Part shown: positions 1-64,000 of the stretch, piece by piece
How positions within the stretch are numbered: the first letter of the stretch is position 1
How the letters are laid out: every line of letters begins with the position of its first letter
Source: Lytechinus pictus
Taxonomy: Eukaryota
Direction of reading: 5' to 3'
DNA length: 64,000 nt
NCBI RefSeq assembly: GCF_037042905.1
Contig: NC_087258.1
Location: 27,590,001 to 27,654,000 of the forward strand
Translations under genes and position numbers: made by a program
The notes under the pieces: generated by a model
Seen by the model: only the letters and a program-made list of their open reading frames with translations
Told to the model about the DNA's origin: nothing
The model's database searches: none

Positions 1-420
1 GGCCACCGCACACCTTACGACTGTTCACGATCCGATTTTGGAACAAAATCGCATTTTGCTCATTTTCTGAAAATGTGAATGAACATATCATTTTATTTGA
101 GGTTAAAATTAATTGAAAGAATACCAGTACTAATATAACCATTATGAAAGATTGCAAGCCTTTATTTAGGAGTAAAGGCCAAATTAGTTTCAAGTCGTAG
201 CTAATCGTACGACTGCTATGACATCATTACGACTAGGTATAAAATTTGCTTTTATTCTAAGATGGATGATAGCTTAGTCACAGTTTTGAACATAGGTATT
301 CGTACGGTGATTTAAAACATTACACAGTAAGATGTTCCATGTCTCAATATTAGCATCAAATTCTACTACGTTTTATTCCAAAATCGGGTCGCAGACCAAT
401 CGTAAGGTGTGTGGTCGCCC
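1..420. mobile_element. MITE with terminal inverted repeats (PIF/Harbinger-like), left end at window edge
   Basis: Start GGCCACCGCACACCTTACGA...CCGATTTTGGAA is the imperfect reverse complement of the end TTCCAAAATCGGGTCGC...TCGTAAGGTGTGTGGTCGCCC, which is followed by TTA. Confidence 0.7.
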
Positions 421-504
421 TTATGCTCAACACTCAATTTTTATCAGTGATTAAATTTTACCATTAGAAGAGCTCATAACTTCCCATTTACTATCAACAG
501 GTAT

Positions 505-2460
505 ATGAGTGGCAGACTTCAGAGGGATTTGCAGAGCTGCCCAACATCCACAGGTCCAGATGTCCTATCTATAGTAAGTATGGCAGCATCTAGAGAGGAA
601 CCTCTTAATGAAAGTAGTGAACAATGTCTAAGGGTTAATGATTGCCAGATAAACTTAGTGACATACATGACAACAGAGATGTATAATCTTCAAGACTTCA
701 GGGATTTTATTGATAGGAATCATGGAAACATAAATATTGATCAGAGAAATGAGGAGGGTCAAACTGCTCTCATGAGAGCTTGTCTTGATAGAAACAAAGC
801 AGTTGTGGAGTTTCTGTTAGAGAAAGGAGCAGATCCTAATTTGAGATGCATAAGAGAGGGAAATACTGCTCTACACTTTCTTAGCCGAAGTCGACCATGC
901 TGTGACACAGAAAGCGAGACAGACTTGGAAGATTGGGAACCTATTCTCGACAACGTGTCAGAAGCCGAGAGCAGTTGCAAAGACTTCTTGACTCGGGAAA
1001 GCCAAGATGATACTTACAACCGTTTGATCATGAAGAACTGCTTGGATGAAAAATACTGTCAATATACTGTGTTTAAAAAGCAGAAGAGAAGTGCTAGAAT
1101 AATAGATACTTTAATATTACAGTACGGTGCTTTGATTCAGGTCAACAATTATGGATTGACGCCTGCAGATATTGCTGGGCTACATAGGAAACTATCAACT
1201 GTGTTGTACTACATAAATCGAGAATATATTCCAAAGTCAGAGCAAACAACAGCGTTAGAAATCATGGGATCGTCGTTCATGATGAAGGATGAGTATGAGA
1301 AAGCGTACAAAGCATTTACAATGGCAGTAGAAAAGTGCTATGATAATCCACACACTGAGCAAGGCAATATCAAGAAATCTGATTTAGAAGATTGTCTAGG
1401 TCGCTCGGAATGCAGGAGTCTCCATGACCTCAGAAAGATTAATGGTGACAAATATGCAATGAGAGTTGAAGGTATGCTGGTTGCGGATCGTGTCTTACCC
1501 GATTCACTGAAGGAAGAATTTATTTATGAACGTCTTGTGGATTATGGATATTCCTTATTGTTTCTGTGGGATACGCTGGATGCAGGCTTCAGGGTGTTCA
1601 CAAAATGTCTTTGTCTAGAACGCAAAGGATGTTTGCCTGTTGGAAGGGTCCTTTTGTCATTGAGGTACAGCATCAGCCAAGCTACAAGCTCTCCAAGCCT
1701 ACATAGGTTTATTCCACAATATGTGAGTCTACTTTGTCAGTCTTTAGAGCTTTGTATTGATGTCATCAGGCAGGTCAATGTTAAAAACCTTAAAAGCCAC
1801 ATCCAGGAAATTCTAATCAATCTATCCAAGATCTTATATTCCTTCACTAATAGTCTTTGCAGTGTCCAAGGTGTGGAATGTGTGATTCGGCCAGTTGTCC
1901 AGATGATCAAAGTCATATGGAGCAGGTTAGACAGAGCTTCAGTCTTCAGGGATCCATACAGACACCTCACCAACTCTGTCTGTCATAAGTTACTTTGTGA
2001 TATGGTTGCGCACTTTAGATACTACTTTGACTTTGAGGAAAACAGGAACACTTGTCACTGTTTCAAGCAAGTACTTGTCCACTTAGTCCAAGTTGAAGGT
2101 GCCTCAGATATTGATATCAATGGAGATACCCTTCTGCATTCATTGATGGGTCTTGTGTTCTCGGGAGAGATTCCGATGGTTCAAGACATATCTCTTCTAT
2201 TTCTAAGGTATGGCTGTCCGTACAATTTGAGGAATAATAGAGGGAAGAGACCTATTGATGTTGCACAGGAAGAGGCTTTTAGTCTTGATGATTCCTACCT
2301 TTCAGATCTTACTGAGCTCTACAGTCTCCTGTCTTCTACTGTACTCACTTTACAGGAGATTGCTATCAGAACTATTCTAAGGTGTAACATCCCTTATCAG
2401 GATAAACTTCCCAGGAAGCTCTGTTCCATGATACAGGTGGATCCGGTGGAATTTCCTTAA
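505..2460 (+). CDS. FEM1-like: FEM-1-like ankyrin/TPR-like/VHL-box protein, paralog 1 (single coding exon; alternative start MAAS at 580)
   Basis: 651-aa ORF. ANK motifs GQTALMRAC..GADPN..GNTALH and GLTPADIA; FEM1-type ALEIMGS and ECRSLHDL..DKYAMRVEGMLVADRVLP; C-terminal ANKs GDTLLH and NNRGKRPID; BC-box TLQEIAIRTI and Cul2-box LPRKLCSMI. Splice acceptor AG at 499-500. Confidence 0.88.
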   Translation: MSGRLQRDLQSCPTSTGPDVLSIVSMAASREEPLNESSEQCLRVNDCQINLVTYMTTEMYNLQDFRDFIDRNHGNINIDQRNEEGQTALMRACLDRNKAVVEFLLEKGADPNLRCIREGNTALHFLSRSRPCCDTESETDLEDWEPILDNVSEAESSCKDFLTRESQDDTYNRLIMKNCLDEKYCQYTVFKKQKRSARIIDTLILQYGALIQVNNYGLTPADIAGLHRKLSTVLYYINREYIPKSEQTTALEIMGSSFMMKDEYEKAYKAFTMAVEKCYDNPHTEQGNIKKSDLEDCLGRSECRSLHDLRKINGDKYAMRVEGMLVADRVLPDSLKEEFIYERLVDYGYSLLFLWDTLDAGFRVFTKCLCLERKGCLPVGRVLLSLRYSISQATSSPSLHRFIPQYVSLLCQSLELCIDVIRQVNVKNLKSHIQEILINLSKILYSFTNSLCSVQGVECVIRPVVQMIKVIWSRLDRASVFRDPYRHLTNSVCHKLLCDMVAHFRYYFDFEENRNTCHCFKQVLVHLVQVEGASDIDINGDTLLHSLMGLVFSGEIPMVQDISLLFLRYGCPYNLRNNRGKRPIDVAQEEAFSLDDSYLSDLTELYSLLSSTVLTLQEIAIRTILRCNIPYQDKLPRKLCSMIQVDPVEFP

Positions 2461-4101
2461 GTGCTGCTGTTCTGGACTGCTTGCATGCCATCATTACAAA
2501 CAGGCTCTTTCCACGGAAGCCTCAAGACTACATGTACATGTATCAAATCTGCTCATGATAATGACTTGCTCTTTTTTTTGAAATTTAAACTTTATTTAAT
2601 GTGCGCGAAATAATAATTTGATGTGCACATACATATATAGAATGGTACATTTTTGTCATTTGACATGCCCATTTTGCTAGCTGTAGCCTAGGCCTTGTGA
2701 ATTACAGACCCATGCCATACATGAACCAGCTAGCACGTCAAAGATTTCTTTGTAAGCATTCATATACAGTTGCATTATGCTAATTTATTGCATTTCCATG
2801 CCAATAGCTATTTCATCCATCTTAACATGCTGCATGGATAATGATATTGATGACATCGACCCGTATTCTGAAGTCCGATATAAAGGAGAATCCAGCCTTG
2901 GTCATAAAATAATATCATGTGGAAAGGAGAAAAATAGAGATAAAAAGAATGGTGAAAGTTTGAAGGAAATTGACAAGCAATAAGAAAGTTATCCCTAATG
3001 GAGCATTGCAAGAAACTTACGATTAGTCTATTTTTGTTCCCTAAATATATCATAAGTCTTGAAATTAATTGCGAATTTGAAATTTATTGCTTATCTGCTT
3101 CTTGAAACAAGGCATTTAATCTCATTTGCTGCAGTTAAAATTTATCTATTGTAAAATGGTAACAGAATATTTGCAATTGATTGCAAATATTTTCTTGCAA
3201 CACCCCCTATTAAAGACTATGTAGATTTCAAATTGTCAACAGGGTAAGTCAATTATAACAAGAGACAAGGACAACTTTCCCATAGGCCATGTACCTAATT
3301 ATCAGGGATTTGTGGTTTTCTCTTAAGTAGGCCTACCCATTTCCCTGGGGCAGTAATCTAAATATAATCCAGGAAGTATATTGTTTGATATCCTCATGAA
3401 AGAAAAATATAATTTGAAGTAAAACTTTTGAGAAATGACATTTTAGCCATTTTATTTATTGGAGTACAGGGAAGAGTAGTCCTTGCCTTACATCTCTAAG
3501 ACATCACCTATGCTGCCAATTTGAAGTCTCCACGGGTATAATGATTACCAATATTTACAACTTTTAAAAATTCATAACTTTTTTATTGTCCGATATTGTT
3601 CAAACTTTCACCTTGTCTGATTTTTCTTTTCCCTCTAAAAACAAGTTTTTATTTGGGTAGGATTTCCCTTTAACTTTGGCCATGGCCTAACTCTGTGCTA
3701 AAGTTATTGGAAGCCGAAAATATTGAACATTTGTTTATATGGTATATTTCTAATGTTTGTCGTGCTCTTTTTAATAATGAATGAAACTGTTTGGCTTTAC
3801 TATTTTCAGACAATTATAAATTATCTGAGTGTCAAATAAGCTGATAAATTAAAACCTGTACCATTAGATATTTGTGCCACAATTGGCTATCCATAGTTAA
3901 ACAACAACTTTATACTTATACCAGAGTTTGAATTAAACCTGACTTCAGAATATAGGCCAATGTGCTGGATTTTTCACATGCATGATTTTACTAATATCTG
4001 TATTGTTTTGCCTCTTTTCAGATATGATTGATGTGCTGCATGCTGAGTTGAACTGCTAGTTTTGTGCTTCTGAAAGGTCACCAGGTAATGCATGTTTAGT
4101 C

Positions 4102-6045
4102 ATGGCTTCTACTGGACCTGTAGCATCATCCAGTGTGAAAGACAGTAGCAGTTCTAGAAGAGAGGGTCATCTGGTCAGGATCATTGAGGATGATGCCACA
4201 CTGGCAATGGTTCAGGATTTCATCAAGCAGCAGGATGGGAAGTCTGACTTGAATGAGAGAAATAAGCATGGTCAGACGGCATTGATGGTGGCATGTTTGC
4301 ATGGTAAGCTGGAAATTGTGAAGTATCTTCTTGAGATAGGAGCCGATCATCATCTTACCGCACCTGACAAAAAGAACACTGCGTTGCACTTTGCTTGCAT
4401 GTTCATGCAAAGCATCAGTGAAGCAGACAGTGCACTGAAAGGAGAAAAGACTGTAGAAGGGGCTAAAAATCCAGCAAGTGGAGAAGCCAAAGGAGATGGT
4501 TTAGAGGCTCATTTTGATACCAAAGCAGATACGATTGTATTACAACTTATCCTTAACCTCCTGTTGCACAAAGCCAAATTCCAGAAGAATGATGATGTAC
4601 TATATCCACTTGACTTAGCTGCATTGAACAAGAGACTCGCTGTCTTTGCTTTCCTTGGCAGTAAAGATCTAGTGGAAAAGTCTATGCTTGCTAGGGGATT
4701 GGACATTCTGGGTTACTTATTGGCTCTGGAGGATAAACATAAAGATGCAGCAAGAATACTGGAAAAAGCTGTGATGGAAAGGGAGAGTGACACTGACAAT
4801 CCAGATCCTGTCGAATTCACATCAGATCTTGAAACTTTCCTCAGTCAAAAAGAGTGCAAGACAATGGCAGATTGGAACGCATTGAAGAAAACTAATCATG
4901 CAACCAAAGTTAATGCTTTCCTTGTTGGTGATCGTGTTCTTCCAGAGAAGTTGAAGCCAAAGGTACTGTATGGACCACTTGCAAAATACGGACATGAGTT
5001 GCTTTTCAAGATGAAAACAAGGGCTAAAGGGTTTCTCATATTTGATGCATGTCTTCATCTGGAAAGGAAAGGATTGCTTTATTTGAATACTGTTTTGATG
5101 TACCTGCGGATGAGTATACCTAGAGCAGAAACCCTTGATATTTTCAGAGATACTCAGTTTATTAACAGCACATGCAAGACGTTAGGAAAGTACATTGATG
5201 TCATAAAAGATGTCCCCATTGATCATCTTGAGAAAAGTGTCAAAGACATCATGTGCAACCTTGGTCGTATCCTGTTTGATGTAGTTAATGAATATCAAAG
5301 TCTTGAAATCTTGGAGCAGTTTCTCACACCCATCATAGAGATAATCAATGTCATTTGGGATAGGATTCCAAAGCCTGAAGCTACTGGCAGTGGTATCCTG
5401 TTCCCCACTATTTCTGTCTGTCACAATGTTCTGCTTCACCTGGGAAGAGAGTTCTGTCCAAATATCTTCTTCTGTGCCCCTCATCCCTCCAGGACACGCA
5501 GGTACATCACTTTCCTCTCCGAGCGGTTGATTGCTAGTCTTCTGCATGTTGAAGGTGCCCTTGATTTAGACTGTCATGGGAACACGATGATTCACACGCT
5601 GATGGTGTACTCACAAACATTATCACCACAACTGATTATAGATATTGCAAAGCTCCTGATAAGACATGGCTGCCCTACTGATGCAAAGAACAAGAAAGGG
5701 GAAACCCCCTATGACATCAACATGGAAATGAGAGAAAATGAAGATGACTTTGATGATGAAGATGATTTTGAGGATGAGGATGGAGATGAACCTCGCCTAC
5801 AACTGGACCCACGTGGAATGGGCATTGTGTATGAGCTCTTGAAGGGTCCAGAAGAAGTGTATTCTCTTCAAGAGCTTGCTGCAAGGTCTATCCTTAGCTA
5901 TAGGATTCCTTATCGCCAGAAGCTTCCATCTACACTGTTTGCTATTCTAAGAGACCCAGTCTTGGATGAAAATTATGAAGCTGGAGACTCTGAGACATCT
6001 AGTGACTATGATTCAGATGATGAACAAAACTGCCCAATATCTTGA
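4102..6045 (+). CDS. FEM1-like: FEM-1-like ankyrin/TPR-like/VHL-box protein, paralog 2
   Basis: 647-aa ORF. NKHGQTALMVACLHGKLEIVKYLLEIGAD..NTALH resembles FEM1 ANK5-6; ECKTMADW..FLVGDRVLP; GNTMIH and NKKGETP; SLQELAARSIL..IPY..LPSTLFAIL. Acceptor TTTTGCCTCTTTTCAG ends at 4021, branch-like CTAAT at 3991. Confidence 0.9.
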   Translation: MASTGPVASSSVKDSSSSRREGHLVRIIEDDATLAMVQDFIKQQDGKSDLNERNKHGQTALMVACLHGKLEIVKYLLEIGADHHLTAPDKKNTALHFACMFMQSISEADSALKGEKTVEGAKNPASGEAKGDGLEAHFDTKADTIVLQLILNLLLHKAKFQKNDDVLYPLDLAALNKRLAVFAFLGSKDLVEKSMLARGLDILGYLLALEDKHKDAARILEKAVMERESDTDNPDPVEFTSDLETFLSQKECKTMADWNALKKTNHATKVNAFLVGDRVLPEKLKPKVLYGPLAKYGHELLFKMKTRAKGFLIFDACLHLERKGLLYLNTVLMYLRMSIPRAETLDIFRDTQFINSTCKTLGKYIDVIKDVPIDHLEKSVKDIMCNLGRILFDVVNEYQSLEILEQFLTPIIEIINVIWDRIPKPEATGSGILFPTISVCHNVLLHLGREFCPNIFFCAPHPSRTRRYITFLSERLIASLLHVEGALDLDCHGNTMIHTLMVYSQTLSPQLIIDIAKLLIRHGCPTDAKNKKGETPYDINMEMRENEDDFDDEDDFEDEDGDEPRLQLDPRGMGIVYELLKGPEEVYSLQELAARSILSYRIPYRQKLPSTLFAILRDPVLDENYEAGDSETSSDYDSDDEQNCPIS

Positions 6046-6159
6046 GGATGCAAGCTTGTCTATAACTTCTTTGCTTTCTTTATAGGCATTGATAAACATT
6101 GATTTGACTTTTAAAAAAAAATTGAACTGCAAGGTCTCATTTTTCACCTGCATCTGTGA

Positions 6160-6790
6160 TTTTTGTCTCACGTGCATAGCAAAGCAAGACTATAGGTGCC
6201 GCTTTTTTTCCAATGGCGACGGTAATGTCATCAGCATTGAAATCTTTGAAATGTCATCATTTCTTAAAAAGTATATGGAGTTGGTTCATGAAACTTGGAA
6301 ATAGGGTAATCAAGTATTACAGAACATTTTGCCTGAGTTTCAGATCATACAATCTTGGTCAAAGGTTATTTAGGATCAATGAACTTAATAGACCATGTTG
6401 GGGGAATCAACATAAAAAACCTAACCAAGGTTAAGTTATTTAATGGGTCATCATAACTTAGAAAGTATATGGACCTACTTCGTGTAACATGGACATAAGG
6501 GTAATCAAGTGTTACTGAACATCCTGCCTGAGTTTAGGTCACATGACCAAGATCAAAGGTTATTTAAAGTCAATGAACTTTGGCCATGTTTGGGGTATTT
6601 GTTGAATTGCCATAACTTTGAAAGTTTATGGATATACATAAGGGTAATCAAGTATCACTGATCATCTTGCACAAGTCATAGGTCACATGATCAAGGTAAA
6701 ATGTCATTTAGGGTCAATGAACACAGTATTTTATTATCATATGAATGGTGTTTTTGTCAATAATTATTCTATAGTCGTTTTCAAAGTAGG
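6160..6790. repeat. Helentron/HINE-like interspersed repeat (GGTCAAAGGTCA family)
   Basis: Begins TTTTGTCTCACGTGCATAGCAAAGCAAGACTATAGG; internal ~170-bp subrepeats containing CATAAGGGTAATCAAGT; related copy at ~31595-31890. Confidence 0.55.
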
Positions 6791-7653
6791 CCGACTTCTA
6801 CATATCTGGCTGGCATGTTTTTTTAACTGTGTTATGGCATCAAAGCCATGGAACAGTTTTACTTTCTTTGTCACTCTCGATTAGCAAAGCAATGGAAGTA
6901 TAAATCAATGTTTATAAATGCAGTTTGGCAACTTTTTGTTAATATTATGCTTTCTATTATTCTTATTGAGTCATTGTATCCATTTTTTTTTTGGTCAAAG
7001 TATGACAATGAGTAGGCAGACCTGTTTCAATTTATGTGACAATCTAAATGATTGATTATTGAATTCTGTAATTCCTTATTTTGTACAAGGACCATCTAAT
7101 TGCAGTAGACAACATGTAAAATTTACCATGCGTATCGGGGGCCAGGGAACTATTTTTTTTTTTTTTGGGGGGGGAGGGTATAAGCCGGAAGTTGGGGCTG
7201 GACGTCAAAATATAATCCCAATTAATAATGATAATTTTCATATTTTTTTAATGCTTACAGAAGAAAAAGTGGGTGTAGCGGTTGACTTAAGCCCCCAAGT
7301 GCCTTGGTTCTGCTCCCCTGGTATATATCTAAAGCCAAATTGAATTTCATGAAACAGCATTTATACACTATTTTCAGTGAGAATAATTTTACTGCTGTCT
7401 GGTTATCTTGGTTTCATATGATCATTCAGCTGTCGCATGCACTTTTTTCACAGGCATGTTGATTGAATCAAATAATTAAGTTGCAGTTCATGAACCCATA
7501 TCATAACGCTTATGACTGGTTATTCTGCCTAGAACCTTGAATAGATTGGCTGTAGACCCCTGTTACCATGGTATTTACCTTAATCATCATGACTATGTGC
7601 CCAGAAGCAATGTGCCTTGTTTACAGAATACTTGAAACTATATAAGGGCCTAA

Positions 7654-7911
7654 AGGCTCTGTCACATCGTTCCGTGCAAGCGTTGCGGATGGGTTGAAGG
7701 TGATTGGCCGCAACTCACCCACAATAAAGTTTTGAGCATGTTCAAAACTTTTCTGCTTGCAAAGCAGACCTGGGTGCGCTCCTGGAGGCAACTGCATGTG
7801 AGATACGTGCGAGACTGCCAAGACACTATCAATGCGGGTGAAATGCGGGAAGCAAAAATAGTTACCAGCAAGTCGCACACAAGGCTTTCACGGAACGATG
7901 TGACAGAGCCT
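7654..7911. mobile_element. MITE, Harbinger-like, TAA target-site duplication
   Basis: TIR AGGCTCTGTCACATCGTTCCGTG / CACGGAACGATGTGACAGAGCCT, flanked by TAA on both sides (7651-7653 and 7912-7914). Confidence 0.85.
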
Positions 7912-9924
7912 TAAAGTTTCTTTTTTATGTACATGTATGTATGAAAATAGCAACCTGCACATATGTGTCCCTCCAGTGGACCTGTTACAGAAAGAATTCC
8001 AATCAAACACAACTCAATGAATCAATCACATGATCCATGATTGCAGTGCTTTCTGTAATGAATATTTATACAGTACTACATAATATGCTCTATGCTACAC
8101 ACAGTATCGTACTCTACTAGAAAATCAAACCTTTTTAAAGATATATGCTTGTTGTGGTAACGATTTCAAAATGAGATCGCACAGAATCTAATCAAATGAC
8201 TACCCAAGTGTCTGTGTGTATGAATAAAAAAACATGTGTGCCAAAGTATTCTGTAAGTAATTGTTGAAAAATTAGCAAAACAAAATTTGAGCACGATGAT
8301 AATATTGCTTAGAGATATTGGTATGGCTGCGTATACACTACATTTAAATAATTATAGCACTACATGCCATTGCAAATTGTATTCTTGGTTTTAAATTCTT
8401 TAATAGTATGCTAATCATAGGAACCGAGATTGAACTATTTTTAAACAACTCATAGAACAAATGGGTAAACATTAATACTGTAAAATGTACGCTGCAAATT
8501 TTCATTGATCTTGTTCTGTTCTCTATGTTGTATACACATTTCTGTTCTACATGTCTGGGATCTTGCATTATGAAGCTACTTTGAGTGTTTTCCTCTCACA
8601 TCGTGTTTTAGTGTTCCATTTTCTTCTAAATCATACAACTGTTGAGGGGTAGTACAAAAATAAAAACTGAAATACAAAATTAAAACAAATTCAGTGTATT
8701 TTGAATTGATTTCGCCACATTTTAGCACTCTTATACAGACTTCCAAAGTAGGCCCTATAATCAATTTCAAGGAATGATATATGGCGGGAAATTATTAAGT
8801 TTCAGACTTTGAAACGCTATCCTATGAATGACGAAACAAGAAGAGTGCATACACCTGGGCACCATGCATGTCACAAAGATTTGCTATTAATCCCAAATTT
8901 GAAAAAAAATCACTTCTCATTGGTTCTTAGTCCATCGAGCAAAGCGATAGGCCATTTCATTTAGCGATTAACCGTTAACCTTGTTTTACGGTGCCCAAGC
9001 TGTACAGTCATGTACCCAGAACTGGTCTAGTCTGCTGTGCAAACCCTTCACTTGAGTTAAGGGTCTGAGTTGCAGCCTACTCATGCCTTGTGTACTGAAG
9101 GCCCTCCTGAATTGAAACGGCAAGTTTTGTATGTGTTAGTCTTTGCGTGGAGACACACTTGTTGATCAAAGTTCCAATCAGGGTCTGTGCCTGCAGACTA
9201 GGACTGGTCTGTAATAGTAAAAAAAAAAGGAAAAAATATATCATGAACACATGATAATTTATATTTGATACCATATTTATGTCGTATGTGTTGACGCTTG
9301 GATAACCAGTAGGTATTCTTTGCAGTGATGCAACTTTTGATTTGCGCCAAAGTAAGGTATAACAGCAATTAATGAATCCGAATCCTTCAAGGGTTGAATA
9401 TATATCCACTGCGATACACCTATTCAATAGATAACATTATAATTGCATATTAAACACTTATAATATCAATTCTCAAGTTAATTTTATTGAAAAGGGATTT
9501 GCAAATTGGGGGTTTGTGAGGTGTCATTTTTTTTAACTCGCGCGGTGTACATATAGGCATTCAATTGATTGGATGATTTGATTTATTTGATGATTAAAGA
9601 TTCCAAGTACTGTGGTGCGCCTTAATAGCAGTACTACTACTACCACTACTACTGCTACAAATTAATGATAATGATATTTAATAATGTTTCTAAAGCTCGT
9701 TGTTTTTTTGTTTTTTTAGAAAGGTACAAAGCGCATTACATAATGTTTTTACAGTGAAACAAAACATTAACATAATTTATTATAGATTTGAATGCGAATG
9801 AAAATTATAGAACATTGAAAGACCAATGCTGGCAAGCAGGCATTAACAGAAAAGATGTGTTTTTAGAATTTTCTTGAATACATTGAGATCAGTGATTGTG
9901 CCCGACGAGGGTAAGGCTCAACCC

Positions 9925-10655
9925 GTGATGAGTCAACGATCTTTCTGACGTGACATCACAATGACATCTGCGCAGAGTGAAAACTTTTATCCAATCGGGT
10001 CGCGGTAACCAAGGGAATGGTGTAGGCGCACCTGATTGTTTACTTCTGCAATCAACTTTGCACACAACGAGCTTGGGCCTTTATTCATAGAACTTACTTC
10101 ACATTATCTTACGTCTTTATTAGGAATCTAAGATTCGTTCGCTGTACCAGAACGAGGGGAAACGTAAGGTTATTGAGAAACCTAGTCCCGGCATTGCTAT
10201 TTCTATTCAGAACGATCGTCAATTTACTTTCATCTCAAGTACATTCAGTGAGTCAGCGTGAAGTTAATATAAGTTGGAGCGGTAAATCAATAGAAATTCA
10301 TATGAAAAACATCACTTGCAATATCAACTATAATTTGCTTATTGTATGAAATTGTACAACGAATTGATTTTTTCCTCTTGAAATTAAGTAATTTTCTTCG
10401 TAATATAGCTTAAAACGTTGACCCTCTATATTAACTTTTCGTTCAACCATGCAACAAGTTGACTTGAAGTTGAGATATGTCTTATAAAATGATGTTTCCT
10501 GATAGATCTAATCAAGGTAGGACCTAATCCTCTTGATTCACCCAAAACTTATCAATGTTGAATCAATGAAGAAACGATCAAAGAGAGAAAGGGATGATGT
10601 TATTTAAAAAAGGGCGCTTTGATTTTTTTTGTGGAAGAGACGGTCGCTCCTCTAT
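9925..10655 (+). promoter_or_regulatory. Promoter-like module, copy A (duplicated at ~14195-14905)
   Basis: TGAGTCA 9929, TGACGT 9946, CCAAT 9991, X-box-like GTCGCGGTAAC 9999, forkhead TGTTTAC 10037; locally CpG-rich; donor-like GTAAGG ~10164. Confidence 0.45.
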
Positions 10656-10734
10656 TTTATGGACATGGCCTCAACCCTCACCAATTCAAACATTATCGAA
10701 GGAGGAATTTATGATGTGCATTAAGAGGTACAAT

Positions 10735-12600
10735 AAACATGGCCCTGTGAAGCTGGGGGTGCTGAGCACCCGCAAGATTTTCCCAGGGGGTGCTGCGTGT
10801 ATTATTTTCCATAGGCAGCATCCCCTTGAATTTTGGAAGGCGTGTCACAAATGAGAAATGTATTTAAAATGAACAACATCTATCTTGTGCTGAAACCTTT
10901 ATTTTTCAGCTTGTCAATTTTTGGGGGGCACCAAAACGACCTTCATTTTCCAGTGAATTTTTTTCCTTGTCAAATTTACATAGGCGGATCCAGGGGGCCC
11001 GGGCCCCCTATTGGTGGAGCCCCAAAAAAAGGGGGTAAGGAAAAAGATAAAGAAGGGAAGAGAGAGGAGAAAAAAGAGAAGGAGAAAAAGAGGAGGAAGA
11101 CAAGTGAATGAAATAAGGTGGGGGGAAGACTTGGAATATAGATTTTTTTTTTTAATCGTTCATGTCTTTTCACTTGCGTTCGCATTGCATGTTTGATGAG
11201 ATACATTATGATTCTTGCTCGACAATAGTCCGATATGGAACTTAAAATATCAAGTTTTGAAGTCAATATGCAAAAAAATTCAGCTCCGACATCGACTTTT
11301 CATCATTTTGTTGATTTTCTAAAAGTGCTCTGTAAAATGTCCGTATTATTGTGTCTCAGTATCGACATTTTCAGATTTTTTCAAGTACCTGTTCTCTTCG
11401 TGTATTCCATAAAGTTCTCAAAATATCTTTTTTCAGGTTTCATTGTCAAAACCCATCAGCCAGCGCTACGTACTCCCATTTTGATTGGTGAGTAATGTAT
11501 ATCTCTATACTTACCTCTATAATAATGAGTAATTCTATAACAAACTACTTAAAATCCCCATTTCATGACATCTCGATTTGCGCTCGCATTAATTGTTAAT
11601 ATATAAACCAATCATCCTATTCATAATTACCAAAGTACTTAAAATGTCAATTTTTCAGGCCTTAATATCAAAATTAGGCTTATTAGATTGATATATAAAA
11701 TAACATTTTCATGAATTCGTAATGATTAAATTGTATTTTTTTCAGATTGAAATATCTCGCACTTAGGGAGAGAAATAGGAAGATAATCATCATTGTCATA
11801 TGATGAAAAAATGTCCTCAGAATGTCCCGGTCCTAGGTCAAAATAATAATTAAAAAAATATCAGCTTACGCTTCGCGCTCGCATCATTCATTAAGTGCGA
11901 TCCATAAAATCCACTTCACAATTTTCCAAAAAATTTGTTGAATTAGTACTTAAATTTACCCCTTTTCAGATCGGAATGTCAAATATTTCAGCTCGCGCTT
12001 CGCGCTCGTATTGATTTTTATGATAAAAAAAATATTTAGAATTCCCAAATAACTAGGTATAAATCTAAAACACACGCACGCATGTTTATTAAGAAAAGCA
12101 GCTTGTTCTTTATTTAAAACATGCTTAAATTGTCCAGTTTCAGATTAGAATGTCAACAATTTTCTGCTCGCGCTTCGCGCTCACATTATTAATGTATGAT
12201 ACCCAATTATCCATCCTTTTCAAGATTTTCAAAACATGAATAGAGTGACCCGATTTTAGGTCTGAATCTCAATTTTTTTTCCGCTCGCGCTCCGCGCTCG
12301 CATGGTTTAGTTATATACCTATCCGTACATAGTTACAAACTGTGCTTAGAATGTCAATTTTTATAGGTCGGAATGTCAAAATTTTCAGCTTGCGATTCGC
12401 GCTCGCTTTATTTGATTGTTGAAATAATATCGTCTCCATGGCTACCAGTCCTACAAACAGTCCTTAACAGGTCCCTATTCGATCAGTTACATACGCATCT
12501 TGTTCAAGATCACAAACATTGCCCAGAATGTTCAATTTCATGACTCAAAATGCATGAAATTTCCAAAAAAAAATAGCTCGCGCTCGCATTACGTATTATT
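10735..12600. repeat. Interspersed/tandem repeat with recurring GCTCGCGCTTCGCGCTCGCA units
   Basis: Motif recurs at ~11870, 11990, 12165, 12283, 12390 and 12575; similar units at 16080-16640. Confidence 0.6.
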
Positions 12601-13274
12601 TAAATATAGGGATTATGAGATTATTATGATGTATAAAAATGCATTTAGGAAGTCATGTCATGTATCGGAAGTTTGAGGAATAATAAATTGAATGAATTGA
12701 GACCGAAGTTCTTAGATTCACAATTTAAAACGCTATCATGACGAAACGATTATACATGCACTTGAACGATTACATCAGTGAATATTGCCAATAAAAAACC
12801 GCTTTAATTTTTTTTTTTCAGAGTGCTTGAAAGTAATCAAAATTTCGACTTTCATAACAACGCCAAAAGAGGCCGATCAAGAAGAGCTTTTCATCAACAT
12901 TAATTTTGGCATCAGAAAGGTTGTCAAATCTGACGACGTTCCGTCATGTGAGAAACATAATTGTTATAGGGATACATTGTTTTGTATCGTTGCCGTCAAA
13001 CGAAAACGACTTTGTCGGATAAAACATCAAGCATGCCCTTTCCTTGAAAGTTTTCCACAATGTAATACAATAAACTGGGAAAGTCAAGAAAAAAAAAATT
13101 ATTTTTTATTTGACTTACAAAAAGAGGCATATCAAAGGCAACTGAAATTATCAAACTGCCACCCACCCCCTCCCCCCCCCCCCCGATAAAATGATAATTA
13201 ATGGTAAGCCAAAAATATATAGTTTGTCAGGTTTTGTCACGATTTCAAAAGGCAATCTACGTTCCTTTTCCTTA

Positions 13275-13950
13275 TAACACTGTCTACTAAACTGGGTTCA
13301 AAAGAAACTTATCAAACTTCCCAAGCGCACTACACAAATTCCACTAAAGTCAAAATGAACAAAATTCTGACACAGGCTAGCTTCAATAATCTTTACTAAG
13401 CACATGTCAATAATTAAGAGATTGGTTTAAAAACAAAGAGGCTGTAGCCCTTCAAATCAATTGTTCCAGAATCCAAAATCACAAAAGTCTCAGTTTCAGT
13501 CTCAACCAAATGGTAATTCTTTGCTTGACTGCATGCTATTGACATGATTGAATCAATTCATGCATTTTTACCTCAATAGGTGTGTTTAAAATATTAATAA
13601 AATGTTAATTTTAACTTCCTGTAACTTTTTAGTTATTGAGGCAATCAATTAAACATGACGATGGTCATACTGTGAACTTTCATAAACTGGTAAGTTTGTT
13701 TAAAATCATCTCATTTTCATTGGTCTTTCTTTTGCCATTTTGTGACTTTGGAGTCCGGAACCAATTGATTTTAGGGGCTACAGCCTCTTTGTTATTAAAC
13801 CAATATTTAATTATTGACATGTGCTTAGTAAAGATTATTGAAGCTTGCCTGTGTCAAAATTTTGTTCATTTTGACTTTAGTGGAATTTGTGTCGTTCGCT
13901 TGAAGTTTGATCAGTTTCTTTTAGAACCCATGCAGTTTATATACACTGTA
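13275..13950. mobile_element. Non-autonomous DNA transposon with ~200-bp inverted arms (Tc1/mariner-like CACTGTA end)
   Basis: 13290-13487 is the reverse complement of ~13738-13930 (e.g. ACACAAATTCCACTAAAGTCAAAATGAACAAAATT / AATTTTGTTCATTTTGACTTTAGTGGAATTTGTGT). Confidence 0.8.
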
Positions 13951-14194
13951 TATGAGGCATTCGATTGGGGGATGACTCAAATTAACCTGGCTCGCGACGC
14001 CTCTTCATGAAATGGAATCCCACTCCCTCTCAAACTCCATTCTCACCATCCCAAATAACAACAATAATAAACAAAATAATGATTAGAGAGATAAGTTAGA
14101 AAGAAAATATCGTTTTAGATCGACTGGACGATTAAAAATGCGTAAGCTAGCAAGGTCAAGTTCAATGGTGCACCTTTATATTGTGTAGTGCAAT

Positions 14195-14905
14195 AATGGG
14201 TCAACGCTGACGTGACATCACAATGACATCTGCGCAGATTGAAAACTTTTATCCAATCGGGTCGCGGTAACCAAGTGAGTGATGTAGGCGCACCTGTTTG
14301 TTTACTTCTGCGTGATATAAAGCTGTTTGTTTACTTCTGCCTTATAAAGCTTCGCATACGGACGTACTTAAACCTATATCGGCCTAGGCCTATATTAATG
14401 GAACTTAACTCACACTTATTATCATACGTCTATTCGGAAAGAGGGTCAACATCGTTTTTATGAGGTAAATGAGAAACCTTGTATACCATTGCTATTTCTA
14501 TTCATAGTGATCGCCAATATACTTTCATCTCAAGTATGCTCTATCAGAAGTTGGTATCTGTTTTTAGCTGCAAGCCAGTAGAAATGAAAAACACTTGCAT
14601 TGTCGTCTAAAAATTGCTGATTGTATAATTTCTCTGGAATTGGACAACGCATTGAAATTTACTTTAACAAAATTTAAGTAGTCTTTTTCTAATAGCTTTA
14701 ATAAATTAAGTCGAACCTCGATGATCTATTAACGCTTTGTTTTATAAAACAACTTGAAGTTAAGATCTGTCTGATATTTCCTGATAATTAAGTTGCTCCT
14801 CTATATAATCCATGAAAAATATTCAGCGGTGAATCAATCAAGAATTTAACAAACAAAAGATAGAGAAACGATTTTATCAATGTATTTTGAAGAGGTCGCT
14901 CCTCT
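14195..14905 (+). promoter_or_regulatory. Promoter-like module, copy B
   Basis: Near-identical core CTGACGTGACATCACAATGACATCTGCGCAGA.TGAAAACTTTTATCCAATCGGGTCGCGGTAACCAAG; tandem TGTTTGTTTACTTCTGC..TATAAAGC twice (14295-14350); homology to copy A runs to GGTCGCTCCTCT. Confidence 0.45.
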
Positions 14906-17550
14906 GCTCTTGATCTAGTTAATTACGGGAACTTGTGTTCTTTTTAATGAACACATTCATATCTATATCAAAATAAATACTTTTAGTATTTTCATACTGA
15001 TCATATCGGGTGTAAAATTGCAATGAAAAGAATAATTACCACCTAATGGTCTGTGCAAATCTAAAATACTTTAGTTCCATTACACTTTCTGGTCTTCATT
15101 TATCAGTCTTTTGATCTACACAACCCTCTGTACAATAACAAACAGTTAAACATCCCCCCCCCCATGTTTGCAATTCACATAAAAGTGTACCCCCCTCGAC
15201 ATTAAAAAGGCGAAGCCATGGCCGTACGCAAAATGAAACATTTCTGCTGGGGGGGGGGCAGGAGGCATAATCTTTTTAGATAAATATCGGAAGCGAGGGA
15301 GCAAAGCAACCGAGCTTGTCATTGGGGCGCCTTTGCATTTTGTCATATGAAATTAAAGGTTTTCATGCATAATTTTTGTGAATTTGGGAAAATCTGCAGT
15401 GAAAAAATTTAAATTTTCAAAATTTCTGTGTCGCAAAGATCTGCCGTTCTGCCCCCGATGCATACGACAATAGGCAGAACAATGTTCATTATTTTCTTCA
15501 ACAGCTCTGACTCTCGAACTCTGGCGTTAAAGAGCTCAGATCAACTTGGAATATGTTAAGCAGGTGGATCTTTCCAAAGTTAGATTTCTTTGTTTCAACA
15601 GTTTGATGTCTTCTAAGTTCTACTTAATATTTCTTATAATCTATTTCTTCAGGAACGTCAGTATTTGATAAATAAAAAAAAAAAAATTCTTAGGCCATGT
15701 CAACTTTTTCCAATTGCGAATTTTGTCTAAGGCTAACAGAGAGTTTTAGAGGAAAAATAAAAGGTTTTTTGTTTCATTTAATTTCTAGTACCAATATCCT
15801 CCTAAAATTCTACAGAATGACTTGTAATCTATAAGAATTTTCTACAAAAATAGTTATATCATCAGTATATAATTTTGTTAAACTGCCGTTTCACCACGCA
15901 AATATCGAATACAGTACCCTTTACTTAATTACGAATGCAATGCGTTATAGACATTGTAATGTATAAATTAACTAAAAAGGGGAATTTGGAGAGAGGGGAT
16001 CCCCACTTGTCTTAGCTCCTGCTAAAGATTTTAGGACCAGTCGTCTCGAATTCGGAGGTCGGCCCTAACATAATATTATTGTGAGCGCGAAGAATTTGCT
16101 TATAATGTCCCTTAATTGTTAGGTCTGAATACCAAAAAATTTCAGCTCGCGCTTCGCGCTCGCATTATTTGATCAGTGAGATACATATTCGTTTAATGGC
16201 ACTGTCCTTAAAATGCCTCTATTAGGTCAGTATACTTAGCAACTGAGCGCGCTTCGCTCAATAAGCAATAAGTGACTCAAAATTTTTGCTGGTGCCCCCC
16301 AATCCCCCCAATGCCGTGACCCACGGTAGGTCTACGCCACTGGAGATATGTACTCACCAAACAAAATGCGAGCGCGCAGCACTAGCTGATAGGCCTCCCC
16401 TTTTGACAATCACGTCTGAAAAGGGATATTTTGAGAACTGTATGGAATTCACAAATGAGACAATAGGAATTTGGCAAAACAAATAATGCGACCCCGCAGC
16501 GTACTTGAGCTAAAAATTTTAAATATATTGACTTCAAAACTTGGATATTTTAAGCTCCATATTATTGGCCTATTGAGTAAAATATGAATATCACCGAACA
16601 ACAGACAATGAGATAGCGAAGAGCGAGCGAAAATATATAGCACGGTTTTATTTTTGCAACTCCTTCCCTCACCATGCCATGGACCTACGTGTAATACGTA
16701 TAGACAGTAGCGGAGTATATAGTAGGTCCCTCACTTATAATTATTCACTCGTCTTCCTTCTTCAATTCAACTTCAATATATTTATTCAACCATCATCAAG
16801 TTAAACAATTACATAAATACATACCAATATTGATAATTATACAAGTACTAAATATACTATAGAATGATGGTTTGTGACCCCGGAGAAAGCAGAGCTTATA
16901 TAAAGGGGCCACCGAGTTAAGGTTAAAAATGTACATTGAAAATATTTGAATGATATGATATAGTACCGATGCAACAGCGGAAAAAATTCTCTTTCCCCTT
17001 CTTTTTCTTTATTCTTTCTTTCATTTTCCCTTTTTCTATTTCCCTTTTTTTTTGCTCTGCCAGTTTTTGTTCAGGGGGGGGGGCATGGGTACGTGCCCCC
17101 CCCCCCCCCACCCCCGCACCTCGAATCATCAAGCTGCAGTGCGCGCGGTGTCGAGACGTACGTACGTGTATAGACATATAACAGTACTAGTATACATCTC
17201 TATGGTTAGTTATGAAGTTCTGCTTTTTCTGGTAAGTGAAACTTTTTTTGTTTTTTATGCTTCACAGCCAATTGTACTATTCGTAGAGTATGATAATTAA
17301 AATAAAGAAAAAATATGAAGGAATAGGGTCGATAAAGTGACACGCACATGTGTGTATGCGCAGCGATTATGTTGACATTGTAATAATCTTTGTATTTGTA
17401 CTGTCGTGGGCGTGGCAAATTCTAATGCACGAATGAAGAGGGTGATATCACAATTCCTTGATATTTGTGTTCGAGAAGCACATGAGTGAAATCTCTAGCT
17501 TACTTGTACGGCTTGTCGATCGTGGGGGATGGGAGGGATGGATCTGAGTA

Positions 17551-20546
17551 TGGCAGTGTATCCTATTGCCGGACACCTTTATTTCAGTGCTTTAAAAATG
17601 ACAACTAGAGGAAATAAAATCAAGAAAAATTTGCACTTGCTATTCCAAATATTATGAAAATTATTAATATGATAAAATTATTTTATATTTACCAACCATT
17701 TTCTTTGCATCGCACTTGCCGCATACCCCTCCACGAAAAACAATTATTTTCGTGCGCGACAAATTACATCATGATTCCGGACGCGCGCCGGACGGGTAAA
17801 GATATCCTTGATTATAATGATGTAAGAATAAATTTCTTTGATTTTTTTCTTCTTATATCATATCATGAATAAATTCTAACTTTTTGTTTGCTTTTTTTAT
17901 ATCGAATCTGAGCAGATGTTGGTAATAAATTCGTGTTTGATAACTTAATTTATTTTTTATTTTTTGGTTAGCTGCATGTTTCATGGCACTTTCCAGTGCT
18001 TGTTCGTATCGTGACGCTCATCAAGTTCTATCGATGCGCAGCCGATCGTCGACGGCTCTATTCACGGTAAACCTCGTGCACGGTACCTTGAGAACTAGCC
18101 GTCGACGATCACCCACAATACACCTCACCTCATCATTCGATCGAAGGAGCCGACGAGACTGAAATTTGGCAAATCAGGCCCATATTTCCGTTAGAAAATA
18201 TATAAATTCATTCAATTGTTAATGCAAAACTATGTTATATTATATTTTAAGCATTTTCTGTCATTTTAGAGATAAATAAGGTAGAAAATTTATTTTTTCG
18301 CCTTGTTTTTGCAATCTTGTTCTATGTATTGCTTTGTGAAATTGAATTGCGAAAGTCTTGAGGTACGAAATTGTTTTCAAACGCAGTAATATGCGCGTCC
18401 GGAATCACAATAGTGTCCGGTAATACAATACGTGACTATACCCGTTGTTCTGAGACTTGAGTGAGTGTTCATGTCCAGACAGGTTATGAAAGATTGAAAG
18501 GTCTTCCCTGACAAGACAGTGATTTCATGACATGATTTTTTGCTTGCAATTTGTTGCATTGCAATATTTTATAAGACATATTATTATTAAGACAAGTTGT
18601 GTGGGAGAAATGCATGTCATATATACCCAGTTGTTGTGTGTCCGGACAGGTTGTGTGTCCGGACGATCAATTTTAGAAAGTCATTTGGAAAAATTTGAAA
18701 GCGAAGTTTCATAAATTTTTAGTACAAATGTTAGGAAATATTATAAAGAACAAAATAGAAGATGATTACAAGTATTGAATTCATATTTTTAGTGTAATCC
18801 AAAGACAAAAAGAAGGCTTCAAAAATATAAAGTGTCCGGACACCCGACCCCCCATCCTACTGATAATTGTCACTTATTATGATTCCGGACGCGGATATTA
18901 CTAGCCAGGCGGCTTCTAGAGAGTAAAAATCATTTACTAACGTAAGGTTACTCTTATACGAAGCCAAGACTTCTACCTCATAGACCCACACAAAGGAAGC
19001 CAAAACCTGAAACTTTCACCCCCGAGTAGGGTGTCTGGAGAAAAAAAATATTTTTCTTATTTCAAGAAAATATCACATTTTTTTTTGTGAATTTGAAGAG
19101 AAATGACCTTCAGACTGACAAAAATGTAACATTTTTGAAAAAAATCCAATTATTGGCTGCAAAAAAGAAGAATGAAATTAGGTAAATTTTCAGCATTTCT
19201 CTGCCATAGACTGTGTAGTTAAGAAATGGACACACACAAATCCAAATTTTTAGCTTCCGAGAGCTGTTATAAATTCATTATTAATGCCAAAAACTTGTCC
19301 ATAAAGAGTCCAATAGGATTTTTTATGCTCTTTCTGATGGTATGATTTTTATGAAGATTTGGAAACCAGATCACAATGAAAAATTGCGACAAAGTGAAAA
19401 AATTGTGCAAAACAGAAAATTTAATTTCCCATAGAAAACGCATGGGGAAATGGCAATCTCAACACACACAAAAATAAGGGTTTGCAATTCATCTCTAAAT
19501 CCTTATTTAAAATGATCATATAAACTTGTCCTTACTGTCAAAAGAAGCCCCTGAATTTTCTCTTTCCATACATGCTAAACAAAAGTTAATAATCAATTCA
19601 GATCACATTTTTCTAGTAGCCTGAACTTCCCGAAAAAAATGTGCCATATTTTCCCCTAAATCAGACACCCTAGTTATATACTAATATAGACTATAGACCG
19701 TCACGTATTGTATTACAGGACGTATTATGATTCCGGACGCGGATATTACTGCGTACGAAAACAATTTCATACCGCAAGACTTCCGTAGTTCAATTTCACA
19801 GAGCAACACATAGAACAAGATTGCAAAAACAAGGCGAAAAAATCCAACTTTTACCTTATTTATCTTTTAAATGACAGAAAATGCTTAAAATATAATATAA
19901 CATAGTTTTGCATTAACAATTGATATATTTTCTGACGGAAATATGGGCCTGATTTGCCAAATTTCAATCTCATCTGCTCCTTCGATCGAATGTTGAGGTG
20001 TAACGTTAGTGATTGTGGGTGATCATCAACGGCGGGCTAGTTCTCAAGGTACCCGTGCGCGAGGTTTATCGTGATTAGAGCTGTCGACGATCGACAGCGC
20101 ATCGATAGATATGAGGGTCACGATACGAACGAGCATAATATTGGAAAGTGTCATGGAACATGCAGTAAAAATTAACAAAAAATAAAATTAGTTAGCAAAC
20201 ACAAATTTATTACCAACATCTGCTCAGATTCGATATAAAAAAAGCAAACAAAAACTTAAAATTTACTCATGTGATATATGAAGAAAAAATCACACAAATT
20301 CTTTCTTGCATCATTATAATCAAGAATATCTTTACCCGTCCGGAATCATGATGTAATTTTGTCGCGCACGAAATTATTTTTTTTCCTGGAGGGGTATGCG
20401 CCAAGTGCGATGCAAAGAAAACGGTTGGTAAATATCAAATAATTTTATTTGGAATAGCAAGTGCGAATTTTTCTTGATTGTATTTCCTCTAGTTGTCAGT
20501 TTTAAAGCACTAAAATAAAGGTGTCCGGCAATAGGATGCACTGCCA
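17551..20546. mobile_element. Foldback-type non-autonomous DNA transposon with ~900-bp inverted arms and TA flanks
   Basis: TA|TGGCAGTGTATCCTATTGCCGGACACC ... GGTGTCCGGCAATAGGATGCACTGCCA|TA; arm 17551-~18440 is the reverse complement of ~19690-20546. Confidence 0.85.
19027..19672. mobile_element. MITE nested in the foldback spacer
   Basis: TIR TAGGGTGTCTG ... CAGACACCCTA. Confidence 0.6.
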
Positions 20547-20621
20547 TACAATAATTGATACCTACCATTACAAACAACATGAATTGTGACTTTTTATGCA
20601 TGAACTTTGTTAGCAGATTGT

Positions 20622-21061
20622 CAGTAGAGACTTACGGTGCCGGTCCAAAAATTGGGATTGTCCCAGAAAAGGATATCCTCATAAACCAAGACAAATCATG
20701 TATTGATTGGTAGATGAGTGTTATCTAGCTCTTCATTGACTCCAAACTCAGAAGTACTTAAATAAATATAAAGTTCAAATAATATTTATTAAGGTTTGTT
20801 GGTGATGCACACAAACATATACCGGTATTATACATGTAAACAAACAGTTGCTTGGTGGGAACTCAGGCACTCCCCTATCAAGGCCTCAAAGGGCAGGAGC
20901 GCAAGCTTGTGAAGTTGTCATCCGAAGACTAAGAAAGAACCAAGAGAATATCAAGCCTTTCCTAATTTATACTCTGAGGGGAGGTGTTTACCCCTTTGGA
21001 CTAATCTATTTAAACTCTACATGAGTAGACGACTACTGACCGGCACCTCTAGGCTCTACTG
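20622..21061. mobile_element. MITE with CAGTAGAG termini
   Basis: CAGTAGAGACTTACGGTGCCGGTC / GACCGGCACCTCTAGGCTCTACTG form an imperfect TIR. Confidence 0.65.
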
Positions 21062-21241
21062 ATCGTTACATGTAGTAGATCTCTGAACACTTTAGGTCAG
21101 ACACAATAGGTTCTTAAAACTCATCAAACTGCCACCATGAATACATACATAAATACCTACAAAAAAATAAAATAAAGATGTAAACTTTCTGCCGTGATCA
21201 GTTTTATTTTTTACAATATCATTTTCTGATCTCAGTTATTT

Positions 21242-21326
21242 GGGCAGCGTAGCTCAGTCGGTCAGAGCGCATGTTTCTGATAGGATAAAAAATCTCAACG
21301 TGAGGGGTTTGAGTCCCGCTCGAAAC
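21242..21326 (+). pseudogene. tRNA-derived sequence (tRNA pseudogene or SINE head)
   Basis: A-box TAGCTCAGTCGG and degenerate B-box GGTTTGAGTCC; extended A-B spacing, no clean acceptor stem or anticodon arm. Confidence 0.5.
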
Positions 21327-21467
21327 ACGTGTAACAAAAAATCTGATGATATAGCATTGTGTGTAAGCATGCCTCACTATTCAGATAAGAAACACAAGAC
21401 AGTTTACACACCCCTCTTCACATTTGAAATATTTTTGTCACCTGAATTGAAAATGGTATTGCATTTT

Positions 21468-21948
21468 AGGCCCTATGTCTGTGCACCTACATCTAGGCTT
21501 TATGTAATTACTAGTATTTGATTTAAGATTTAATGTTAAATTTCTTTTTATTTCACAAACTTTTTAGTTGATAATGTTCCTTAAATTCTTATGAGCTCAG
21601 ACTACATTGTCCATGCAAGTGTGCCAAAAATCTCATAAAAATTTGAAAGAAATATATGATTTTCTTAGAAAAAACCCCGGCCAGTCATTTTCAGTTTGGA
21701 CAAAAAAATGGTGCCCCATGTCTGCACACCCTTTTGCTTTTTACACGATTCAGGGATTTTGATGAAAAAGGCTGCATTTTGAGGCCGTCACATGAAATGC
21801 CTGAAATTCATTGTTTTTCCATTATTTTGAGTCAGACTTTTTAATGAATACCTTTCTATGTATTGCATCTGTAAAGTTTGTGGTCATTGCGTATCTTCTC
21901 TAATACTAGAATTGTGCAGATACGTGTGTGCGCAGACATGAGGGACCT
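21468..21948. mobile_element. MITE
   Basis: AGGCCCTATGTCTGTGCAC / GTGCGCAGACATGAGGGACCT form an imperfect TIR. Confidence 0.6.
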
Positions 21949-22775
21949 TACCATACCTCAGCGGTGTTTTCTGTTGGAAAACTTTGAAAATGAAATCGCT
22001 GATCTGCTATTTTGACCATATTTTGGTTATTTTGAGAAAATAAAGATTTTGAAAACTTAAAGCATATTGAAATTGTTTTTTGATGCATTATTGTGTGCAT
22101 TACAGGCCAACAACAACAAGAGGCTGGTTGGTAATAAAATCACTCACTATAACTGTTACATGTAGAACCCATAAAGTTGTTAGGGTGTAGAATTTAACTT
22201 GGAAGTGGGAGTTTTAACCTTGTCGTTAGTCTTTTTTGAGCTATGGGTAGTAAAGACCTAATTATAGCTAACCTCGCCCCTTATCAACCACCTAATTTTC
22301 TTAGCATCGTATCTGTGAATATATTCATTGGTGCCACCAGCCACCACTGCTGCCACCAGTTTGTAGAGTGGCCGAATGTTCAAAGATACACCTTACAAAA
22401 AACAGTTGTAAACAAGCAAACTCATATCAAACAGCCAGAAGCACCAAATAAGAAGAACCTAAAATGTCGATAAAATGAAGTCCAGTGATGCTCTGATTTA
22501 TTGGCCTGAAATCCATACCTCACGAGGCATTGCCTTTATAAATAATATATTAAACAATGGTGTGACATGATCAACTCAACCAATAGAGAAACAGAGAATG
22601 GAAGAACCCAGAAAAGTAGAAGAAAATAGGGTGAAAGGTGAATCAATGAGGATGAGATAGGATGATATGAATGAAGAAGTACATGTATGTTTGAATATAA
22701 ATGAGAAAATGACAATAGAAACATGTGGAGCTGCATGGAGTTGAAATGGTAAATGGAATGATGTGATGTAGAAAC

Positions 22776-22940
22776 TAATACCTCGGTCACATTTGCTCTA
22801 CGGCGAGTCAAAAACAGCAGTTTTATTCATTTTTATTCAAACCACCTATGTATACATGTAGCTGCTATACAAAAAATGTTAAAACGGCTGTTTTTGACTC
22901 GCCATACGGCCGCCGTAGAGTAAATGTGACTGAGGTATTA
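22776..22940. mobile_element. Short palindromic MITE
   Basis: TAATACCTCGGTCACATTTGCTCTACGGCG / CGCCGTAGAGTAAATGTGACTGAGGTATTA. Confidence 0.75.
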
Positions 22941-23219
22941 GGAATGAGAGAAACAGGTGTGTGACAATGGCATAGAAATGGGAAGTGAAGAGAACTATGG
23001 AAAGCAAAGTGTAAAACAAACGATTAGATTAATCTGGCAAAATTCAACCCTTACAATTGGTTTACCCAATTTTCTTATGTGTACAAAATGCAGCAGATTA
23101 GAACCCCATTTCCTATGTTTACGTATATCAATGACTGGAACCCTATGCGTGTAGATATTGGCAACCATCGAATGGGATGATTTCTATTGTAAAATTTGCA
23201 CCCTCTTTTTTGACAAATT

Positions 23220-23376
23220 TTACAGCCAATTCTCGTCACACTAGCTAAATATTCAGACTCTTCCAAACCAGTGCTATAATGTCATGGTGCTGGCCGATTG
23301 TCTCGCGACTCGCTTTACGAGTTCCAGCACATGAACTGGCAATTAACAGTTCTAATTATCAGATTTCCTGGTATGC
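23220..23376 (+). promoter_or_regulatory. Candidate promoter and non-coding first exon upstream of paralog 3
   Basis: CCAAT ~23226, CpG cluster with TCTCGCGA at 23301, donor-like CTG|GTATGC at 23371; the next acceptor, at 23985, precedes the paralog 3 ATG. Confidence 0.35.
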
Positions 23377-24026
23377 ACAGCTGTTTTGAATTGGGGTTCA
23401 ATTGGGTTCTATAAAATCTTGATAAATTTTATGAATTTTCAACCTCTTTTCACCTTATTAAGTTGTTTTCAAAGTCAGCTATAAAGCAAGGTGACTACTT
23501 TGTCAATCTGCAAAGTACATGTAGGTATACAGTGTAGCTGGGATGGATTGAAGTGGCCAAAATCAGCATACTGTAATTCACTTCATGCTGACTCGTACCA
23601 TCTTTGGTGTTTTTATTTTTATTTGTGAATAATTTTTTTTGTTACTATTTAGAAGTGAAAGAGAACACTTCCGATTAAAGTCAGGTATATATCAAGATTT
23701 GTGTGCTATGCTACCTTATAGCCTACTGGTACACATGTGCCATGTTTACAGTCTTAAGTTATAGGGAGTGCTCTTTCACTCAAATTCTTTTAACACCAAA
23801 ATATACCTCCTTTGATATAGGTTCTGCACACAGGTTCAAGACAAAGACCAAAACAAGATACTGAATTTTTCACCATCCACATTAATTCAACGTTCAGTTT
23901 AGGCCTATGTTTACATGTAGACAATATTTTTTTGCGTGTCATTAAAAAAAACAATAAAGGCTTGATTTTCCATCTGTTTCCTCAGATAATGGACACACTG
24001 GTTTAATACTATTCCCATCTCTTAAA

Positions 24027-25730
24027 ATGGCATCCAATCCAGAGAGCGATTTGCACAAACTTGAAGATCCTCCTACACAAAAGAAGATTGACCAGTGGAT
24101 CAAAGATGGTATTGATTTGGTGTTTCTAATTGGCAATGGGGAGATAAGAGATGCAGTTGGTGTGAGACAATATCTTGATTTGTCAAGCAATCCCATTGAC
24201 AAAAGGAATGATACAGGACAAACACCATTGATGGTTGCATGCAGAAATAGAAAGAAGGATGTTGTTACTCTTTTGTTGGACGCTGGGGCTGACCCTAACC
24301 TGACTTGCACTGTCAACGGTAGCACTGCACTTCATTATGCCTGTGAAGGGGAGGGAAGTGTAATGTTGCGATGTAGAGAGGAACCAAGTTACCCTCAAGA
24401 CGAGCTCCGTGTCATCATAGATATCGTGAAAGTACTTGCAAGTCATGGCGCTGTTCTGCAGGTAAATGACAAGGGATTGAGTCCAGTTTATATTGCAGCT
24501 TTGAATCGTTTCAAAGATGTAGTGGATTTCTTCACATCAAGCAATATGCTAACGGTGCCAATTAGTGTCAAGGTCAAAGCATATGAACTGTTGGGAGCTT
24601 CACAGGCAGTCTTTGATAAGCACCATACTATGGATGCCTGTAAATCATTTCATCTAGCAGCATCTTTTCATTCTTCTGAGGATAGCGATGTAACATCTTG
24701 CCATGTCACTTCTGATCTGGATGCCTGGTTTGTAAATTTGATGGACAAAAAGAATCCAAGTGACTCTGAAATGTCTAAGGTCAAAATGAAAGCCTTGTCT
24801 ATTGCTGTTAAAAGCTTACCTAACAAGGCTCTTGACAACTTCTGGAATGATTCAATCAGTCTTGCCGTAGATGATTTATTTAATGGTAAGGCTATTGAGA
24901 AAGGATATGAACTGTTTGCTGCACTCATAAAAGCTGAAATGAAGCATGAGAGTCTCTCTGGCTCTGTCATGGAGATACTGGATGAGAAGGGTACATCAAC
25001 GCTCTATCGGGATTCGCCAAAACTACACATGCCTTTTATTCCTAAACTGTTGGAGGGTTATGCTGATGCTTATAGAATCAGCAATACCCAGCCCCCGTAC
25101 AAGAGCATTGAACATATGGGGAATATGATATTCAACATTGCATATTACTTGTCTGAATCAAAATACCTAGTGGAATGCCTTCCGTTCATTGGCCACATTG
25201 TTAACATGAAGAGGAAAGATGTGAGTGGAAATGATGGGGATGAACGTAAATCAGTTTTGTATGTCTTCTTTGAACGGATGGCAGAGGATATGTGGGAGGA
25301 TGTGTACAGCTGGCAAAGCAAACAAACAAGAAATAGATTGAAGTTTACCATTTGTAGGCTCCTCCACTACAATGGTCTGGACAGAGACTTGGACAAATCC
25401 CTCTTGGAAACACTACTTGAGGTTGCTCCTGTGGCTCGTGATAGGGATTTTATTGTGTCAGTTGCTCAAGTATTAATACGGTATGGGTGCCCGACTGAGG
25501 ATGGTTGCCTTGTCCTTGGTGATATAGAGGATGATGACCAAGAGTTGTCAGAGTTATTTGAACCTACAAAACCAATCCCTCTAGAGGAACTAGCTGCCAG
25601 AGCAATACTCAACAATAGGATACCATACAGAGAGATGCTTCCTGATGTCTTGTGTGAAAAAATAGAGGGAGAAAAGCTGTTCCCTGATTCCTCTGATTTG
25701 GATTCATCAACTGAATCAGACAATGACTGA
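24027..25730 (+). CDS. FEM1-like: FEM-1-like protein, paralog 3 (short subfamily, degenerate C-terminal ANKs)
   Basis: 567 aa. GQTPLMVAC..GADPN..GSTALHYAC, GLSPVYIAAL, KAYELLGASQAVFDK (cf. FEM1 ALELLGAT..DK), PLEELAARAIL..IPY..LPDVLCEKI, acidic tail. Acceptor TTTCCTCAG ends at 23985. Confidence 0.88.
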   Translation: MASNPESDLHKLEDPPTQKKIDQWIKDGIDLVFLIGNGEIRDAVGVRQYLDLSSNPIDKRNDTGQTPLMVACRNRKKDVVTLLLDAGADPNLTCTVNGSTALHYACEGEGSVMLRCREEPSYPQDELRVIIDIVKVLASHGAVLQVNDKGLSPVYIAALNRFKDVVDFFTSSNMLTVPISVKVKAYELLGASQAVFDKHHTMDACKSFHLAASFHSSEDSDVTSCHVTSDLDAWFVNLMDKKNPSDSEMSKVKMKALSIAVKSLPNKALDNFWNDSISLAVDDLFNGKAIEKGYELFAALIKAEMKHESLSGSVMEILDEKGTSTLYRDSPKLHMPFIPKLLEGYADAYRISNTQPPYKSIEHMGNMIFNIAYYLSESKYLVECLPFIGHIVNMKRKDVSGNDGDERKSVLYVFFERMAEDMWEDVYSWQSKQTRNRLKFTICRLLHYNGLDRDLDKSLLETLLEVAPVARDRDFIVSVAQVLIRYGCPTEDGCLVLGDIEDDDQELSELFEPTKPIPLEELAARAILNNRIPYREMLPDVLCEKIEGEKLFPDSSDLDSSTESDND

Positions 25731-26991
25731 AACCATAAATTCCTGTTTCATTCTAGATATTAAGTTCTTAATGCATGGAGATGAAAATATGAACATTAAC
25801 AAAATGTCATAATGACAGTTTCTACTCATGCAGGGAATAATTTTCTTGTACTGCAGTGCAAGTTTTTATGTTTTTTGCCTTAAGTTTGTTGCCATTTTCC
25901 CCAAGGAACAAACTGCTTGTTTTGTAATGTGCAAATATCCTTTGTAGGGTGTACTATTAACAGATTTTAGTCATCGTAGAGACTTACTATTCAATGAAGG
26001 AGGAAATAAATACTGATCATTCATTTACCGGTACCTAAGATGATTTTAGTCTGAGCAATATCACTTTCAGGAACCCATTCACAGATGTACATGTATGTTG
26101 GATTGATGATTGTATTAGAAATCAGAATTGCTTTGAATTCTTAGGTGATTTAAACCCCTTCTATCTCGTCACATCTTGCCCCTCAATGACCTTGGATATT
26201 TTACTTGCCCTTTTAATTACCCATCTGATCCTTCTGTTCGAAAATTAAATTTACCCCTTTGAAAAGTGGCCTCGTCGAAAATATGTTGATATTTAAGGCC
26301 TGTTCCTTGTTCTATTCCAATTGAAAAAAAAGCTACATACATGTAGTACTACAATGTAAGTTTTACATGTATGTACATTCATTGCTTGACAGCTGAGTAT
26401 TGTTCTTTATGAAAACTCCCAAAAAATTTGTGGCCATGGATTATTACACAGAATAATTTTCCTTATATCACATTGCAATTTGCTCCACATTTTTTTATGC
26501 TGCTACAGTATACAATACAGTACGTCTTTACATGTACAACATAGAAGAATCAGGATGATACAAAATATAATTTCAATTTTTTACAACAAAAGTGCACCAA
26601 ACATTTGCAAGAGGGTTCCCCTGCTTCGTAAATAGTCTATTATTGTAGATTATAGTCACTTTTCATCACTCTTTAAGAAATGTAAAAAAAACTATAACGA
26701 ATGACAAGTGACTTCTACAAACTTATTTGCAAATCTTCTAAACTGTTAAGCACCCTATTGGCGAATGTTGGAGTTTTCCATTTTTAACATTCATATCCTT
26801 GCAAACCTTTACAAAAGCACCTTAAGCCACATATTAAACCAGTGTTATCTCAGATATACCATTGGGGCTCAATAGGTTAAGAAATTCAGAAAGTCTAGGT
26901 GACTTATCTTTAATTTTTCTAATTTTCAAGAATATTCATTAACCAGTGATATGATCTTGGGCTTGGGGCATTATTTTGTAAATATGACCGG

Positions 26992-27250
26992 CAATAGCGT
27001 ACTCAGGATTTTTGAAAAGGGGGGGGGTTTAAGCTAAATGAAATGTTTACAACCCATAAATAAATTTTAAAAAAGGTCTTCACCACATATTTTAGGTCAT
27101 TTTGTACCCAATACAAATTTGACAACCAAAAAAAAATATATATCTTTAACATTTTTTAAAGAGTGTTTGAATTCTTAGGGGGGGGTTGGGTATTAAAAAA
27201 TTAGGGGGGGTTGAACACCTGTAACTCCCCCCCCCCTGCGTACGCCACTG
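26992..27250. mobile_element. hAT-type MITE with 8-bp TSD
   Basis: TIR CAATAGCGTAC / GTACGCCACTG; TSD ATGACCGG at 26984-26991 and 27251-27258. Confidence 0.85.
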
Positions 27251-27470
27251 ATGACCGGAATGAACATGATTCATATTGAGGAAGTGTTCTTTCCCAAATT
27301 GTGTTATGTTTTTCATTGGCAACAAGTTTCCTCTTTCAGGTCATGTGCGTTAGAATTTTACTGAAAAGCACTTAAAAAATGTAGAAAACTTATTACAATA
27401 TCGTTTAGTAATTATTGTTTCCTTTTGTAGATTCTTGAGGCATTGGTCCGAGATCCATACTGATATCCTG

Positions 27471-29210
27471 ATGGCATCAGAATCAGAAAACGATTGTCAA
27501 GAAGTTGGGGATCCTCCTTGCCAGAAGGAGAAGATTGATCAGTGGGTCAAAGATGGTGTTGATTTGGTCTCTCTGATGCATGAAGGCAAGGTGAGCAATG
27601 CGGATGATGTGAGACAATACCTCGCCCTTTCAAATAATCCCGCTTGTGTGGATAAACCAAATGGAGTAGGACAAACACCTTTGATGATTGCCTGCAGAAA
27701 TAGACAGAAAGACATTGTTAATCTCTTGTTGGAAGCTGGAGCTGACCCTAACCTGACTTGCACTTATTATGGTTGCACTGCACTTCATTATGCCTGCGAA
27801 GGGGAGAAAAATCTAATAAAACGGTGTAGAGAGGAACCAAACTACCCTCAATACGAGCTCAGTGATATCATAGAGATTGTGGAAGCACTTGGCAATCAGG
27901 GCGCCATTCTGAAGATGAATGATAAGGGGTTGAGTCCAGTTTGTGTTGCAGCTTTGAACAGTTTCAAAGATGTAGTGGATTACTTTGCTTCCAGCTCTGT
28001 TATTTCAATGCCTGTTGATGTCAAGGTTAAAGCTTTTGAACTGTTGGGAGTTTCGCAAGCAGTCTTTGATAAGCACCATACTATGGATGCCTGTAAATCA
28101 TTTCATCTAGCAGCATCTTTTCATTCTTCTGAGGATAGCAATGTAACACCTTGCCATGTCACTCCTGATCTTGATGCCTGGTTTGTAAATTTGATGGACA
28201 AAGAGAATCCAAGTGACGATGATATGTTTGTGGTCAAAGCAAAAGCTATAGTCATTGGTTTGCATTGTCTTTCTAATGAAACCAGAAATGAACATGACTT
28301 CTACGACACCTTGGCCGAATATGGTCAGCTAGCATTGTTTGAAGGCAAAGCTTCACAAGAAGGATACGAGATGCTTCGAGACCATATCCACGGAGAGATG
28401 ACGGATGAATACACAACAATAGGGACAGTGATGGAGATGATCAGGGATGCATTAGAACCTGCACTATGTACTCGAAGTGGTGAATCTTCAATGTTAAAAT
28501 ATATTATCAAACTGTTGGATACCTATGCTGAAGAAGTGGATGCAGATAGCAGTGCGCAGCTAGATGTGTGGGAAGTAGTTGAGGTTCTTGGAAATGTGAT
28601 GTTTGGGTTTACATATTATCACTCACAGACAAAATACCTAGAGTCCAGTTTTCCATCTGTGGTGCGTGTTTTCAACTGTCTCAAAAAAATTGCTACAGTT
28701 TATCATGCAGGGATGGAGAAGTCAATTCTGTCAGTCTTTATGGATAAGTTGGCTCAAACCATGTGGGAAGATATGTACTGTGGCCAGAGCAACGAGACAA
28801 AGAAACGCTTGAAGTATACTATCTGTCGGCTCCTCCACTACATTGGCTTTGATCCAGATACAGATTCATTCTTGCTCGACACCTTCCTTCAAGTTTTCCG
28901 TGTTGCTTATGATACAGAGTGGATACTCTCCATTGCTCACGTGTTGATCCGCTATGGTTGTGACACTTCATGTGTTACGCTTGTGGATGTGGATGAAGAT
29001 GATGAAGATATGCCAGTACTGCAGGAACTCTTGAGTCCATCTACTAGTCCTCCCACACTTGAGGAGCTTTCTGCTCGGGCATTACTCTGCTATGGGATAC
29101 CATACAGAGAGAGACTTCCTGATATCCTGTGTGAGAAAATAGAAGGAGAAAAGCTGCATCCAGATCGTTCTGAATTGTACTCTTCACCAGAAAATTCTGA
29201 TTCAGATTAG
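27471..29210 (+). CDS. FEM1-like: FEM-1-like protein, paralog 4
   Basis: The ORF track starts at TTG 27435; the homologous ATG (MAS) is at 27471, after acceptor CCTTTTGTAG|ATTCTTGAGG (AG 27429-27430). Same ANK/TPR-like motifs; TLEELSARALL..IPY..LPDILCEKI. Confidence 0.88.
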   Translation: MASESENDCQEVGDPPCQKEKIDQWVKDGVDLVSLMHEGKVSNADDVRQYLALSNNPACVDKPNGVGQTPLMIACRNRQKDIVNLLLEAGADPNLTCTYYGCTALHYACEGEKNLIKRCREEPNYPQYELSDIIEIVEALGNQGAILKMNDKGLSPVCVAALNSFKDVVDYFASSSVISMPVDVKVKAFELLGVSQAVFDKHHTMDACKSFHLAASFHSSEDSNVTPCHVTPDLDAWFVNLMDKENPSDDDMFVVKAKAIVIGLHCLSNETRNEHDFYDTLAEYGQLALFEGKASQEGYEMLRDHIHGEMTDEYTTIGTVMEMIRDALEPALCTRSGESSMLKYIIKLLDTYAEEVDADSSAQLDVWEVVEVLGNVMFGFTYYHSQTKYLESSFPSVVRVFNCLKKIATVYHAGMEKSILSVFMDKLAQTMWEDMYCGQSNETKKRLKYTICRLLHYIGFDPDTDSFLLDTFLQVFRVAYDTEWILSIAHVLIRYGCDTSCVTLVDVDEDDEDMPVLQELLSPSTSPPTLEELSARALLCYGIPYRERLPDILCEKIEGEKLHPDRSELYSSPENSDSD

Positions 29211-29789
29211 AATAGGATTCATGTCAAGTTGATTTGATAGGAAAGTTCTACTTAGCCAAGTGCTTATTTGTTACCACAAATTTCAAGATAACTTGACTAC
29301 TCACTATAGTGTGTGGCTGGCACAAGTTTTGTTGAACCATACAAAAGATGGGTTAAATGTTTGTAAATAATTTCATTTTTTTAGTTTGTACATACATGTA
29401 CTATACAATATAGCACACTTTACTGCAGGTGCTTCAGGTCTGTTGTTTGGTATGCAGAATATTGATTCATAGATGTTGTATCAACTTGTTTATATTTTTT
29501 GTTCGAAATTCTGTGTAATTTTTATAGTGAATGATTCCAGCTGATGGGTACATGTAGTTCTTATGAGTGAACGGATCAAACTTTAGAATCTACATGTATT
29601 TCTGGAGATAATGTACATATAGCAGTGAAAGAAAGAGTAAGAGACAAACATATTACATTTTCTTGGGAGGTCTTTATGTCACATTTTAATCAAGCATCCA
29701 AGCCCTCGTTTTGGTTGGCTGGTCACTTCTTATTACTACAGCATTTTACCTTTTTAGATTGCTCATTTTGATCTTTGTTTTGAATAATG

Positions 29790-29930
29790 TTCACTGAGGG
29801 AGAACTAAAACACTTAAGGCACACATGGAGAACTATACAGATCTTGGCCCAGGACCGACAGAAATGGAGGACATTCGTTGCTGCCCTACACTTCAATGGA
29901 GGCATAACAGGCAGTCAATCAATCAATCAC
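29790..29930 (+). mobile_element. RTE-clade LINE 3' remnant
   Basis: Translates LRHTWRTIQILAQDRQKWRTFVAAL, typical of the RTE ORF C-terminus, followed by a (TCAA)n tail. Confidence 0.65.
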
Positions 29931-29984
29931 TGAGAATTATTGTTCACTTCTGTTTGAACAGTTGAATCTTTCCCTTTGGATAGA

Positions 29985-30400
29985 TTTTTTTATACGTTCG
30001 TCTGTCTGTCTGTCCGTCCGTTAACTTTTTTTGTAAACACAGTAACTTCAGTTTGACTCAACCTAGGCTCATATAACTTGATGCGTATGATACTAGCATG
30101 GATCCCAGGAAGCCTACTGATTTTGAGTTCAAAAGGCTGAAGTTCAAGGTCACACTGACATGTTTTCATCTTACCCTTCTGCAGTCCTTGTAAACGCGAT
30201 AACGTCAGTTTAAATTAACCTAGGCTCATATAATTTGGTGTGTATTATACTAGCATGGATCCCAGGAAGCCTATCGATTTTGAAGTCAGAAGGTCAAAGG
30301 TCAAGTCGCCACCTTCCACTTTTCTTGCTTGACCAATTTCTCCATTTTCCGCGTCACAGGTGGGTGTATTATGTGCCCACCTTTTCGCTACATTCTTGTT
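29985..30400. repeat. Helentron/HINE-like repeat with (GTCT/GTCC)n
   Basis: CGTCTGTCTGTCTGTCCGTCCG; TACTAGCATGGATCCCAGGAAGCCTA twice; inverted copy at ~36370-36720. Confidence 0.6.
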
Positions 30401-30410
30401 TTAAATTCTC

Positions 30411-30709
30411 TGGCCCATATTCTGAACTCTGGTTTAAATTAAACCCTGGATAAATGTTATGGTTTAACTATTGAGAGCCAATTTGGGCACAAATCCCTAA
30501 CAGTACACATCTATCTTTTAACTCATATTATGACACCCAAATTGTCTGGGAATGATAAGTGAAGTGTTCTGAAGTATTTTCTTTAATATGAAAGCAAAAT
30601 GAAAAAAATAAATCATATTAAAGAAATATACAATATGAACTAAATTTTTGAATTTTTAGCACAGAGTTAGACCGTGGTCTAACTTAAACCTGACTTCAGA
30701 ATACAGGCC
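30411..30709. mobile_element. MITE
   Basis: GGCCCATATTCTGAA / TTCAGAATACAGGCC TIR; partial relative ending at ~3958. Confidence 0.6.
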
Positions 30710-30720
30710 TCTATCTTTAA

Positions 30721-31300
30721 AGGTCAAGTCCAGCTCAGAAAAATTTTGATTTGAATCAATAGAGAAAAATCAGACAAGCATAATGCTGTAAATTTCATCA
30801 AAATCGGATGTGAAATAAGAAAGTGATGATATTTTAAAGTTTCGCTTTATATTTTCACAAAATGCACAATTTATTCATAGGCAAATTATAGAGTCGATGA
30901 TGTCCCTCACTATTTCTTTGTTTTTTATTGTTTGAATTATACCATATTTGATATTTTACAGATTTGACAATAAGGGCCAACTCGACTGAACCATATGGTA
31001 ATAAACAATGCTAATTCCACATGTTCAGGGAGGAATTATTTGTTTCACTTGACAATGAGGAGTAAATTAGAATTATCATGGAATAAAATACAAAAGAAAT
31101 AGTGAATGGATGATGTCATCAGTCTCCTCATGTGCATATCAACCAGGATGTGGATATAACTGCTTTGTGAAATTAAGCGAAACTTTAAATGTCATAGCTT
31201 TCTTATTTTACATCCCATTTTGGTAAAATTTTCAATGTTATGCTTGTTGGATTTTCATCGTTTTATTCAAATCAACTTTTTCTTGGGGTGGACTTGACCT
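30721..31300. mobile_element. TTAA-flanked non-autonomous DNA transposon (Kolobok/piggyBac-type target)
   Basis: TTAA|AGGTCAAGTCCA ... TGGACTTGACCT|TTAA; second copy at 44648-45245. Confidence 0.85.
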
Positions 31301-32230
31301 TTAATTTAGGTGAATTCCCAATAGTGCATGTCAGTATTTCAATTCATTTCTGCATGTAGAATGGTTTATAAAGTGAAGAATATAACAAAATGTGCTCTAT
31401 TGGTTTGATTAACAGATTTAACCTCAAAATTTATTTCATCAGGTGTCTTACCAAAATGAAATACCTTCATATTTCAATTTTGTTAACCAGCATATTATAA
31501 AACCTCTTTTCAAGAATGGAATGAACCTATAATTTCAGGAAATACTCATATATCCAATGCTAAATACATAAAGTACATGTGCGCAAAGGGCTATTCTGTC
31601 TCACCTGCATAGCAGAGCGAGACTATATGTGCCATGTTGTGGGTAATTGTTGCCATCTCATAACTTTGAAGTTTATGGATATAGTTAATGAAATGTGGAC
31701 ATATGGCTAAGCCAGTATCATTGCTCAGTACTGTAGGTCACTTGATCAAGGGACAATGAAAGTAGTATATTAGTATATGAATAGTGTTTTTTTAATGATT
31801 GTGTCATAGTCAATATCAAAGTCAGCACTGATGCTACATGTACATTGAATTGCGTAATGCAGGCGAGACTGTCAGAGGCGCTCCACTTGTTTATTTACTG
31901 AGAGTGAGTGCTAGATTTTGAATTTGAACAGCTGAAAATAATTCTATGGCAGCATCCACACTTTTTATTATTGAAATTTCAGTTGATAATTTCATATAAT
32001 TCACATTACTGACCCTGTATCAAAGCTTTAGATACACTTTTAAACTTCCCTCAAATTGAGAGCTTTGAATGTTCTTGGCAAATAGAGTCAATAGGAATAT
32101 CTTTGTCTTTCCTCTGTCTTGTAGTCAAACTCTATCTTTTGAGCAATATAGTAGGAGAATTAAAACCTGGGATATTCATATTCATTTCCTCCTCAGATTC
32201 TTGAGGCCTTTGTCTGATATCGTCATCCTG

Positions 32231-33952
32231 ATGGCATCGGTCATAGAAAGTGGTTGCGCAGAAGATGGAAATTGTCGTATTGATGAGTGGATCAAAGATG
32301 GTGTTGACTTAGTACATCTCATTGAGCACAGACAGTGTAATGTGGATGGTGTGAGACGGTACCTTGATTCTTCAGGTGATCCTTCTTGTGTTAACAGATG
32401 TAATCACTTGGGACAAACACCCCTGATGGTCGCCTGCAAATATAGACAGAAAGACATTGTTAATCTCTTGTTGGAAGCTGGAGCTGACCCTAACCTGACT
32501 TGCACTGTCAGTGGTAGCACTGCTCTTCATTATGCCTGTCAAGGGGAAGAAAATCTCATTCAAAAGTGTAGAGAGGAACCAAACTTCCCTCAATTTGCCC
32601 TTGAAGACGTCGTAGAGATTGTGACAGAACTTTGCAATCAGGGCGCAGTTCTGAAGATGAATGATGAGGGATTGAGTCCAGTTTGTGTTGCAGCTTTGAA
32701 CAGTTTCAAAGATGTAGTGGATTACTTTGTTTCCAGCTCTGTTGTTTCAACGCCTGTTGATGTCAAGGTCAAAGCATATGAACTTTTGGGAGTTTCGCAG
32801 GCAGTCTTTGATAAGCACCATACTATGGATGCCTGTAAATCATTTCATCTAGCTGCATCTTTTCATTCTTCTGAGAATAGCGATGTAACACCTTGCCATG
32901 TCACCTCTGATCTTGATGCCTGGTTTGTAAATTTGATGGACAAAGAGAATCCAAGTGACTCTGAAAGGTTTGAGGTCAAGGCAAAAGCTTTCATCTTTGG
33001 TATGCAGTCTTTGCCACATAAAACCAGGGATAGACATGATTTCTACAGAGAAATGAGTGAATGTGCCCGAAGCGCTTTGTTTAAGGGCAAAGCTCCACAG
33101 GATGGATACGAAATGCTTTTAAACCTTATTCATAGGGAGATGTCAGATGATTACCCTCTGGGATCTGTAATGGACATGATACAACATGCACTAGCACCCA
33201 GGCTGCGTCCTCTGCCACGCATATTTAAATATGTCAACAAACTGTTGGATGCGTACGCTAATGCATTTACAGCAGATACTTGTAGCACCCAGTTGAAAAT
33301 AAGGAAATGGGATATTGTTCAGAGCCTGGGTGAACTGATGTTCAATTATTCATATTATTACTCATCAAAATATCTTGAATCAAGCTTCCCGGCTGTGGCC
33401 ACTATCGTCAACTGCATCAAGCAGATATCTGCAGAGGACCTTGTGGGAGATGGCGGAAAGGTGTCAATCCTTGAAAGTTTTATTAATAAGTTGGCTGAAG
33501 CCATGTGGGAAGATATATACTGTGGTCAAAGCAAAGAAACCAGAAATAGGTTGAAGTTTACAATCTGCAGACTCCTCCATTTCACTGGTTTTGATCCAGA
33601 TATAGATCCATCTTTACTTGACACCTTTCTCCAAGTTGTTCGTGTTGCCTATGACACGGAGTGGATACTTGCTGTATCTTGCGTATTGATCCGTTATGGT
33701 TGTTCAACTGGAGTTGTTACCCTTGATGAGGGTATAGATGAGGATGATCCTGAAGTACAGGTACTTCTTTCACTCTTAAGCCCACCCACAACTCCTGTTC
33801 CTCTTGAGGAACTGGCTTCTCGGTTAATTCTCCGAACAAGGATACCTTACAGAGAGAGGCTTCCTGATGTCCTGTGTGAGAAAATAGAGGGTGAAAAGCT
33901 AACCCCCGATCCTTCTCAAATGTATTCATCACCAGAATTTGATGCAGATTAA
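32231..33952 (+). CDS. FEM1-like: FEM-1-like protein, paralog 5
   Basis: The ORF-track start at 32069 lies upstream of acceptor CCTCCTCAG|ATTCTTGAGG (AG 32195-32196); homologous MAS start at 32231. PLEELASRLIL..IPY..LPDVLCEKI. Confidence 0.88.
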   Translation: MASVIESGCAEDGNCRIDEWIKDGVDLVHLIEHRQCNVDGVRRYLDSSGDPSCVNRCNHLGQTPLMVACKYRQKDIVNLLLEAGADPNLTCTVSGSTALHYACQGEENLIQKCREEPNFPQFALEDVVEIVTELCNQGAVLKMNDEGLSPVCVAALNSFKDVVDYFVSSSVVSTPVDVKVKAYELLGVSQAVFDKHHTMDACKSFHLAASFHSSENSDVTPCHVTSDLDAWFVNLMDKENPSDSERFEVKAKAFIFGMQSLPHKTRDRHDFYREMSECARSALFKGKAPQDGYEMLLNLIHREMSDDYPLGSVMDMIQHALAPRLRPLPRIFKYVNKLLDAYANAFTADTCSTQLKIRKWDIVQSLGELMFNYSYYYSSKYLESSFPAVATIVNCIKQISAEDLVGDGGKVSILESFINKLAEAMWEDIYCGQSKETRNRLKFTICRLLHFTGFDPDIDPSLLDTFLQVVRVAYDTEWILAVSCVLIRYGCSTGVVTLDEGIDEDDPEVQVLLSLLSPPTTPVPLEELASRLILRTRIPYRERLPDVLCEKIEGEKLTPDPSQMYSSPEFDAD

Positions 33953-35390
33953 ATCCTGAGAAATTTATTTTACTTATTCTTAATGGACATCTCTATGGGT
34001 TATTAATTGCAGAAAAAAATATGTCTCCTGCCTTCTTTTTCCTCAAAATTTTCATTGCGATGATAAAGTGAGATTAGTTGAATTAGAATGAGGTTCTAAA
34101 CTTAGGACACATCAATCTTTTGTATTTAGTCCATATCAAGTTATTTCTACATTATAGACCAAGTACTGTTCCGTCACTTAAGCTGGCACACTACCCTCCG
34201 AGTATTATGTCCTTTATTTAATATCTATTGAAAAATTACCTTTTGTACTTTGTAGTTACATGTATAAAACAGAAGAATATGTAAATATTCATTTCAAACA
34301 AACTACATTCTCCCAGGCAAGGTCTTCTGTAATTAATGACTTTCAATGTTATGTCTGTTTGATTTAAAAACATCGGTATTGGAATTGGAAATAAGCTTGT
34401 CTGAAATAACATGGGTTATTTGTGGGGAGGGGGGGGGGGATTTATTATATTTTAGGAGCAAGTAGTACATGTTCACATGTTTCTGCTGATCAAAAATGTT
34501 CCGATTTTGAAGGATATTTTGAAATATGACAGAGCAGCAGTTTCCTGAAATTATGAGGATTCAAATAGATGCAGAGCTGCCAACGAGTATGTTTTTGCAA
34601 CCAAAATGCAACAGTACATTTTTCTTTTAAAAATATGACTTTGTATAAAAAATAAGAATAAAATTGATTAAATATTTTTATTTTTTTTACAAAATCGTAA
34701 TTTATTGAGAAAAATCATCTCTGTATGTCTCTATTTCATAAAAATTACAGAAGTATGGTTATTGGATCCATGTAATTTCAGGTAACTTTTTTTTCATTTT
34801 GTTAAAACCAGGATTAGATATACACATGTTGCAATGTTGTTTTTTATCCATCTGAAAAGAGCAGTGCGCATTTTAGCTTGCATGCAGCTTGAGCACCGCG
34901 ATAAGTGTGCATGCCACGCATTTTATTATGACATACATGTACAGTTTTTTAGGGAAAAATACAGGGTTTTTTCATCACAGAATACAATTCTTCATTCCAG
35001 AGGTTGGCAGGTCTGTTAACAATGGTCTTTTATAGTAGTTGTCCTCCCCTCCATATTGGTTGTAGCATGGATGTAGTTTATTGTTACACCATGCTGTAAA
35101 TCATGTATTTAAAAGTGGAGAGGTATTGAAACAAGCACACACTTACATGTATGTGGGTGAAATGAAGCACTGCTCTCAAGGGGTAAGTAAAACAAGGATC
35201 TTGAAATACATTCAGATACATGTACCAATGTTATTTGAAAGATGGTTACATGGTTTGGTCCAGGATACACAAATATTTTCTGTGTAATTGTATACAGTTT
35301 TCAGACATTTGGGAGTGTATGAAAATCTTAGAGCTCAGTTTTTGTCTTTCACCGCTTCGGATTCATGTAGATTTTGATCAATACTTTTGA

Positions 35391-35677
35391 TGTGGAGCGT
35401 TGTGGCCCAGTGGATTAGTCTTCTGACTTTGAAACAGAGGGTCGTGGGTTCGAATCCCAGCCATGGCATAATTTCTTTCAGCAAGAAACTGATCCAAAGT
35501 GTGCTGCACTCAACCCAGGTGAGGTAAATGGGTACCGGTAGGAAGTAATTCCTTACAAAGCTGTGTGCACTATGAACGCCTAGCTTACAGTAGCCGGGTA
35601 ATAAAGGAGCGCCTTGAGCACCTAACAAGGTGGATGTGCACAATATAAAACCCCTATATTATTATTATTATTATTAC
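35391..35677 (+). mobile_element. tRNA-derived SINE
   Basis: A-box TGGCCCAGTGG, B-box GGTTCGAATCC, central CTCAACCCAGGTGAGGTAAATGGGTACC, LINE-like 3' end GAGCGCCTTGAGCACC and (TAT)n tail. Confidence 0.85.
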
Positions 35678-35689
35678 TGTTTTGCCCTG

Positions 35690-36055
35690 ATGACATCTGC
35701 AAGTGACCATCCAGAACTCAGGGATCCTTCTTGTCATAAGAAGATTGATCAGTGGATCAAAGATGGTATTGATTTGGTGTGTCCAATTGACAATGGGGAG
35801 AGATGCACATGGTGTGAGACAATATCTTGCTTTGTCAAGCAATCCCATTGACAAAAGGAATGAGACAGGACAAACACCATTGATGATTGCATGCAGAAAT
35901 AGAAAGACATTGTTAATATCTTGTTGGAAGGCGGAGGTAACCCTAATCTGACTTGCACTGTCAATGGTAGCACTGCCCCCATTATGCCTGCGAAGGGGAG
36001 GAAAGTTTTACATGTTGAAATAATCCAAACCATCCAACGCAGGAGCTTCAAACAC
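35690..36055 (+). pseudogene. Truncated, frameshifted FEM-1-like pseudogene (5' fragment)
   Basis: MTSASDHPELRDPSCHKKIDQWIKDGIDLV, VRQYLALSSNPIDKRNETGQTPLMIACRNR and PNLTCTVNGSTA lie in different frames; homology ends at ~36055. Confidence 0.85.
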
Positions 36056-37599
36056 TCCAGGGGGGGGGCAATATGCAGTCATCATTTGGGGATGACTTAC
36101 ACAAATATCTTTCTCTGAATAATGAGGACTCTTGTCCAATTTCATGGTTGTTTTGCTTTTTTATACAGTTTTGAATTTTAGTTCTCATTTCTTTTGTATG
36201 TTCTTCATCCATTTTACATCAAAACTAGTGAAAAAGGAATTTCCTTTATTGACAATAAAGTTATTATATTCTATAAACCTGGATCTCAAATACATACAAC
36301 AAGGCAAGCACATAATACACCCACCTGTAATGCAGAAAATGGAGTTATTGGTCAAAGAAAAGTGGAAGGTGGCAACTTCACCTTTGACCTTCCTTTGACC
36401 TTCTAACCTCAAAATCAAAAGAATTCCTGGGATCTTTGGACACTGAATTGTATGAGCCTAGAATAAGTTGAACTGAAGTTATCGCGTTTACAAAGACTGC
36501 AGAAGGTTAAAATGAAAACTTGTCACTGTGACCTTGTCCTTTGACCTTTTGACCTCAAAATCAATAGGCTTCCTGGGATCCATGCTAGTATCATACACAC
36601 CAAATTATATGAGCCAAGATAAGTTAAACTGAAGTTATCACATTTACAAGGAAAAGTTAATGGATGACGGACGGACACCGAGCATGATACCATAATATGT
36701 CCCGGAGAACGGGCGTATAAAAATGAAGTGACATTAAAAAAAGGTCGTCATAAACGGAGCACCCCCCATTTGCTTGGTTGCTGGAGGATTTTTATTTTAA
36801 AAAGATAATGTCATGTATAAAAACAAACAACAGGTTATTCTATTTCATCCTGGAATTTTTTCTTTCTCCACCTATCTGTATCTAACAATGAAATCAATAG
36901 TTTCAATAATAAACATAAAATTGCTAGAATAAAAATTTATGGTCATCCTGTCATTTGTATACACAATAATCAATACTATCATGATCATCATGTACTCTCT
37001 CCTCATCATCATTATCATACTTGTTACGTGCTTCATCACATATATTCTGATGTTTGAGCAGATGATACCCCCACCCCCCCCCCCACCTGAAATATTGGTG
37101 GGGATATCCCCCAGCCCCCTGTGATTGACACCCATGCTGGGATCCAATACAGCTAGTAAACCAGTACAAGAGTCAAATTTTGTGCGCGCATTAACAGGTT
37201 ATAAATGGATATGAATGTATATGTTTTCAAAACATTTGATGATGGACTACACAGTTGGTTTAAAATGGAATCTCCAACTGATATAACTTGGATAGTATAA
37301 ATTATGCCTGCCTGTTTGACCTAAGACCTAAAAAAGACATTGTGTTGCCCTCAGTAGTCTGACCCACAGTAATGAAATAAATGCAAACAAAAAGATCGCT
37401 ATTTTATCTACATGTATTTTGTTTATGATAACATTTTTGCAGACACAAAATAGTTAAATGCAATGTTTTGGACAGAGACTGTCAGCTTTAGGCTGATGTT
37501 TTGCTTAAATTTGTATTCAGTGGCTTCAAAACACTTTAATATGTGTTTTTACTGCATATTACACATGTACATGTATATCATCCCATGCATGATTTTCTT

Positions 37600-37915
37600 T
37601 ATGCAGCACACCAGCAAAGGCAATTTTTGTTGTTGTTCAACCAAACATCCGAATTCTGGCTTATTAGGGCAACATAACAATTTTTTAGGCCTTATTCTCA
37701 CTCTACATATATACATGTTGGCCAATTGCAACACTACTCATGGTACACATTTTAGAAGTGACACATGGTGCTATAAAATAGTATCAATCAGGAAAAGCAA
37801 TCTATCATCTGGTAACAATGGCATGATATCTTCAGATATTTTGTTTGGAGACTACCAAATACAGAGGGTATAAAAGGGTCCAATGAAGAACCCTGTGGAA
37901 TGCCATGAATCACAA
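37600..37915 (-). mobile_element. Degraded LINE (L2/CR1) RT remnant
   Basis: Minus strand reads HGIPQGSSL (cf. GVPQGS), a frameshifted CY(A)DD (TGTTAC-CAGATGAT) and NKPEF..QQ. Confidence 0.45.
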
Positions 37916-38665
37916 TGAATCATCAGTGACATTTTTTTCTATAATATTAGAATTTGAGAAACATGAATCACGTTTTGAAAAAACTTCTACTATTATGTAG
38001 GCCTTTTTTGTAATTTTTATTTTGTAAATTGATGATAATTGAACTGTTGCATATAGGGAAAATTATTGTGAAAGTCACATAAGTAAGTTTTGAAGGTGAG
38101 CAAATAATATTAGAATTTGAGAAACATGTACTGTAGAGCGCAGACTGGAAAAAATCGAAATATTTTGATTTGGTTGTTATGATGTCAGCCATGATGGTTG
38201 ATTTACAAAATCCGAATTTGAACAATAATTTGAAGAAGAACAACCATACATGTTTTGAAAAACTTCTACAATTATCTCCATGTACCGTTATGCTTATTTT
38301 GTCATTTTTATTTATTATTTTGTAAATTGATGATAATTGAACTGTTGCATATAGGGAAAATTAATATGAAAGTCACAAAAGTAAGTTTTGAAGGTGAGCA
38401 AATTCAGCAGGATGCGGATGTTTTGTTAATTATGACTTTGAAGGGGTAATGCAGATAATTATTTTGGTTGTATATAGTTCCATATTATTATGATACACAT
38501 GTACCACATGTACAGTACTTGTATATTGTATAAATCTTATCTTTGTATCATATATGTGTTAGCATTCATGAACCTATGAAATTAAAGGGGAAGTTCACCC
38601 TGACAAAATTTAGTTTCATGTCTCCTTGTTGTTGTGATGAGTAGCAAGATCATGGATTGTGGCAA

Positions 38666-39382
38666 CTAATGATGTGTCACATGATCTACCCGTCTGAAAG
38701 CATGCTGGTAGTCAGAAAGGATTGAGTTTGTAGTAAGGTGTGTCATTAGATGGCTGTCCACTATATGCTCCATAAGTTTACAGCATACACTGGTCAAGGA
38801 TATAGGGCGATAATTAGCCGGTTCATTTTTAGGACCCTTCTTGTAGATAGCAGCGATGTTCGCTTTACGCCAATCTTCGGGAAGGATCCCTTGGTCATTT
38901 GACTGTTTAAATATGAATTGCAGGACTGGAGCTATTTCTTCAGCTGTAATTTTAAGAACACGGTTTGGTATGCTATCTGGTCCTGCGGCCTTTAAAACAT
39001 CTAACTTGTTCAATAGCTTGAGGATGCCACTAACCATGAAGTTGATATCTGGCATATCAGGGATGTTTCTTGTTGGAAGGTTGGGGGTTTGGGTTTCGTC
39101 CCTGGAGAAGACGCTCTGGAACTGTTCGGCAAGTGCGTCTGCTTTCCCTTGGTCATCAGTGATGATTTCGTTTCCCTTCTTAAGGCTCTGGATCCCTACG
39201 TTGTCCTTGTGCCTGGTTTTAATGTATTTCCAGAACTGTTTATTACCGGCTTCTGAAAGAGTAGCTATGAATGTCCGTTGGGCTTTTCTAAGTTCTTTAT
39301 TTACTACTCTCTTAATTTTGTTGGTATTTGTCCAATCTATCTTGCCCTCCGAGTTGCTTCGCCTTTGAATAAGTTGTGCCAT
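38666..39382 (-). mobile_element. CR1/L2-group LINE reverse-transcriptase fragment
   Basis: KAAGPDSIP, LPEDWRKANIAAIYKKG..PANYRPISLTSVCCKLME, YQHAFR; truncated before YADD. Confidence 0.9.
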
Positions 39383-39787
39383 AGAAAGATGAGCAAATAG
39401 GAAATATATTCGTTGATTAATTAGTTTACAAACAAACTAAATAGAAAAATTTGAGATATTTAAGTGATTAATGATTTAATATGAATTGATTTCTTTTTAT
39501 AATTCAATAACAGTTACAAAATAAAGCAAAACACACTGAAAAGGAAAGGTTCCTTTAAATAAAGGCTGACCAATGATCACATAAAGACAGTGAAGTGGTT
39601 CTAATCGCTTCAAGAAGGATCAGTTGAATCTACATTTAGGCTCAGTTTGCATCTTCATCAGAACAAAATAACACAAAAGTTTGGAAGTTTAACATGGCGA
39701 GGTTCATTATCTCGCCATGCCGACTTTTTAAAAGTTCATGTTGTCATGGCTAGATAAAAAAGAAAAATACATTGCCACATACATCAC

Positions 39788-41452
39788 TTTTTGTCTCGCC
39801 CACCAGAGGTGAAGGCGAGACTTAGGGATCCAAATGTTGTCCGTCTGTCACAAACCTTATGACACATAACTCCGCAACTGTAAGTAAATTTTCAACCAAA
39901 TGTGGATGGTAGGTGGACTTGGGGGACCTGCATGTTATGCTGCACTCGGACGTCACATGGTAAGGTCAAAGGTCATTTTGAGGTCAATTAACGTTTAAGT
40001 TTACATGCAAGTCTCTCTTATGACACCTAACTCCGCAACCTAAGTCACTTTTCAACCAAACTTGGATGGTAGATGTATTTGAGGGACCTGCATGTTATGC
40101 TGCAGTCGGAGGTCACATGGTAAGGTCAAAGGTCATTTTCAGGTCAATGTTAGAGTTTACATGCAAGACTCTCTTAAGAACTCTGCAACTGTTAGTCACT
40201 TTTCAACCAAACCATGACGAAAACCTTTCATTTGAAAACACTTTACCCCAGTTTCCCTCAATCAATTCTCTTCTCCAAGTACGACAAACCATAACTGCCC
40301 CAAGCAAGCAATTTAAGTATCAAAACACCTGTTTCTTGACCTCGGTCCGAAGATAACACAACAGCTCGAGCAAAGCATGCCGTCATTTTAATTCACTTAC
40401 TTTCCTTATTTCGAGGTCGATTTTCTTCGTTCGAACTTGAAAATGGACTAACATTGGATTTCTGAATACAATATGCATTTGAAAACGTGATTAAATATCG
40501 AATACAATAATTTCATTCCGAAGGTCCTACTACAGGCAGAGAAGTCTTACGTAATAGCACAGCTGTTGTTTATCATTTCGTCCTTGGCTCAACGCTCATA
40601 ATCTGGCCTGTGGAGGTAAAATTGAGACAGCGGGGATTACCTGGCCTAGCGGGATTGATCAGGCGGGTGTTTCATAAAGCTGTTCGTAAATAAAGAGCGA
40701 CTGGTGATCCTGTCTTGCGGTAAATGGTACACACCATTGGCGAAGATCTAGCGCGCGAGAAAGGATCACCAGTCGTTCTTAAAGTCGCTCTTAACTTACG
40801 AGCAGCTTTATGAAACGGCCCCCTGGGCTTGGAAATGATTTTGGGATTTACAAACGCAAAATGGGGTATAGAACCGCAGTTTGCAATCTGAACTGCGGTC
40901 TTTCTCCAAACGGGGGTTTGACGTAATGCTTGGATGGCAGATTTACTTGGGGAACCTGCATGTTAGGCTGCAGTTGGAGGTCACATGGTAAGGGCAAAGG
41001 TCATTTTCAGGTCAACGTTAAAGTTTACTCATGACACCTAACTCCGTAACTGTAAGTCACATACTTTTCAACCAAACTTGGATGGTATATGGACTTGGGT
41101 GACCTGCATGTTATGTTGCAATCAGAGGTCACATGGTAAGGTCAAAGATCATTTTGATGTCGATGTTATGGCACATAACTCTGCAACCGTAAATCACTTT
41201 TAAACCAAACTTGGGTTGTAGGTGTACTTAGGAGACCTGCATGTTATTGTGTTCAGAGGTCACATGGTTAGGTGAGAGTTCATTATGAGGTCGGTGTTAA
41301 AATTTACGTGGAAGACTTGTATGACAAATTTTATTTCATCCCAGTTATTTCACAATGAAGTTTTGATACAATTCTGTTGCATGCCCTCGCAAATCACAAT
41401 ATTTCTGGTTATTTTCATAAGTGGGCAAGACACAAATCGCTTATGCCTTGTC
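39788..41452. repeat. Helentron/HINE-like element with tandem subrepeats and internal insertions
   Basis: Starts TTTTGTCTCGCCCAC, ends GTGGGCAAGACAC; repeated GACCTGCATGTTATG..GGTCACATGGTAAGGTCAAAGGTCA; interrupted at ~40215-40925. Confidence 0.6.
40665..40823. mobile_element. MITE of the GGGTGTTTCATAAAG family
   Basis: GGGTGTTTCATAAAGCTGTTCGTAA / TTACGAGCAGCTTTATGAAACGGCCCC; relatives at 44381-44538 and 54071-54237. Confidence 0.7.
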
Positions 41453-41580
41453 CTGATTATCAGTAGTTAGAAACTTGCCTGGGCTGTGACCATAAAATTT
41501 TAGCACATTGGTATGAATTCAAATTTTGAGCTCAATATTTGTTTTTATCCCCTCAGATTCTTGAGGCACTTGAGTTCCAT

Positions 41581-43326
41581 ATGTTCACACTGATGGCATC
41601 ATACATGGAAAGTAGTGTGAAGAATAAGATAGTTCAATGGATCAAAGACGGAGTTGATTTGGTGTCCATTATTGAAGGAGGAGAGATAGGAGATGCAGAG
41701 GATGTTAGACTGTACCTATCCTATTCAAGTGATCCTTGTGTTAACAGATGTAATGGATCAGGACAAACACCCTTGATGATTGCTTGCAGAAATAGACAAA
41801 AACACATTGTTAATATCTTGTTGGAAGCCAGAGCCGACCCTAACCTGACTTGCACTGTCAATGGTAGCACTGCTCTTCATTATGCCTGTCAAGGGGACAA
41901 ACATATGATTTCCATATGTCGGACTAAAATAAAGTACCCAAAACAGGAGCTTCAAAGAGTTATTGAGATCATTGAAATCCTGATCCACAATGGAGCAATA
42001 ATGCAAATGAATGATGATGGATTGAGTCCTGTGTGTGTGGCAGCTCTAAACAGCTTCAAAGATGTGGTGGAGTTCTTTTCATCAAATAGTGAAATTCCAG
42101 TGCCTCCCGGAGACATGGTCAAGGCATATGAATTGTTGGGAGTTTCACAAGCACTCTTTGATGTATACCATTTAGTTGATGCATGTCACTCCTTTCACCT
42201 TGCTGCATCTACATGGAAACATCCTGGAAATGAGAATGATTTATCTTCACTTAATGTTGACTGTGCCCTCGACAACTTCTTTACTCACATGACAACTCTT
42301 GTTCTCAACTGTGATCAGAGAAGTAAGATCAGGCAGAAGGCATTCACTATTGGTATTAAATGCATACCTGACAACGTGAAAAATAAATATGATTTCTGGC
42401 GATTTACATCCAGTTACACTGATCCAGCTTTCTTTGAGATTGGTTCAGAAGAGGGCTACAACCTCTTGTTGTCTTTGGTAAAGAAAGAAATGCTTGGGAA
42501 ATGTCCACTTGGAACTGTCCTGGACATGATTCAGAATGCATTGACGTCCAGATTGTCAACATCATTAGGGGTGAAGTTCATTCCAAGGTTGTTGCAGGCA
42601 TACGCAGAGGGATTCCAAGAAGATAGCAAGATGCTCAGAGAGAAAAGACCAGAGATCTTAGAACTATCGGGAGGTCTGTTGTTCAATTTTGCATACTACC
42701 AATCACAAGCAAAATATCTTGAGGAAGTGCTGTCATATGTCAAGGATATTCTGCATTGCATCAAGATGTATGCTGAAGATGGCTGTCCAACAACTGGTGA
42801 CCGTCCAGTATCAGTCATCTCTGTTTTCTTTGAAAACATGGCCAATACAATGTTTGACGATGTGTATTGTGGGCAGACCAAGGAAGCAAGGAATCGATTG
42901 AAGTATGTCATTTCCAGTCTCCTCTTCCACAACGGCTACGATCCTGCTTCACATTCTTCATTACTAGAAACACTGGTGAGGATTGTTGCTGCGGCCCATG
43001 ATAGAGATTTCATTATCCCAATTGCCAAGATGCTGATTCGATATGGTTGCCCACCGGACAGTGTTTGCATTGAGCAATCTGAGCAGGATTATCCAGAGGT
43101 GATGGAAATGTTGCCTCTTTTGAACCCAACGTCTCCTCCATCTCTTGAGGAGCTAAGCACACAAGTTATCCTGCGCAACAATGTTCCTTACAGAGAAAGA
43201 CTTCCAAGTTTGCTCTCTGAGAGAATAGATGCGGATATGTACTTCAGACCACCTCCTTCTGATTTAGATTCTTCTGTTTCTTCAGATTCTTCTGAGAAAT
43301 CAGATGAATTTGAGAGAATTGAATAA
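41581..43326 (+). CDS. FEM1-like: FEM-1-like protein, paralog 6 (homologous MAS start at 41593)
   Basis: Acceptor CCCCTCAG|ATTCTTGAGG (AG 41555-41556). GQTPLMIAC, GSTALHYAC, KAYELLGVSQ, SLEELSTQVIL..VPY..LPSLLSERI, Ser/Asp-rich tail. Confidence 0.88.
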   Translation: MFTLMASYMESSVKNKIVQWIKDGVDLVSIIEGGEIGDAEDVRLYLSYSSDPCVNRCNGSGQTPLMIACRNRQKHIVNILLEARADPNLTCTVNGSTALHYACQGDKHMISICRTKIKYPKQELQRVIEIIEILIHNGAIMQMNDDGLSPVCVAALNSFKDVVEFFSSNSEIPVPPGDMVKAYELLGVSQALFDVYHLVDACHSFHLAASTWKHPGNENDLSSLNVDCALDNFFTHMTTLVLNCDQRSKIRQKAFTIGIKCIPDNVKNKYDFWRFTSSYTDPAFFEIGSEEGYNLLLSLVKKEMLGKCPLGTVLDMIQNALTSRLSTSLGVKFIPRLLQAYAEGFQEDSKMLREKRPEILELSGGLLFNFAYYQSQAKYLEEVLSYVKDILHCIKMYAEDGCPTTGDRPVSVISVFFENMANTMFDDVYCGQTKEARNRLKYVISSLLFHNGYDPASHSSLLETLVRIVAAAHDRDFIIPIAKMLIRYGCPPDSVCIEQSEQDYPEVMEMLPLLNPTSPPSLEELSTQVILRNNVPYRERLPSLLSERIDADMYFRPPPSDLDSSVSSDSSEKSDEFERIE

Positions 43327-44380
43327 ATATCAACAATCGACACCCAGTTCCCTGACAAGGATTGTTGAGAATCTGTGTTTTAACTGATCATGGTCTACAA
43401 TCACTCACAAGTTCTATTATTTAATCATATCTGAATAAATGATAAGACCAGGTGAACAGTCAATGTAACAGTCTGGTGCAGCCCTGAAATGTCTCAACTT
43501 AATTTGAATTTCCCTGACTCTATTAAGTCTTTAATTAGGGAAATGTAATCTGCTATAAAGGACCAACATCAAAGTACAACATCAAACCTTAGAAGTCTTC
43601 TCTAATAAAGTTAAATAAAACATTGTGCTCTTTGCATGCAGATTTAGCTTGCTCTAATTCTGCCTCTATCAACCAGCTACATGTAATGTAAATTTTGATT
43701 GGAATTGAAATACATGTTGATGCCCGTCACCGATTGTCTGATCTACAGTGCATTAAATGTTTATCACAAGACATTATTAAGTTTTAGTATAATTCTACCT
43801 AAAGAACTCACCAACCATTCAAGTTCAATTAAAGGGGAGTTCACTCTTACAAATATATTGTAAAAATATAAATATGATAAAAAAATATTGGTGAAGGTTT
43901 GCGTAAAATCCATTAAAGATTTAAAAAGTTATAAGGATTTAAAATCCTTGATTTTATATATTTTTTATTTGTGACATCATATGCTAGCAGCTTCCCCATA
44001 TATATACTGTACATGTAGTAAAAATAAAACCAACGAAATGCCATTTTCTCAAAAAATTGAAATATTGAAAAATAGTGGTATGTTCCTATTGTGAGTATCA
44101 TTAACATAAACTACTAGCATATTCTCAGCCTAGCTTGACACTTGTCATGGAATATACCAGGCTCTGACCCTTTGATCATACTGCGCAGTGATTAAATAAA
44201 AGTTGAGCTAATTGGGAAACATGAATTATGTATTGCAATCAGATTATATAATGTTTAGTAAGGTTAACATATAATGAGGCAAAGCAGGCTCCAGTGAGAT
44301 TAGTATTCAATGTTTATTTACAGTAAGTAAAACGTAACACTCTCAAAATAAATAACTCTCCAGTCTTATATGCACTCCTT

Positions 44381-44538
44381 GGGTGTTTCATAAAGGACTT
44401 ACAACAGTGTTGTAACTTTGCCATAATGGCAACTACCATGGCAACAGGGCTCAGCAGCCAATCATAATCAAGGTTTCCATGGTAGTTGCCATAATGGCAA
44501 AGTGACAACAGTTACAAGTCCTTTTTGAAACGGACCCC
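44381..44538. mobile_element. Palindromic MITE carrying X-box-like motifs
   Basis: GGGTGTTTCATAAAGGACTT / AAGTCCTTTTTGAAACGGACCC; internal TTGCCATAATGGCAAC, CCATGGCAAC and CCAAT. Confidence 0.7.
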
Positions 44539-44647
44539 TGTTCAAATAAAATCAATCTCCATTGCTCTCCTATAAAGAAAATAGACTAAAACTATCTGAA
44601 GAAGGGTGAACACAAATTAACTGAGATGCACCACTTTAAATCATTAA

Positions 44648-45245
44648 AGGTCAAGTCCATCCCAGAACTATGTTGATTTGAATGAATAGAGAAAAATCAA
44701 ACAAACACAACACTGAAAATTTCATCAAAATCGGATGTAAAATAGAAAGTTATGACATTTTTAAGTTTCGCTTATTTTTCACAAAACTGTTACATGCACA
44801 ACTCAGTGATATGCAAATGAGAGAGTTGATTATGTCCCTGACTCACTATTTCTTTTGTCTTTTGAAGTATGCAATATTTTGATTTTTATCATTGTGACAA
44901 ATAAGGACTGACTGAACCATGAAATGTTAAAACAATGGTAATTCAACATGTTCAGGGAAGAACAAAACTTTGTTTCACAGGACAATGAGGAGAAAATTAG
45001 AACAGTTCATACTTAATACATGTATAATGAAATACAAAAGAAATAATGTGTGGGTGACGTAATTAGTTACCTCATTTGCATACTGACCAGGATGTGCATA
45101 TAACTATTTTGTGAAATTAAGCGAAACTTCATAATATCATAACTTTCTTATTTTACATCTGATTCTGATGAAATTTTCAGTGTTATGCTTGTTGGATTTT
45201 TCTCCTTTATTTCAAATCAACTTTTTGTTTTGGTGAACTTGTCTT
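44648..45245. mobile_element. TTAA-flanked DNA transposon, same family as 30721-31300
   Basis: TTAA|AGGTCAAGTCCA ... GAACTTGTCTT|TTAA; internally colinear with the 30.7 kb copy. Confidence 0.8.
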
Positions 45246-45506
45246 TTAAAATAATCATATTTCTACCAATCAAATACAAGGAAAATGGTATGGCCCACAA
45301 AATAAACTAATCCCTTTTGAAAATAAGAACCAATGAAAGCATAGAAGAGTGATCATGATGTGGAAATGAATACTAATGAGAACTAAACAATGAGGCCATG
45401 TGGAGTGGAAAAGAACAAGGGAAAACTAGGAAGCATGAATGAAGGGAAAATGAATGAGAGAATGGAATTCAATGAATCTGGTGTTGCTATGACAGATATA
45501 TGGGGA

Positions 45507-45730
45507 CATTGGTGGCGGAAGCCCAAAAATTTAGGGGGGGGGACCACCAAAAAATTTTGACAAGCAAAAAAAAAAGGTTATATATTAAACAAAATTTTAG
45601 GGGGGATCGACAAAAAAATTTGACAAGCAAAAAAAAAAAAAAAAGGTTATCAACAAAAAAATTTAGGGGGGGGGTCGTCCCCCCACCTCAAATTTAGGGG
45701 GGACACGTCCCCCCTCTTCCGCTGCCTATG
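45507..45730. mobile_element. hAT-type MITE with 8-bp TSD
   Basis: CATTGGTGGCGGAAG / CTTCCGCTGCCTATG; TSD TATGGGGA at 45499-45506 and 45731-45738. Confidence 0.8.
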
Positions 45731-46953
45731 TATGGGGATTAGTCAGGGGCCTTAGCAAAATTTTGGGGACAGAATTTACAAAAGCGCCATTTTTTGTATG
45801 TGGGTCCCTGGTATCAAAAGCATTAATTCTAGATAGGGTGCCTCGAAATCGGTGAAGGGCACCCTATTTTAAAATGCTAATTTATGCAAATGTTATGCAA
45901 AAAACTCATAATTCACCATATCTCACTAAAAATAATTTTCAAATGCCCAATTTTTGTGTATTTGGGTCTCCTTTTGCTAAATATTCAACTGCAGGTCGAT
46001 TTTAATAAAATTGGTGAGTATGAATCAATTCTTAAGGTTAATTTATGCAAATTTTATGCAAATTATATGTAAAAAACACATATTTTATCATATCTCGACA
46101 TATAGAATTGTCAAAATCACAATTATTTTTCCACATGTGTCACTAGTACCAAAAGCATTAATTCTTGATAGGATACATGTACCTCGATATCAATGACTGG
46201 AATCCAATTTCATAGTGCTAATTTATGCAAAATTATGCAAAATCACACTATTCACCGTAAATTACTGTATATGTATAGTACAGACCTAAACTTTTCTAGA
46301 AGCCTTTTTTTTTTGGGGGGGGGGTGGGATTTGGGATTTATTTTGATGGGGCATCAAATCTAGATTGATTTCTGTACAGTTCCAGAATAAGAATCAATTT
46401 TCAATGTTAATTAATGCAAATTTATGCAAAAGTTATGCACATATGTGTAAAACACATCAACTATCATATTTCGAGGTTTTAAACCGAGGGACGAGCGCAA
46501 CACTATGCATATGAGACACTCTTACACAATTCATTCATTATGGTGACTTTTGCATGCGACCAGAGGAGGGTATCATGTTTAAATGCAAATTTATGCAAAT
46601 TATAAATCCTGTGCATACCCCTTTCACAATAAAAAAAAACCCAAATCATATGGAAAAGATAAACCAGTATTTTATCTCTTTTTTTTTCAAAGCAATTAAA
46701 AAGGTTAGATTTCTTTCCCAAGTAGAGTTTTCCCCTGTCAGAAAGAGGAGGGTATATGGATGCTTCTCATGTCAGTAAAAGCTGTCCATGTCTGCCCCTC
46801 TGGCAACTATGTACATTTTTAGAACAAGGACACATCAGATTTGAGCAAAGAGACCTGATCCTTTTTCTTATTCTGTCGTCCCTTGGTTGACGGTGACCTG
46901 AATAATTTCAGTGATTTTTCTTTATTGGCTTATGAATTGATCTCTATCACTAA

Positions 46954-48916
46954 AACTAGGGTAACACCAAAACCTCCCAACCAATTTCAGACCGAATCAG
47001 AGTCGAATCGGTCTGGAATAGGTCCCGAATCAGAGCACTATTGACTTCCCAAAATAATTGTCCAAATGCCTCCCCAAACTCAACCGAATTCCATCCGAAT
47101 ACATCCCGAATGTGGCTCGAAAAAAATTTGTTGTGGCTACATTTGGGAGTATTTTGGAGGATATTCGGCTGGTTTTAAACATTTCAAGACAAGCAGAATC
47201 CCTCCACGAATGTTCCCGAATGTTTTCGTATATGGGGAGGGAGAACAGAATAGTCCCGGATCCTTCCGAATTGATTCCGGGAGCTCCCCGAATAGGAGAT
47301 GAATAAGTACCGAATCCAGGCCATTTTGGGCAGAATTGGTCCGAATTTGTTCGGGAGAATTTGGTTTTGGTGTAACCCTTGCTTAAAGCTAGGGTTAGAA
47401 AGGAATCGAATCAGCTGCGAATCCATCCATATACGTATTCGGGTGGTTTCAGGAATATTCTGTTTTGCCTTCGTAAATGCGAGAAAATTCGGGAACATTC
47501 GCTGAGGAATTCAGCTCATTTTGAAATGTTTAAAACCAGCCGAATACCCCCCAGAATACTCCCGAATATGACCACAACAAATTTCATTCGGGCCACATTT
47601 GGGATCTATTCGGGTGACATTCGGTTGGATTAGGGAAGGCATTTGGAGTTTTCTGGGCAGATTCGGAACTATTTGTATCATTCTGAACATAACTGTCCCG
47701 AACATTCAGGCCATCTTTCGGCTGTAATCAGAGATATCAGGTCACATTCGGCTGAATTCTGGACATGCTTGGGTCGATTCTTGCCACAATTCGTGTTGGC
47801 ATTCTGCTTTTTGGGGGATGGCCAAAATTGATTTGGTCAGTTCTTGGCGATTCTGCGCTGAATCGGGACATATTCCGGACCCATTCTTCTCTATTTGGGG
47901 GAACTCCCCTAATCCATCTGAATCAGGCCATAATCGGGCAGAATCAGTCCGAATTTATTCGGGAGAATTTGGTTTTGGTGTAATCCTAGCTTAAACCAGG
48001 ACTGACGTGATGTATTCTTGCGACTGTACTTTGGTTATCCTCTGAGTGTTTACCTTAGTTGCATCCTATTCTGGTTTGTCGTCTAGAAACGGATTGCCTA
48101 CTTAAAATCAGCTGCAAATACACATAAGGATGAATTCTGGAGCACTCTGTTCTCCCCTCCCGAATGCAGGAATATTCAGGAGGAATTAGGGAACATTCTT
48201 GGAGGAATTCGGCTCGTTATGAAAATGTTCAAAACCAGCCGAATACCTCCAAAATACTCCCGAATGTGGCTATGACAAATTTCATTCGGGCCACATTCGG
48301 GATGTATTCCGATGGAATTTGGTTGGATTTTGGGAGGCATTTGGGGTATTCTGGGAAGATTAAGACGTATAAAGGTCCGACTCTTGCCTCCCCATATCGT
48401 ACGAATCATTACTCAAATACAGAGAAGAATGTAGACGAGTGAGACGAATTGGCCAGAAAATAGAAAATAGCATCCGAATAGCTGCCGAATCGGTCAATAA
48501 TTATAGCCCATTTCAAAAGAATCTGGGGTATTTTCGGGAAATTCGGTGGCATACTTGGCGAATTCGGGCATAATTGTTCCGATTCGGGTCGTCATTTGGC
48601 GATAATCGGAGGATCATTCGGGCTAAATTCGGCTTGATTCTGGTCACCTTTGGCTCGATTGTTGCCACTGTTCGGGTTGGCATACGGCTTTATGCGGGAC
48701 AGTCAATATTGATTCGGGTAAATTCTTTGGGATTCTACTCTGATACGGGACGTATTCCAGACCTTATCGTCTCTAATTCAGTGAGCACCCCGAATCAGAG
48801 CCGAATCAGAGACGAATAGGTTGCGCATCCACCGAATTCATCCGAATCAGGCCATATTAGGGAAGAACCAGTCCAACTTTATGAGGGAGAATTCGGTTCT
48901 CGTGTAACCCTGGTTG
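46954..48916. repeat. CCGAAT/ATTCGG-rich MITE-like modules nested in the Academ-like element
   Basis: Modules bounded by CTAGGGTAACACCAAAACC and GGTTTTGGTGTAACCCT(A)GCTTAA (ends at ~47384, ~47993, ~48912); many CCGAAT units in both orientations. Confidence 0.65.
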
Positions 48917-49329
48917 AAGTATAGTCTCGATCAGACTCGTTGCTTGCTGCTTGAATTATATCGTGGTCTACAATCCCTCCTCACGGTGAAGCTGCAGATT
49001 TTAATTGATATTTACTGAAAATCATTACTTCACATCTCAACAAATTAATTACAATATAGGATAGGTCTCTAACTGAAAGGAGATAGTAATAATGTACAGA
49101 TTTATAGAATATGCCTATGTATACATTGCCCATGATGTGATTATTACACAACTTGAAAGAGATTTTTGGACACCATTTTGTTTCCCAAAGACTGAAAATT
49201 TGCTTAACTGTGATCCGTATATACTTTATAGCTATTGAGAAAATCAGACTTTAACTGATAGTACAAGGCTATATGTTTCCGTATACATAGCCTTTGGTGT
49301 GGGGTGTCTCCAAAGTTTTGAATTTTCCT

Positions 49330-50050
49330 GTCAATATATTGCTGGTAAAATTGAAGCTTTTGAGCTGATAGAGGTACTTCAAAAGTTTGGCCCTTTTTTC
49401 ACTGTTAGTATCCATTAGAATGGGACTAATTTATACATATGAAATAATTGCTAATTTACATAAATTAGCATATTTTGCATGAAGACGGGATTTTCAATAG
49501 CACGTTTGATAGGGAAAATTAAAGCTATCGATCTGATAGAGATTTTCTCTAAGTTTGCTTTCTTTTTATTCCTTTTTACTAATTTTTACTATTCATGCAT
49601 AAATTAACTGCTAATTTACATTAATTAACATTATTTTGCATGAAGACACAATTTTCAATATCATGTTTGATAAGGAAATTTAAAGCTATTGACCTGAAAG
49701 AGACTTTCCTAGTCAATTGGTATCGCTTTATTTACTTTTATTAATTAATTCCTATTGGCATATGGCTTCATGCATAAATTACTGCTAATTTATATAAATT
49801 AGCATATTTTTGTATGAAGATGCAATTTTCAACACCATGTTCTGTGGGAAAAATTAAAGCTATTGACCTGATAGAGACTTTCCTAAAGTTTGGTATCTTT
49901 TTTATTAACTTTTATTAATCAATTCCTATTGGCATATGGCTTCATGCATAAATTACTGCTAATTTACATAAGTTAGCATATTTTTGCATGAAGATGCAAT
50001 TTTCAACACCATGTTCTGTGGGAAAAAATGAAGCTATTGACCTAATAGTG
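49330..50050. repeat. ~180-bp tandem repeat (subterminal, Academ-like element)
   Basis: About four units of CTGCTAATTTACATAAATTAGCATATTTTGCATGAAGA...AAAGCTATTGACCTGATAGAGACT. Confidence 0.75.
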
Positions 50051-50580
50051 ACATAGGGAAAGTTTGGTGCTTTTGTAAACTCTGTCCCCAAAACTTCAAA
50101 TTATGGGCCTAAGGCCCCTGACTAGATGGTGAAGATGGAAAGAAGGATGATCTCATGACTTGGGATGTTAATAAACCAATTTAAATGTACAGAATAATGT
50201 ATGGAAATCAAAATGTAAAGGCAACTATTAAAAGTGATAACAGCAAATTTGACAGTTACAACAGCATGAATATGAATCACGTTTGAATATACTTTGGTTG
50301 GTGTGTAATCCTATAGTACAAATAGGGCATGTTTATGCTTCCACTTTCTAGGCCAGAATCTGTGATTTCATACTTGATTAGCTCAAAACACAGATGTGTC
50401 CATGCCTATATTTATTTAAAATGCGTTTCAGACACATCACCTCTTTGGTCACATGGTATTTATGGAGATGATGCACAATAAATACTCATCAAAGCGGTAG
50501 GTAATGTGTTCCCATACGTGTCGGTGTGACTTGATATGATGAAGATACTAATACAACTAAATGTACATGGATCTCCATGG

Positions 50581-50973
50581 GGTAAATTGTCAATACGTCC
50601 ACTGCCAACTCGTCCACTCACCACATGGTCTACCTTCATTTAGTCTAATGCCATTCCGTCCAACATTTCGTCTCACAACCATTTGGTTCAATCATCACTT
50701 TGTCTAATCACCATTTTGTCTATTACCATTTCGTCTAATAACCAGTTGGTCTAATACCCACTTTTTTTTTCATTCATTTTGCACAATTAACACTTTAGTT
50801 TAATGAGGCCAAGTGGTATATGGACTAAATGGCCATTGAACCAACTGGTTATTAGACGGAATGGCATTAGACTAAATGAAAGTAGACCATGTGGTGAGTA
50901 GACGAACTGATGATAGACCAAATGGAAGGTGACAAGTTGGCAATTGGACAAATTGGCATAAGACGAGTAAACC
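50581..50973. mobile_element. MITE with TAGAC/GTCTA subrepeats
   Basis: CACCACATGGTCTACCTTCATTTAGTCTAATG / CATTAGACTAAATGAAAGTAGACCATGTGGTG; second copy at 63317-63720. Confidence 0.75.
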
Positions 50974-51482
50974 TCTCCATGGTTGGTCTTGAATCTTTGT
51001 GAAACAACATCCTGACGTTAGTTCATTTATTTTAAAACCTGATTGCATAATGGCTAATATAATTTGCACTCAAAACGCAAAATCCTTTTTGCAATGACCA
51101 CGTATATCCAAAACATTTCATACACTATGCAGCCTATACATCATAAACAACCAGCAAAGGAACATGTTAAGAAGCTCACCATTTATTGATCATTGGTAAT
51201 TCAATTATTTATAAGGACGGATATTCATCAAGGGTTCCATCCAGACCAAATTGGTTGAGCCCATAAAGGCTATCTGAGAAGTAAAACAACTCGTTGTATA
51301 CCAAGTGAATATAATCCTAAAAGAACCCCCCCCCTTACAAAGTTTGCAATTGGATATAAAGCATGACCATCTTGGCGATCATTCGTCATACAGACTTTGT
51401 TATTAACTTTATTCTAAAAAATTTTGTATATTTTCTTTTTTGTGTACAGATTCTTCAAGTTTGGTGCAGATGATCACCAATC

Positions 51483-53381
51483 ATGAGTAAGAAGAAGAAA
51501 GACCACATTAAAGGCCAAAGAGACCCCATCAATCTTGCCTCTATTATGATTGAAGTACGTGAATCCCGAGATACATGTCTCGTACTCAGTGTGGCCAGAA
51601 TTAAATCACTCTGTTCTACTCGCGAGGTGGATGTGAATTCTAGGAACCACCTTGGATGGTCACCTTTGATGATTGCATGTATGCACACAAACAATGAATT
51701 GGTTAGCCTTCTACTCGAGCATGGTGCTGACCCGAATGCTACAAGCACCAAAGGGGGTAACACACCTATGCATTTTGCATCAGTGGGATGCAATTGCTGC
51801 TGCTTGTGGGGAGAAAGCTGCGATTTATTCGATAGCTACCTTAACAAGGTAGCCAAGAAGCCAAGAATAGACATGATGAGGAACCTGATCAGTCATGGAG
51901 CAACCCTGCAGTGTAATTCTGATGGGTTGGATCCCCCATCATTTGCTGCACTACACAGATTCAAGGCTGCTGTGGACTTTTTCGTCAACAGAGGCACGTG
52001 TAGATTAAAGGTACCCGCTGAACAGAAAGCACGAGCCTGTGAAATCTATGCTGTGGTGCTTGCATTGACTATGGGCTTTTGCAAAGGTGATGATGTGACT
52101 CCTCATGAATATCTCTGTAAAGCGTTTGCTATCCGGAAGGGTAGTGGAGTGCCAGTACCAGATCAGGAGAGAGTAGGAATAGCCAATCATTTTCATTTAT
52201 TTAGAACAAAGCGGGCATGCACCACCGAAAAGGATTGGCAACGAATTCAATCTGACAATTGGGCTGTAAGAATTCAGTGCTTCCTAGTTGCAAGTAGAGT
52301 GTTACCAGTGAAAAAGAGGGACATATATCTCTTTCCAAGACTTCTAGCCCATGGACATGATTGTTATCTCTTTTCCAAAGGAAATGAACGGCGTTCTGAG
52401 GGTACTCAAATATTTGAGGAAGCAGTCCGATGGGAATTGAAGTCCACCACGGCCAAGCTGGGGAGTGTCCTGCAGATGATCCTTAATGTCCTCTACGTCA
52501 TTTTCTTTGTTAGGCGAGATATTCAGCTTAAACATGACCTGTTTGGGGAGTGCTACAAGCTTCTTGAACTATGTCTTCAAGAATTCACGGAACTCTCAGA
52601 TGCTCGTCTACACAAGTTTGCAACAGAGTTGGCCCATGATCACCTGGGAGCATTCCTGTATCATGTTCCTCTCTTTGATTTCTCCATGTCAAAGGAAATG
52701 TTCAAGTCACTTCTTCAGGTCTTTGGACGTATGATTTCCATGATGAGAAGAAGATGTGGAAGAAGTTCCCCATCAGTTACCCACTATATTATGGATAGGA
52801 TGGCTCAAATACTCTTGGACTCTGATAGTAAGGGTACATTGAAAGAAAACCGTTTGAAGCTGCTCATTTCAGCTCTAGTTCAGTGTGAAGATGCGACACA
52901 GATAAGTGACAGTGGTAATTCGATGTTGCATCCTTTGTTCAATATTATCGCGTTCGATCTGTATCCGTCGTTACTCCGGGATGTGTCTCTTATCCTTATC
53001 CGCAATGGATGTGATCCTGATGTTCGCAACGCTGATGGTAAGACTGTAAAAGAGATGTTTGTTAATTACGTATTCTTTGATCCAAACTCACCCAAGGACA
53101 AACAAGTGGTGACTGTCATCTCTCCGCCAACAGAAGTTTTGAGATTGGAAGAGATAGCAGCTAGGAAAATCTTGCGTCACAAGATCCCCCATGAAGGTAT
53201 TCTGCCGAGACACCTGTCTGTCATGGTTAAAGGAGAACCCGAACCAGACGCCAAGCTCTTTCTTTCAAGTCCTCCAAGATTTAATTTTAAGTATGGTGAT
53301 TGGAATTACGATGATGAGAGTTTGGATGAGTCCGATGATGATGATGATGATGATAGTTGGGATGGCGAGAATTATAATTAG
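51483..53381 (+). CDS. FEM1-like: FEM-1-like protein, paralog 7 (long subfamily, Cys-rich insert)
   Basis: 632 aa. GWSPLMIAC..GADPN..GNTPMHFA, ACTTEKDW..DNWAVRIQCFLVASRVLP, GNSMLH, NADGKT, RLEEIAARKIL..IPH..LPRHLSVMV, poly-Asp tail. Acceptor TGTACAG|ATTCTT (AG 51448-51449). Confidence 0.88.
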   Translation: MSKKKKDHIKGQRDPINLASIMIEVRESRDTCLVLSVARIKSLCSTREVDVNSRNHLGWSPLMIACMHTNNELVSLLLEHGADPNATSTKGGNTPMHFASVGCNCCCLWGESCDLFDSYLNKVAKKPRIDMMRNLISHGATLQCNSDGLDPPSFAALHRFKAAVDFFVNRGTCRLKVPAEQKARACEIYAVVLALTMGFCKGDDVTPHEYLCKAFAIRKGSGVPVPDQERVGIANHFHLFRTKRACTTEKDWQRIQSDNWAVRIQCFLVASRVLPVKKRDIYLFPRLLAHGHDCYLFSKGNERRSEGTQIFEEAVRWELKSTTAKLGSVLQMILNVLYVIFFVRRDIQLKHDLFGECYKLLELCLQEFTELSDARLHKFATELAHDHLGAFLYHVPLFDFSMSKEMFKSLLQVFGRMISMMRRRCGRSSPSVTHYIMDRMAQILLDSDSKGTLKENRLKLLISALVQCEDATQISDSGNSMLHPLFNIIAFDLYPSLLRDVSLILIRNGCDPDVRNADGKTVKEMFVNYVFFDPNSPKDKQVVTVISPPTEVLRLEEIAARKILRHKIPHEGILPRHLSVMVKGEPEPDAKLFLSSPPRFNFKYGDWNYDDESLDESDDDDDDDSWDGENYN

Positions 53382-53559
53382 GAATATTACAATGTGGAGC
53401 ATTTGCTTGTCACAGTGTCAATAAGGAGAATTGCTATGTGGAAGTCATGGTTAGGAGTACTAGCTGGATGCTGAAAAGGAGGAGTAAAGAAGAAGAAAAT
53501 GATTACTCTGATTTTGAGTTAGATATTACATGTCAACACTGAATACTATTCAGTCATGT

Positions 53560-53790
53560 ACTTGAAACAAAGGAGATCCTAGCCTTACAAGCCTTGCTTT
53601 TTCAGGGGTTCTCCTTGTCTTTCTCTCAATACGTTTAGTTATTTGCTATGTTTCTTTTTTTCTACTGTAACAATGATTTATGGTTAATTGATTTTTTTCA
53701 TTTGTAGAATGTGAAATCATACTTGTAAGATAAAATGTATGTGCAGAAAGAAAGACGAATAAATATCTTATCTTATCTTATCTTATCTTA
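53560..53790 (+). mobile_element. LINE 3'-tail remnant with (TATCT)n
   Basis: Stem-loop GGAGATCC..ACAAGCCTTGCTTTTTCAGGGGTTCTCC, then AATAAA and (TATCT)5; similar inverted tails at ~16760-16915 and ~59120-59365. Confidence 0.45.
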
Positions 53791-55336
53791 GTATTCCAAT
53801 TATCAGAGAATTGAATGATAATGTAAGCATTGATCCAGTTCACATCAATAATTTTTAACCACAATTGTAGGCCTACCTACTATGCTTCAACAACTACTAT
53901 ACTTATATACTAAAATTGTTTTATTACTGATGCACATTGCTCTAAACCAACAAGGACAAGGTGCTTAAATAGCAGTGTTCTCAAGTCACATTTGTTTTAC
54001 AGAGAGGTCTTTGATGATGACTGCAGTGTGGGCCTTTAACATATTGATAATAATAATATAGGCATATTACGGGTGTTTCACAAAGAGTAACTTAAAGTCA
54101 CACTGAAATGCCAAGAAGCACTCAACCTAATTCTTTGATGACTACATATAGTAGTTGGCATGATCAGACCAATGCGACGATGTGTTAAAACTTGGAATTT
54201 AAGTGTGATTTTTATAAGTCTTTGTGAAACAAACCCCTAAGACCAGTACAATGCATGGAATACTGAACAACCATGAATGTCAGAAATCTATTCCTCACAC
54301 AATGGAGTATAATGGTTTGCAGGAAATGTTTACTTCCTCTGAGGGAATCAAGCAGAAAAAGGGGTTCAAATGCATATAAAGGCAATTTTCCTTCAAATTC
54401 TCTATTTGAAATAACAGCATAATCTTTCAGATTTGCAAGCATAAAACCTGTTTCCTTGCCGTACATACTACATATATTCTATCAAAAGAAAAAGGATTTC
54501 ATTCTATAAAAGAGATGGCTTCTTGTTCTCAAGCTCAGGCTTTGCCCCATGAAATTTTCCTACTCAGATTGATCATCCATATTGGATGTCACAAAAGCTT
54601 TCATCCATCACATGCAAGTATACCTACATGTACCATTCAATAAACCCAGAGGAAAAATAACAGTGACCTTTTTATTCTACTAGAATAATAATTATTACCC
54701 TTCATAATTCACAATTATAGTGGCATAATTTTCTACTGAGGTATTTGGTTATTATCCCCACTGCAAGATGTCTTAGTAAATGTGTTGATGTTGGTGTTGT
54801 CACAAGTTTTGGTATTTGTCCATATTGCTCTTTTGACAGAGTAGTTTGCTGTTACATCATGTCCAGTGTGTTGATCGGTGTTAAAATTGTTTTGTGATCA
54901 TGATTTGGGCCTACAACCGTGTTCATTATTTTCCAATACATCTGTAGGACTACTTTGATGATAGAACCGCCAATTTGTAATCGGTAGCGTTTCATCATGT
55001 TTTGATGAAGAGTTTTGTTTGACTTGCAACGACTTGCTGAAAATCATTGCATCTTATCCAGTGGGGGATCCAGGGGGGGGGGGAGAACATCCCACCCTGC
55101 CCCCCCCCCCCATCCCCTCTAAGAGATGTAATAAAAATTATTTTTTAGTTAAAATTCTCGTCCATATGCAAGTGAAGGCCTTTTTTTTATGTAGGAAATC
55201 ACATACCAAACTCTACAATACATGAAATATAAGAGATGAGGTTCATTATCAAAATCATGGATAATTCAGGGTAGTTATCTTGCCAATTCGTGTGGGATTA
55301 GTAAAATAATATCAATTTTATGTCCAAACAAATTTT

Positions 55337-56439
55337 AGAAAATGCTGGAGTGAGTACTTTAAGACTTATTTCGATCTACGTATTGGCTTATTCACTAAAT
55401 GTTATTACTCGATATTTGAAACATTTCCGTTTTGAGATTTTAAAGAGTACTCAAGGGTCAAAGGAACATTTATTACAAATACATTTAGGATTGTAAAAGG
55501 TAATGAGGTCAAAAATTTGCAGATATATTGAAAAATAAATTGAGTATTCAAGCTTCATGAGGTAGGCTATGTTCCACAGGAAGGCACAGATGCTAAATTC
55601 ATAAAGTTAAGGTTTCTTGAAGTATGCTTATTTTTAGTCAGGTATGTGTATACACTTGTTTATTTCGAAAGTTCAATATTTTGAAATGTGCAAATTACAT
55701 ATACTAATACGTTCATTAGTCCAAATGAAAAATTGGGTTCGCAAATTATATTTGTGGCGTTATTCCAAAGGTTTGTTCATCCAACAAAAATATGAAGTGT
55801 GTTACAAGATAAATTACTGTACAAGTCGTAGGCCTATTCGGAATGTTGAACCTCATTTCAAACCCTCAGATTGCCTTATCTTTGAATTATTCTATCCCAT
55901 GGAGTAACAAACCTTTGAGAAAATGCTGGAGTGAGTACTTATAAAGATTTATTTCGATTTCCGTACTAGGCCTATTCACCAAATGTTATTACTCAATGTT
56001 TGAAACATTTCCATTTTGAGATTTTAAAGAGTACTAGGGAACATTTATTACAAATGCATTTAGGATTGTAAAAAGTAATTGGGAAACAGAAACTTGCAGA
56101 TATATGGAAAATAAGTCAAGTATTCTGGCTTCATGAGGCCCTATAGTTTACCACAGGAAGGCACAGATGCTAAATTCATGAAGTTAAGATTTCTTGAAGT
56201 GTGCTTAGTAGTTGGGTATGTGTATACACTCGTTAATTCCGAAAGTTTGTTATTGTGAAAAGCGCAATATGATACAGGTTCATTTTTGTAAATGATATTT
56301 GTAGAATTATTTCAAAGGATTGTTAATCCGCCAATAAGAGAAGGTACGTAATGAGATAAGTTCTGTGCAAGCCTTAGGCCTATTCGGAATATTGAACCTC
56401 ATTTCAAATCTTTGGATATCCCATGGAGTAACTAACCTT
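55337..56439. repeat. ~580-bp diverged tandem duplication
   Basis: AGAAAATGCTGGAGTGAGTACTT...ATCCCATGGAGTAAC occurs at 55337-55914 and 55918-56439. Confidence 0.8.
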
Positions 56440-57100
56440 CAAAATAACAAGCTATGCTTTAATGTTTGAAATACTGTCCTTTTTTTAATCTCATGCTCTC
56501 AGACAACAAAATAAAAGTTAATGATGAACAAGCAGGGCTTTTTTTTATCTGAGAGATAAATTTGGTCGAGATGTTCATTTTGAAGTAAAAAAATTACCAC
56601 CTGTGCCCTTTTTTCAGTTTGGATTTGTTATCTTCCAAACTACATAACCTGAAAATGTGTTCTGGTTTAAGATGTTTGATTGATTGTGATTATGCAATTA
56701 ATAAAGATTTTTTGGAAAGCATGAAAAGAGTATATTGCATTTGTATTGTGTACATAGTTCTATATATTTCTTTATGACAAATCCAAGCGGGAAAGTAATA
56801 ATGGCATCTCCCTACTTTTTATGTATTTCAAAATCACAATTATCTCAATTTTTTTGTTCAAACTCGTTATAATGGTGAATTGGCAAATTTTGTTACTCTG
56901 GAATATTTTACCCAAAAGAAATTTTATAGAATAAGAAGACAAGGGGAAAGGAGTGGCGTTACATCAAGCAGCTCGTTCATATACAACATATTACTCCAAA
57001 ATCTTTATGGAAAAAAATTTCATAACTTTTTGAACTTGTTATCTGATTTCTGCCTTTGTTGATTTGAGTTACCTGTTTAACCCATCTCAATTTCAGATCT

Positions 57101-57363
57101 GGGGCCGGTCTTACAAAGAAAAGCGAATCAATCGCAACTATGGAAAGCCAGCAAAGTCAACATATGAAATGCATGTTTGTTCAAAAAAATTCTAGATATG
57201 AATGTATATCCATAAAGTCGTTGATTTCTTGACAATTTGGTGTGTTCTCCTTTGTTTACAATTGACATTTTGCAAATTTCCTGTAGAAAAAATTATGACA
57301 CAGATGGATTTCCATAGAGTTATGATTGATTGGATCAATCATAACTCTCTGTAAGACGGGCCC
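57101..57363. mobile_element. MITE
   Basis: GGGGCCGGTCTTACAAAG / CTCTGTAAGACGGGCCC TIR. Confidence 0.7.
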
Positions 57364-58493
57364 TGTTACACTTACAAGTTTAGCCCCTTCCATGTTTGGT
57401 CAATTCTCTAATAGTGCATAATGCTTTTCCAATTCCTAACGAGATTTTGTTACGATTGTGTGTACCGTGAAACAGTATTATGAAATACTATGAAATATGC
57501 AATACTTTATTTCATAAATGTTGCTATTCTTGGTCAGGTCCTTATCAAAATGAATGTATCTGCTAAGTTTATCATTCCGAGTTCTTGATTTAGAGAGTAG
57601 TGAAAGAAACAGAAGAGGAATAAGGAATAAAAAGAAGAGAGGAGAGAAAGGAGCTTGGAAACAGAAGAGTGAAGGAAATTGAGGAGGAAGGGAAAGGGTT
57701 GAAGGGAGAGAAAGAAAAAAGCAAAGGAAAGAAGAAGAGAGAGGGTTAGTAAACGGGTAACTGAAAGTTTAGCCTCTCCCCTCGAGCGTTACAGGTTGAT
57801 GGATCGATGAGTTTTTTAAACATCTTTTTTTTTTTTTTTTAAGTTTTTTTCTCAGAGAGGAATTAGAAATAAAAAAGACATAGGAAGGGAAGCGTTCGCA
57901 GGTCCAGGGGGCCTTGTCCCACAGAAAATAATTGATTGAAAGAAAGAGGGCGTGAGGGAAAAATTATATTGTGAATCTAGAGGTCTAAATACCAAATGAA
58001 AAGTCGAGGGAAATTGAAAGATATGGGCAGATCGTCTTTGGGGCGGATCCAGAGAGCCGAAGCGACTGTGTCTCTACTGCATGCCTTGCGCAAAAAAAGG
58101 GGGAGAGAAGCAGGGGCGGCGATCGGGAGGGGGCTTGCACAACGCACTGAAAAGGTGCCCTTTTCACGCACGAAAAATGCCCCCTCACAAATTAACGTGT
58201 AATGTGCTCCTTTCACCTGAGGAGGAACCGTTTTAGGTGTTACCAAGTGCCCTTTCTCATATAAGTGCCAATTTTTACCCCCCAAAATACCCCCTCTCGA
58301 ATGTGTTCTGTGCCCCTTTCATCTCAGAAGGACCCAATTTATCTGTTAGCAAGTGCCATTTGTCGTATCTGCCAATTTTTACCCCAAAAATGCCCCTCAC
58401 GAACGTGTTCTATGCCCCTTTCACCTGAGAAGGACCCGTTTTATGTGTGAGCAAGTGCCCCCTTGCCTTCTTGTAAGTGCCCTTTTTGGCTCG

Positions 58494-60406
58494 GTGTAAA
58501 AATTGCAGGGGTAAAAATGGCACAGGTAAAAATGGCACAGGTAAAAATGGCACAGGTAAAAACGGCAGAGGTAATAATGGCAGAGGTAAAAATGACAAAG
58601 GTATAAATGGCCAGTCTTAAACCCCCATGCCAAAAAAATCAAATATCCCCTCCATGTACAGTAAATTAAATAAGAAAGGTTCTGAGAAGAAAATTTGAAT
58701 TATAATGTTTGACTAATGGAATGGGTAGCATTTTTTAAATCATACTGTAGATTTTCTGCACCAAATTGATAACACCTGAGTTGTTTTTTCTTACTTTTTT
58801 CCTGGACTTTAATACATGCACAGCCTTCTCATGTCAAATCGCTCTTCTAATATTCAAATTTGAAGCACACTTTGGATCCCAAGTATTGTACTTAGTCCAT
58901 TAAAGGAGAAATTCACCCTGACATAAAGTTTATTGTAAATATAACAGAAAATAATTAAAATGATATTGGTCAGGGTTTAAGGGAATCCATCAAAGATTTA
59001 AAAAGCTATTAGAATTTTATATTTTTATGGTGACGTTATTTGCAAGCAGTTTTTTACAAATCTGGTGTAATAAAAAATATCAATGAAATGTCATTAAAAA
59101 AAGGAAAATGGTTTTATTGTTTTTCAATTTTTTCAATTTTGATTTCAATTTATTTCATTTTCAACAGAACAAAGTAAAGTGGTCGAAATAATTACAATGA
59201 ACTTATGCAGACAAATTAAATTGAGGCATGTACAATATATGATATTTTTCCATAAGTAAAACAAAGTATTATATATTAGCAAAATATAATTATAAAATAA
59301 AATTCTGAGAAAATGGAGGGATCCACTAAAAAGCAGTGCTTGTATTAATTGGACCCCTCTAAATAATTATTGTAGTATATCAACATACAAATCATTTCAC
59401 ATCCGCTCCTGAAAGACTTTTTTAGCAATCATGAACCACTGATTAAAAATTTGAAAAGTAATACGGGGCAGCTGCTCGTATATGACGTCACAGATCAAAA
59501 ACTCAAACTTCTAATAACTTTCTTGATCTTTGATGGGTTTTCCGTAAACCTTCACCAATGAATTTTTCTGCTATTTTTACAGTAAATCATTTGTCAGGGT
59601 GAATTTCCCCTTCAAAACAGGTCGATTGAATGGTACCTAAGAAAAGCCTATAAATTTGAAATAAAATCCTTGATTCGCTACACATTTCCAAATTCATGCG
59701 GTAACTGTTACCATAGAAACTAGTTTAGGAACATGCCATCTACTGGACTAGCTGCAATGAGGTATTATTCTGAAAAATTAAACACTAATTGCTATTATTA
59801 TATCATTTACACTAAACTATATACGTATCATATCAATGTCTATTCGGATCCATTATGATGTTGAAATATGAAAAATTACTTTTATTACAGAACGTTTTGT
59901 TATTTTTCTGTTATCAAAGTGATGCAAGTGGTTCGAAGAAATCCCGAACTTGTCTATTTCAGTGTGTTGATGGTAGCGCACATTTGGTGTTTACATTAAA
60001 ATTCGTTTGGTATGTATGTGATTAAGTGCTGTTCTACTTTATGAAATGGCCAAGATAAATCCTTTAATCACTCACTAATTGAAATCATTTTGGCATGAAA
60101 ATGTTTGAGCTTAATCATATCAACGATAAAGTATAGAGCTGACCTAAAATGATTTAAAAATCTAAATAATATCTTTTCAGCTCATAATGCTCATTCCGTC
60201 GATAGGAGTCCATTCAAGGCCAATAATTATGACTGATATTAACTGGAAAGGCTCCGTCTCTTCCTAGTTGATATAGCATGTCATGATCTTTACCTCAGTC
60301 ATTTTTACCTCTGCCATTTTTACCTCTGCCGTTTTTACCTCTGCCACTTTTACCTCTGCCATTATTACCTCTGCCATTTTTACCTCTGCCATTTTTACCT
60401 GGCACC
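58494..60406. mobile_element. Nested element with inverted 15-bp tandem arrays (GGTAAAAATGGCACA)n
   Basis: Array at 58509-58610 and its reverse complement (ATTTTTACCTCTGCC)n at ~60288-60400. Confidence 0.7.
58904..59611. mobile_element. TTAA-type MITE nested within the above
   Basis: TTAA|AGGAGAAATTCACCCTGACA ... TGTCAGGGTGAATTTCCCCT; partial relatives at ~38585 and ~43833. Confidence 0.75.
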
Positions 60407-62094
60407 CCTTTTTACCCAAGGAAATTACCCCTCACAAACGTAATTTCTTCCCCTTTCACCCGAGAAGGACCCGTTTTATGTGTGAGCAAGTGCCCCCTTG
60501 TTTTCTTGTTAGCGCCCTTTCTGGAATCGGTGCCCCTTTTTACCCAAGAAAGTGCACCTTTACCTGAAAAGGACCCGTTTTATGTGTAAGCAAGTGTCCA
60601 TTGCCTTCATGTAAGTACCCTTTCTCGTATCAGTGCCCCTTTTACCCAAGAAAACGGCCCCTCACGAACGTTTCCTGTGTCCATTTCACATTTGAGAAGG
60701 ACCCGTTATATGCTTTTGCCTTCTTATATATGTGCCCTTTCTCATATTTAGCCTGAGAAGGACTCATTTTATGTTATAACGAGTGCCCTTTTGAAACAAG
60801 AAAACAATATTCTAATTTTTATATGTTACTACTTATGAAGGAAAAAACTTGTAAGGAAAATCATACATGCGTTAGTTTCATGAGTCATGTGAGTGGGATA
60901 GATAAGCATTGGCGTACAAATGGGGGGCTTTGGAGGCTCTTGCCCCCTCCCCAAATTTTTCTCGACCAAGTAAAAAAGGGAAAGGTAAGAGAGAAGAGTG
61001 AAATATGATATTAGGTTTTTTTTTATATTAGTTGTCAATATCTATCACAAAATTGGATTTTCGTCAGAAAAATGTCAAAATTTTTACTCGCTCGCAAATT
61101 CTTATAAATAATTACGTTATACGACATATCTAGCCCGGTCATTTTTTTGGTTCATTAGTCATGTTTTCTTTGTTTTAAGATAGTGCCCTTTTCAAAAGAA
61201 AGGTGTCCTATTTTTCCTGTACCCCCCCCCCCACTTTCCATTTCGCTCCGCCGCCCCTGGAGAAAAGAGTAAAAAGAAACTTAATAAAGAAAGGGGAAAT
61301 AAAAGAAGGGGAGGAAAGTGAGAATAAAGGGAATTGGCAAAAAAAAAAAACTTTTAAGTAACTAAATCAACATAAAAAACACTTCCGCTCACATTAAGAA
61401 ATCTTATAAGGATTACATATGGCTCTCAAAATATTTTGTTTTCCAAGTCAATATAAATTTAAAAATAACTAGTTATATATTTTAATCCGTGCTTCACACT
61501 TTCATTGGTTTGTTTTGTAGTATATACTCCCGTTGATAACTAAAAAAAATAGTGCTTGAAATGTTCCGTTTACATTACAAAATTTAGCTCGCGTTCCGCG
61601 CTCGTTTTTTTTCTTCTTTCTTTCCTTTTTTGTGTACGAGCTGGGAAAATACATGAGAACGAAATAAAAAAGAAAACGAAAGAAGATTAGGATCATGGGG
61701 AAAAGAAAGGAGGAATGAAACAAAAATTAGGAAGGGAATGAAAGGAGAAAATAGAGAAATAGTTGTCGAGATAAAATATCTTTGGAAACGTTTCTCAAAA
61801 GCAGTCTTCATTCGACATAGAGTGACTATTCAGATTATTATTAATATATTTTTTTGTTGGAGTTCAAAAAAAAATCCATGCCTTGGTGCAGCTAGAGGGG
61901 AGTACGGCGGTAGAGATCGATCTTGTTTTCTTTTTAATTTTGTTTTGTTTCTTTGTTCGCTTGATTGCTTTCTTACTTGAAGAAAAACCAAACAATTTTT
62001 TTCACAGCCCCCCCCCCCCTCCCTACTCTGCATCTTCCCGATAAAACTAAAAGCTTTCGATACTGAAGCCACCAATAAATCGATAGATAGGCCT

Positions 62095-62330
62095 ACTTCC
62101 TTTCTTTCCCTTATTCCTTCTTTCTTTTCTTTCTATTTTCCTTTCGTTCCTTCTTTCTTTTCTTTCTATTTTCCTTTCGTTCCTTCTTTCTTTTCTTTCT
62201 ATTTTTCCCTCGCTCTCTTTCTTTCTTTTTTTTTTCCTTTTTTTTTCTTTCTTTCTTAACTTTCTTTCATCTTTATTAATTTCTTTCTTTCATCTAGCTT
62301 TCTTTCTTTCTATATTTTCTTTCTTTCAAG
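62095..62330. repeat. Pyrimidine-rich (CTTT)n low-complexity tract
   Basis: Tandem TTCCTTCTTTCTTTTCTTTCTATTTTCCTTTCG units. Confidence 0.85.
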
Positions 62331-63316
62331 CTATACCTTTAGTTTATTTTTCGTTCAAATTAGTGTTGGGTTAATTTTTCACGAATCTTTCCCACCCGAA
62401 ATTACTGGTAATTATCCGGGCTGGCAGATTTTAGGAAAGTGTTTTCGTCATTGAACGGTGTCTGCGCGCGCAGTCGGAGCCAACATCTCTGCAATCCGCC
62501 AACTTCGGATTTAACACCACGTGCGTCATTTTTGGTTGGAGAAGATCACAATACAGTCAGTAGGTCCATAATATGATGAAGTTTTCCTCTTGAGTCATCG
62601 TGATCGTGTTGCCCATCACCGTGTCCATCCTACGAACAATTGCCCGCTCTTTCATCTTTGCCTGGTAAGATATATTCTCTTTCTTCTCGATTGTCAAATT
62701 TCTTGGAAAGGGGTCAAAATTAAGTGTTTTTAGTTTGTACAATTTTAAGACCGAAACATATACAATGAGATAACTTTTCAAAACATTGAAGGTTTATACT
62801 TTTTCAAGTATTATATGTTTTATATGATTATGTGCGGTGCCCATTGAAAAGGATAGCCAACAGCTAGTAGGGAAATTTATAGTCAAGAGTGAGGATGATA
62901 TAACAACAACTTCAAGAGTTATATATTATGATTGTCTGATTGGATGTAAATTTTGCTCGGGCTGATTGATGAAGTAAACAGTCGGGTACCATGGTACTAA
63001 TAAATAGGGAATTGTTACCTGATGGTAACACCATGTGCATGTAACACAAAGCAGTGTCGGAGCATGAAGCTATTGCTATAGCTCCATGGTCGGAGCAGTG
63101 TATTAATTTGGCCTGTATACCTGCACAGAACTTCCTTCGTGAGCTATACTGAACTCCGTGGTTTAAGATAATGAGATATTGCGTAACACCATGCAGGGAT
63201 CAGCTCGCTGGAAAGAGAGAGAGAGATGGAGGAAGGGAGAGAGAGGGAGAGATCAGATAGAGGCGGCACCAAGGGAGGGGTGGTATGTGAGGCATTTGCC
63301 CCCGACCGGCCCAGCG

Positions 63317-63720
63317 GTTTATTACCAATTCGTCTAATACAAATTTGTCCAATTGCCAACTCGTCTACTATCATATTGGTCTACCATCAGTTCGTCCACT
63401 CGCCACATGGTCTACTTTCATTTAGTCTAATGCGATTCCGTCTAATAATCAGTTGGTCCAATAGCCATTTAGTCCATATAGCATTTGGTCTAATAAAGTG
63501 CTAACTGTGCGAAATGAAGGGAAACAAAATGGGTATTAGACCAACTGGTTATTAGACGAAATGGAAATAGACGAACTGGTGATTAGACGAAGTGATGATT
63601 TGACTTAATTGTTATTGGACCAAATGGTTGTTAGACGAAATGTTGATGGACTTGATGGCATTAGACTTAATGAAAGTAGAGCATGTGGTGAGTGGTCAGT
63701 AGACGAATTGCCAACTTACC
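63317..63720. mobile_element. MITE, same family as 50581-50973
   Basis: Same CCACATGGTCTAC / GTAGAGCATGTGG inverted arms and TAGACGAA subrepeats. Confidence 0.7.
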
Positions 63721-64000
63721 GGCCCAGCTGCCCCCAGAAATTGTGAAACTGAAAAAAATGTGTAGTAAATGCTGCCCCAAAAGCTCCCCCCCCCCCCATA
63801 TTTAAAAAACTCTAGTGCTGCCTCTGATGGGAGATAGGGGATGCCTAAAGCTTTAGTTCGGTCTCTATCAGTTGCTGGTGTTTGAGTCTGTATAGTATAG
63901 CGGTTGGAATTTTAATTCATTTACTTGGATTTCTATCCCGTACTATCATGCCTTGGAATTATAGTCTTAATCTTATATATACAAAACTTATTTGCCCCTC

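What the first reader, a model, noticed from the sequence alone, without database searches (positions are those of the whole stretch)
505..53381. Expanded tandem array of divergent FEM-1-like CRL2 substrate receptors
Seen: seven intact same-strand paralogs plus a pseudogene, each ending in a BC-box ([TSPR]LxExAxxxI/L) and Cul2-box (LPxxLxxxI), while the central helical region is extremely diverged between copies. Established: FEM1A/B/C are ElonginBC-CUL2 substrate receptors, normally low-copy and well conserved. Inference: a birth-and-death family that keeps the ligase-docking module constant and diversifies the substrate-binding surface. This is the pattern of immune-type E3 adaptor expansions (nematode F-box, fish TRIM), so it may be an intracellular pathogen-protein degradation repertoire or a germline-specific system.
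Basis: partly seen in the sequence, partly recalled or inferred. Interest (0 to 1): 0.85.

Follow-up and report, generated by a model that had tools for sequence, protein, structure and literature searches.

The report
Sea-urchin array of truncated FEM1-like receptors
This sea-urchin DNA carries seven working copies, plus one broken fragment, of a shortened FEM1-type adaptor that most likely hands proteins to the Cullin-2 degradation machine; the copies are old, conserved between species and expressed, so they look like a stable set of specialised adaptors rather than a fast-evolving immune arsenal.

Summary
There are seven intact plus-strand genes, each with its coding sequence on one exon (567-651 aa), and one frameshifted 150-codon 5' fragment. 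Every intact copy ends in a BC-box plus Cul2-box motif that occurs nowhere else in the window. The middle is the least conserved part.

"FEM1-like" is well supported:
- The non-ankyrin profile hits FEM1B and FEM1C first in the PDB, then the VHL box of LRR1.
- An AlphaFold model of c4 (pLDDT 85) matches only FEM1 proteins at the top of the PDB and Swiss-Prot searches.

The proteins lack FEM1 ankyrin repeats 1-3, and therefore the canonical C-degron pocket. Every named relative I looked up comes from a sea urchin (echinoid), labelled "uncharacterized" or "fem-1 homolog B/C-like".

The "birth-and-death, immune-type" reading is not supported:
- All seven genes have 1:1 orthologs in Lytechinus variegatus (90-95% aa identity).
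- Ortholog dN/dS is 0.19-0.55, roughly uniform along the protein and lowest in the variable centre (0.23-0.30).
- One clade split predates Strongylocentrotus.

c3 and c4 are transcribed. Contigs from one run suggest c3 and c4 share a 5' leader mini-exon at 17210-17231; this lead is not yet confirmed. Some other first-reader notes on this same window overlap these points.

The parts
505..2460 (+). c1: FEM1-like gene, clade A. The ATG is at 505 or at 580 (MAAS...); VHL box at 2347-2433.
   Evidence: ORF. phmmer to FEM1B at E 8e-15. The L. variegatus ortholog is 92% identical, with dN/dS 0.27.
4102..6045 (+). c2: FEM1-like gene, clade A; VHL box at 5863-5949.
   Evidence: The ortholog is 91-92% identical, with dN/dS 0.34.
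17210..17231 (+). Candidate 22-nt non-coding leader mini-exon (ag|TTATGAAG...TTTCTG|gtaagt), apparently spliced to both c3 and c4.
   Evidence: Contigs of run X1 carry the same leader sequence directly in front of the c4 acceptor (27430|27431) and in front of the c3 5'UTR (table 7). The leader maps here with 1 mismatch in 22 and sits between AG and GTAAGT splice signals. Only one copy exists in the window.
24027..25730 (+). c3: FEM1-like gene, clade B. The 5'UTR exon starts at 23986 after a splice acceptor; VHL box at 25578-25664.
   Evidence: Stranded RNA-seq reads cover the CDS. The ortholog is 92% identical, with dN/dS 0.35. S. purpuratus LOC100888333 is its sister in the tree.
27431..29210 (+). 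c4: FEM1-like gene, clade B. Acceptor at 27430|27431, ATG at 27471, VHL box at 29055-29141.
   Evidence: RNA-seq coverage. The ortholog is 95% identical, with dN/dS 0.19. The AlphaFold model has pLDDT 85.3 and its top fold matches are FEM1B/C.
32197..33952 (+). c5: FEM1-like gene, clade B. It has the same conserved acceptor (cag|ATTCTTGAGG), ATG at 32231 and VHL box at 33800-33886.
   Evidence: The ortholog is 90% identical, with dN/dS 0.55.
35690..36141 (+). Pseudogene: a frameshifted 5' fragment of about 150 codons, closest to c3, with no C-terminal half and no VHL box.
   Evidence: tblastn at E 5e-19 to c3 residues 7-154, spread over three reading frames with stops. The best nucleotide match is to L. 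variegatus c3, at 84%.
38666..39382 (-). Reverse-transcriptase (LINE-like) fragment between the pseudogene and c6.
   Evidence: A 238-aa ORF with a weak match to Pfam RVT_1, E 8e-5.
41557..43326 (+). c6: FEM1-like gene, clade B. Conserved acceptor, ATG at 41593, VHL box at 43141-43227.
   Evidence: The ortholog is 91-92% identical, with dN/dS 0.37.
51450..53381 (+). c7: FEM1-like gene, clade C. Related acceptor (cag|ATTCTTCAAG), ATG at 51483, VHL box at 53142-53228.
   Evidence: The ortholog is 93% identical, with dN/dS 0.23, but the L. variegatus copy carries a TGA at codon W57.

Best explanation
The window holds part of an old, sea-urchin-specific (echinoid) subfamily of FEM1-derived proteins.

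**Architecture (shown).** Each gene encodes, on a single coding exon, the following parts in order:
- a short N-terminal cap;
- about three ankyrin repeats, equivalent to FEM1 ANK5-7 with a degenerate ANK4;
- a TPR-like helical body;
- two to three C-terminal ankyrin repeats;
- a VHL box (BC box plus Cul2 box).

**Mechanism (inferred).** The VHL box docks the protein on Elongin B/C-CUL2-RBX1. The N-terminal and central repeats hold a substrate for ubiquitylation, as in CRL2-FEM1B/C.

**What differs from FEM1.** ANK1-3 are absent, so the canonical pocket for the C-terminal residue of a degron cannot be present. Specificity must come from the remaining concave surface, most plausibly the TPR3-5/ANK8 region, which differs most between paralogs.

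**Evolution (shown).** The three clades ({c1,c2}, {c3-c6}, {c7}) diverged long ago, and synonymous sites between them are saturated. Each gene is now kept under purifying selection along its whole length in two Lytechinus-grade species.

**Reading.** The array is best seen as a fixed panel of sub-functionalised E3 adaptors, each with its own conserved client set. It does not look like a rapidly turning-over repertoire. Within clade B, the 5' half has been homogenised by gene conversion or recombination.
For: **FEM1 homology**
- phmmer of c1 against FEM1B.
- Collinear profile match of the family to FEM1B 141-623.
- Profile with the N-terminal ankyrin repeats removed, against FEM1B, FEM1C and the LRR1 VHL box.
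- c4 model with pLDDT 85, whose top fold hits are all CRL2-FEM1B/C structures and FEM1 A/B/C, Drosophila and C. elegans FEM-1, aligned from c4 residue 46 to FEM1 residues 95-136 onward (mostly 95-103) and through to the C-terminus.
- ESM Atlas top clusters are 'fem-1 homolog B' at score 0.98.

**VHL box**
- In 40 family members the BC-box L and E are invariant. R, the I and Y of 'IPY', and the Cul2-box P are nearly invariant.
- The motif occurs once per gene and 0 times in shuffles.
- There is no Pfam SOCS_box hit.

**Functionality**
- Intact 1:1 orthologs in L. variegatus.
- dN/dS 0.19-0.55 per gene and 0.23-0.50 per region.
- Strand-specific RNA-seq reads over the c3 and c4 coding sequences, with near-zero intergenic depth.

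**Age**
- pS is 0.72-0.85 between clades in most regions.
- An S. purpuratus gene is sister to c3.
- Members are found in S. purpuratus, L. pictus, L. variegatus and Diadema antillarum.

**Mosaic history**
- For c3 versus c4, dS is 0.19 in the TPR1-2 tract, 0.55 in the N-terminal part, 0.84 in the VHL box and saturated in the centre.
Against: - No binding data exist. Docking to Elongin C/CUL2 rests only on motif and fold.
- Loss of ANK1-3 means the best-understood FEM1 degron pocket is missing, so the substrate-binding mode is a guess.
- Selection was measured with one species pair and Nei-Gojobori counts. Site-level positive selection in a few residues cannot be excluded.
- The tissue and conditions of expression are unknown, and only c3 and c4 were checked with reads.
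- c5 has a fairly high omega (0.55). The L. variegatus copy of c7 has a premature TGA and the window has a dead fragment, so some turnover does occur.
Confidence: 0.68

Rival explanations
1. The array is an immune-type or germline conflict repertoire: a birth-and-death family whose constant ligase-docking module is combined with a substrate surface under diversifying selection against pathogen or selfish-element proteins.
For: - Tandem array with very divergent centres and a conserved VHL box.
- One dead fragment in the window, and a nonsense codon in the L. variegatus c7 ortholog.
- Many additional paralogs on several chromosomes in each urchin.
- From general knowledge, sea urchins are known for large innate-immune gene expansions.
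Against: - Strict 1:1 orthology for all seven genes.
- dN/dS is 0.19-0.55, and the variable centre has the lowest values at 0.23-0.30.
- The ratio of non-synonymous to synonymous polymorphisms (11:12) is about the same as the ratio of fixed differences.
- The clade splits are ancient.
- There are no expression data tying the genes to immune cells.
Confidence: 0.12
2. c3-c7 are not independent genes. They are alternative 3'-terminal coding cassettes of one transcription unit: a shared promoter and leader upstream of c3 is spliced to the conserved acceptor about 35-40 nt upstream of one paralog's ATG, so each mRNA selects one receptor.
For: - Contigs of run X1 carry the same 15-27-nt leader in front of both the c3 and the c4 5'UTR exon, and for c4 exactly at the predicted acceptor 27430|27431.
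- The leader maps once in the window, at 17210-17231, between AG and GTAAGT signals.
- c4, c5, c6 and c7 share a near-identical acceptor plus 5'UTR start, and this is conserved in L. variegatus.
- No other leader copy lies between the genes.
Against: - The evidence comes from assembled contigs of one run whose RNA status is only guessed.
- The raw-read runs showed no qualifying joints, because the leader lay outside the stretch that was laid.
- The leader is not recognisably conserved in the roughly 6.5 kb upstream of L. variegatus c3.
- Use of the leader by c5-c7 is pure inference.
Confidence: 0.3
3. The proteins keep a VHL-box-like helix bundle only as a structural relic. They act as ankyrin/TPR scaffolds without ligase function, or they dock on CUL5 instead of CUL2.
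For: - Nothing here tests binding.
- Overall sequence identity to FEM1 is only 15-20%.
- The N-terminal degron pocket is lost.
Against: - The BC-box and Cul2-box positions are the most conserved part of 40 divergent members. This is unexpected for a relic.
- The motif is LPxxL, not the LPxP of Cul5 boxes, and there is no SOCS_box Pfam hit.
- The C-terminal profile also matches the VHL box of the CRL2 receptor LRR1.
Confidence: 0.1

Closest known systems
Human FEM1B / FEM1C (CRL2 substrate receptors; e.g. PDB 8IJ1, 8JE2, 8PQL, 9UA3)
   Same: - Collinear ANK-TPR-ANK-VHL-box architecture.
- These are the top sequence-profile and fold matches.
- The C-terminal BC box (LxxxA...) and Cul2 box (phi-PxxLxxx-phi) are in the same register.
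   Different: - The urchin proteins lack roughly the first 100-140 residues (ANK1-3, with ANK4 degenerate), and so lack the ANK3-4 pocket for the degron's last residue (PMC11053023).
- Identity is only 15-20%.
- Clade B has a shortened last ankyrin repeat.
- They are tandemly multiplied rather than single-copy.
C. elegans FEM-1 (sex-determination CRL2 receptor)
   Same: It is a fold match (rank 19 in Swiss-Prot, E 2e-6) with the same architecture and VHL box.
   Different: There is no evidence here for a role in sex determination, and the same N-terminal truncation applies.
PRAME family (expanded CRL2 substrate receptors in mammals)
   Same: As an analogy from my own knowledge and PMC5216831: a VHL-box receptor family multiplied in tandem arrays in one animal lineage.
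   Different: PRAME proteins are leucine-rich-repeat proteins and are not homologous. From general knowledge, PRAME copies turn over quickly, whereas these copies are stable between species.
ASB proteins (ankyrin repeat + SOCS box, CRL5 receptors)
   Same: An ankyrin-repeat substrate module plus a C-terminal Elongin BC box. ASB2 and ASB15 appear as weak fold hits (ranks 27-28).
   Different: - No SOCS_box Pfam match.
- The cullin box is of the Cul2 type (no LPxP).
- A TPR-like middle is present, and FEM1 proteins score far better.
Nematode F-box/MATH-BTB and fish TRIM expansions (immune-type E3 adaptor families)
   Same: Many paralogs that share a constant ligase-docking module and have divergent putative binding regions.
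   Different: Those families show rapid birth-and-death and positive selection (general knowledge). Here orthologs are 1:1 and omega is 0.2-0.55 with no elevated region.

Membership tests
FEM1 family (CRL2 substrate receptors) | C-terminal VHL box: a BC box ([STP]LxxxA/C/SxxxV/I/L) followed by a Cul2 box (phi-PxxLxxx-phi) | tested here: met
   The motif is present once in each of the seven proteins and 0 times in shuffles. L and E are invariant, and R, I, Y and P nearly invariant, in 40 members. The motif aligns to the FEM1B C-terminus and to the LRR1 VHL box.
FEM1 family (CRL2 substrate receptors) | TPR-like helical body and C-terminal ankyrin repeats collinear with FEM1B/C | tested here: met
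   The family profile aligns to FEM1B 141-623 in one stretch. The profile with the N-terminal ankyrin repeats removed has FEM1B and FEM1C as its top hits. The top 13 PDB fold hits and top 19 Swiss-Prot fold hits of the c4 model are FEM1 proteins.
FEM1 family (CRL2 substrate receptors) | Seven N-terminal ankyrin repeats, including the ANK3-4 pocket that holds the degron's C-terminal residue | tested here: not met
   Alignments start at FEM1 residues 95-141 against residue 46-52 of the urchin proteins. The pocket residues named in PMC11053023 (Tyr84, Trp93, Ser122, Arg126, Phe130) fall in the missing or degenerate part.
FEM1 family (CRL2 substrate receptors) | Orthology to FEM1A, FEM1B or FEM1C | tested here: not met
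   A canonical FEM1 (P0241; E 6e-112 to FEM1B) scores only 6e-7 against the family profile, whereas 30 family clusters score below 1e-30. In the tree it sits outside all 44 family members on a long branch; it was used as the outgroup, so this placement is not independent evidence.
FEM1 family (CRL2 substrate receptors) | Physical binding to Elongin B/C and CUL2-RBX1 | not testable with these tools
   Only single-chain structure prediction is available, and there are no biochemical data.
ASB / SOCS-box CRL5 receptors | SOCS box with a Cul5 box (LPxP) | tested here: not met
   No PF07525 hit at E<=0.01 in any of the seven proteins. The cullin box reads LP[DRS]x[L], without a second proline.
Immune-type diversifying E3-adaptor expansion | Rapid lineage-specific gene gain and loss | tested here: not met
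   All seven genes pair 1:1 with L. variegatus orthologs at 100% support, and an S. purpuratus gene is sister to c3. Only one dead fragment and one nonsense allele or ortholog were seen.
Immune-type diversifying E3-adaptor expansion | dN/dS above 1 in the putative binding region | tested here: not met
   Regional omega is 0.23-0.50, and the variable centre is at 0.23-0.30. Site-level tests across several species were not possible.
Immune-type diversifying E3-adaptor expansion | Expression in immune cells or induction on challenge | not tested
   The RNA-seq runs are coded and their tissue is unknown. They show only that c3 and c4 are transcribed.

The most novel reading that the evidence does not exclude
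c3-c7 form a 'one leader, many receptors' transcription unit. A single promoter and non-coding leader (mini-exon at 17210-17231) lies at least 6.8 kb upstream of c3. It is spliced to the conserved acceptor in front of one of several complete, single-exon paralog ORFs, skipping over the upstream paralogs. E3 substrate-receptor choice would then be made by alternative 3'-cassette selection, an inverted version of the protocadherin/UGT1A logic.
Probability: 0.25. Interest if true: 0.72.

Novelty: new variant of a known kind. Interest (0 to 1): 0.45.

Why it matters
FEM1 proteins are usually present in one to three conserved copies and read C-terminal degrons through ANK3-4. This finding describes a subfamily, seen so far only in sea urchins (echinoids), that has the following features:
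- it has lost that pocket but kept the VHL box;
- it has multiplied into tandem arrays on several chromosomes;
- each copy is conserved between species.

That gives a natural panel of CRL2 receptors with a common chassis and different centres. Such a panel is useful for asking how FEM1-type receptors generate specificity outside the known pocket, and which urchin proteins they control. NCBI pipelines already label some members 'fem-1 homolog B/C-like', and I found no paper on them. The finding is therefore an unexplored but unsurprising kind of E3-adaptor expansion. The possible shared-leader organisation would be the more unusual feature if confirmed.

Tried and rejected
1. **Loose end at 24011.** I first took the RNA-seq loose end at 24011 for a splice junction. 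It is an indel allele: the reads carry the 9-bp 'ATTGAGACC' version that L. variegatus also has.
2. **Fused 1155-aa model.** I considered whether the fused L. variegatus protein P0121 (c6+c7) shows a real two-domain gene. The c7 part starts just after a TGA at codon 57, so the model most likely splices around the stop.
3. **Leader in L. variegatus.** I searched for the leader mini-exon in the L. variegatus loci. It was not found in the roughly 6.5 kb upstream of c3, and only a block about 100 nt downstream of the window's leader is conserved.
4. **Exon ending 'TAATAG'.** I searched the window for an upstream exon ending in 'TAATAG' followed by GT and found none.
5. **Word-indexed search.** The search with the 22-sequence C-terminal alignment returned only 8 proteins. 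The exhaustive representative search was far more informative.
6. **Unnamed ENA members.** I tried to identify the source organism of the many unnamed ENA members. The two I looked up (P0145, P0169) come from sample ERZ26222911, with no DNA or organism available.
7. **Literature.** Searches for FEM1 together with sea urchin, echinoderm or Strongylocentrotus found nothing on this family.
8. **SOCS-box/ASB reading.** Rejected, because there is no Pfam hit and no LPxP motif.

Full report
**What is in the window.**
- Base composition is 35-40% GC throughout.
- Seven plus-strand ORFs of 567-651 aa lie at 505, 4102, 24027, 27435, 32069, 41539 and 51483. A reverse-transcriptase fragment lies on the minus strand at 38666-39382.
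- tblastn with all seven proteins finds one extra piece at about 35690-36141. It corresponds to residues 7-154 of c3, is spread over three frames with stops, and has nothing downstream.
- Each intact protein carries Pfam ankyrin hits only near the N-terminus.
- Each ends in a near-identical motif: [STPR]L[EQ]E[LI][AS]x[RQ]x[IL][LF], then IPY/IPH, then LPxxLxxx[IVL]. A strict regex finds it seven times in the six-frame translation and never in 50 shuffles.
Two adjustments are needed: c4, c5 and c6 start at internal 'MAS' ATGs (27471, 32231, 41593), and the pseudogene is only a 5' stump.

**Source organism.** The nearest public proteins are from Lytechinus variegatus, at 90-95% amino-acid identity. 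Flanking non-coding DNA is about 90% identical. The window therefore comes from a close relative of L. variegatus, possibly L. pictus; this was not established.

**Are they FEM1-like?** Yes.
- c1 matches human FEM1B by phmmer at E 8e-15, collinear over residues 204-639 and including the C-terminal motif.
- The seven-sequence profile aligns in a single stretch to FEM1B 141-623.
- To remove the effect of the N-terminal ankyrin repeats, I cut the alignment to the part downstream of them. Its best PDB hits are FEM1B (5e-8) and FEM1C (6e-7). The next is LRR1, another CRL2 receptor, matched only over its VHL box.
- c3 alone hits FEM1 only through the ankyrin/TPR1 part. I therefore modelled c4, from the most divergent clade, with a 40-sequence alignment. 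The model has mean pLDDT 85.3 and pTM 0.79.
- By Foldseek, the top 13 PDB hits are all FEM1B or FEM1C, most of them in CUL2-RBX1-EloBC complexes.
- The top 19 Swiss-Prot hits are all FEM1 A/B/C, the two Drosophila homologs and C. elegans FEM-1. They align c4 46-563 to FEM1 from residues 95-136 (mostly 95-103) through to the C-terminus.
- The ESM Atlas gives 'fem-1 homolog B' clusters at score 0.98.

**How they differ from FEM1.**
- FEM1B is built from ANK1-7, TPR1-5, ANK8-10 and a VHL box.
- In FEM1B the pocket for the degron's last residue is made by ANK3-4 (Tyr84, Trp93, Ser122, Arg126, Phe130). A second aromatic pocket is made by TPR3, TPR4 and an insertion in ANK8 (PMC11053023).
- The urchin proteins begin, in alignment terms, at FEM1 residue about 100-140. 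ANK1-3 are therefore missing, ANK4 is degenerate, and the first pocket cannot exist.
- The least conserved stretch of the family is c4 321-440. By the alignment, this maps roughly to FEM1B 390-500, that is TPR4-5 and the start of ANK8, which is the region of the second pocket. This gives partial, indirect support to the idea that the variable centre contributes to substrate choice.
- A canonical FEM1 (P0241; E 6e-112 to FEM1B) scores only 6e-7 against the family profile. Thirty clusters score below 1e-30, and about 50 have full-length matches.
- P0241 was set as the outgroup, so its position outside the family is by construction. It sits on a long branch of 2.45 substitutions per column.
- The family is FEM1-derived but is not FEM1A, B or C.

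**Distribution.**
- Every named member I looked up is from a sea urchin (echinoid): S. purpuratus, L. variegatus, L. pictus or Diadema antillarum.
- The names are 'uncharacterized protein' or 'protein fem-1 homolog B/C-like', and the genes lie on several chromosomes.
- Many unnamed divergent members come from ENA or Logan assemblies. The two I looked up both come from one sample of unknown host, and both are uninterrupted ORFs.
- Three literature searches found nothing on this family.

**Evolutionary dynamics.**
- L. variegatus has intact, collinear orthologs of all seven genes.
- In the tree each window gene pairs with its ortholog at 100% support. The paralogs fall into three deep clades, {c1,c2}, {c3,c4,c5,c6} and {c7}, and S. 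purpuratus LOC100888333 is sister to c3.
- Nei-Gojobori estimates for the seven ortholog pairs give dS 0.09-0.14 and dN/dS 0.19-0.55.
- Pooled by region, omega is 0.23-0.50. The highest value is in the ankyrin insertion loop, and the lowest values (0.23-0.30) are in the helical centre that differs most between paralogs.
- Variants seen in the RNA-seq reads are 11 non-synonymous to 12 synonymous. This ratio is close to that of the fixed differences in c3 plus c4, about 87 to 84.
- No comparison gives omega above 1.
- The paralogs therefore diverged long ago, and each is now conserved. This is sub-functionalisation, not an ongoing arms race.
- Some turnover exists: the stump at 35.7 kb, and a TGA at codon 57 of the L. 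variegatus c7 copy.

**Mosaic history in clade B.**
- Synonymous divergence is very uneven. For c3 versus c4, dS is 0.19 in c4 residues 181-260, 0.55 in the N-terminal third, 0.84 in the VHL box and saturated in the centre. The same pattern is seen in L. variegatus.
- Part of the 'constant ends, variable middle' picture therefore comes from gene conversion or recombination of the 5' half, which predates or accompanies the species split. It does not come from protein-level constraint alone.

**Expression and gene structure.**
- Three stranded, rRNA-depleted RNA-seq runs of the same species give reads on the sense strand over the c3 and c4 coding sequences. Depth is 2-14x from about 6% of each run, and almost nothing lies between the genes.
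- c3-c7 each have a splice acceptor about 35-40 nt upstream of the ATG. The acceptors of c4-c7 are nearly identical (cag|ATTCTTGAGG) and are conserved in L. variegatus. The coding sequence therefore sits on one exon behind a 5'UTR intron.
- Contigs of run X1 carry the same leader in front of the c4 acceptor (exactly at 27430|27431) and in front of the c3 5'UTR.
- Its last 22 nt map once in the window, at 17210-17231, flanked by AG and GTAAGT signals. This suggests that c3 and c4 share upstream non-coding exons, with c4 transcripts splicing over the whole c3 gene.
- I could not confirm this with raw reads. The leader is also not recognisable upstream of c3 in the L. variegatus DNA I hold.
- RNA-type contig sets of the same species hold about a third of the sampled 31-mer words from the c1-c2 stretch, which is weak evidence that at least one of those two genes is expressed.

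**Verdict.**
- The array is real and is FEM1-derived, and it very probably encodes CRL2 substrate receptors.
- It belongs to an old echinoid subfamily that lacks ANK1-3.
- The data contradict a fast birth-and-death or immune-type reading at the resolution available here.
- Substrates, tissue of expression and actual ligase binding remain unknown.
- The shared-leader organisation is the most unusual lead and needs only a read-level check.

Noticed in passing
window 17210-17231, with acceptors at 23985|23986 and 27430|27431: Contigs of run X1 put the same leader sequence in front of both the c3 and the c4 5'UTR exons. Its last 22 nt map to a mini-exon with AG and GTAAGT signals, 6.8 kb upstream of c3. 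This suggests a shared promoter, with c4 transcripts splicing over the whole c3 gene.
   Followed up: partly
L003:19319 (L. variegatus ortholog of c7); window 51657-51659: The L. variegatus copy of c7 has TGA where the window has TGG (Trp57). The 1155-aa fused c6+c7 L. variegatus gene model (P0121) resumes just after this stop, so the fusion is probably an annotation work-around.
   Followed up: partly
L002:12454-21740 versus L003:1-9480: The c5-to-c6 interval occurs twice in the L. variegatus assembly, at about 31.0 Mb and, reversed, at about 32.6 Mb of CM031028.1, at 98.5-99% identity. This is either an uncollapsed haplotype or misassembly, or a very recent segmental duplication.
   Followed up: no
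window 24606-24750 (c3 codons ~181-240) and the equivalent parts of c4 and c5: This tract is 89-95% identical at the nucleotide level among c3, c4 and c5, and third codon positions are 83-96% identical. The adjacent centre is at saturation. It is a gene-conversion or recombination tract, also present in L. variegatus.
   Followed up: yes
window 24009-24011 (c3 5'UTR): There is an indel polymorphism here. RNA-seq reads from two individuals carry 'ATTGAGACC', as in L. variegatus, where the window reads 'CT'. The reference allele is therefore a derived 7-bp net deletion.
   Followed up: yes
window 38666-39382 (-): A 238-aa ORF with a weak reverse-transcriptase (RVT_1) match. It is a LINE-like fragment lying between the pseudogene stump and c6.
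   Followed up: no
window 6242-6722; L001 15646-15910 and 20300-21870: A repeat unit of about 338 bp follows c2 (two copies at 76% identity). It is multiplied further downstream of c2 in L. variegatus.
   Followed up: no
window 9945-10049 and 14207-14311: A 105-nt direct repeat, 95% identical and 4.3 kb apart, inside the gene-free gap. It may be part of the duplicated module that another first-stage note flagged.
   Followed up: no
P0145, P0169 and other unnamed representatives (ENA sample ERZ26222911): The two unnamed representatives I looked up come from one ENA assembly of unknown host, and many other divergent full-length members are unnamed ENA entries. One unidentified animal may therefore carry a large expansion of its own.
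   Followed up: partly

Follow-up and report, generated by a model that had tools for sequence, protein, structure and literature searches.

Short FEM1-like paralogues of the sea urchin Lytechinus pictus lack the ankyrin repeats that carry the Arg/C-degron pocket and keep a conserved VHL box

The 64,000-nucleotide stretch of the Lytechinus pictus genome analyzed here (NC_087258.1, positions 27,590,001 to 27,654,000; hereafter the window) carries seven FEM1-like genes on the + strand, each with ~570-650 codons. The paralogue 1 coding sequence lies at 580..2460 and encodes 626 aa beginning MAASREE, as defined by the open reading frame call (ORF1) and by the L. variegatus RefSeq orthologue. The paralogue 2 coding sequence (ORF2) occupies 4102-6045 (647 aa) in a feature that spans 4022..6045 from the splice acceptor at 4021/4022. 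The remaining genes are paralogue 3 (w3; 24027..25730, 567 aa), which is the second protein with a structure model, paralogue 4 (27471..29210, 579 aa), which has a near-identical counterpart in the L. variegatus LOC121427448 model P0002, paralogue 5 (32231..33952, 573 aa), paralogue 6 (41593..43326, 577 aa) and paralogue 7 (51483..53381, 632 aa), which has an in-frame stop four codons (12 nt) 5' of its ATG. With ten more elsewhere, the same genome holds at least 17 intact short copies that arose as tandem duplicates, and multiple alignment shows one layout common to all 17.

Paralogues 1 and 2 share a non-coding leader exon (500..573, +), whose 3' end is fixed by RNA reads and whose 5' end at ~500 is placed by an acceptor-like caacag. 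The adjoining splice donor GTAAGT (574..579, +), also defined by RNA reads, is located 1 nt 5' of the ORF1 start codon and splices over the entire ORF1 to position 4022; 52-59 reads per run stop at window position 573 and continue with an exact match to 4022-4049. The leader contains a short upstream open reading frame (uORF) with an ATG at 505 and 23 codons, followed by ATA TGA once spliced. The same GTAAGT directly precedes the ATG in paralogue L007, in which the frame 5' of the paralogue 1 start is not conserved. RNA depth over the paralogue 1 coding sequence was 0-2.5x in two raw RNA runs, with zero reads in run X1, while run X15 resembles low-coverage DNA. The reads that do fall on this coding sequence could be intronic reads of ORF2 pre-mRNA.

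Public models of these genes are named "uncharacterized protein" and carry ankyrin repeats as their sole annotation. Consistent with that annotation, both ORF1 (residues 72-128 in 651-aa numbering) and ORF2 (residues 36-101) are matched above the gathering score by the Pfam models Ank_2, Ank_3, Ank_4, Ank_5 and Ank. A phmmer search of the PDB with ORF1 identified FEM1B (E 7.7e-15), aligning residues 204-639 with FEM1B 206-620. When a profile of 19 paralogues was compared with the canonical FEM1 profile using hhalign, the two matched with 100% probability (E 3.5e-52, 475 columns), and the match ran continuously from the second helix of ANK4 through the TPR region and ANK8-10 to the end of the VHL box. 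By these comparisons, the short paralogues are unambiguously FEM1 homologues over that span. No relevant description of an expanded FEM1 family, in echinoderms or in other invertebrates, emerged from literature searches.

Window positions 760-1215 correspond to codons 61-212 of paralogue 1 and cover three ankyrin repeats. The initial annotation took these first recognizable repeats to be the GHTCLM, GNTALH and GMTPLL repeats of FEM1, and phmmer against the PDB bears this out, aligning them with FEM1B 138-196 and 206 onward and with FEM1C 141-192, that is, with ANK5-7. The ANK5 equivalent (745..843, +; residues 56-88, NEEGQTALMRAC...GADPN) shows the highest conservation in the family. The ANK6 equivalent (844..1134, +; GNTALHF...) is split by an insert between its two helices. 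This insert (~residues 102-165, window ~883-1074) is hypervariable and partly Cys-rich (conservation 0.16), ranges from 20 to 80 aa in the family and lies in a region of low confidence in the ORF1 model (pLDDT 38-58 over residues 110-170). The ANK7 equivalent (1135..1224, +; residues 186-215, NNYGLTPADIAGL...) is followed by a TPR-like helical elbow and C-terminal ANK8-10 (1225..2334, +; residues 216-585), which were recognized by phmmer, structure match and hhalign and which keep the FEM1 organization throughout the short paralogues in structure and profile alignments.

The AlphaFold model of ORF1 (pLDDT 85.3, pTM 0.81) superimposes on FEM1C bound to CDK5R1 (6ldp_A) with Z 22.8 and an rmsd of 2.7 A over 258 residues, model residues 18-356 matching chain residues 104-385, and on FEM1B (8je2_D) with Z 21.9, residues 23-613 matching 122-617. 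In the paralogue 3 model (pLDDT 88.5), residues 15-315 match FEM1C 96-386. The structural alignments of the two models thus begin at FEM1C 96-104 or FEM1B 122. Residues 23-217 of the ORF1 model also fit four-repeat DARPins (rmsd 1.8-2.0 A), and four ANK-like repeats precede the TPR elbow, namely a cap plus ANK5-7. Comparison of both models gives 4.5 repeats in the w3 subfamily, in which one extra helix corresponds to helix 2 of ANK3. The cap is a predicted, cryptic N-terminal ANK-like repeat (646..744, +; residues 23-55, helices 26-32 and 37-46) that is structurally equivalent to FEM1 ANK4, and the hhalign alignment of paralogue 1 to canonical FEM1 begins at D42, in the second helix of that repeat. 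It contains an invariant Leu preceded by a conserved Asp/Asn, lacks the STPLRAACF motif and a conserved Arg, and is among the less conserved parts of the protein (conservation 0.41). The ~35-85 non-ANK residues initially said to precede the first repeat therefore need revision: 45-65 residues precede it when counted from the MAS start, the value of 85 for ORF1 reflects a spurious upstream ATG at 505, and ~30 of these residues fold as the cap in the models.

The Arg/Pro -1 pocket of FEM1B sits in ANK3-4 and comprises Y84, W93, S122, R126 and F130, and the R126A substitution abolishes degradation (PMC11053023). These pocket residues are those of FEM1B only; their equivalents do not vary among canonical FEM1s, whose profile has invariant W100, P131 and R133. 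None of the FEM1B residues has a conserved counterpart in the short paralogues. ANK1-3 are missing in both profile and structure alignments, the NSTPLRAACFDG repeat is absent from all short paralogues in the alignment, as had been noted at first, and STPLRAACF is absent from 19 of the 19 aligned paralogues. The cap helix carries no conserved Arg or Lys at any position in the alignment of 19 paralogues, a comparison in which its register relative to ANK4 helix 1 could be off by 1-2 positions, as hhalign leaves the helix unaligned. Conservation is also lacking at the FEM1B groove residues that lie in the retained repeats, namely I160, Y163 and the zinc-site residues H185, C186 and H218; the aromatic at the F193 position is kept (Y14/F5). 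Replacement of ALHDCAE by ALH[FY]AC had also been offered as a mark of the loss; TALH[FY]AC-like motifs are indeed present, but they are not diagnostic because human FEM1B itself reads ALHFAAE. Alignment and superposition together support the loss of ANK1-3 and of the -1 pocket residues from the short paralogues, as originally proposed. Loss of the -1 pocket in ANK3-4 logically implies that canonical C-degrons ending in Arg or Pro would not be read by these proteins.

In contrast to the pocket, the C-terminal VHL box (2335..2439, +; residues 586-620) is retained, with a BC box at L591xxI594A595 and a Cul2 box at L610-P611xxL614. L591, P611 and L614 are identical in 19 of 19 paralogues, positions 594, 599, 604, 610 and 618 are aliphatic in all 19, and A595 is Ala in 15 and Ser in 4. 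In FEM1C, Elongin C and CUL2 are contacted by L586, L589, A590, I594, I599, I605, P606, L609 and V613 (PMC12580893); FEM1B VHL-box contacts used for comparison were taken from PMC11053023. The contact positions are identical or conservatively replaced in every one of the 19 paralogues, and the BC box ranks among the top two stretches of the family in conservation. Elongin C contact positions equivalent to H597, H604 and F612 are variable, and long acidic Ser/Asp tails follow the box. Between diverged paralogues, dN/dS is 0.28-0.53; we reject a pseudogene reading on this range and on the open frames, which are intact in 17 or more copies. The ratio is well below 1 both in the TPR region (0.23-0.64) and over residues 451-585 (0.20-0.57), placing the TPR and C-terminal ANK parts, like the VHL box, under purifying selection. 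Recent duplicates on L005 differ by very few changes and give dN/dS ~1.2.

Compared with the CRL2 receptors FEM1B and FEM1C (and FEM1A), the short paralogues show the same fold and order of parts from ANK4 onward and share the conserved Elongin C and CUL2 contact residues, but they lack ANK1-3, have a degenerate ANK4, and carry the ANK6 insert and acidic tails. Set against the tandem short copies, we found one canonical FEM1 in the genome (L012; C5:16.78 Mb, 644 aa) plus one divergent gene (L016). The L012 coding region is a single exon, as in the short paralogues, and its TPR, ANK8-10 and VHL-box organization is the same. However, L012 is only ~20% identical to them and keeps NSTPLRAACFDGH, GHTCLMISCYKGH and GNTALHDCAESGS, which amount to the complete pocket that the short paralogues do not have. 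L016 (C4:30.17 Mb, 671 aa) is a long, divergent FEM1-like gene on a long branch, sister to the short clade with an SH-aLRT of 99. Like the short paralogues it has an insert between the two ANK6 helices, but unlike them it retains ANK1-4, including the PLHRACF helix, and therefore looks like the state before truncation.

The apparent loss of repeats would be an annotation artefact if further 5' exons encoded ANK1-4. Such exons might be suspected from the splice acceptor that lies 34-80 nt 5' of the ATG in every paralogue, and from w3, w4, w5 and w6, in which no in-frame stop separates acceptor from ATG; yet the spacing in these four genes (41, 40, 34 and 36 nt) does not keep frame. In most paralogues in-frame stops do intervene: of 17 genes examined, 13 have stops 2-24 codons 5' of the MAS ATG, and paralogue 2 has a TAG at 4057-4059, between the acceptor and the ATG at 4102. 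The MAS start is conserved across all genes in the alignment, and RefSeq models P0270, P0124, P0002 and P0001, covering two other urchins, begin at the same residue; P0270, the L. variegatus orthologue of paralogue 1, has 624 aa, is 92% identical and starts MAASREEPLN. The spliced leader, for its part, ends in the uORF stop. Four lines of evidence (the MAS start, the in-frame stops, the RefSeq starts and the RNA leader) thus speak against an upstream coding exon as the source of the missing repeats, and we regard this explanation as extremely improbable. It is also very unlikely that Arg/C-degrons are still read through a -1 pocket rebuilt from different residues of the cap, together with the extra N-terminal helix in w3. 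The position of the cap at ANK4, its invariant Leu and Asp/Asn, and the retained aromatic would be compatible with a rebuilt pocket. However, ANK3, the source of Y84 and W93, has been lost or survives as one helix; the cap belongs to the less conserved regions; and the Arg that binds the carboxylate, which never varies in canonical FEM1 and which FEM1B requires (PMC11053023), has no conserved paralogue counterpart.

Two other alternatives were weighed. The proteins could be decoys or regulators that bind Elongin BC-CUL2, or pair with canonical FEM1, and titrate or modulate CRL2 without delivering substrates. Deletion of the canonical degron pocket and the strong conservation of the VHL box fit this idea, but a sponge for Elongin BC/CUL2 would require the VHL box alone. 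Selection extends well beyond that box, at least 17 copies preserve the full 570-650 aa architecture, and a sponge has no need of so large a set of diverged paralogues whose surface insert is hypervariable. Because purifying selection covers the TPR and C-terminal ANK parts too, new specificity is the better fit, and we consider decoys improbable. Cullin-independent ankyrin/TPR scaffolds, in which a VHL-box-like helix is kept for folding, are likewise an unlikely reading. The variable equivalents of H597, H604 and F612 and the long acidic tails, absent from canonical FEM1, would suit such scaffolds; against them, conservation tracks the published FEM1C contacts (PMC12580893), and the Cul2-box Pro is kept although it has no obvious folding role. 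Taken together, the sequence comparisons favour working CRL2 receptors with a new specificity over decoys, because the Elongin C/CUL2 contacts are strictly conserved and dN/dS is 0.28-0.53.

We propose that the first three FEM1 ankyrin repeats disappeared in the family's ancestor and that the fourth was left as a sequence-degenerate cap. Each protein keeps this cap with ANK5-7, the TPR elbow, the C-terminal ankyrin repeats and the strictly conserved VHL box, which is predicted to dock it on Elongin B/C-CUL2 as a CRL2 substrate receptor. Other determinants may be recognized through the shortened groove, the ANK6 insert and the TPR region, and different paralogues may have different targets. On balance, we think it probable that this truncated, FEM1-derived family consists of VHL-docked CRL2 receptors that read determinants other than Arg/Pro C-degrons. 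A more elaborate version, in which the family is a repertoire, each paralogue reads a different non-C-degron determinant by way of its hypervariable, Cys-rich ANK6 insert and shortened groove, and shared leader exons splice to alternative downstream coding exons, is unlikely; its splicing component is based on paralogues 1 and 2. If true, the repertoire would set ubiquitin-ligase specificity by choice among variable exons, perhaps in defence or in maternal protein clearance.

Recognition of Arg-ended C-degrons is the textbook role of FEM1 proteins; FEM1B, which also reads Pro-ended ones, serves as a target for degrader drugs. The short paralogues are a natural family in which the -1 pocket was deleted, the predicted CUL2-docking module, TPR elbow and C-terminal repeats were kept, and the product was then multiplied. 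Should they be active as ligase receptors, substrate recognition by the FEM1 scaffold would not depend on its canonical pocket, and the paralogues would form a ready-made series for mapping its working surfaces. Lineage-specific tandem expansions are known for fast-evolving cullin-RING receptors of the F-box, BTB/MATH and SOCS-box families, in which the adaptor-binding box is kept and the substrate surface diverges; the family described here differs in that the receptor derives from FEM1 and is predicted to dock on CUL2. For echinoderm genomes, the link to FEM1 is also a gain in annotation.

Two further observations were made in the genome searches. A 780-aa protein with a FEM1-like N-terminus (L008; C15:20.95 Mb) was dropped from the analysis, its PDB matches being ordinary ankyrins. 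Separately, the only Skp1_POZ matches in the genome lie in sea urchin Skp1/Elongin C-like genes that are split into exons.

The three ankyrin repeats at window 760-1215, which correspond to codons 61-212 of paralogue 1 (CDS 580-2460, + strand), were matched by phmmer to FEM1B residues 138-196 and 206 onward and to FEM1C residues 141-192. FEM1B is organized as ANK1-7, TPR1-5, ANK8-10 and a VHL box (PMC11053023), and in this numbering the three repeats are ANK5-7. The initial annotation, which recognized them as the last three FEM1 N-terminal repeats, is confirmed in this sequence observation. The remainder of paralogue 1 can be aligned to FEM1B as far as residue 620 (phmmer, E = 7.7e-15). A profile of 19 paralogues matched a profile of nine canonical FEM1 proteins with 100% probability (E = 3.5e-52, 475 columns), and this alignment begins at D42 of paralogue 1, opposite K145 in the second ANK4 helix of sea urchin canonical FEM1, and extends to the final VHL-box residues. 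The NSTPLRAACFDG motif is missing from all paralogues, as had been claimed, and TALH[FY]AC-like motifs are found there. The latter had also been taken as a mark of loss, but human FEM1B reads ALHFAAE at this place and the motif is therefore no such sign.

The window holds seven open frames of 567-651 codons, all on the + strand. A six-frame search of the 812-Mb genome identified at least 17 relatives with intact frames, together with a few disrupted copies, clustered on the same contig at 22.45, 23.71 and 27.56-27.66 Mb and also on contigs C10 and C11. Pfam detects only ankyrin repeats in the family proteins, and the nearest named proteins are "uncharacterized protein" models from Lytechinus variegatus and Strongylocentrotus purpuratus; paralogue 1 is 92% identical to a L. 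variegatus model and paralogue 4 is nearly identical to another. In an exhaustive profile search that yielded 49 clusters with E below 1e-30, the TPR region starts at residue 145-215 in nearly all full-length members, versus 250-260 in canonical FEM1s. Public records label the family genes uncharacterized, and our literature search found no paper describing such a FEM1-derived family, which would be of interest for work on degron recognition and E3 receptor evolution. Cullin receptors commonly undergo lineage-specific expansion, so the family is no surprise of principle.

An upstream exon encoding ANK1-4 would restore the missing repeats, and four lines of evidence say that there is none. The start is a shared MAS (or MSS/MAA) in all paralogues, and 13 of 17 genes checked have an in-frame stop 2-24 codons before it. 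A pyrimidine tract with an AG acceptor precedes the ATG by 34-80 nt in every gene. In window paralogues 3-6, which are closely related and have no intervening stop, the acceptor is 41, 40, 34 and 36 nt from the ATG, a spacing that does not preserve the reading frame. RefSeq orthologue models begin at the same residue (P0270, P0124 and P0002 in L. variegatus, P0001 in S. purpuratus). Finally, two stranded RNA-seq runs from the same species each contain 52-59 reads that match through window 573 and then continue with 28 letters identical to window 4022-4049. This shows that GTAAGT at 574-579 serves as a donor and ctcttttcag, directly before 4022, as an acceptor. An in-frame TAG at 4057-4059 separates this acceptor from the ATG of paralogue 2 (4102), and after splicing the ATG at 505 starts just a 24-codon uORF. 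The frame upstream of window 580 is not conserved in L007, a 75%-identical paralogue whose ATG is likewise immediately preceded by GTAAGT. Based on the start, stop and splice evidence, the start of paralogue 1 was reset to M26 (window 580).

At two positions, L010 3534 and 3538, the junction reads show fixed differences from the assembly, which we interpret as polymorphism. RNA depth over the body of paralogue 1 is just 0-2.5x and could be intronic signal from paralogue 2 pre-mRNA. A leader exon in the window 500-579 region is common to paralogues 1 and 2, and the 573-4022 splice places the whole paralogue 1 CDS, in the same orientation, within the 5'UTR intron of paralogue 2. The paralogue 1 ATG lies 1 nt past the GTAAGT donor, and splicing versus read-through at this site would decide which receptor is made. 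Directly upstream of the leader exon, a MITE-like element (window 1-419; terminal inverted repeats 1-48 and 371-419, 85-90% complementary) has the very high read and contig depth of a dispersed repeat.

Structure prediction for paralogue 1 (626 aa), based on a 49-sequence alignment, gave a mean pLDDT of 85.3 and pTM of 0.81; the model of paralogue 3 reached 88.5 and 0.86. FEM1B and FEM1C structures occupied the top Foldseek ranks. In VIA-align, residues 18-356 of paralogue 1 superpose on residues 104-385 of FEM1C bound to the CDK5R1 degron (6ldp_A; Z 22.8, rmsd 2.7 Å, 258 residues), and residues 23-613 superpose on residues 122-617 of full FEM1B (8je2_D; Z 21.9). Paralogue 3 residues 15-315 likewise match FEM1C 96-386, and its subfamily is predicted to have one extra helix at the place of the second ANK3 helix. 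Only non-ankyrin residues had been thought to precede the first recognizable repeat. This part of the initial annotation does not hold, because four-repeat designed ankyrins fit residues 23-217 of paralogue 1 (rmsd 1.8-2.0 Å): in the model, about 30 of the leading residues fold into a cryptic capping repeat, with helices 26-32 and 37-46, at the ANK4 place. Residues 1-22 and an insert between the two ANK6 helices are predicted to be disordered. The insert is the least conserved part of the protein (0.16 majority fraction). It lies at about window 883-1074 in paralogue 1 and at the same place in the other paralogues, has a hypervariable length of about 15-80 aa, and is often Cys-rich (PCCD, CNCCCLWGESC, HCPCNLKSGTC), with low-confidence prediction.

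In FEM1B, the Arg/C-degron site is made by ANK3-4: the C-terminal degron residue is lodged among Y84, W93 and F130, S122 and R126 bind its carboxylate, and R126A or Y84A/F130A abolishes degradation (PMC11053023). The pocket counterparts W100, P131 and R133 are invariant in the canonical FEM1 alignment. Proteins of the short family, which lack ANK1-3, have no counterpart of Y84 and W93, and no cap-helix position carries a conserved basic residue in the 19 paralogues. The cap helix can be placed against ANK4 helix 1 only to within 1-2 residues, and no register yields a conserved Arg; L26 is invariant and adjoining positions are V/S/A, S/T, L/I and I/M. In the retained repeats, positions that in FEM1B touch upstream degron residues or the FNIP1 zinc site are mostly not conserved. 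The I160 position is hydrophobic in 17/19 (I9 V3 L3 F2 R2), those of Y163, H185, C186 and H218 are variable, and F193 alone remains aromatic. Loss of the canonical degron pocket in the short family, as originally proposed, is thus well supported.

The same genome encodes a canonical FEM1 (L012, 644 aa) with intact NSTPLRAACFDGH, GHTCLMISCYKGH and GNTALHDCAESGS, and a divergent 671-aa FEM1-like protein, L016 (C4:30,175,000-30,180,500; ORF 1053-3068, - strand), that keeps ANK1-4 and has the ANK6 insert. In a maximum-likelihood tree of ANK5 to the VHL box (51 rows, all kept; 514 columns; quick search; rooted on nine canonical sequences), 41 short proteins form a single clade (SH-aLRT 99). L016 is its sister, but on a long branch, and may represent the state before truncation. 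The simplest reading is a single truncation after the split from canonical FEM1. Three of the profile-search matches (P0143, P0145 and P0187) have one more regular repeat ahead of ANK5, yet are nested in the short clade; either this repeat was regained, or it was lost more than once.

The initial annotation offered two readings, new specificity or a decoy. At Elongin C and CUL2 contact positions taken from PMC12580893 and PMC11053023, the 19 paralogues have L 19/19, L/I 19/19, A15/S4, I/L/V 19/19, I/V/L 19/19, L/V/I 19/19, P 19/19, L 19/19 and I/V/L/M 19/19, a pattern that a working VHL box would be expected to show. A bare decoy is disfavored by selection on the rest of the protein. For diverged paralogue pairs, the overall Nei-Gojobori dN/dS is 0.28-0.53, with values of 0.23-0.64 for the TPR region, 0.20-0.57 for residues 451-585 and 0.15-0.35 for the VHL box. 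Conservation is highest in ANK5 and the BC box, and at least 17 copies retain an intact frame. We consider it most likely, with some reservation, that the family functions as CRL2 substrate receptors with changed, paralogue-specific recognition.

Canonical FEM1 ends directly after the VHL box, whereas most short paralogues continue into acidic, Ser/Asp-rich tails (e.g. window 5962-6042, 25677-25727 and 53250-53378); one copy (L002:1873-2739, - strand) has a tail of about 290 residues with DDEDER-type repeats. Between paralogues 5 and 6, a FEM1-like fragment (window 35699-35998, + strand; 45% identity to paralogue 3 residues 6-108) with two TGA and one TAG codons is a pseudogene remnant. A 238-codon ORF (window 38666-39382, - strand) with reverse-transcriptase-like sequence (..YRPISLTSVCCKLMEHIV..) is probably a non-LTR retrotransposon fragment within the array. 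Synonymous divergence between paralogue 1 and L007 (C14:27.56 Mb, - strand; about 26 kb away on the opposite strand) is 0-0.14 over residues 56-215 (window 745-1224), including dS of 0 across 57 aligned insert codons, and 0.7-1.06 elsewhere, which looks like recent gene conversion of the ankyrin part.
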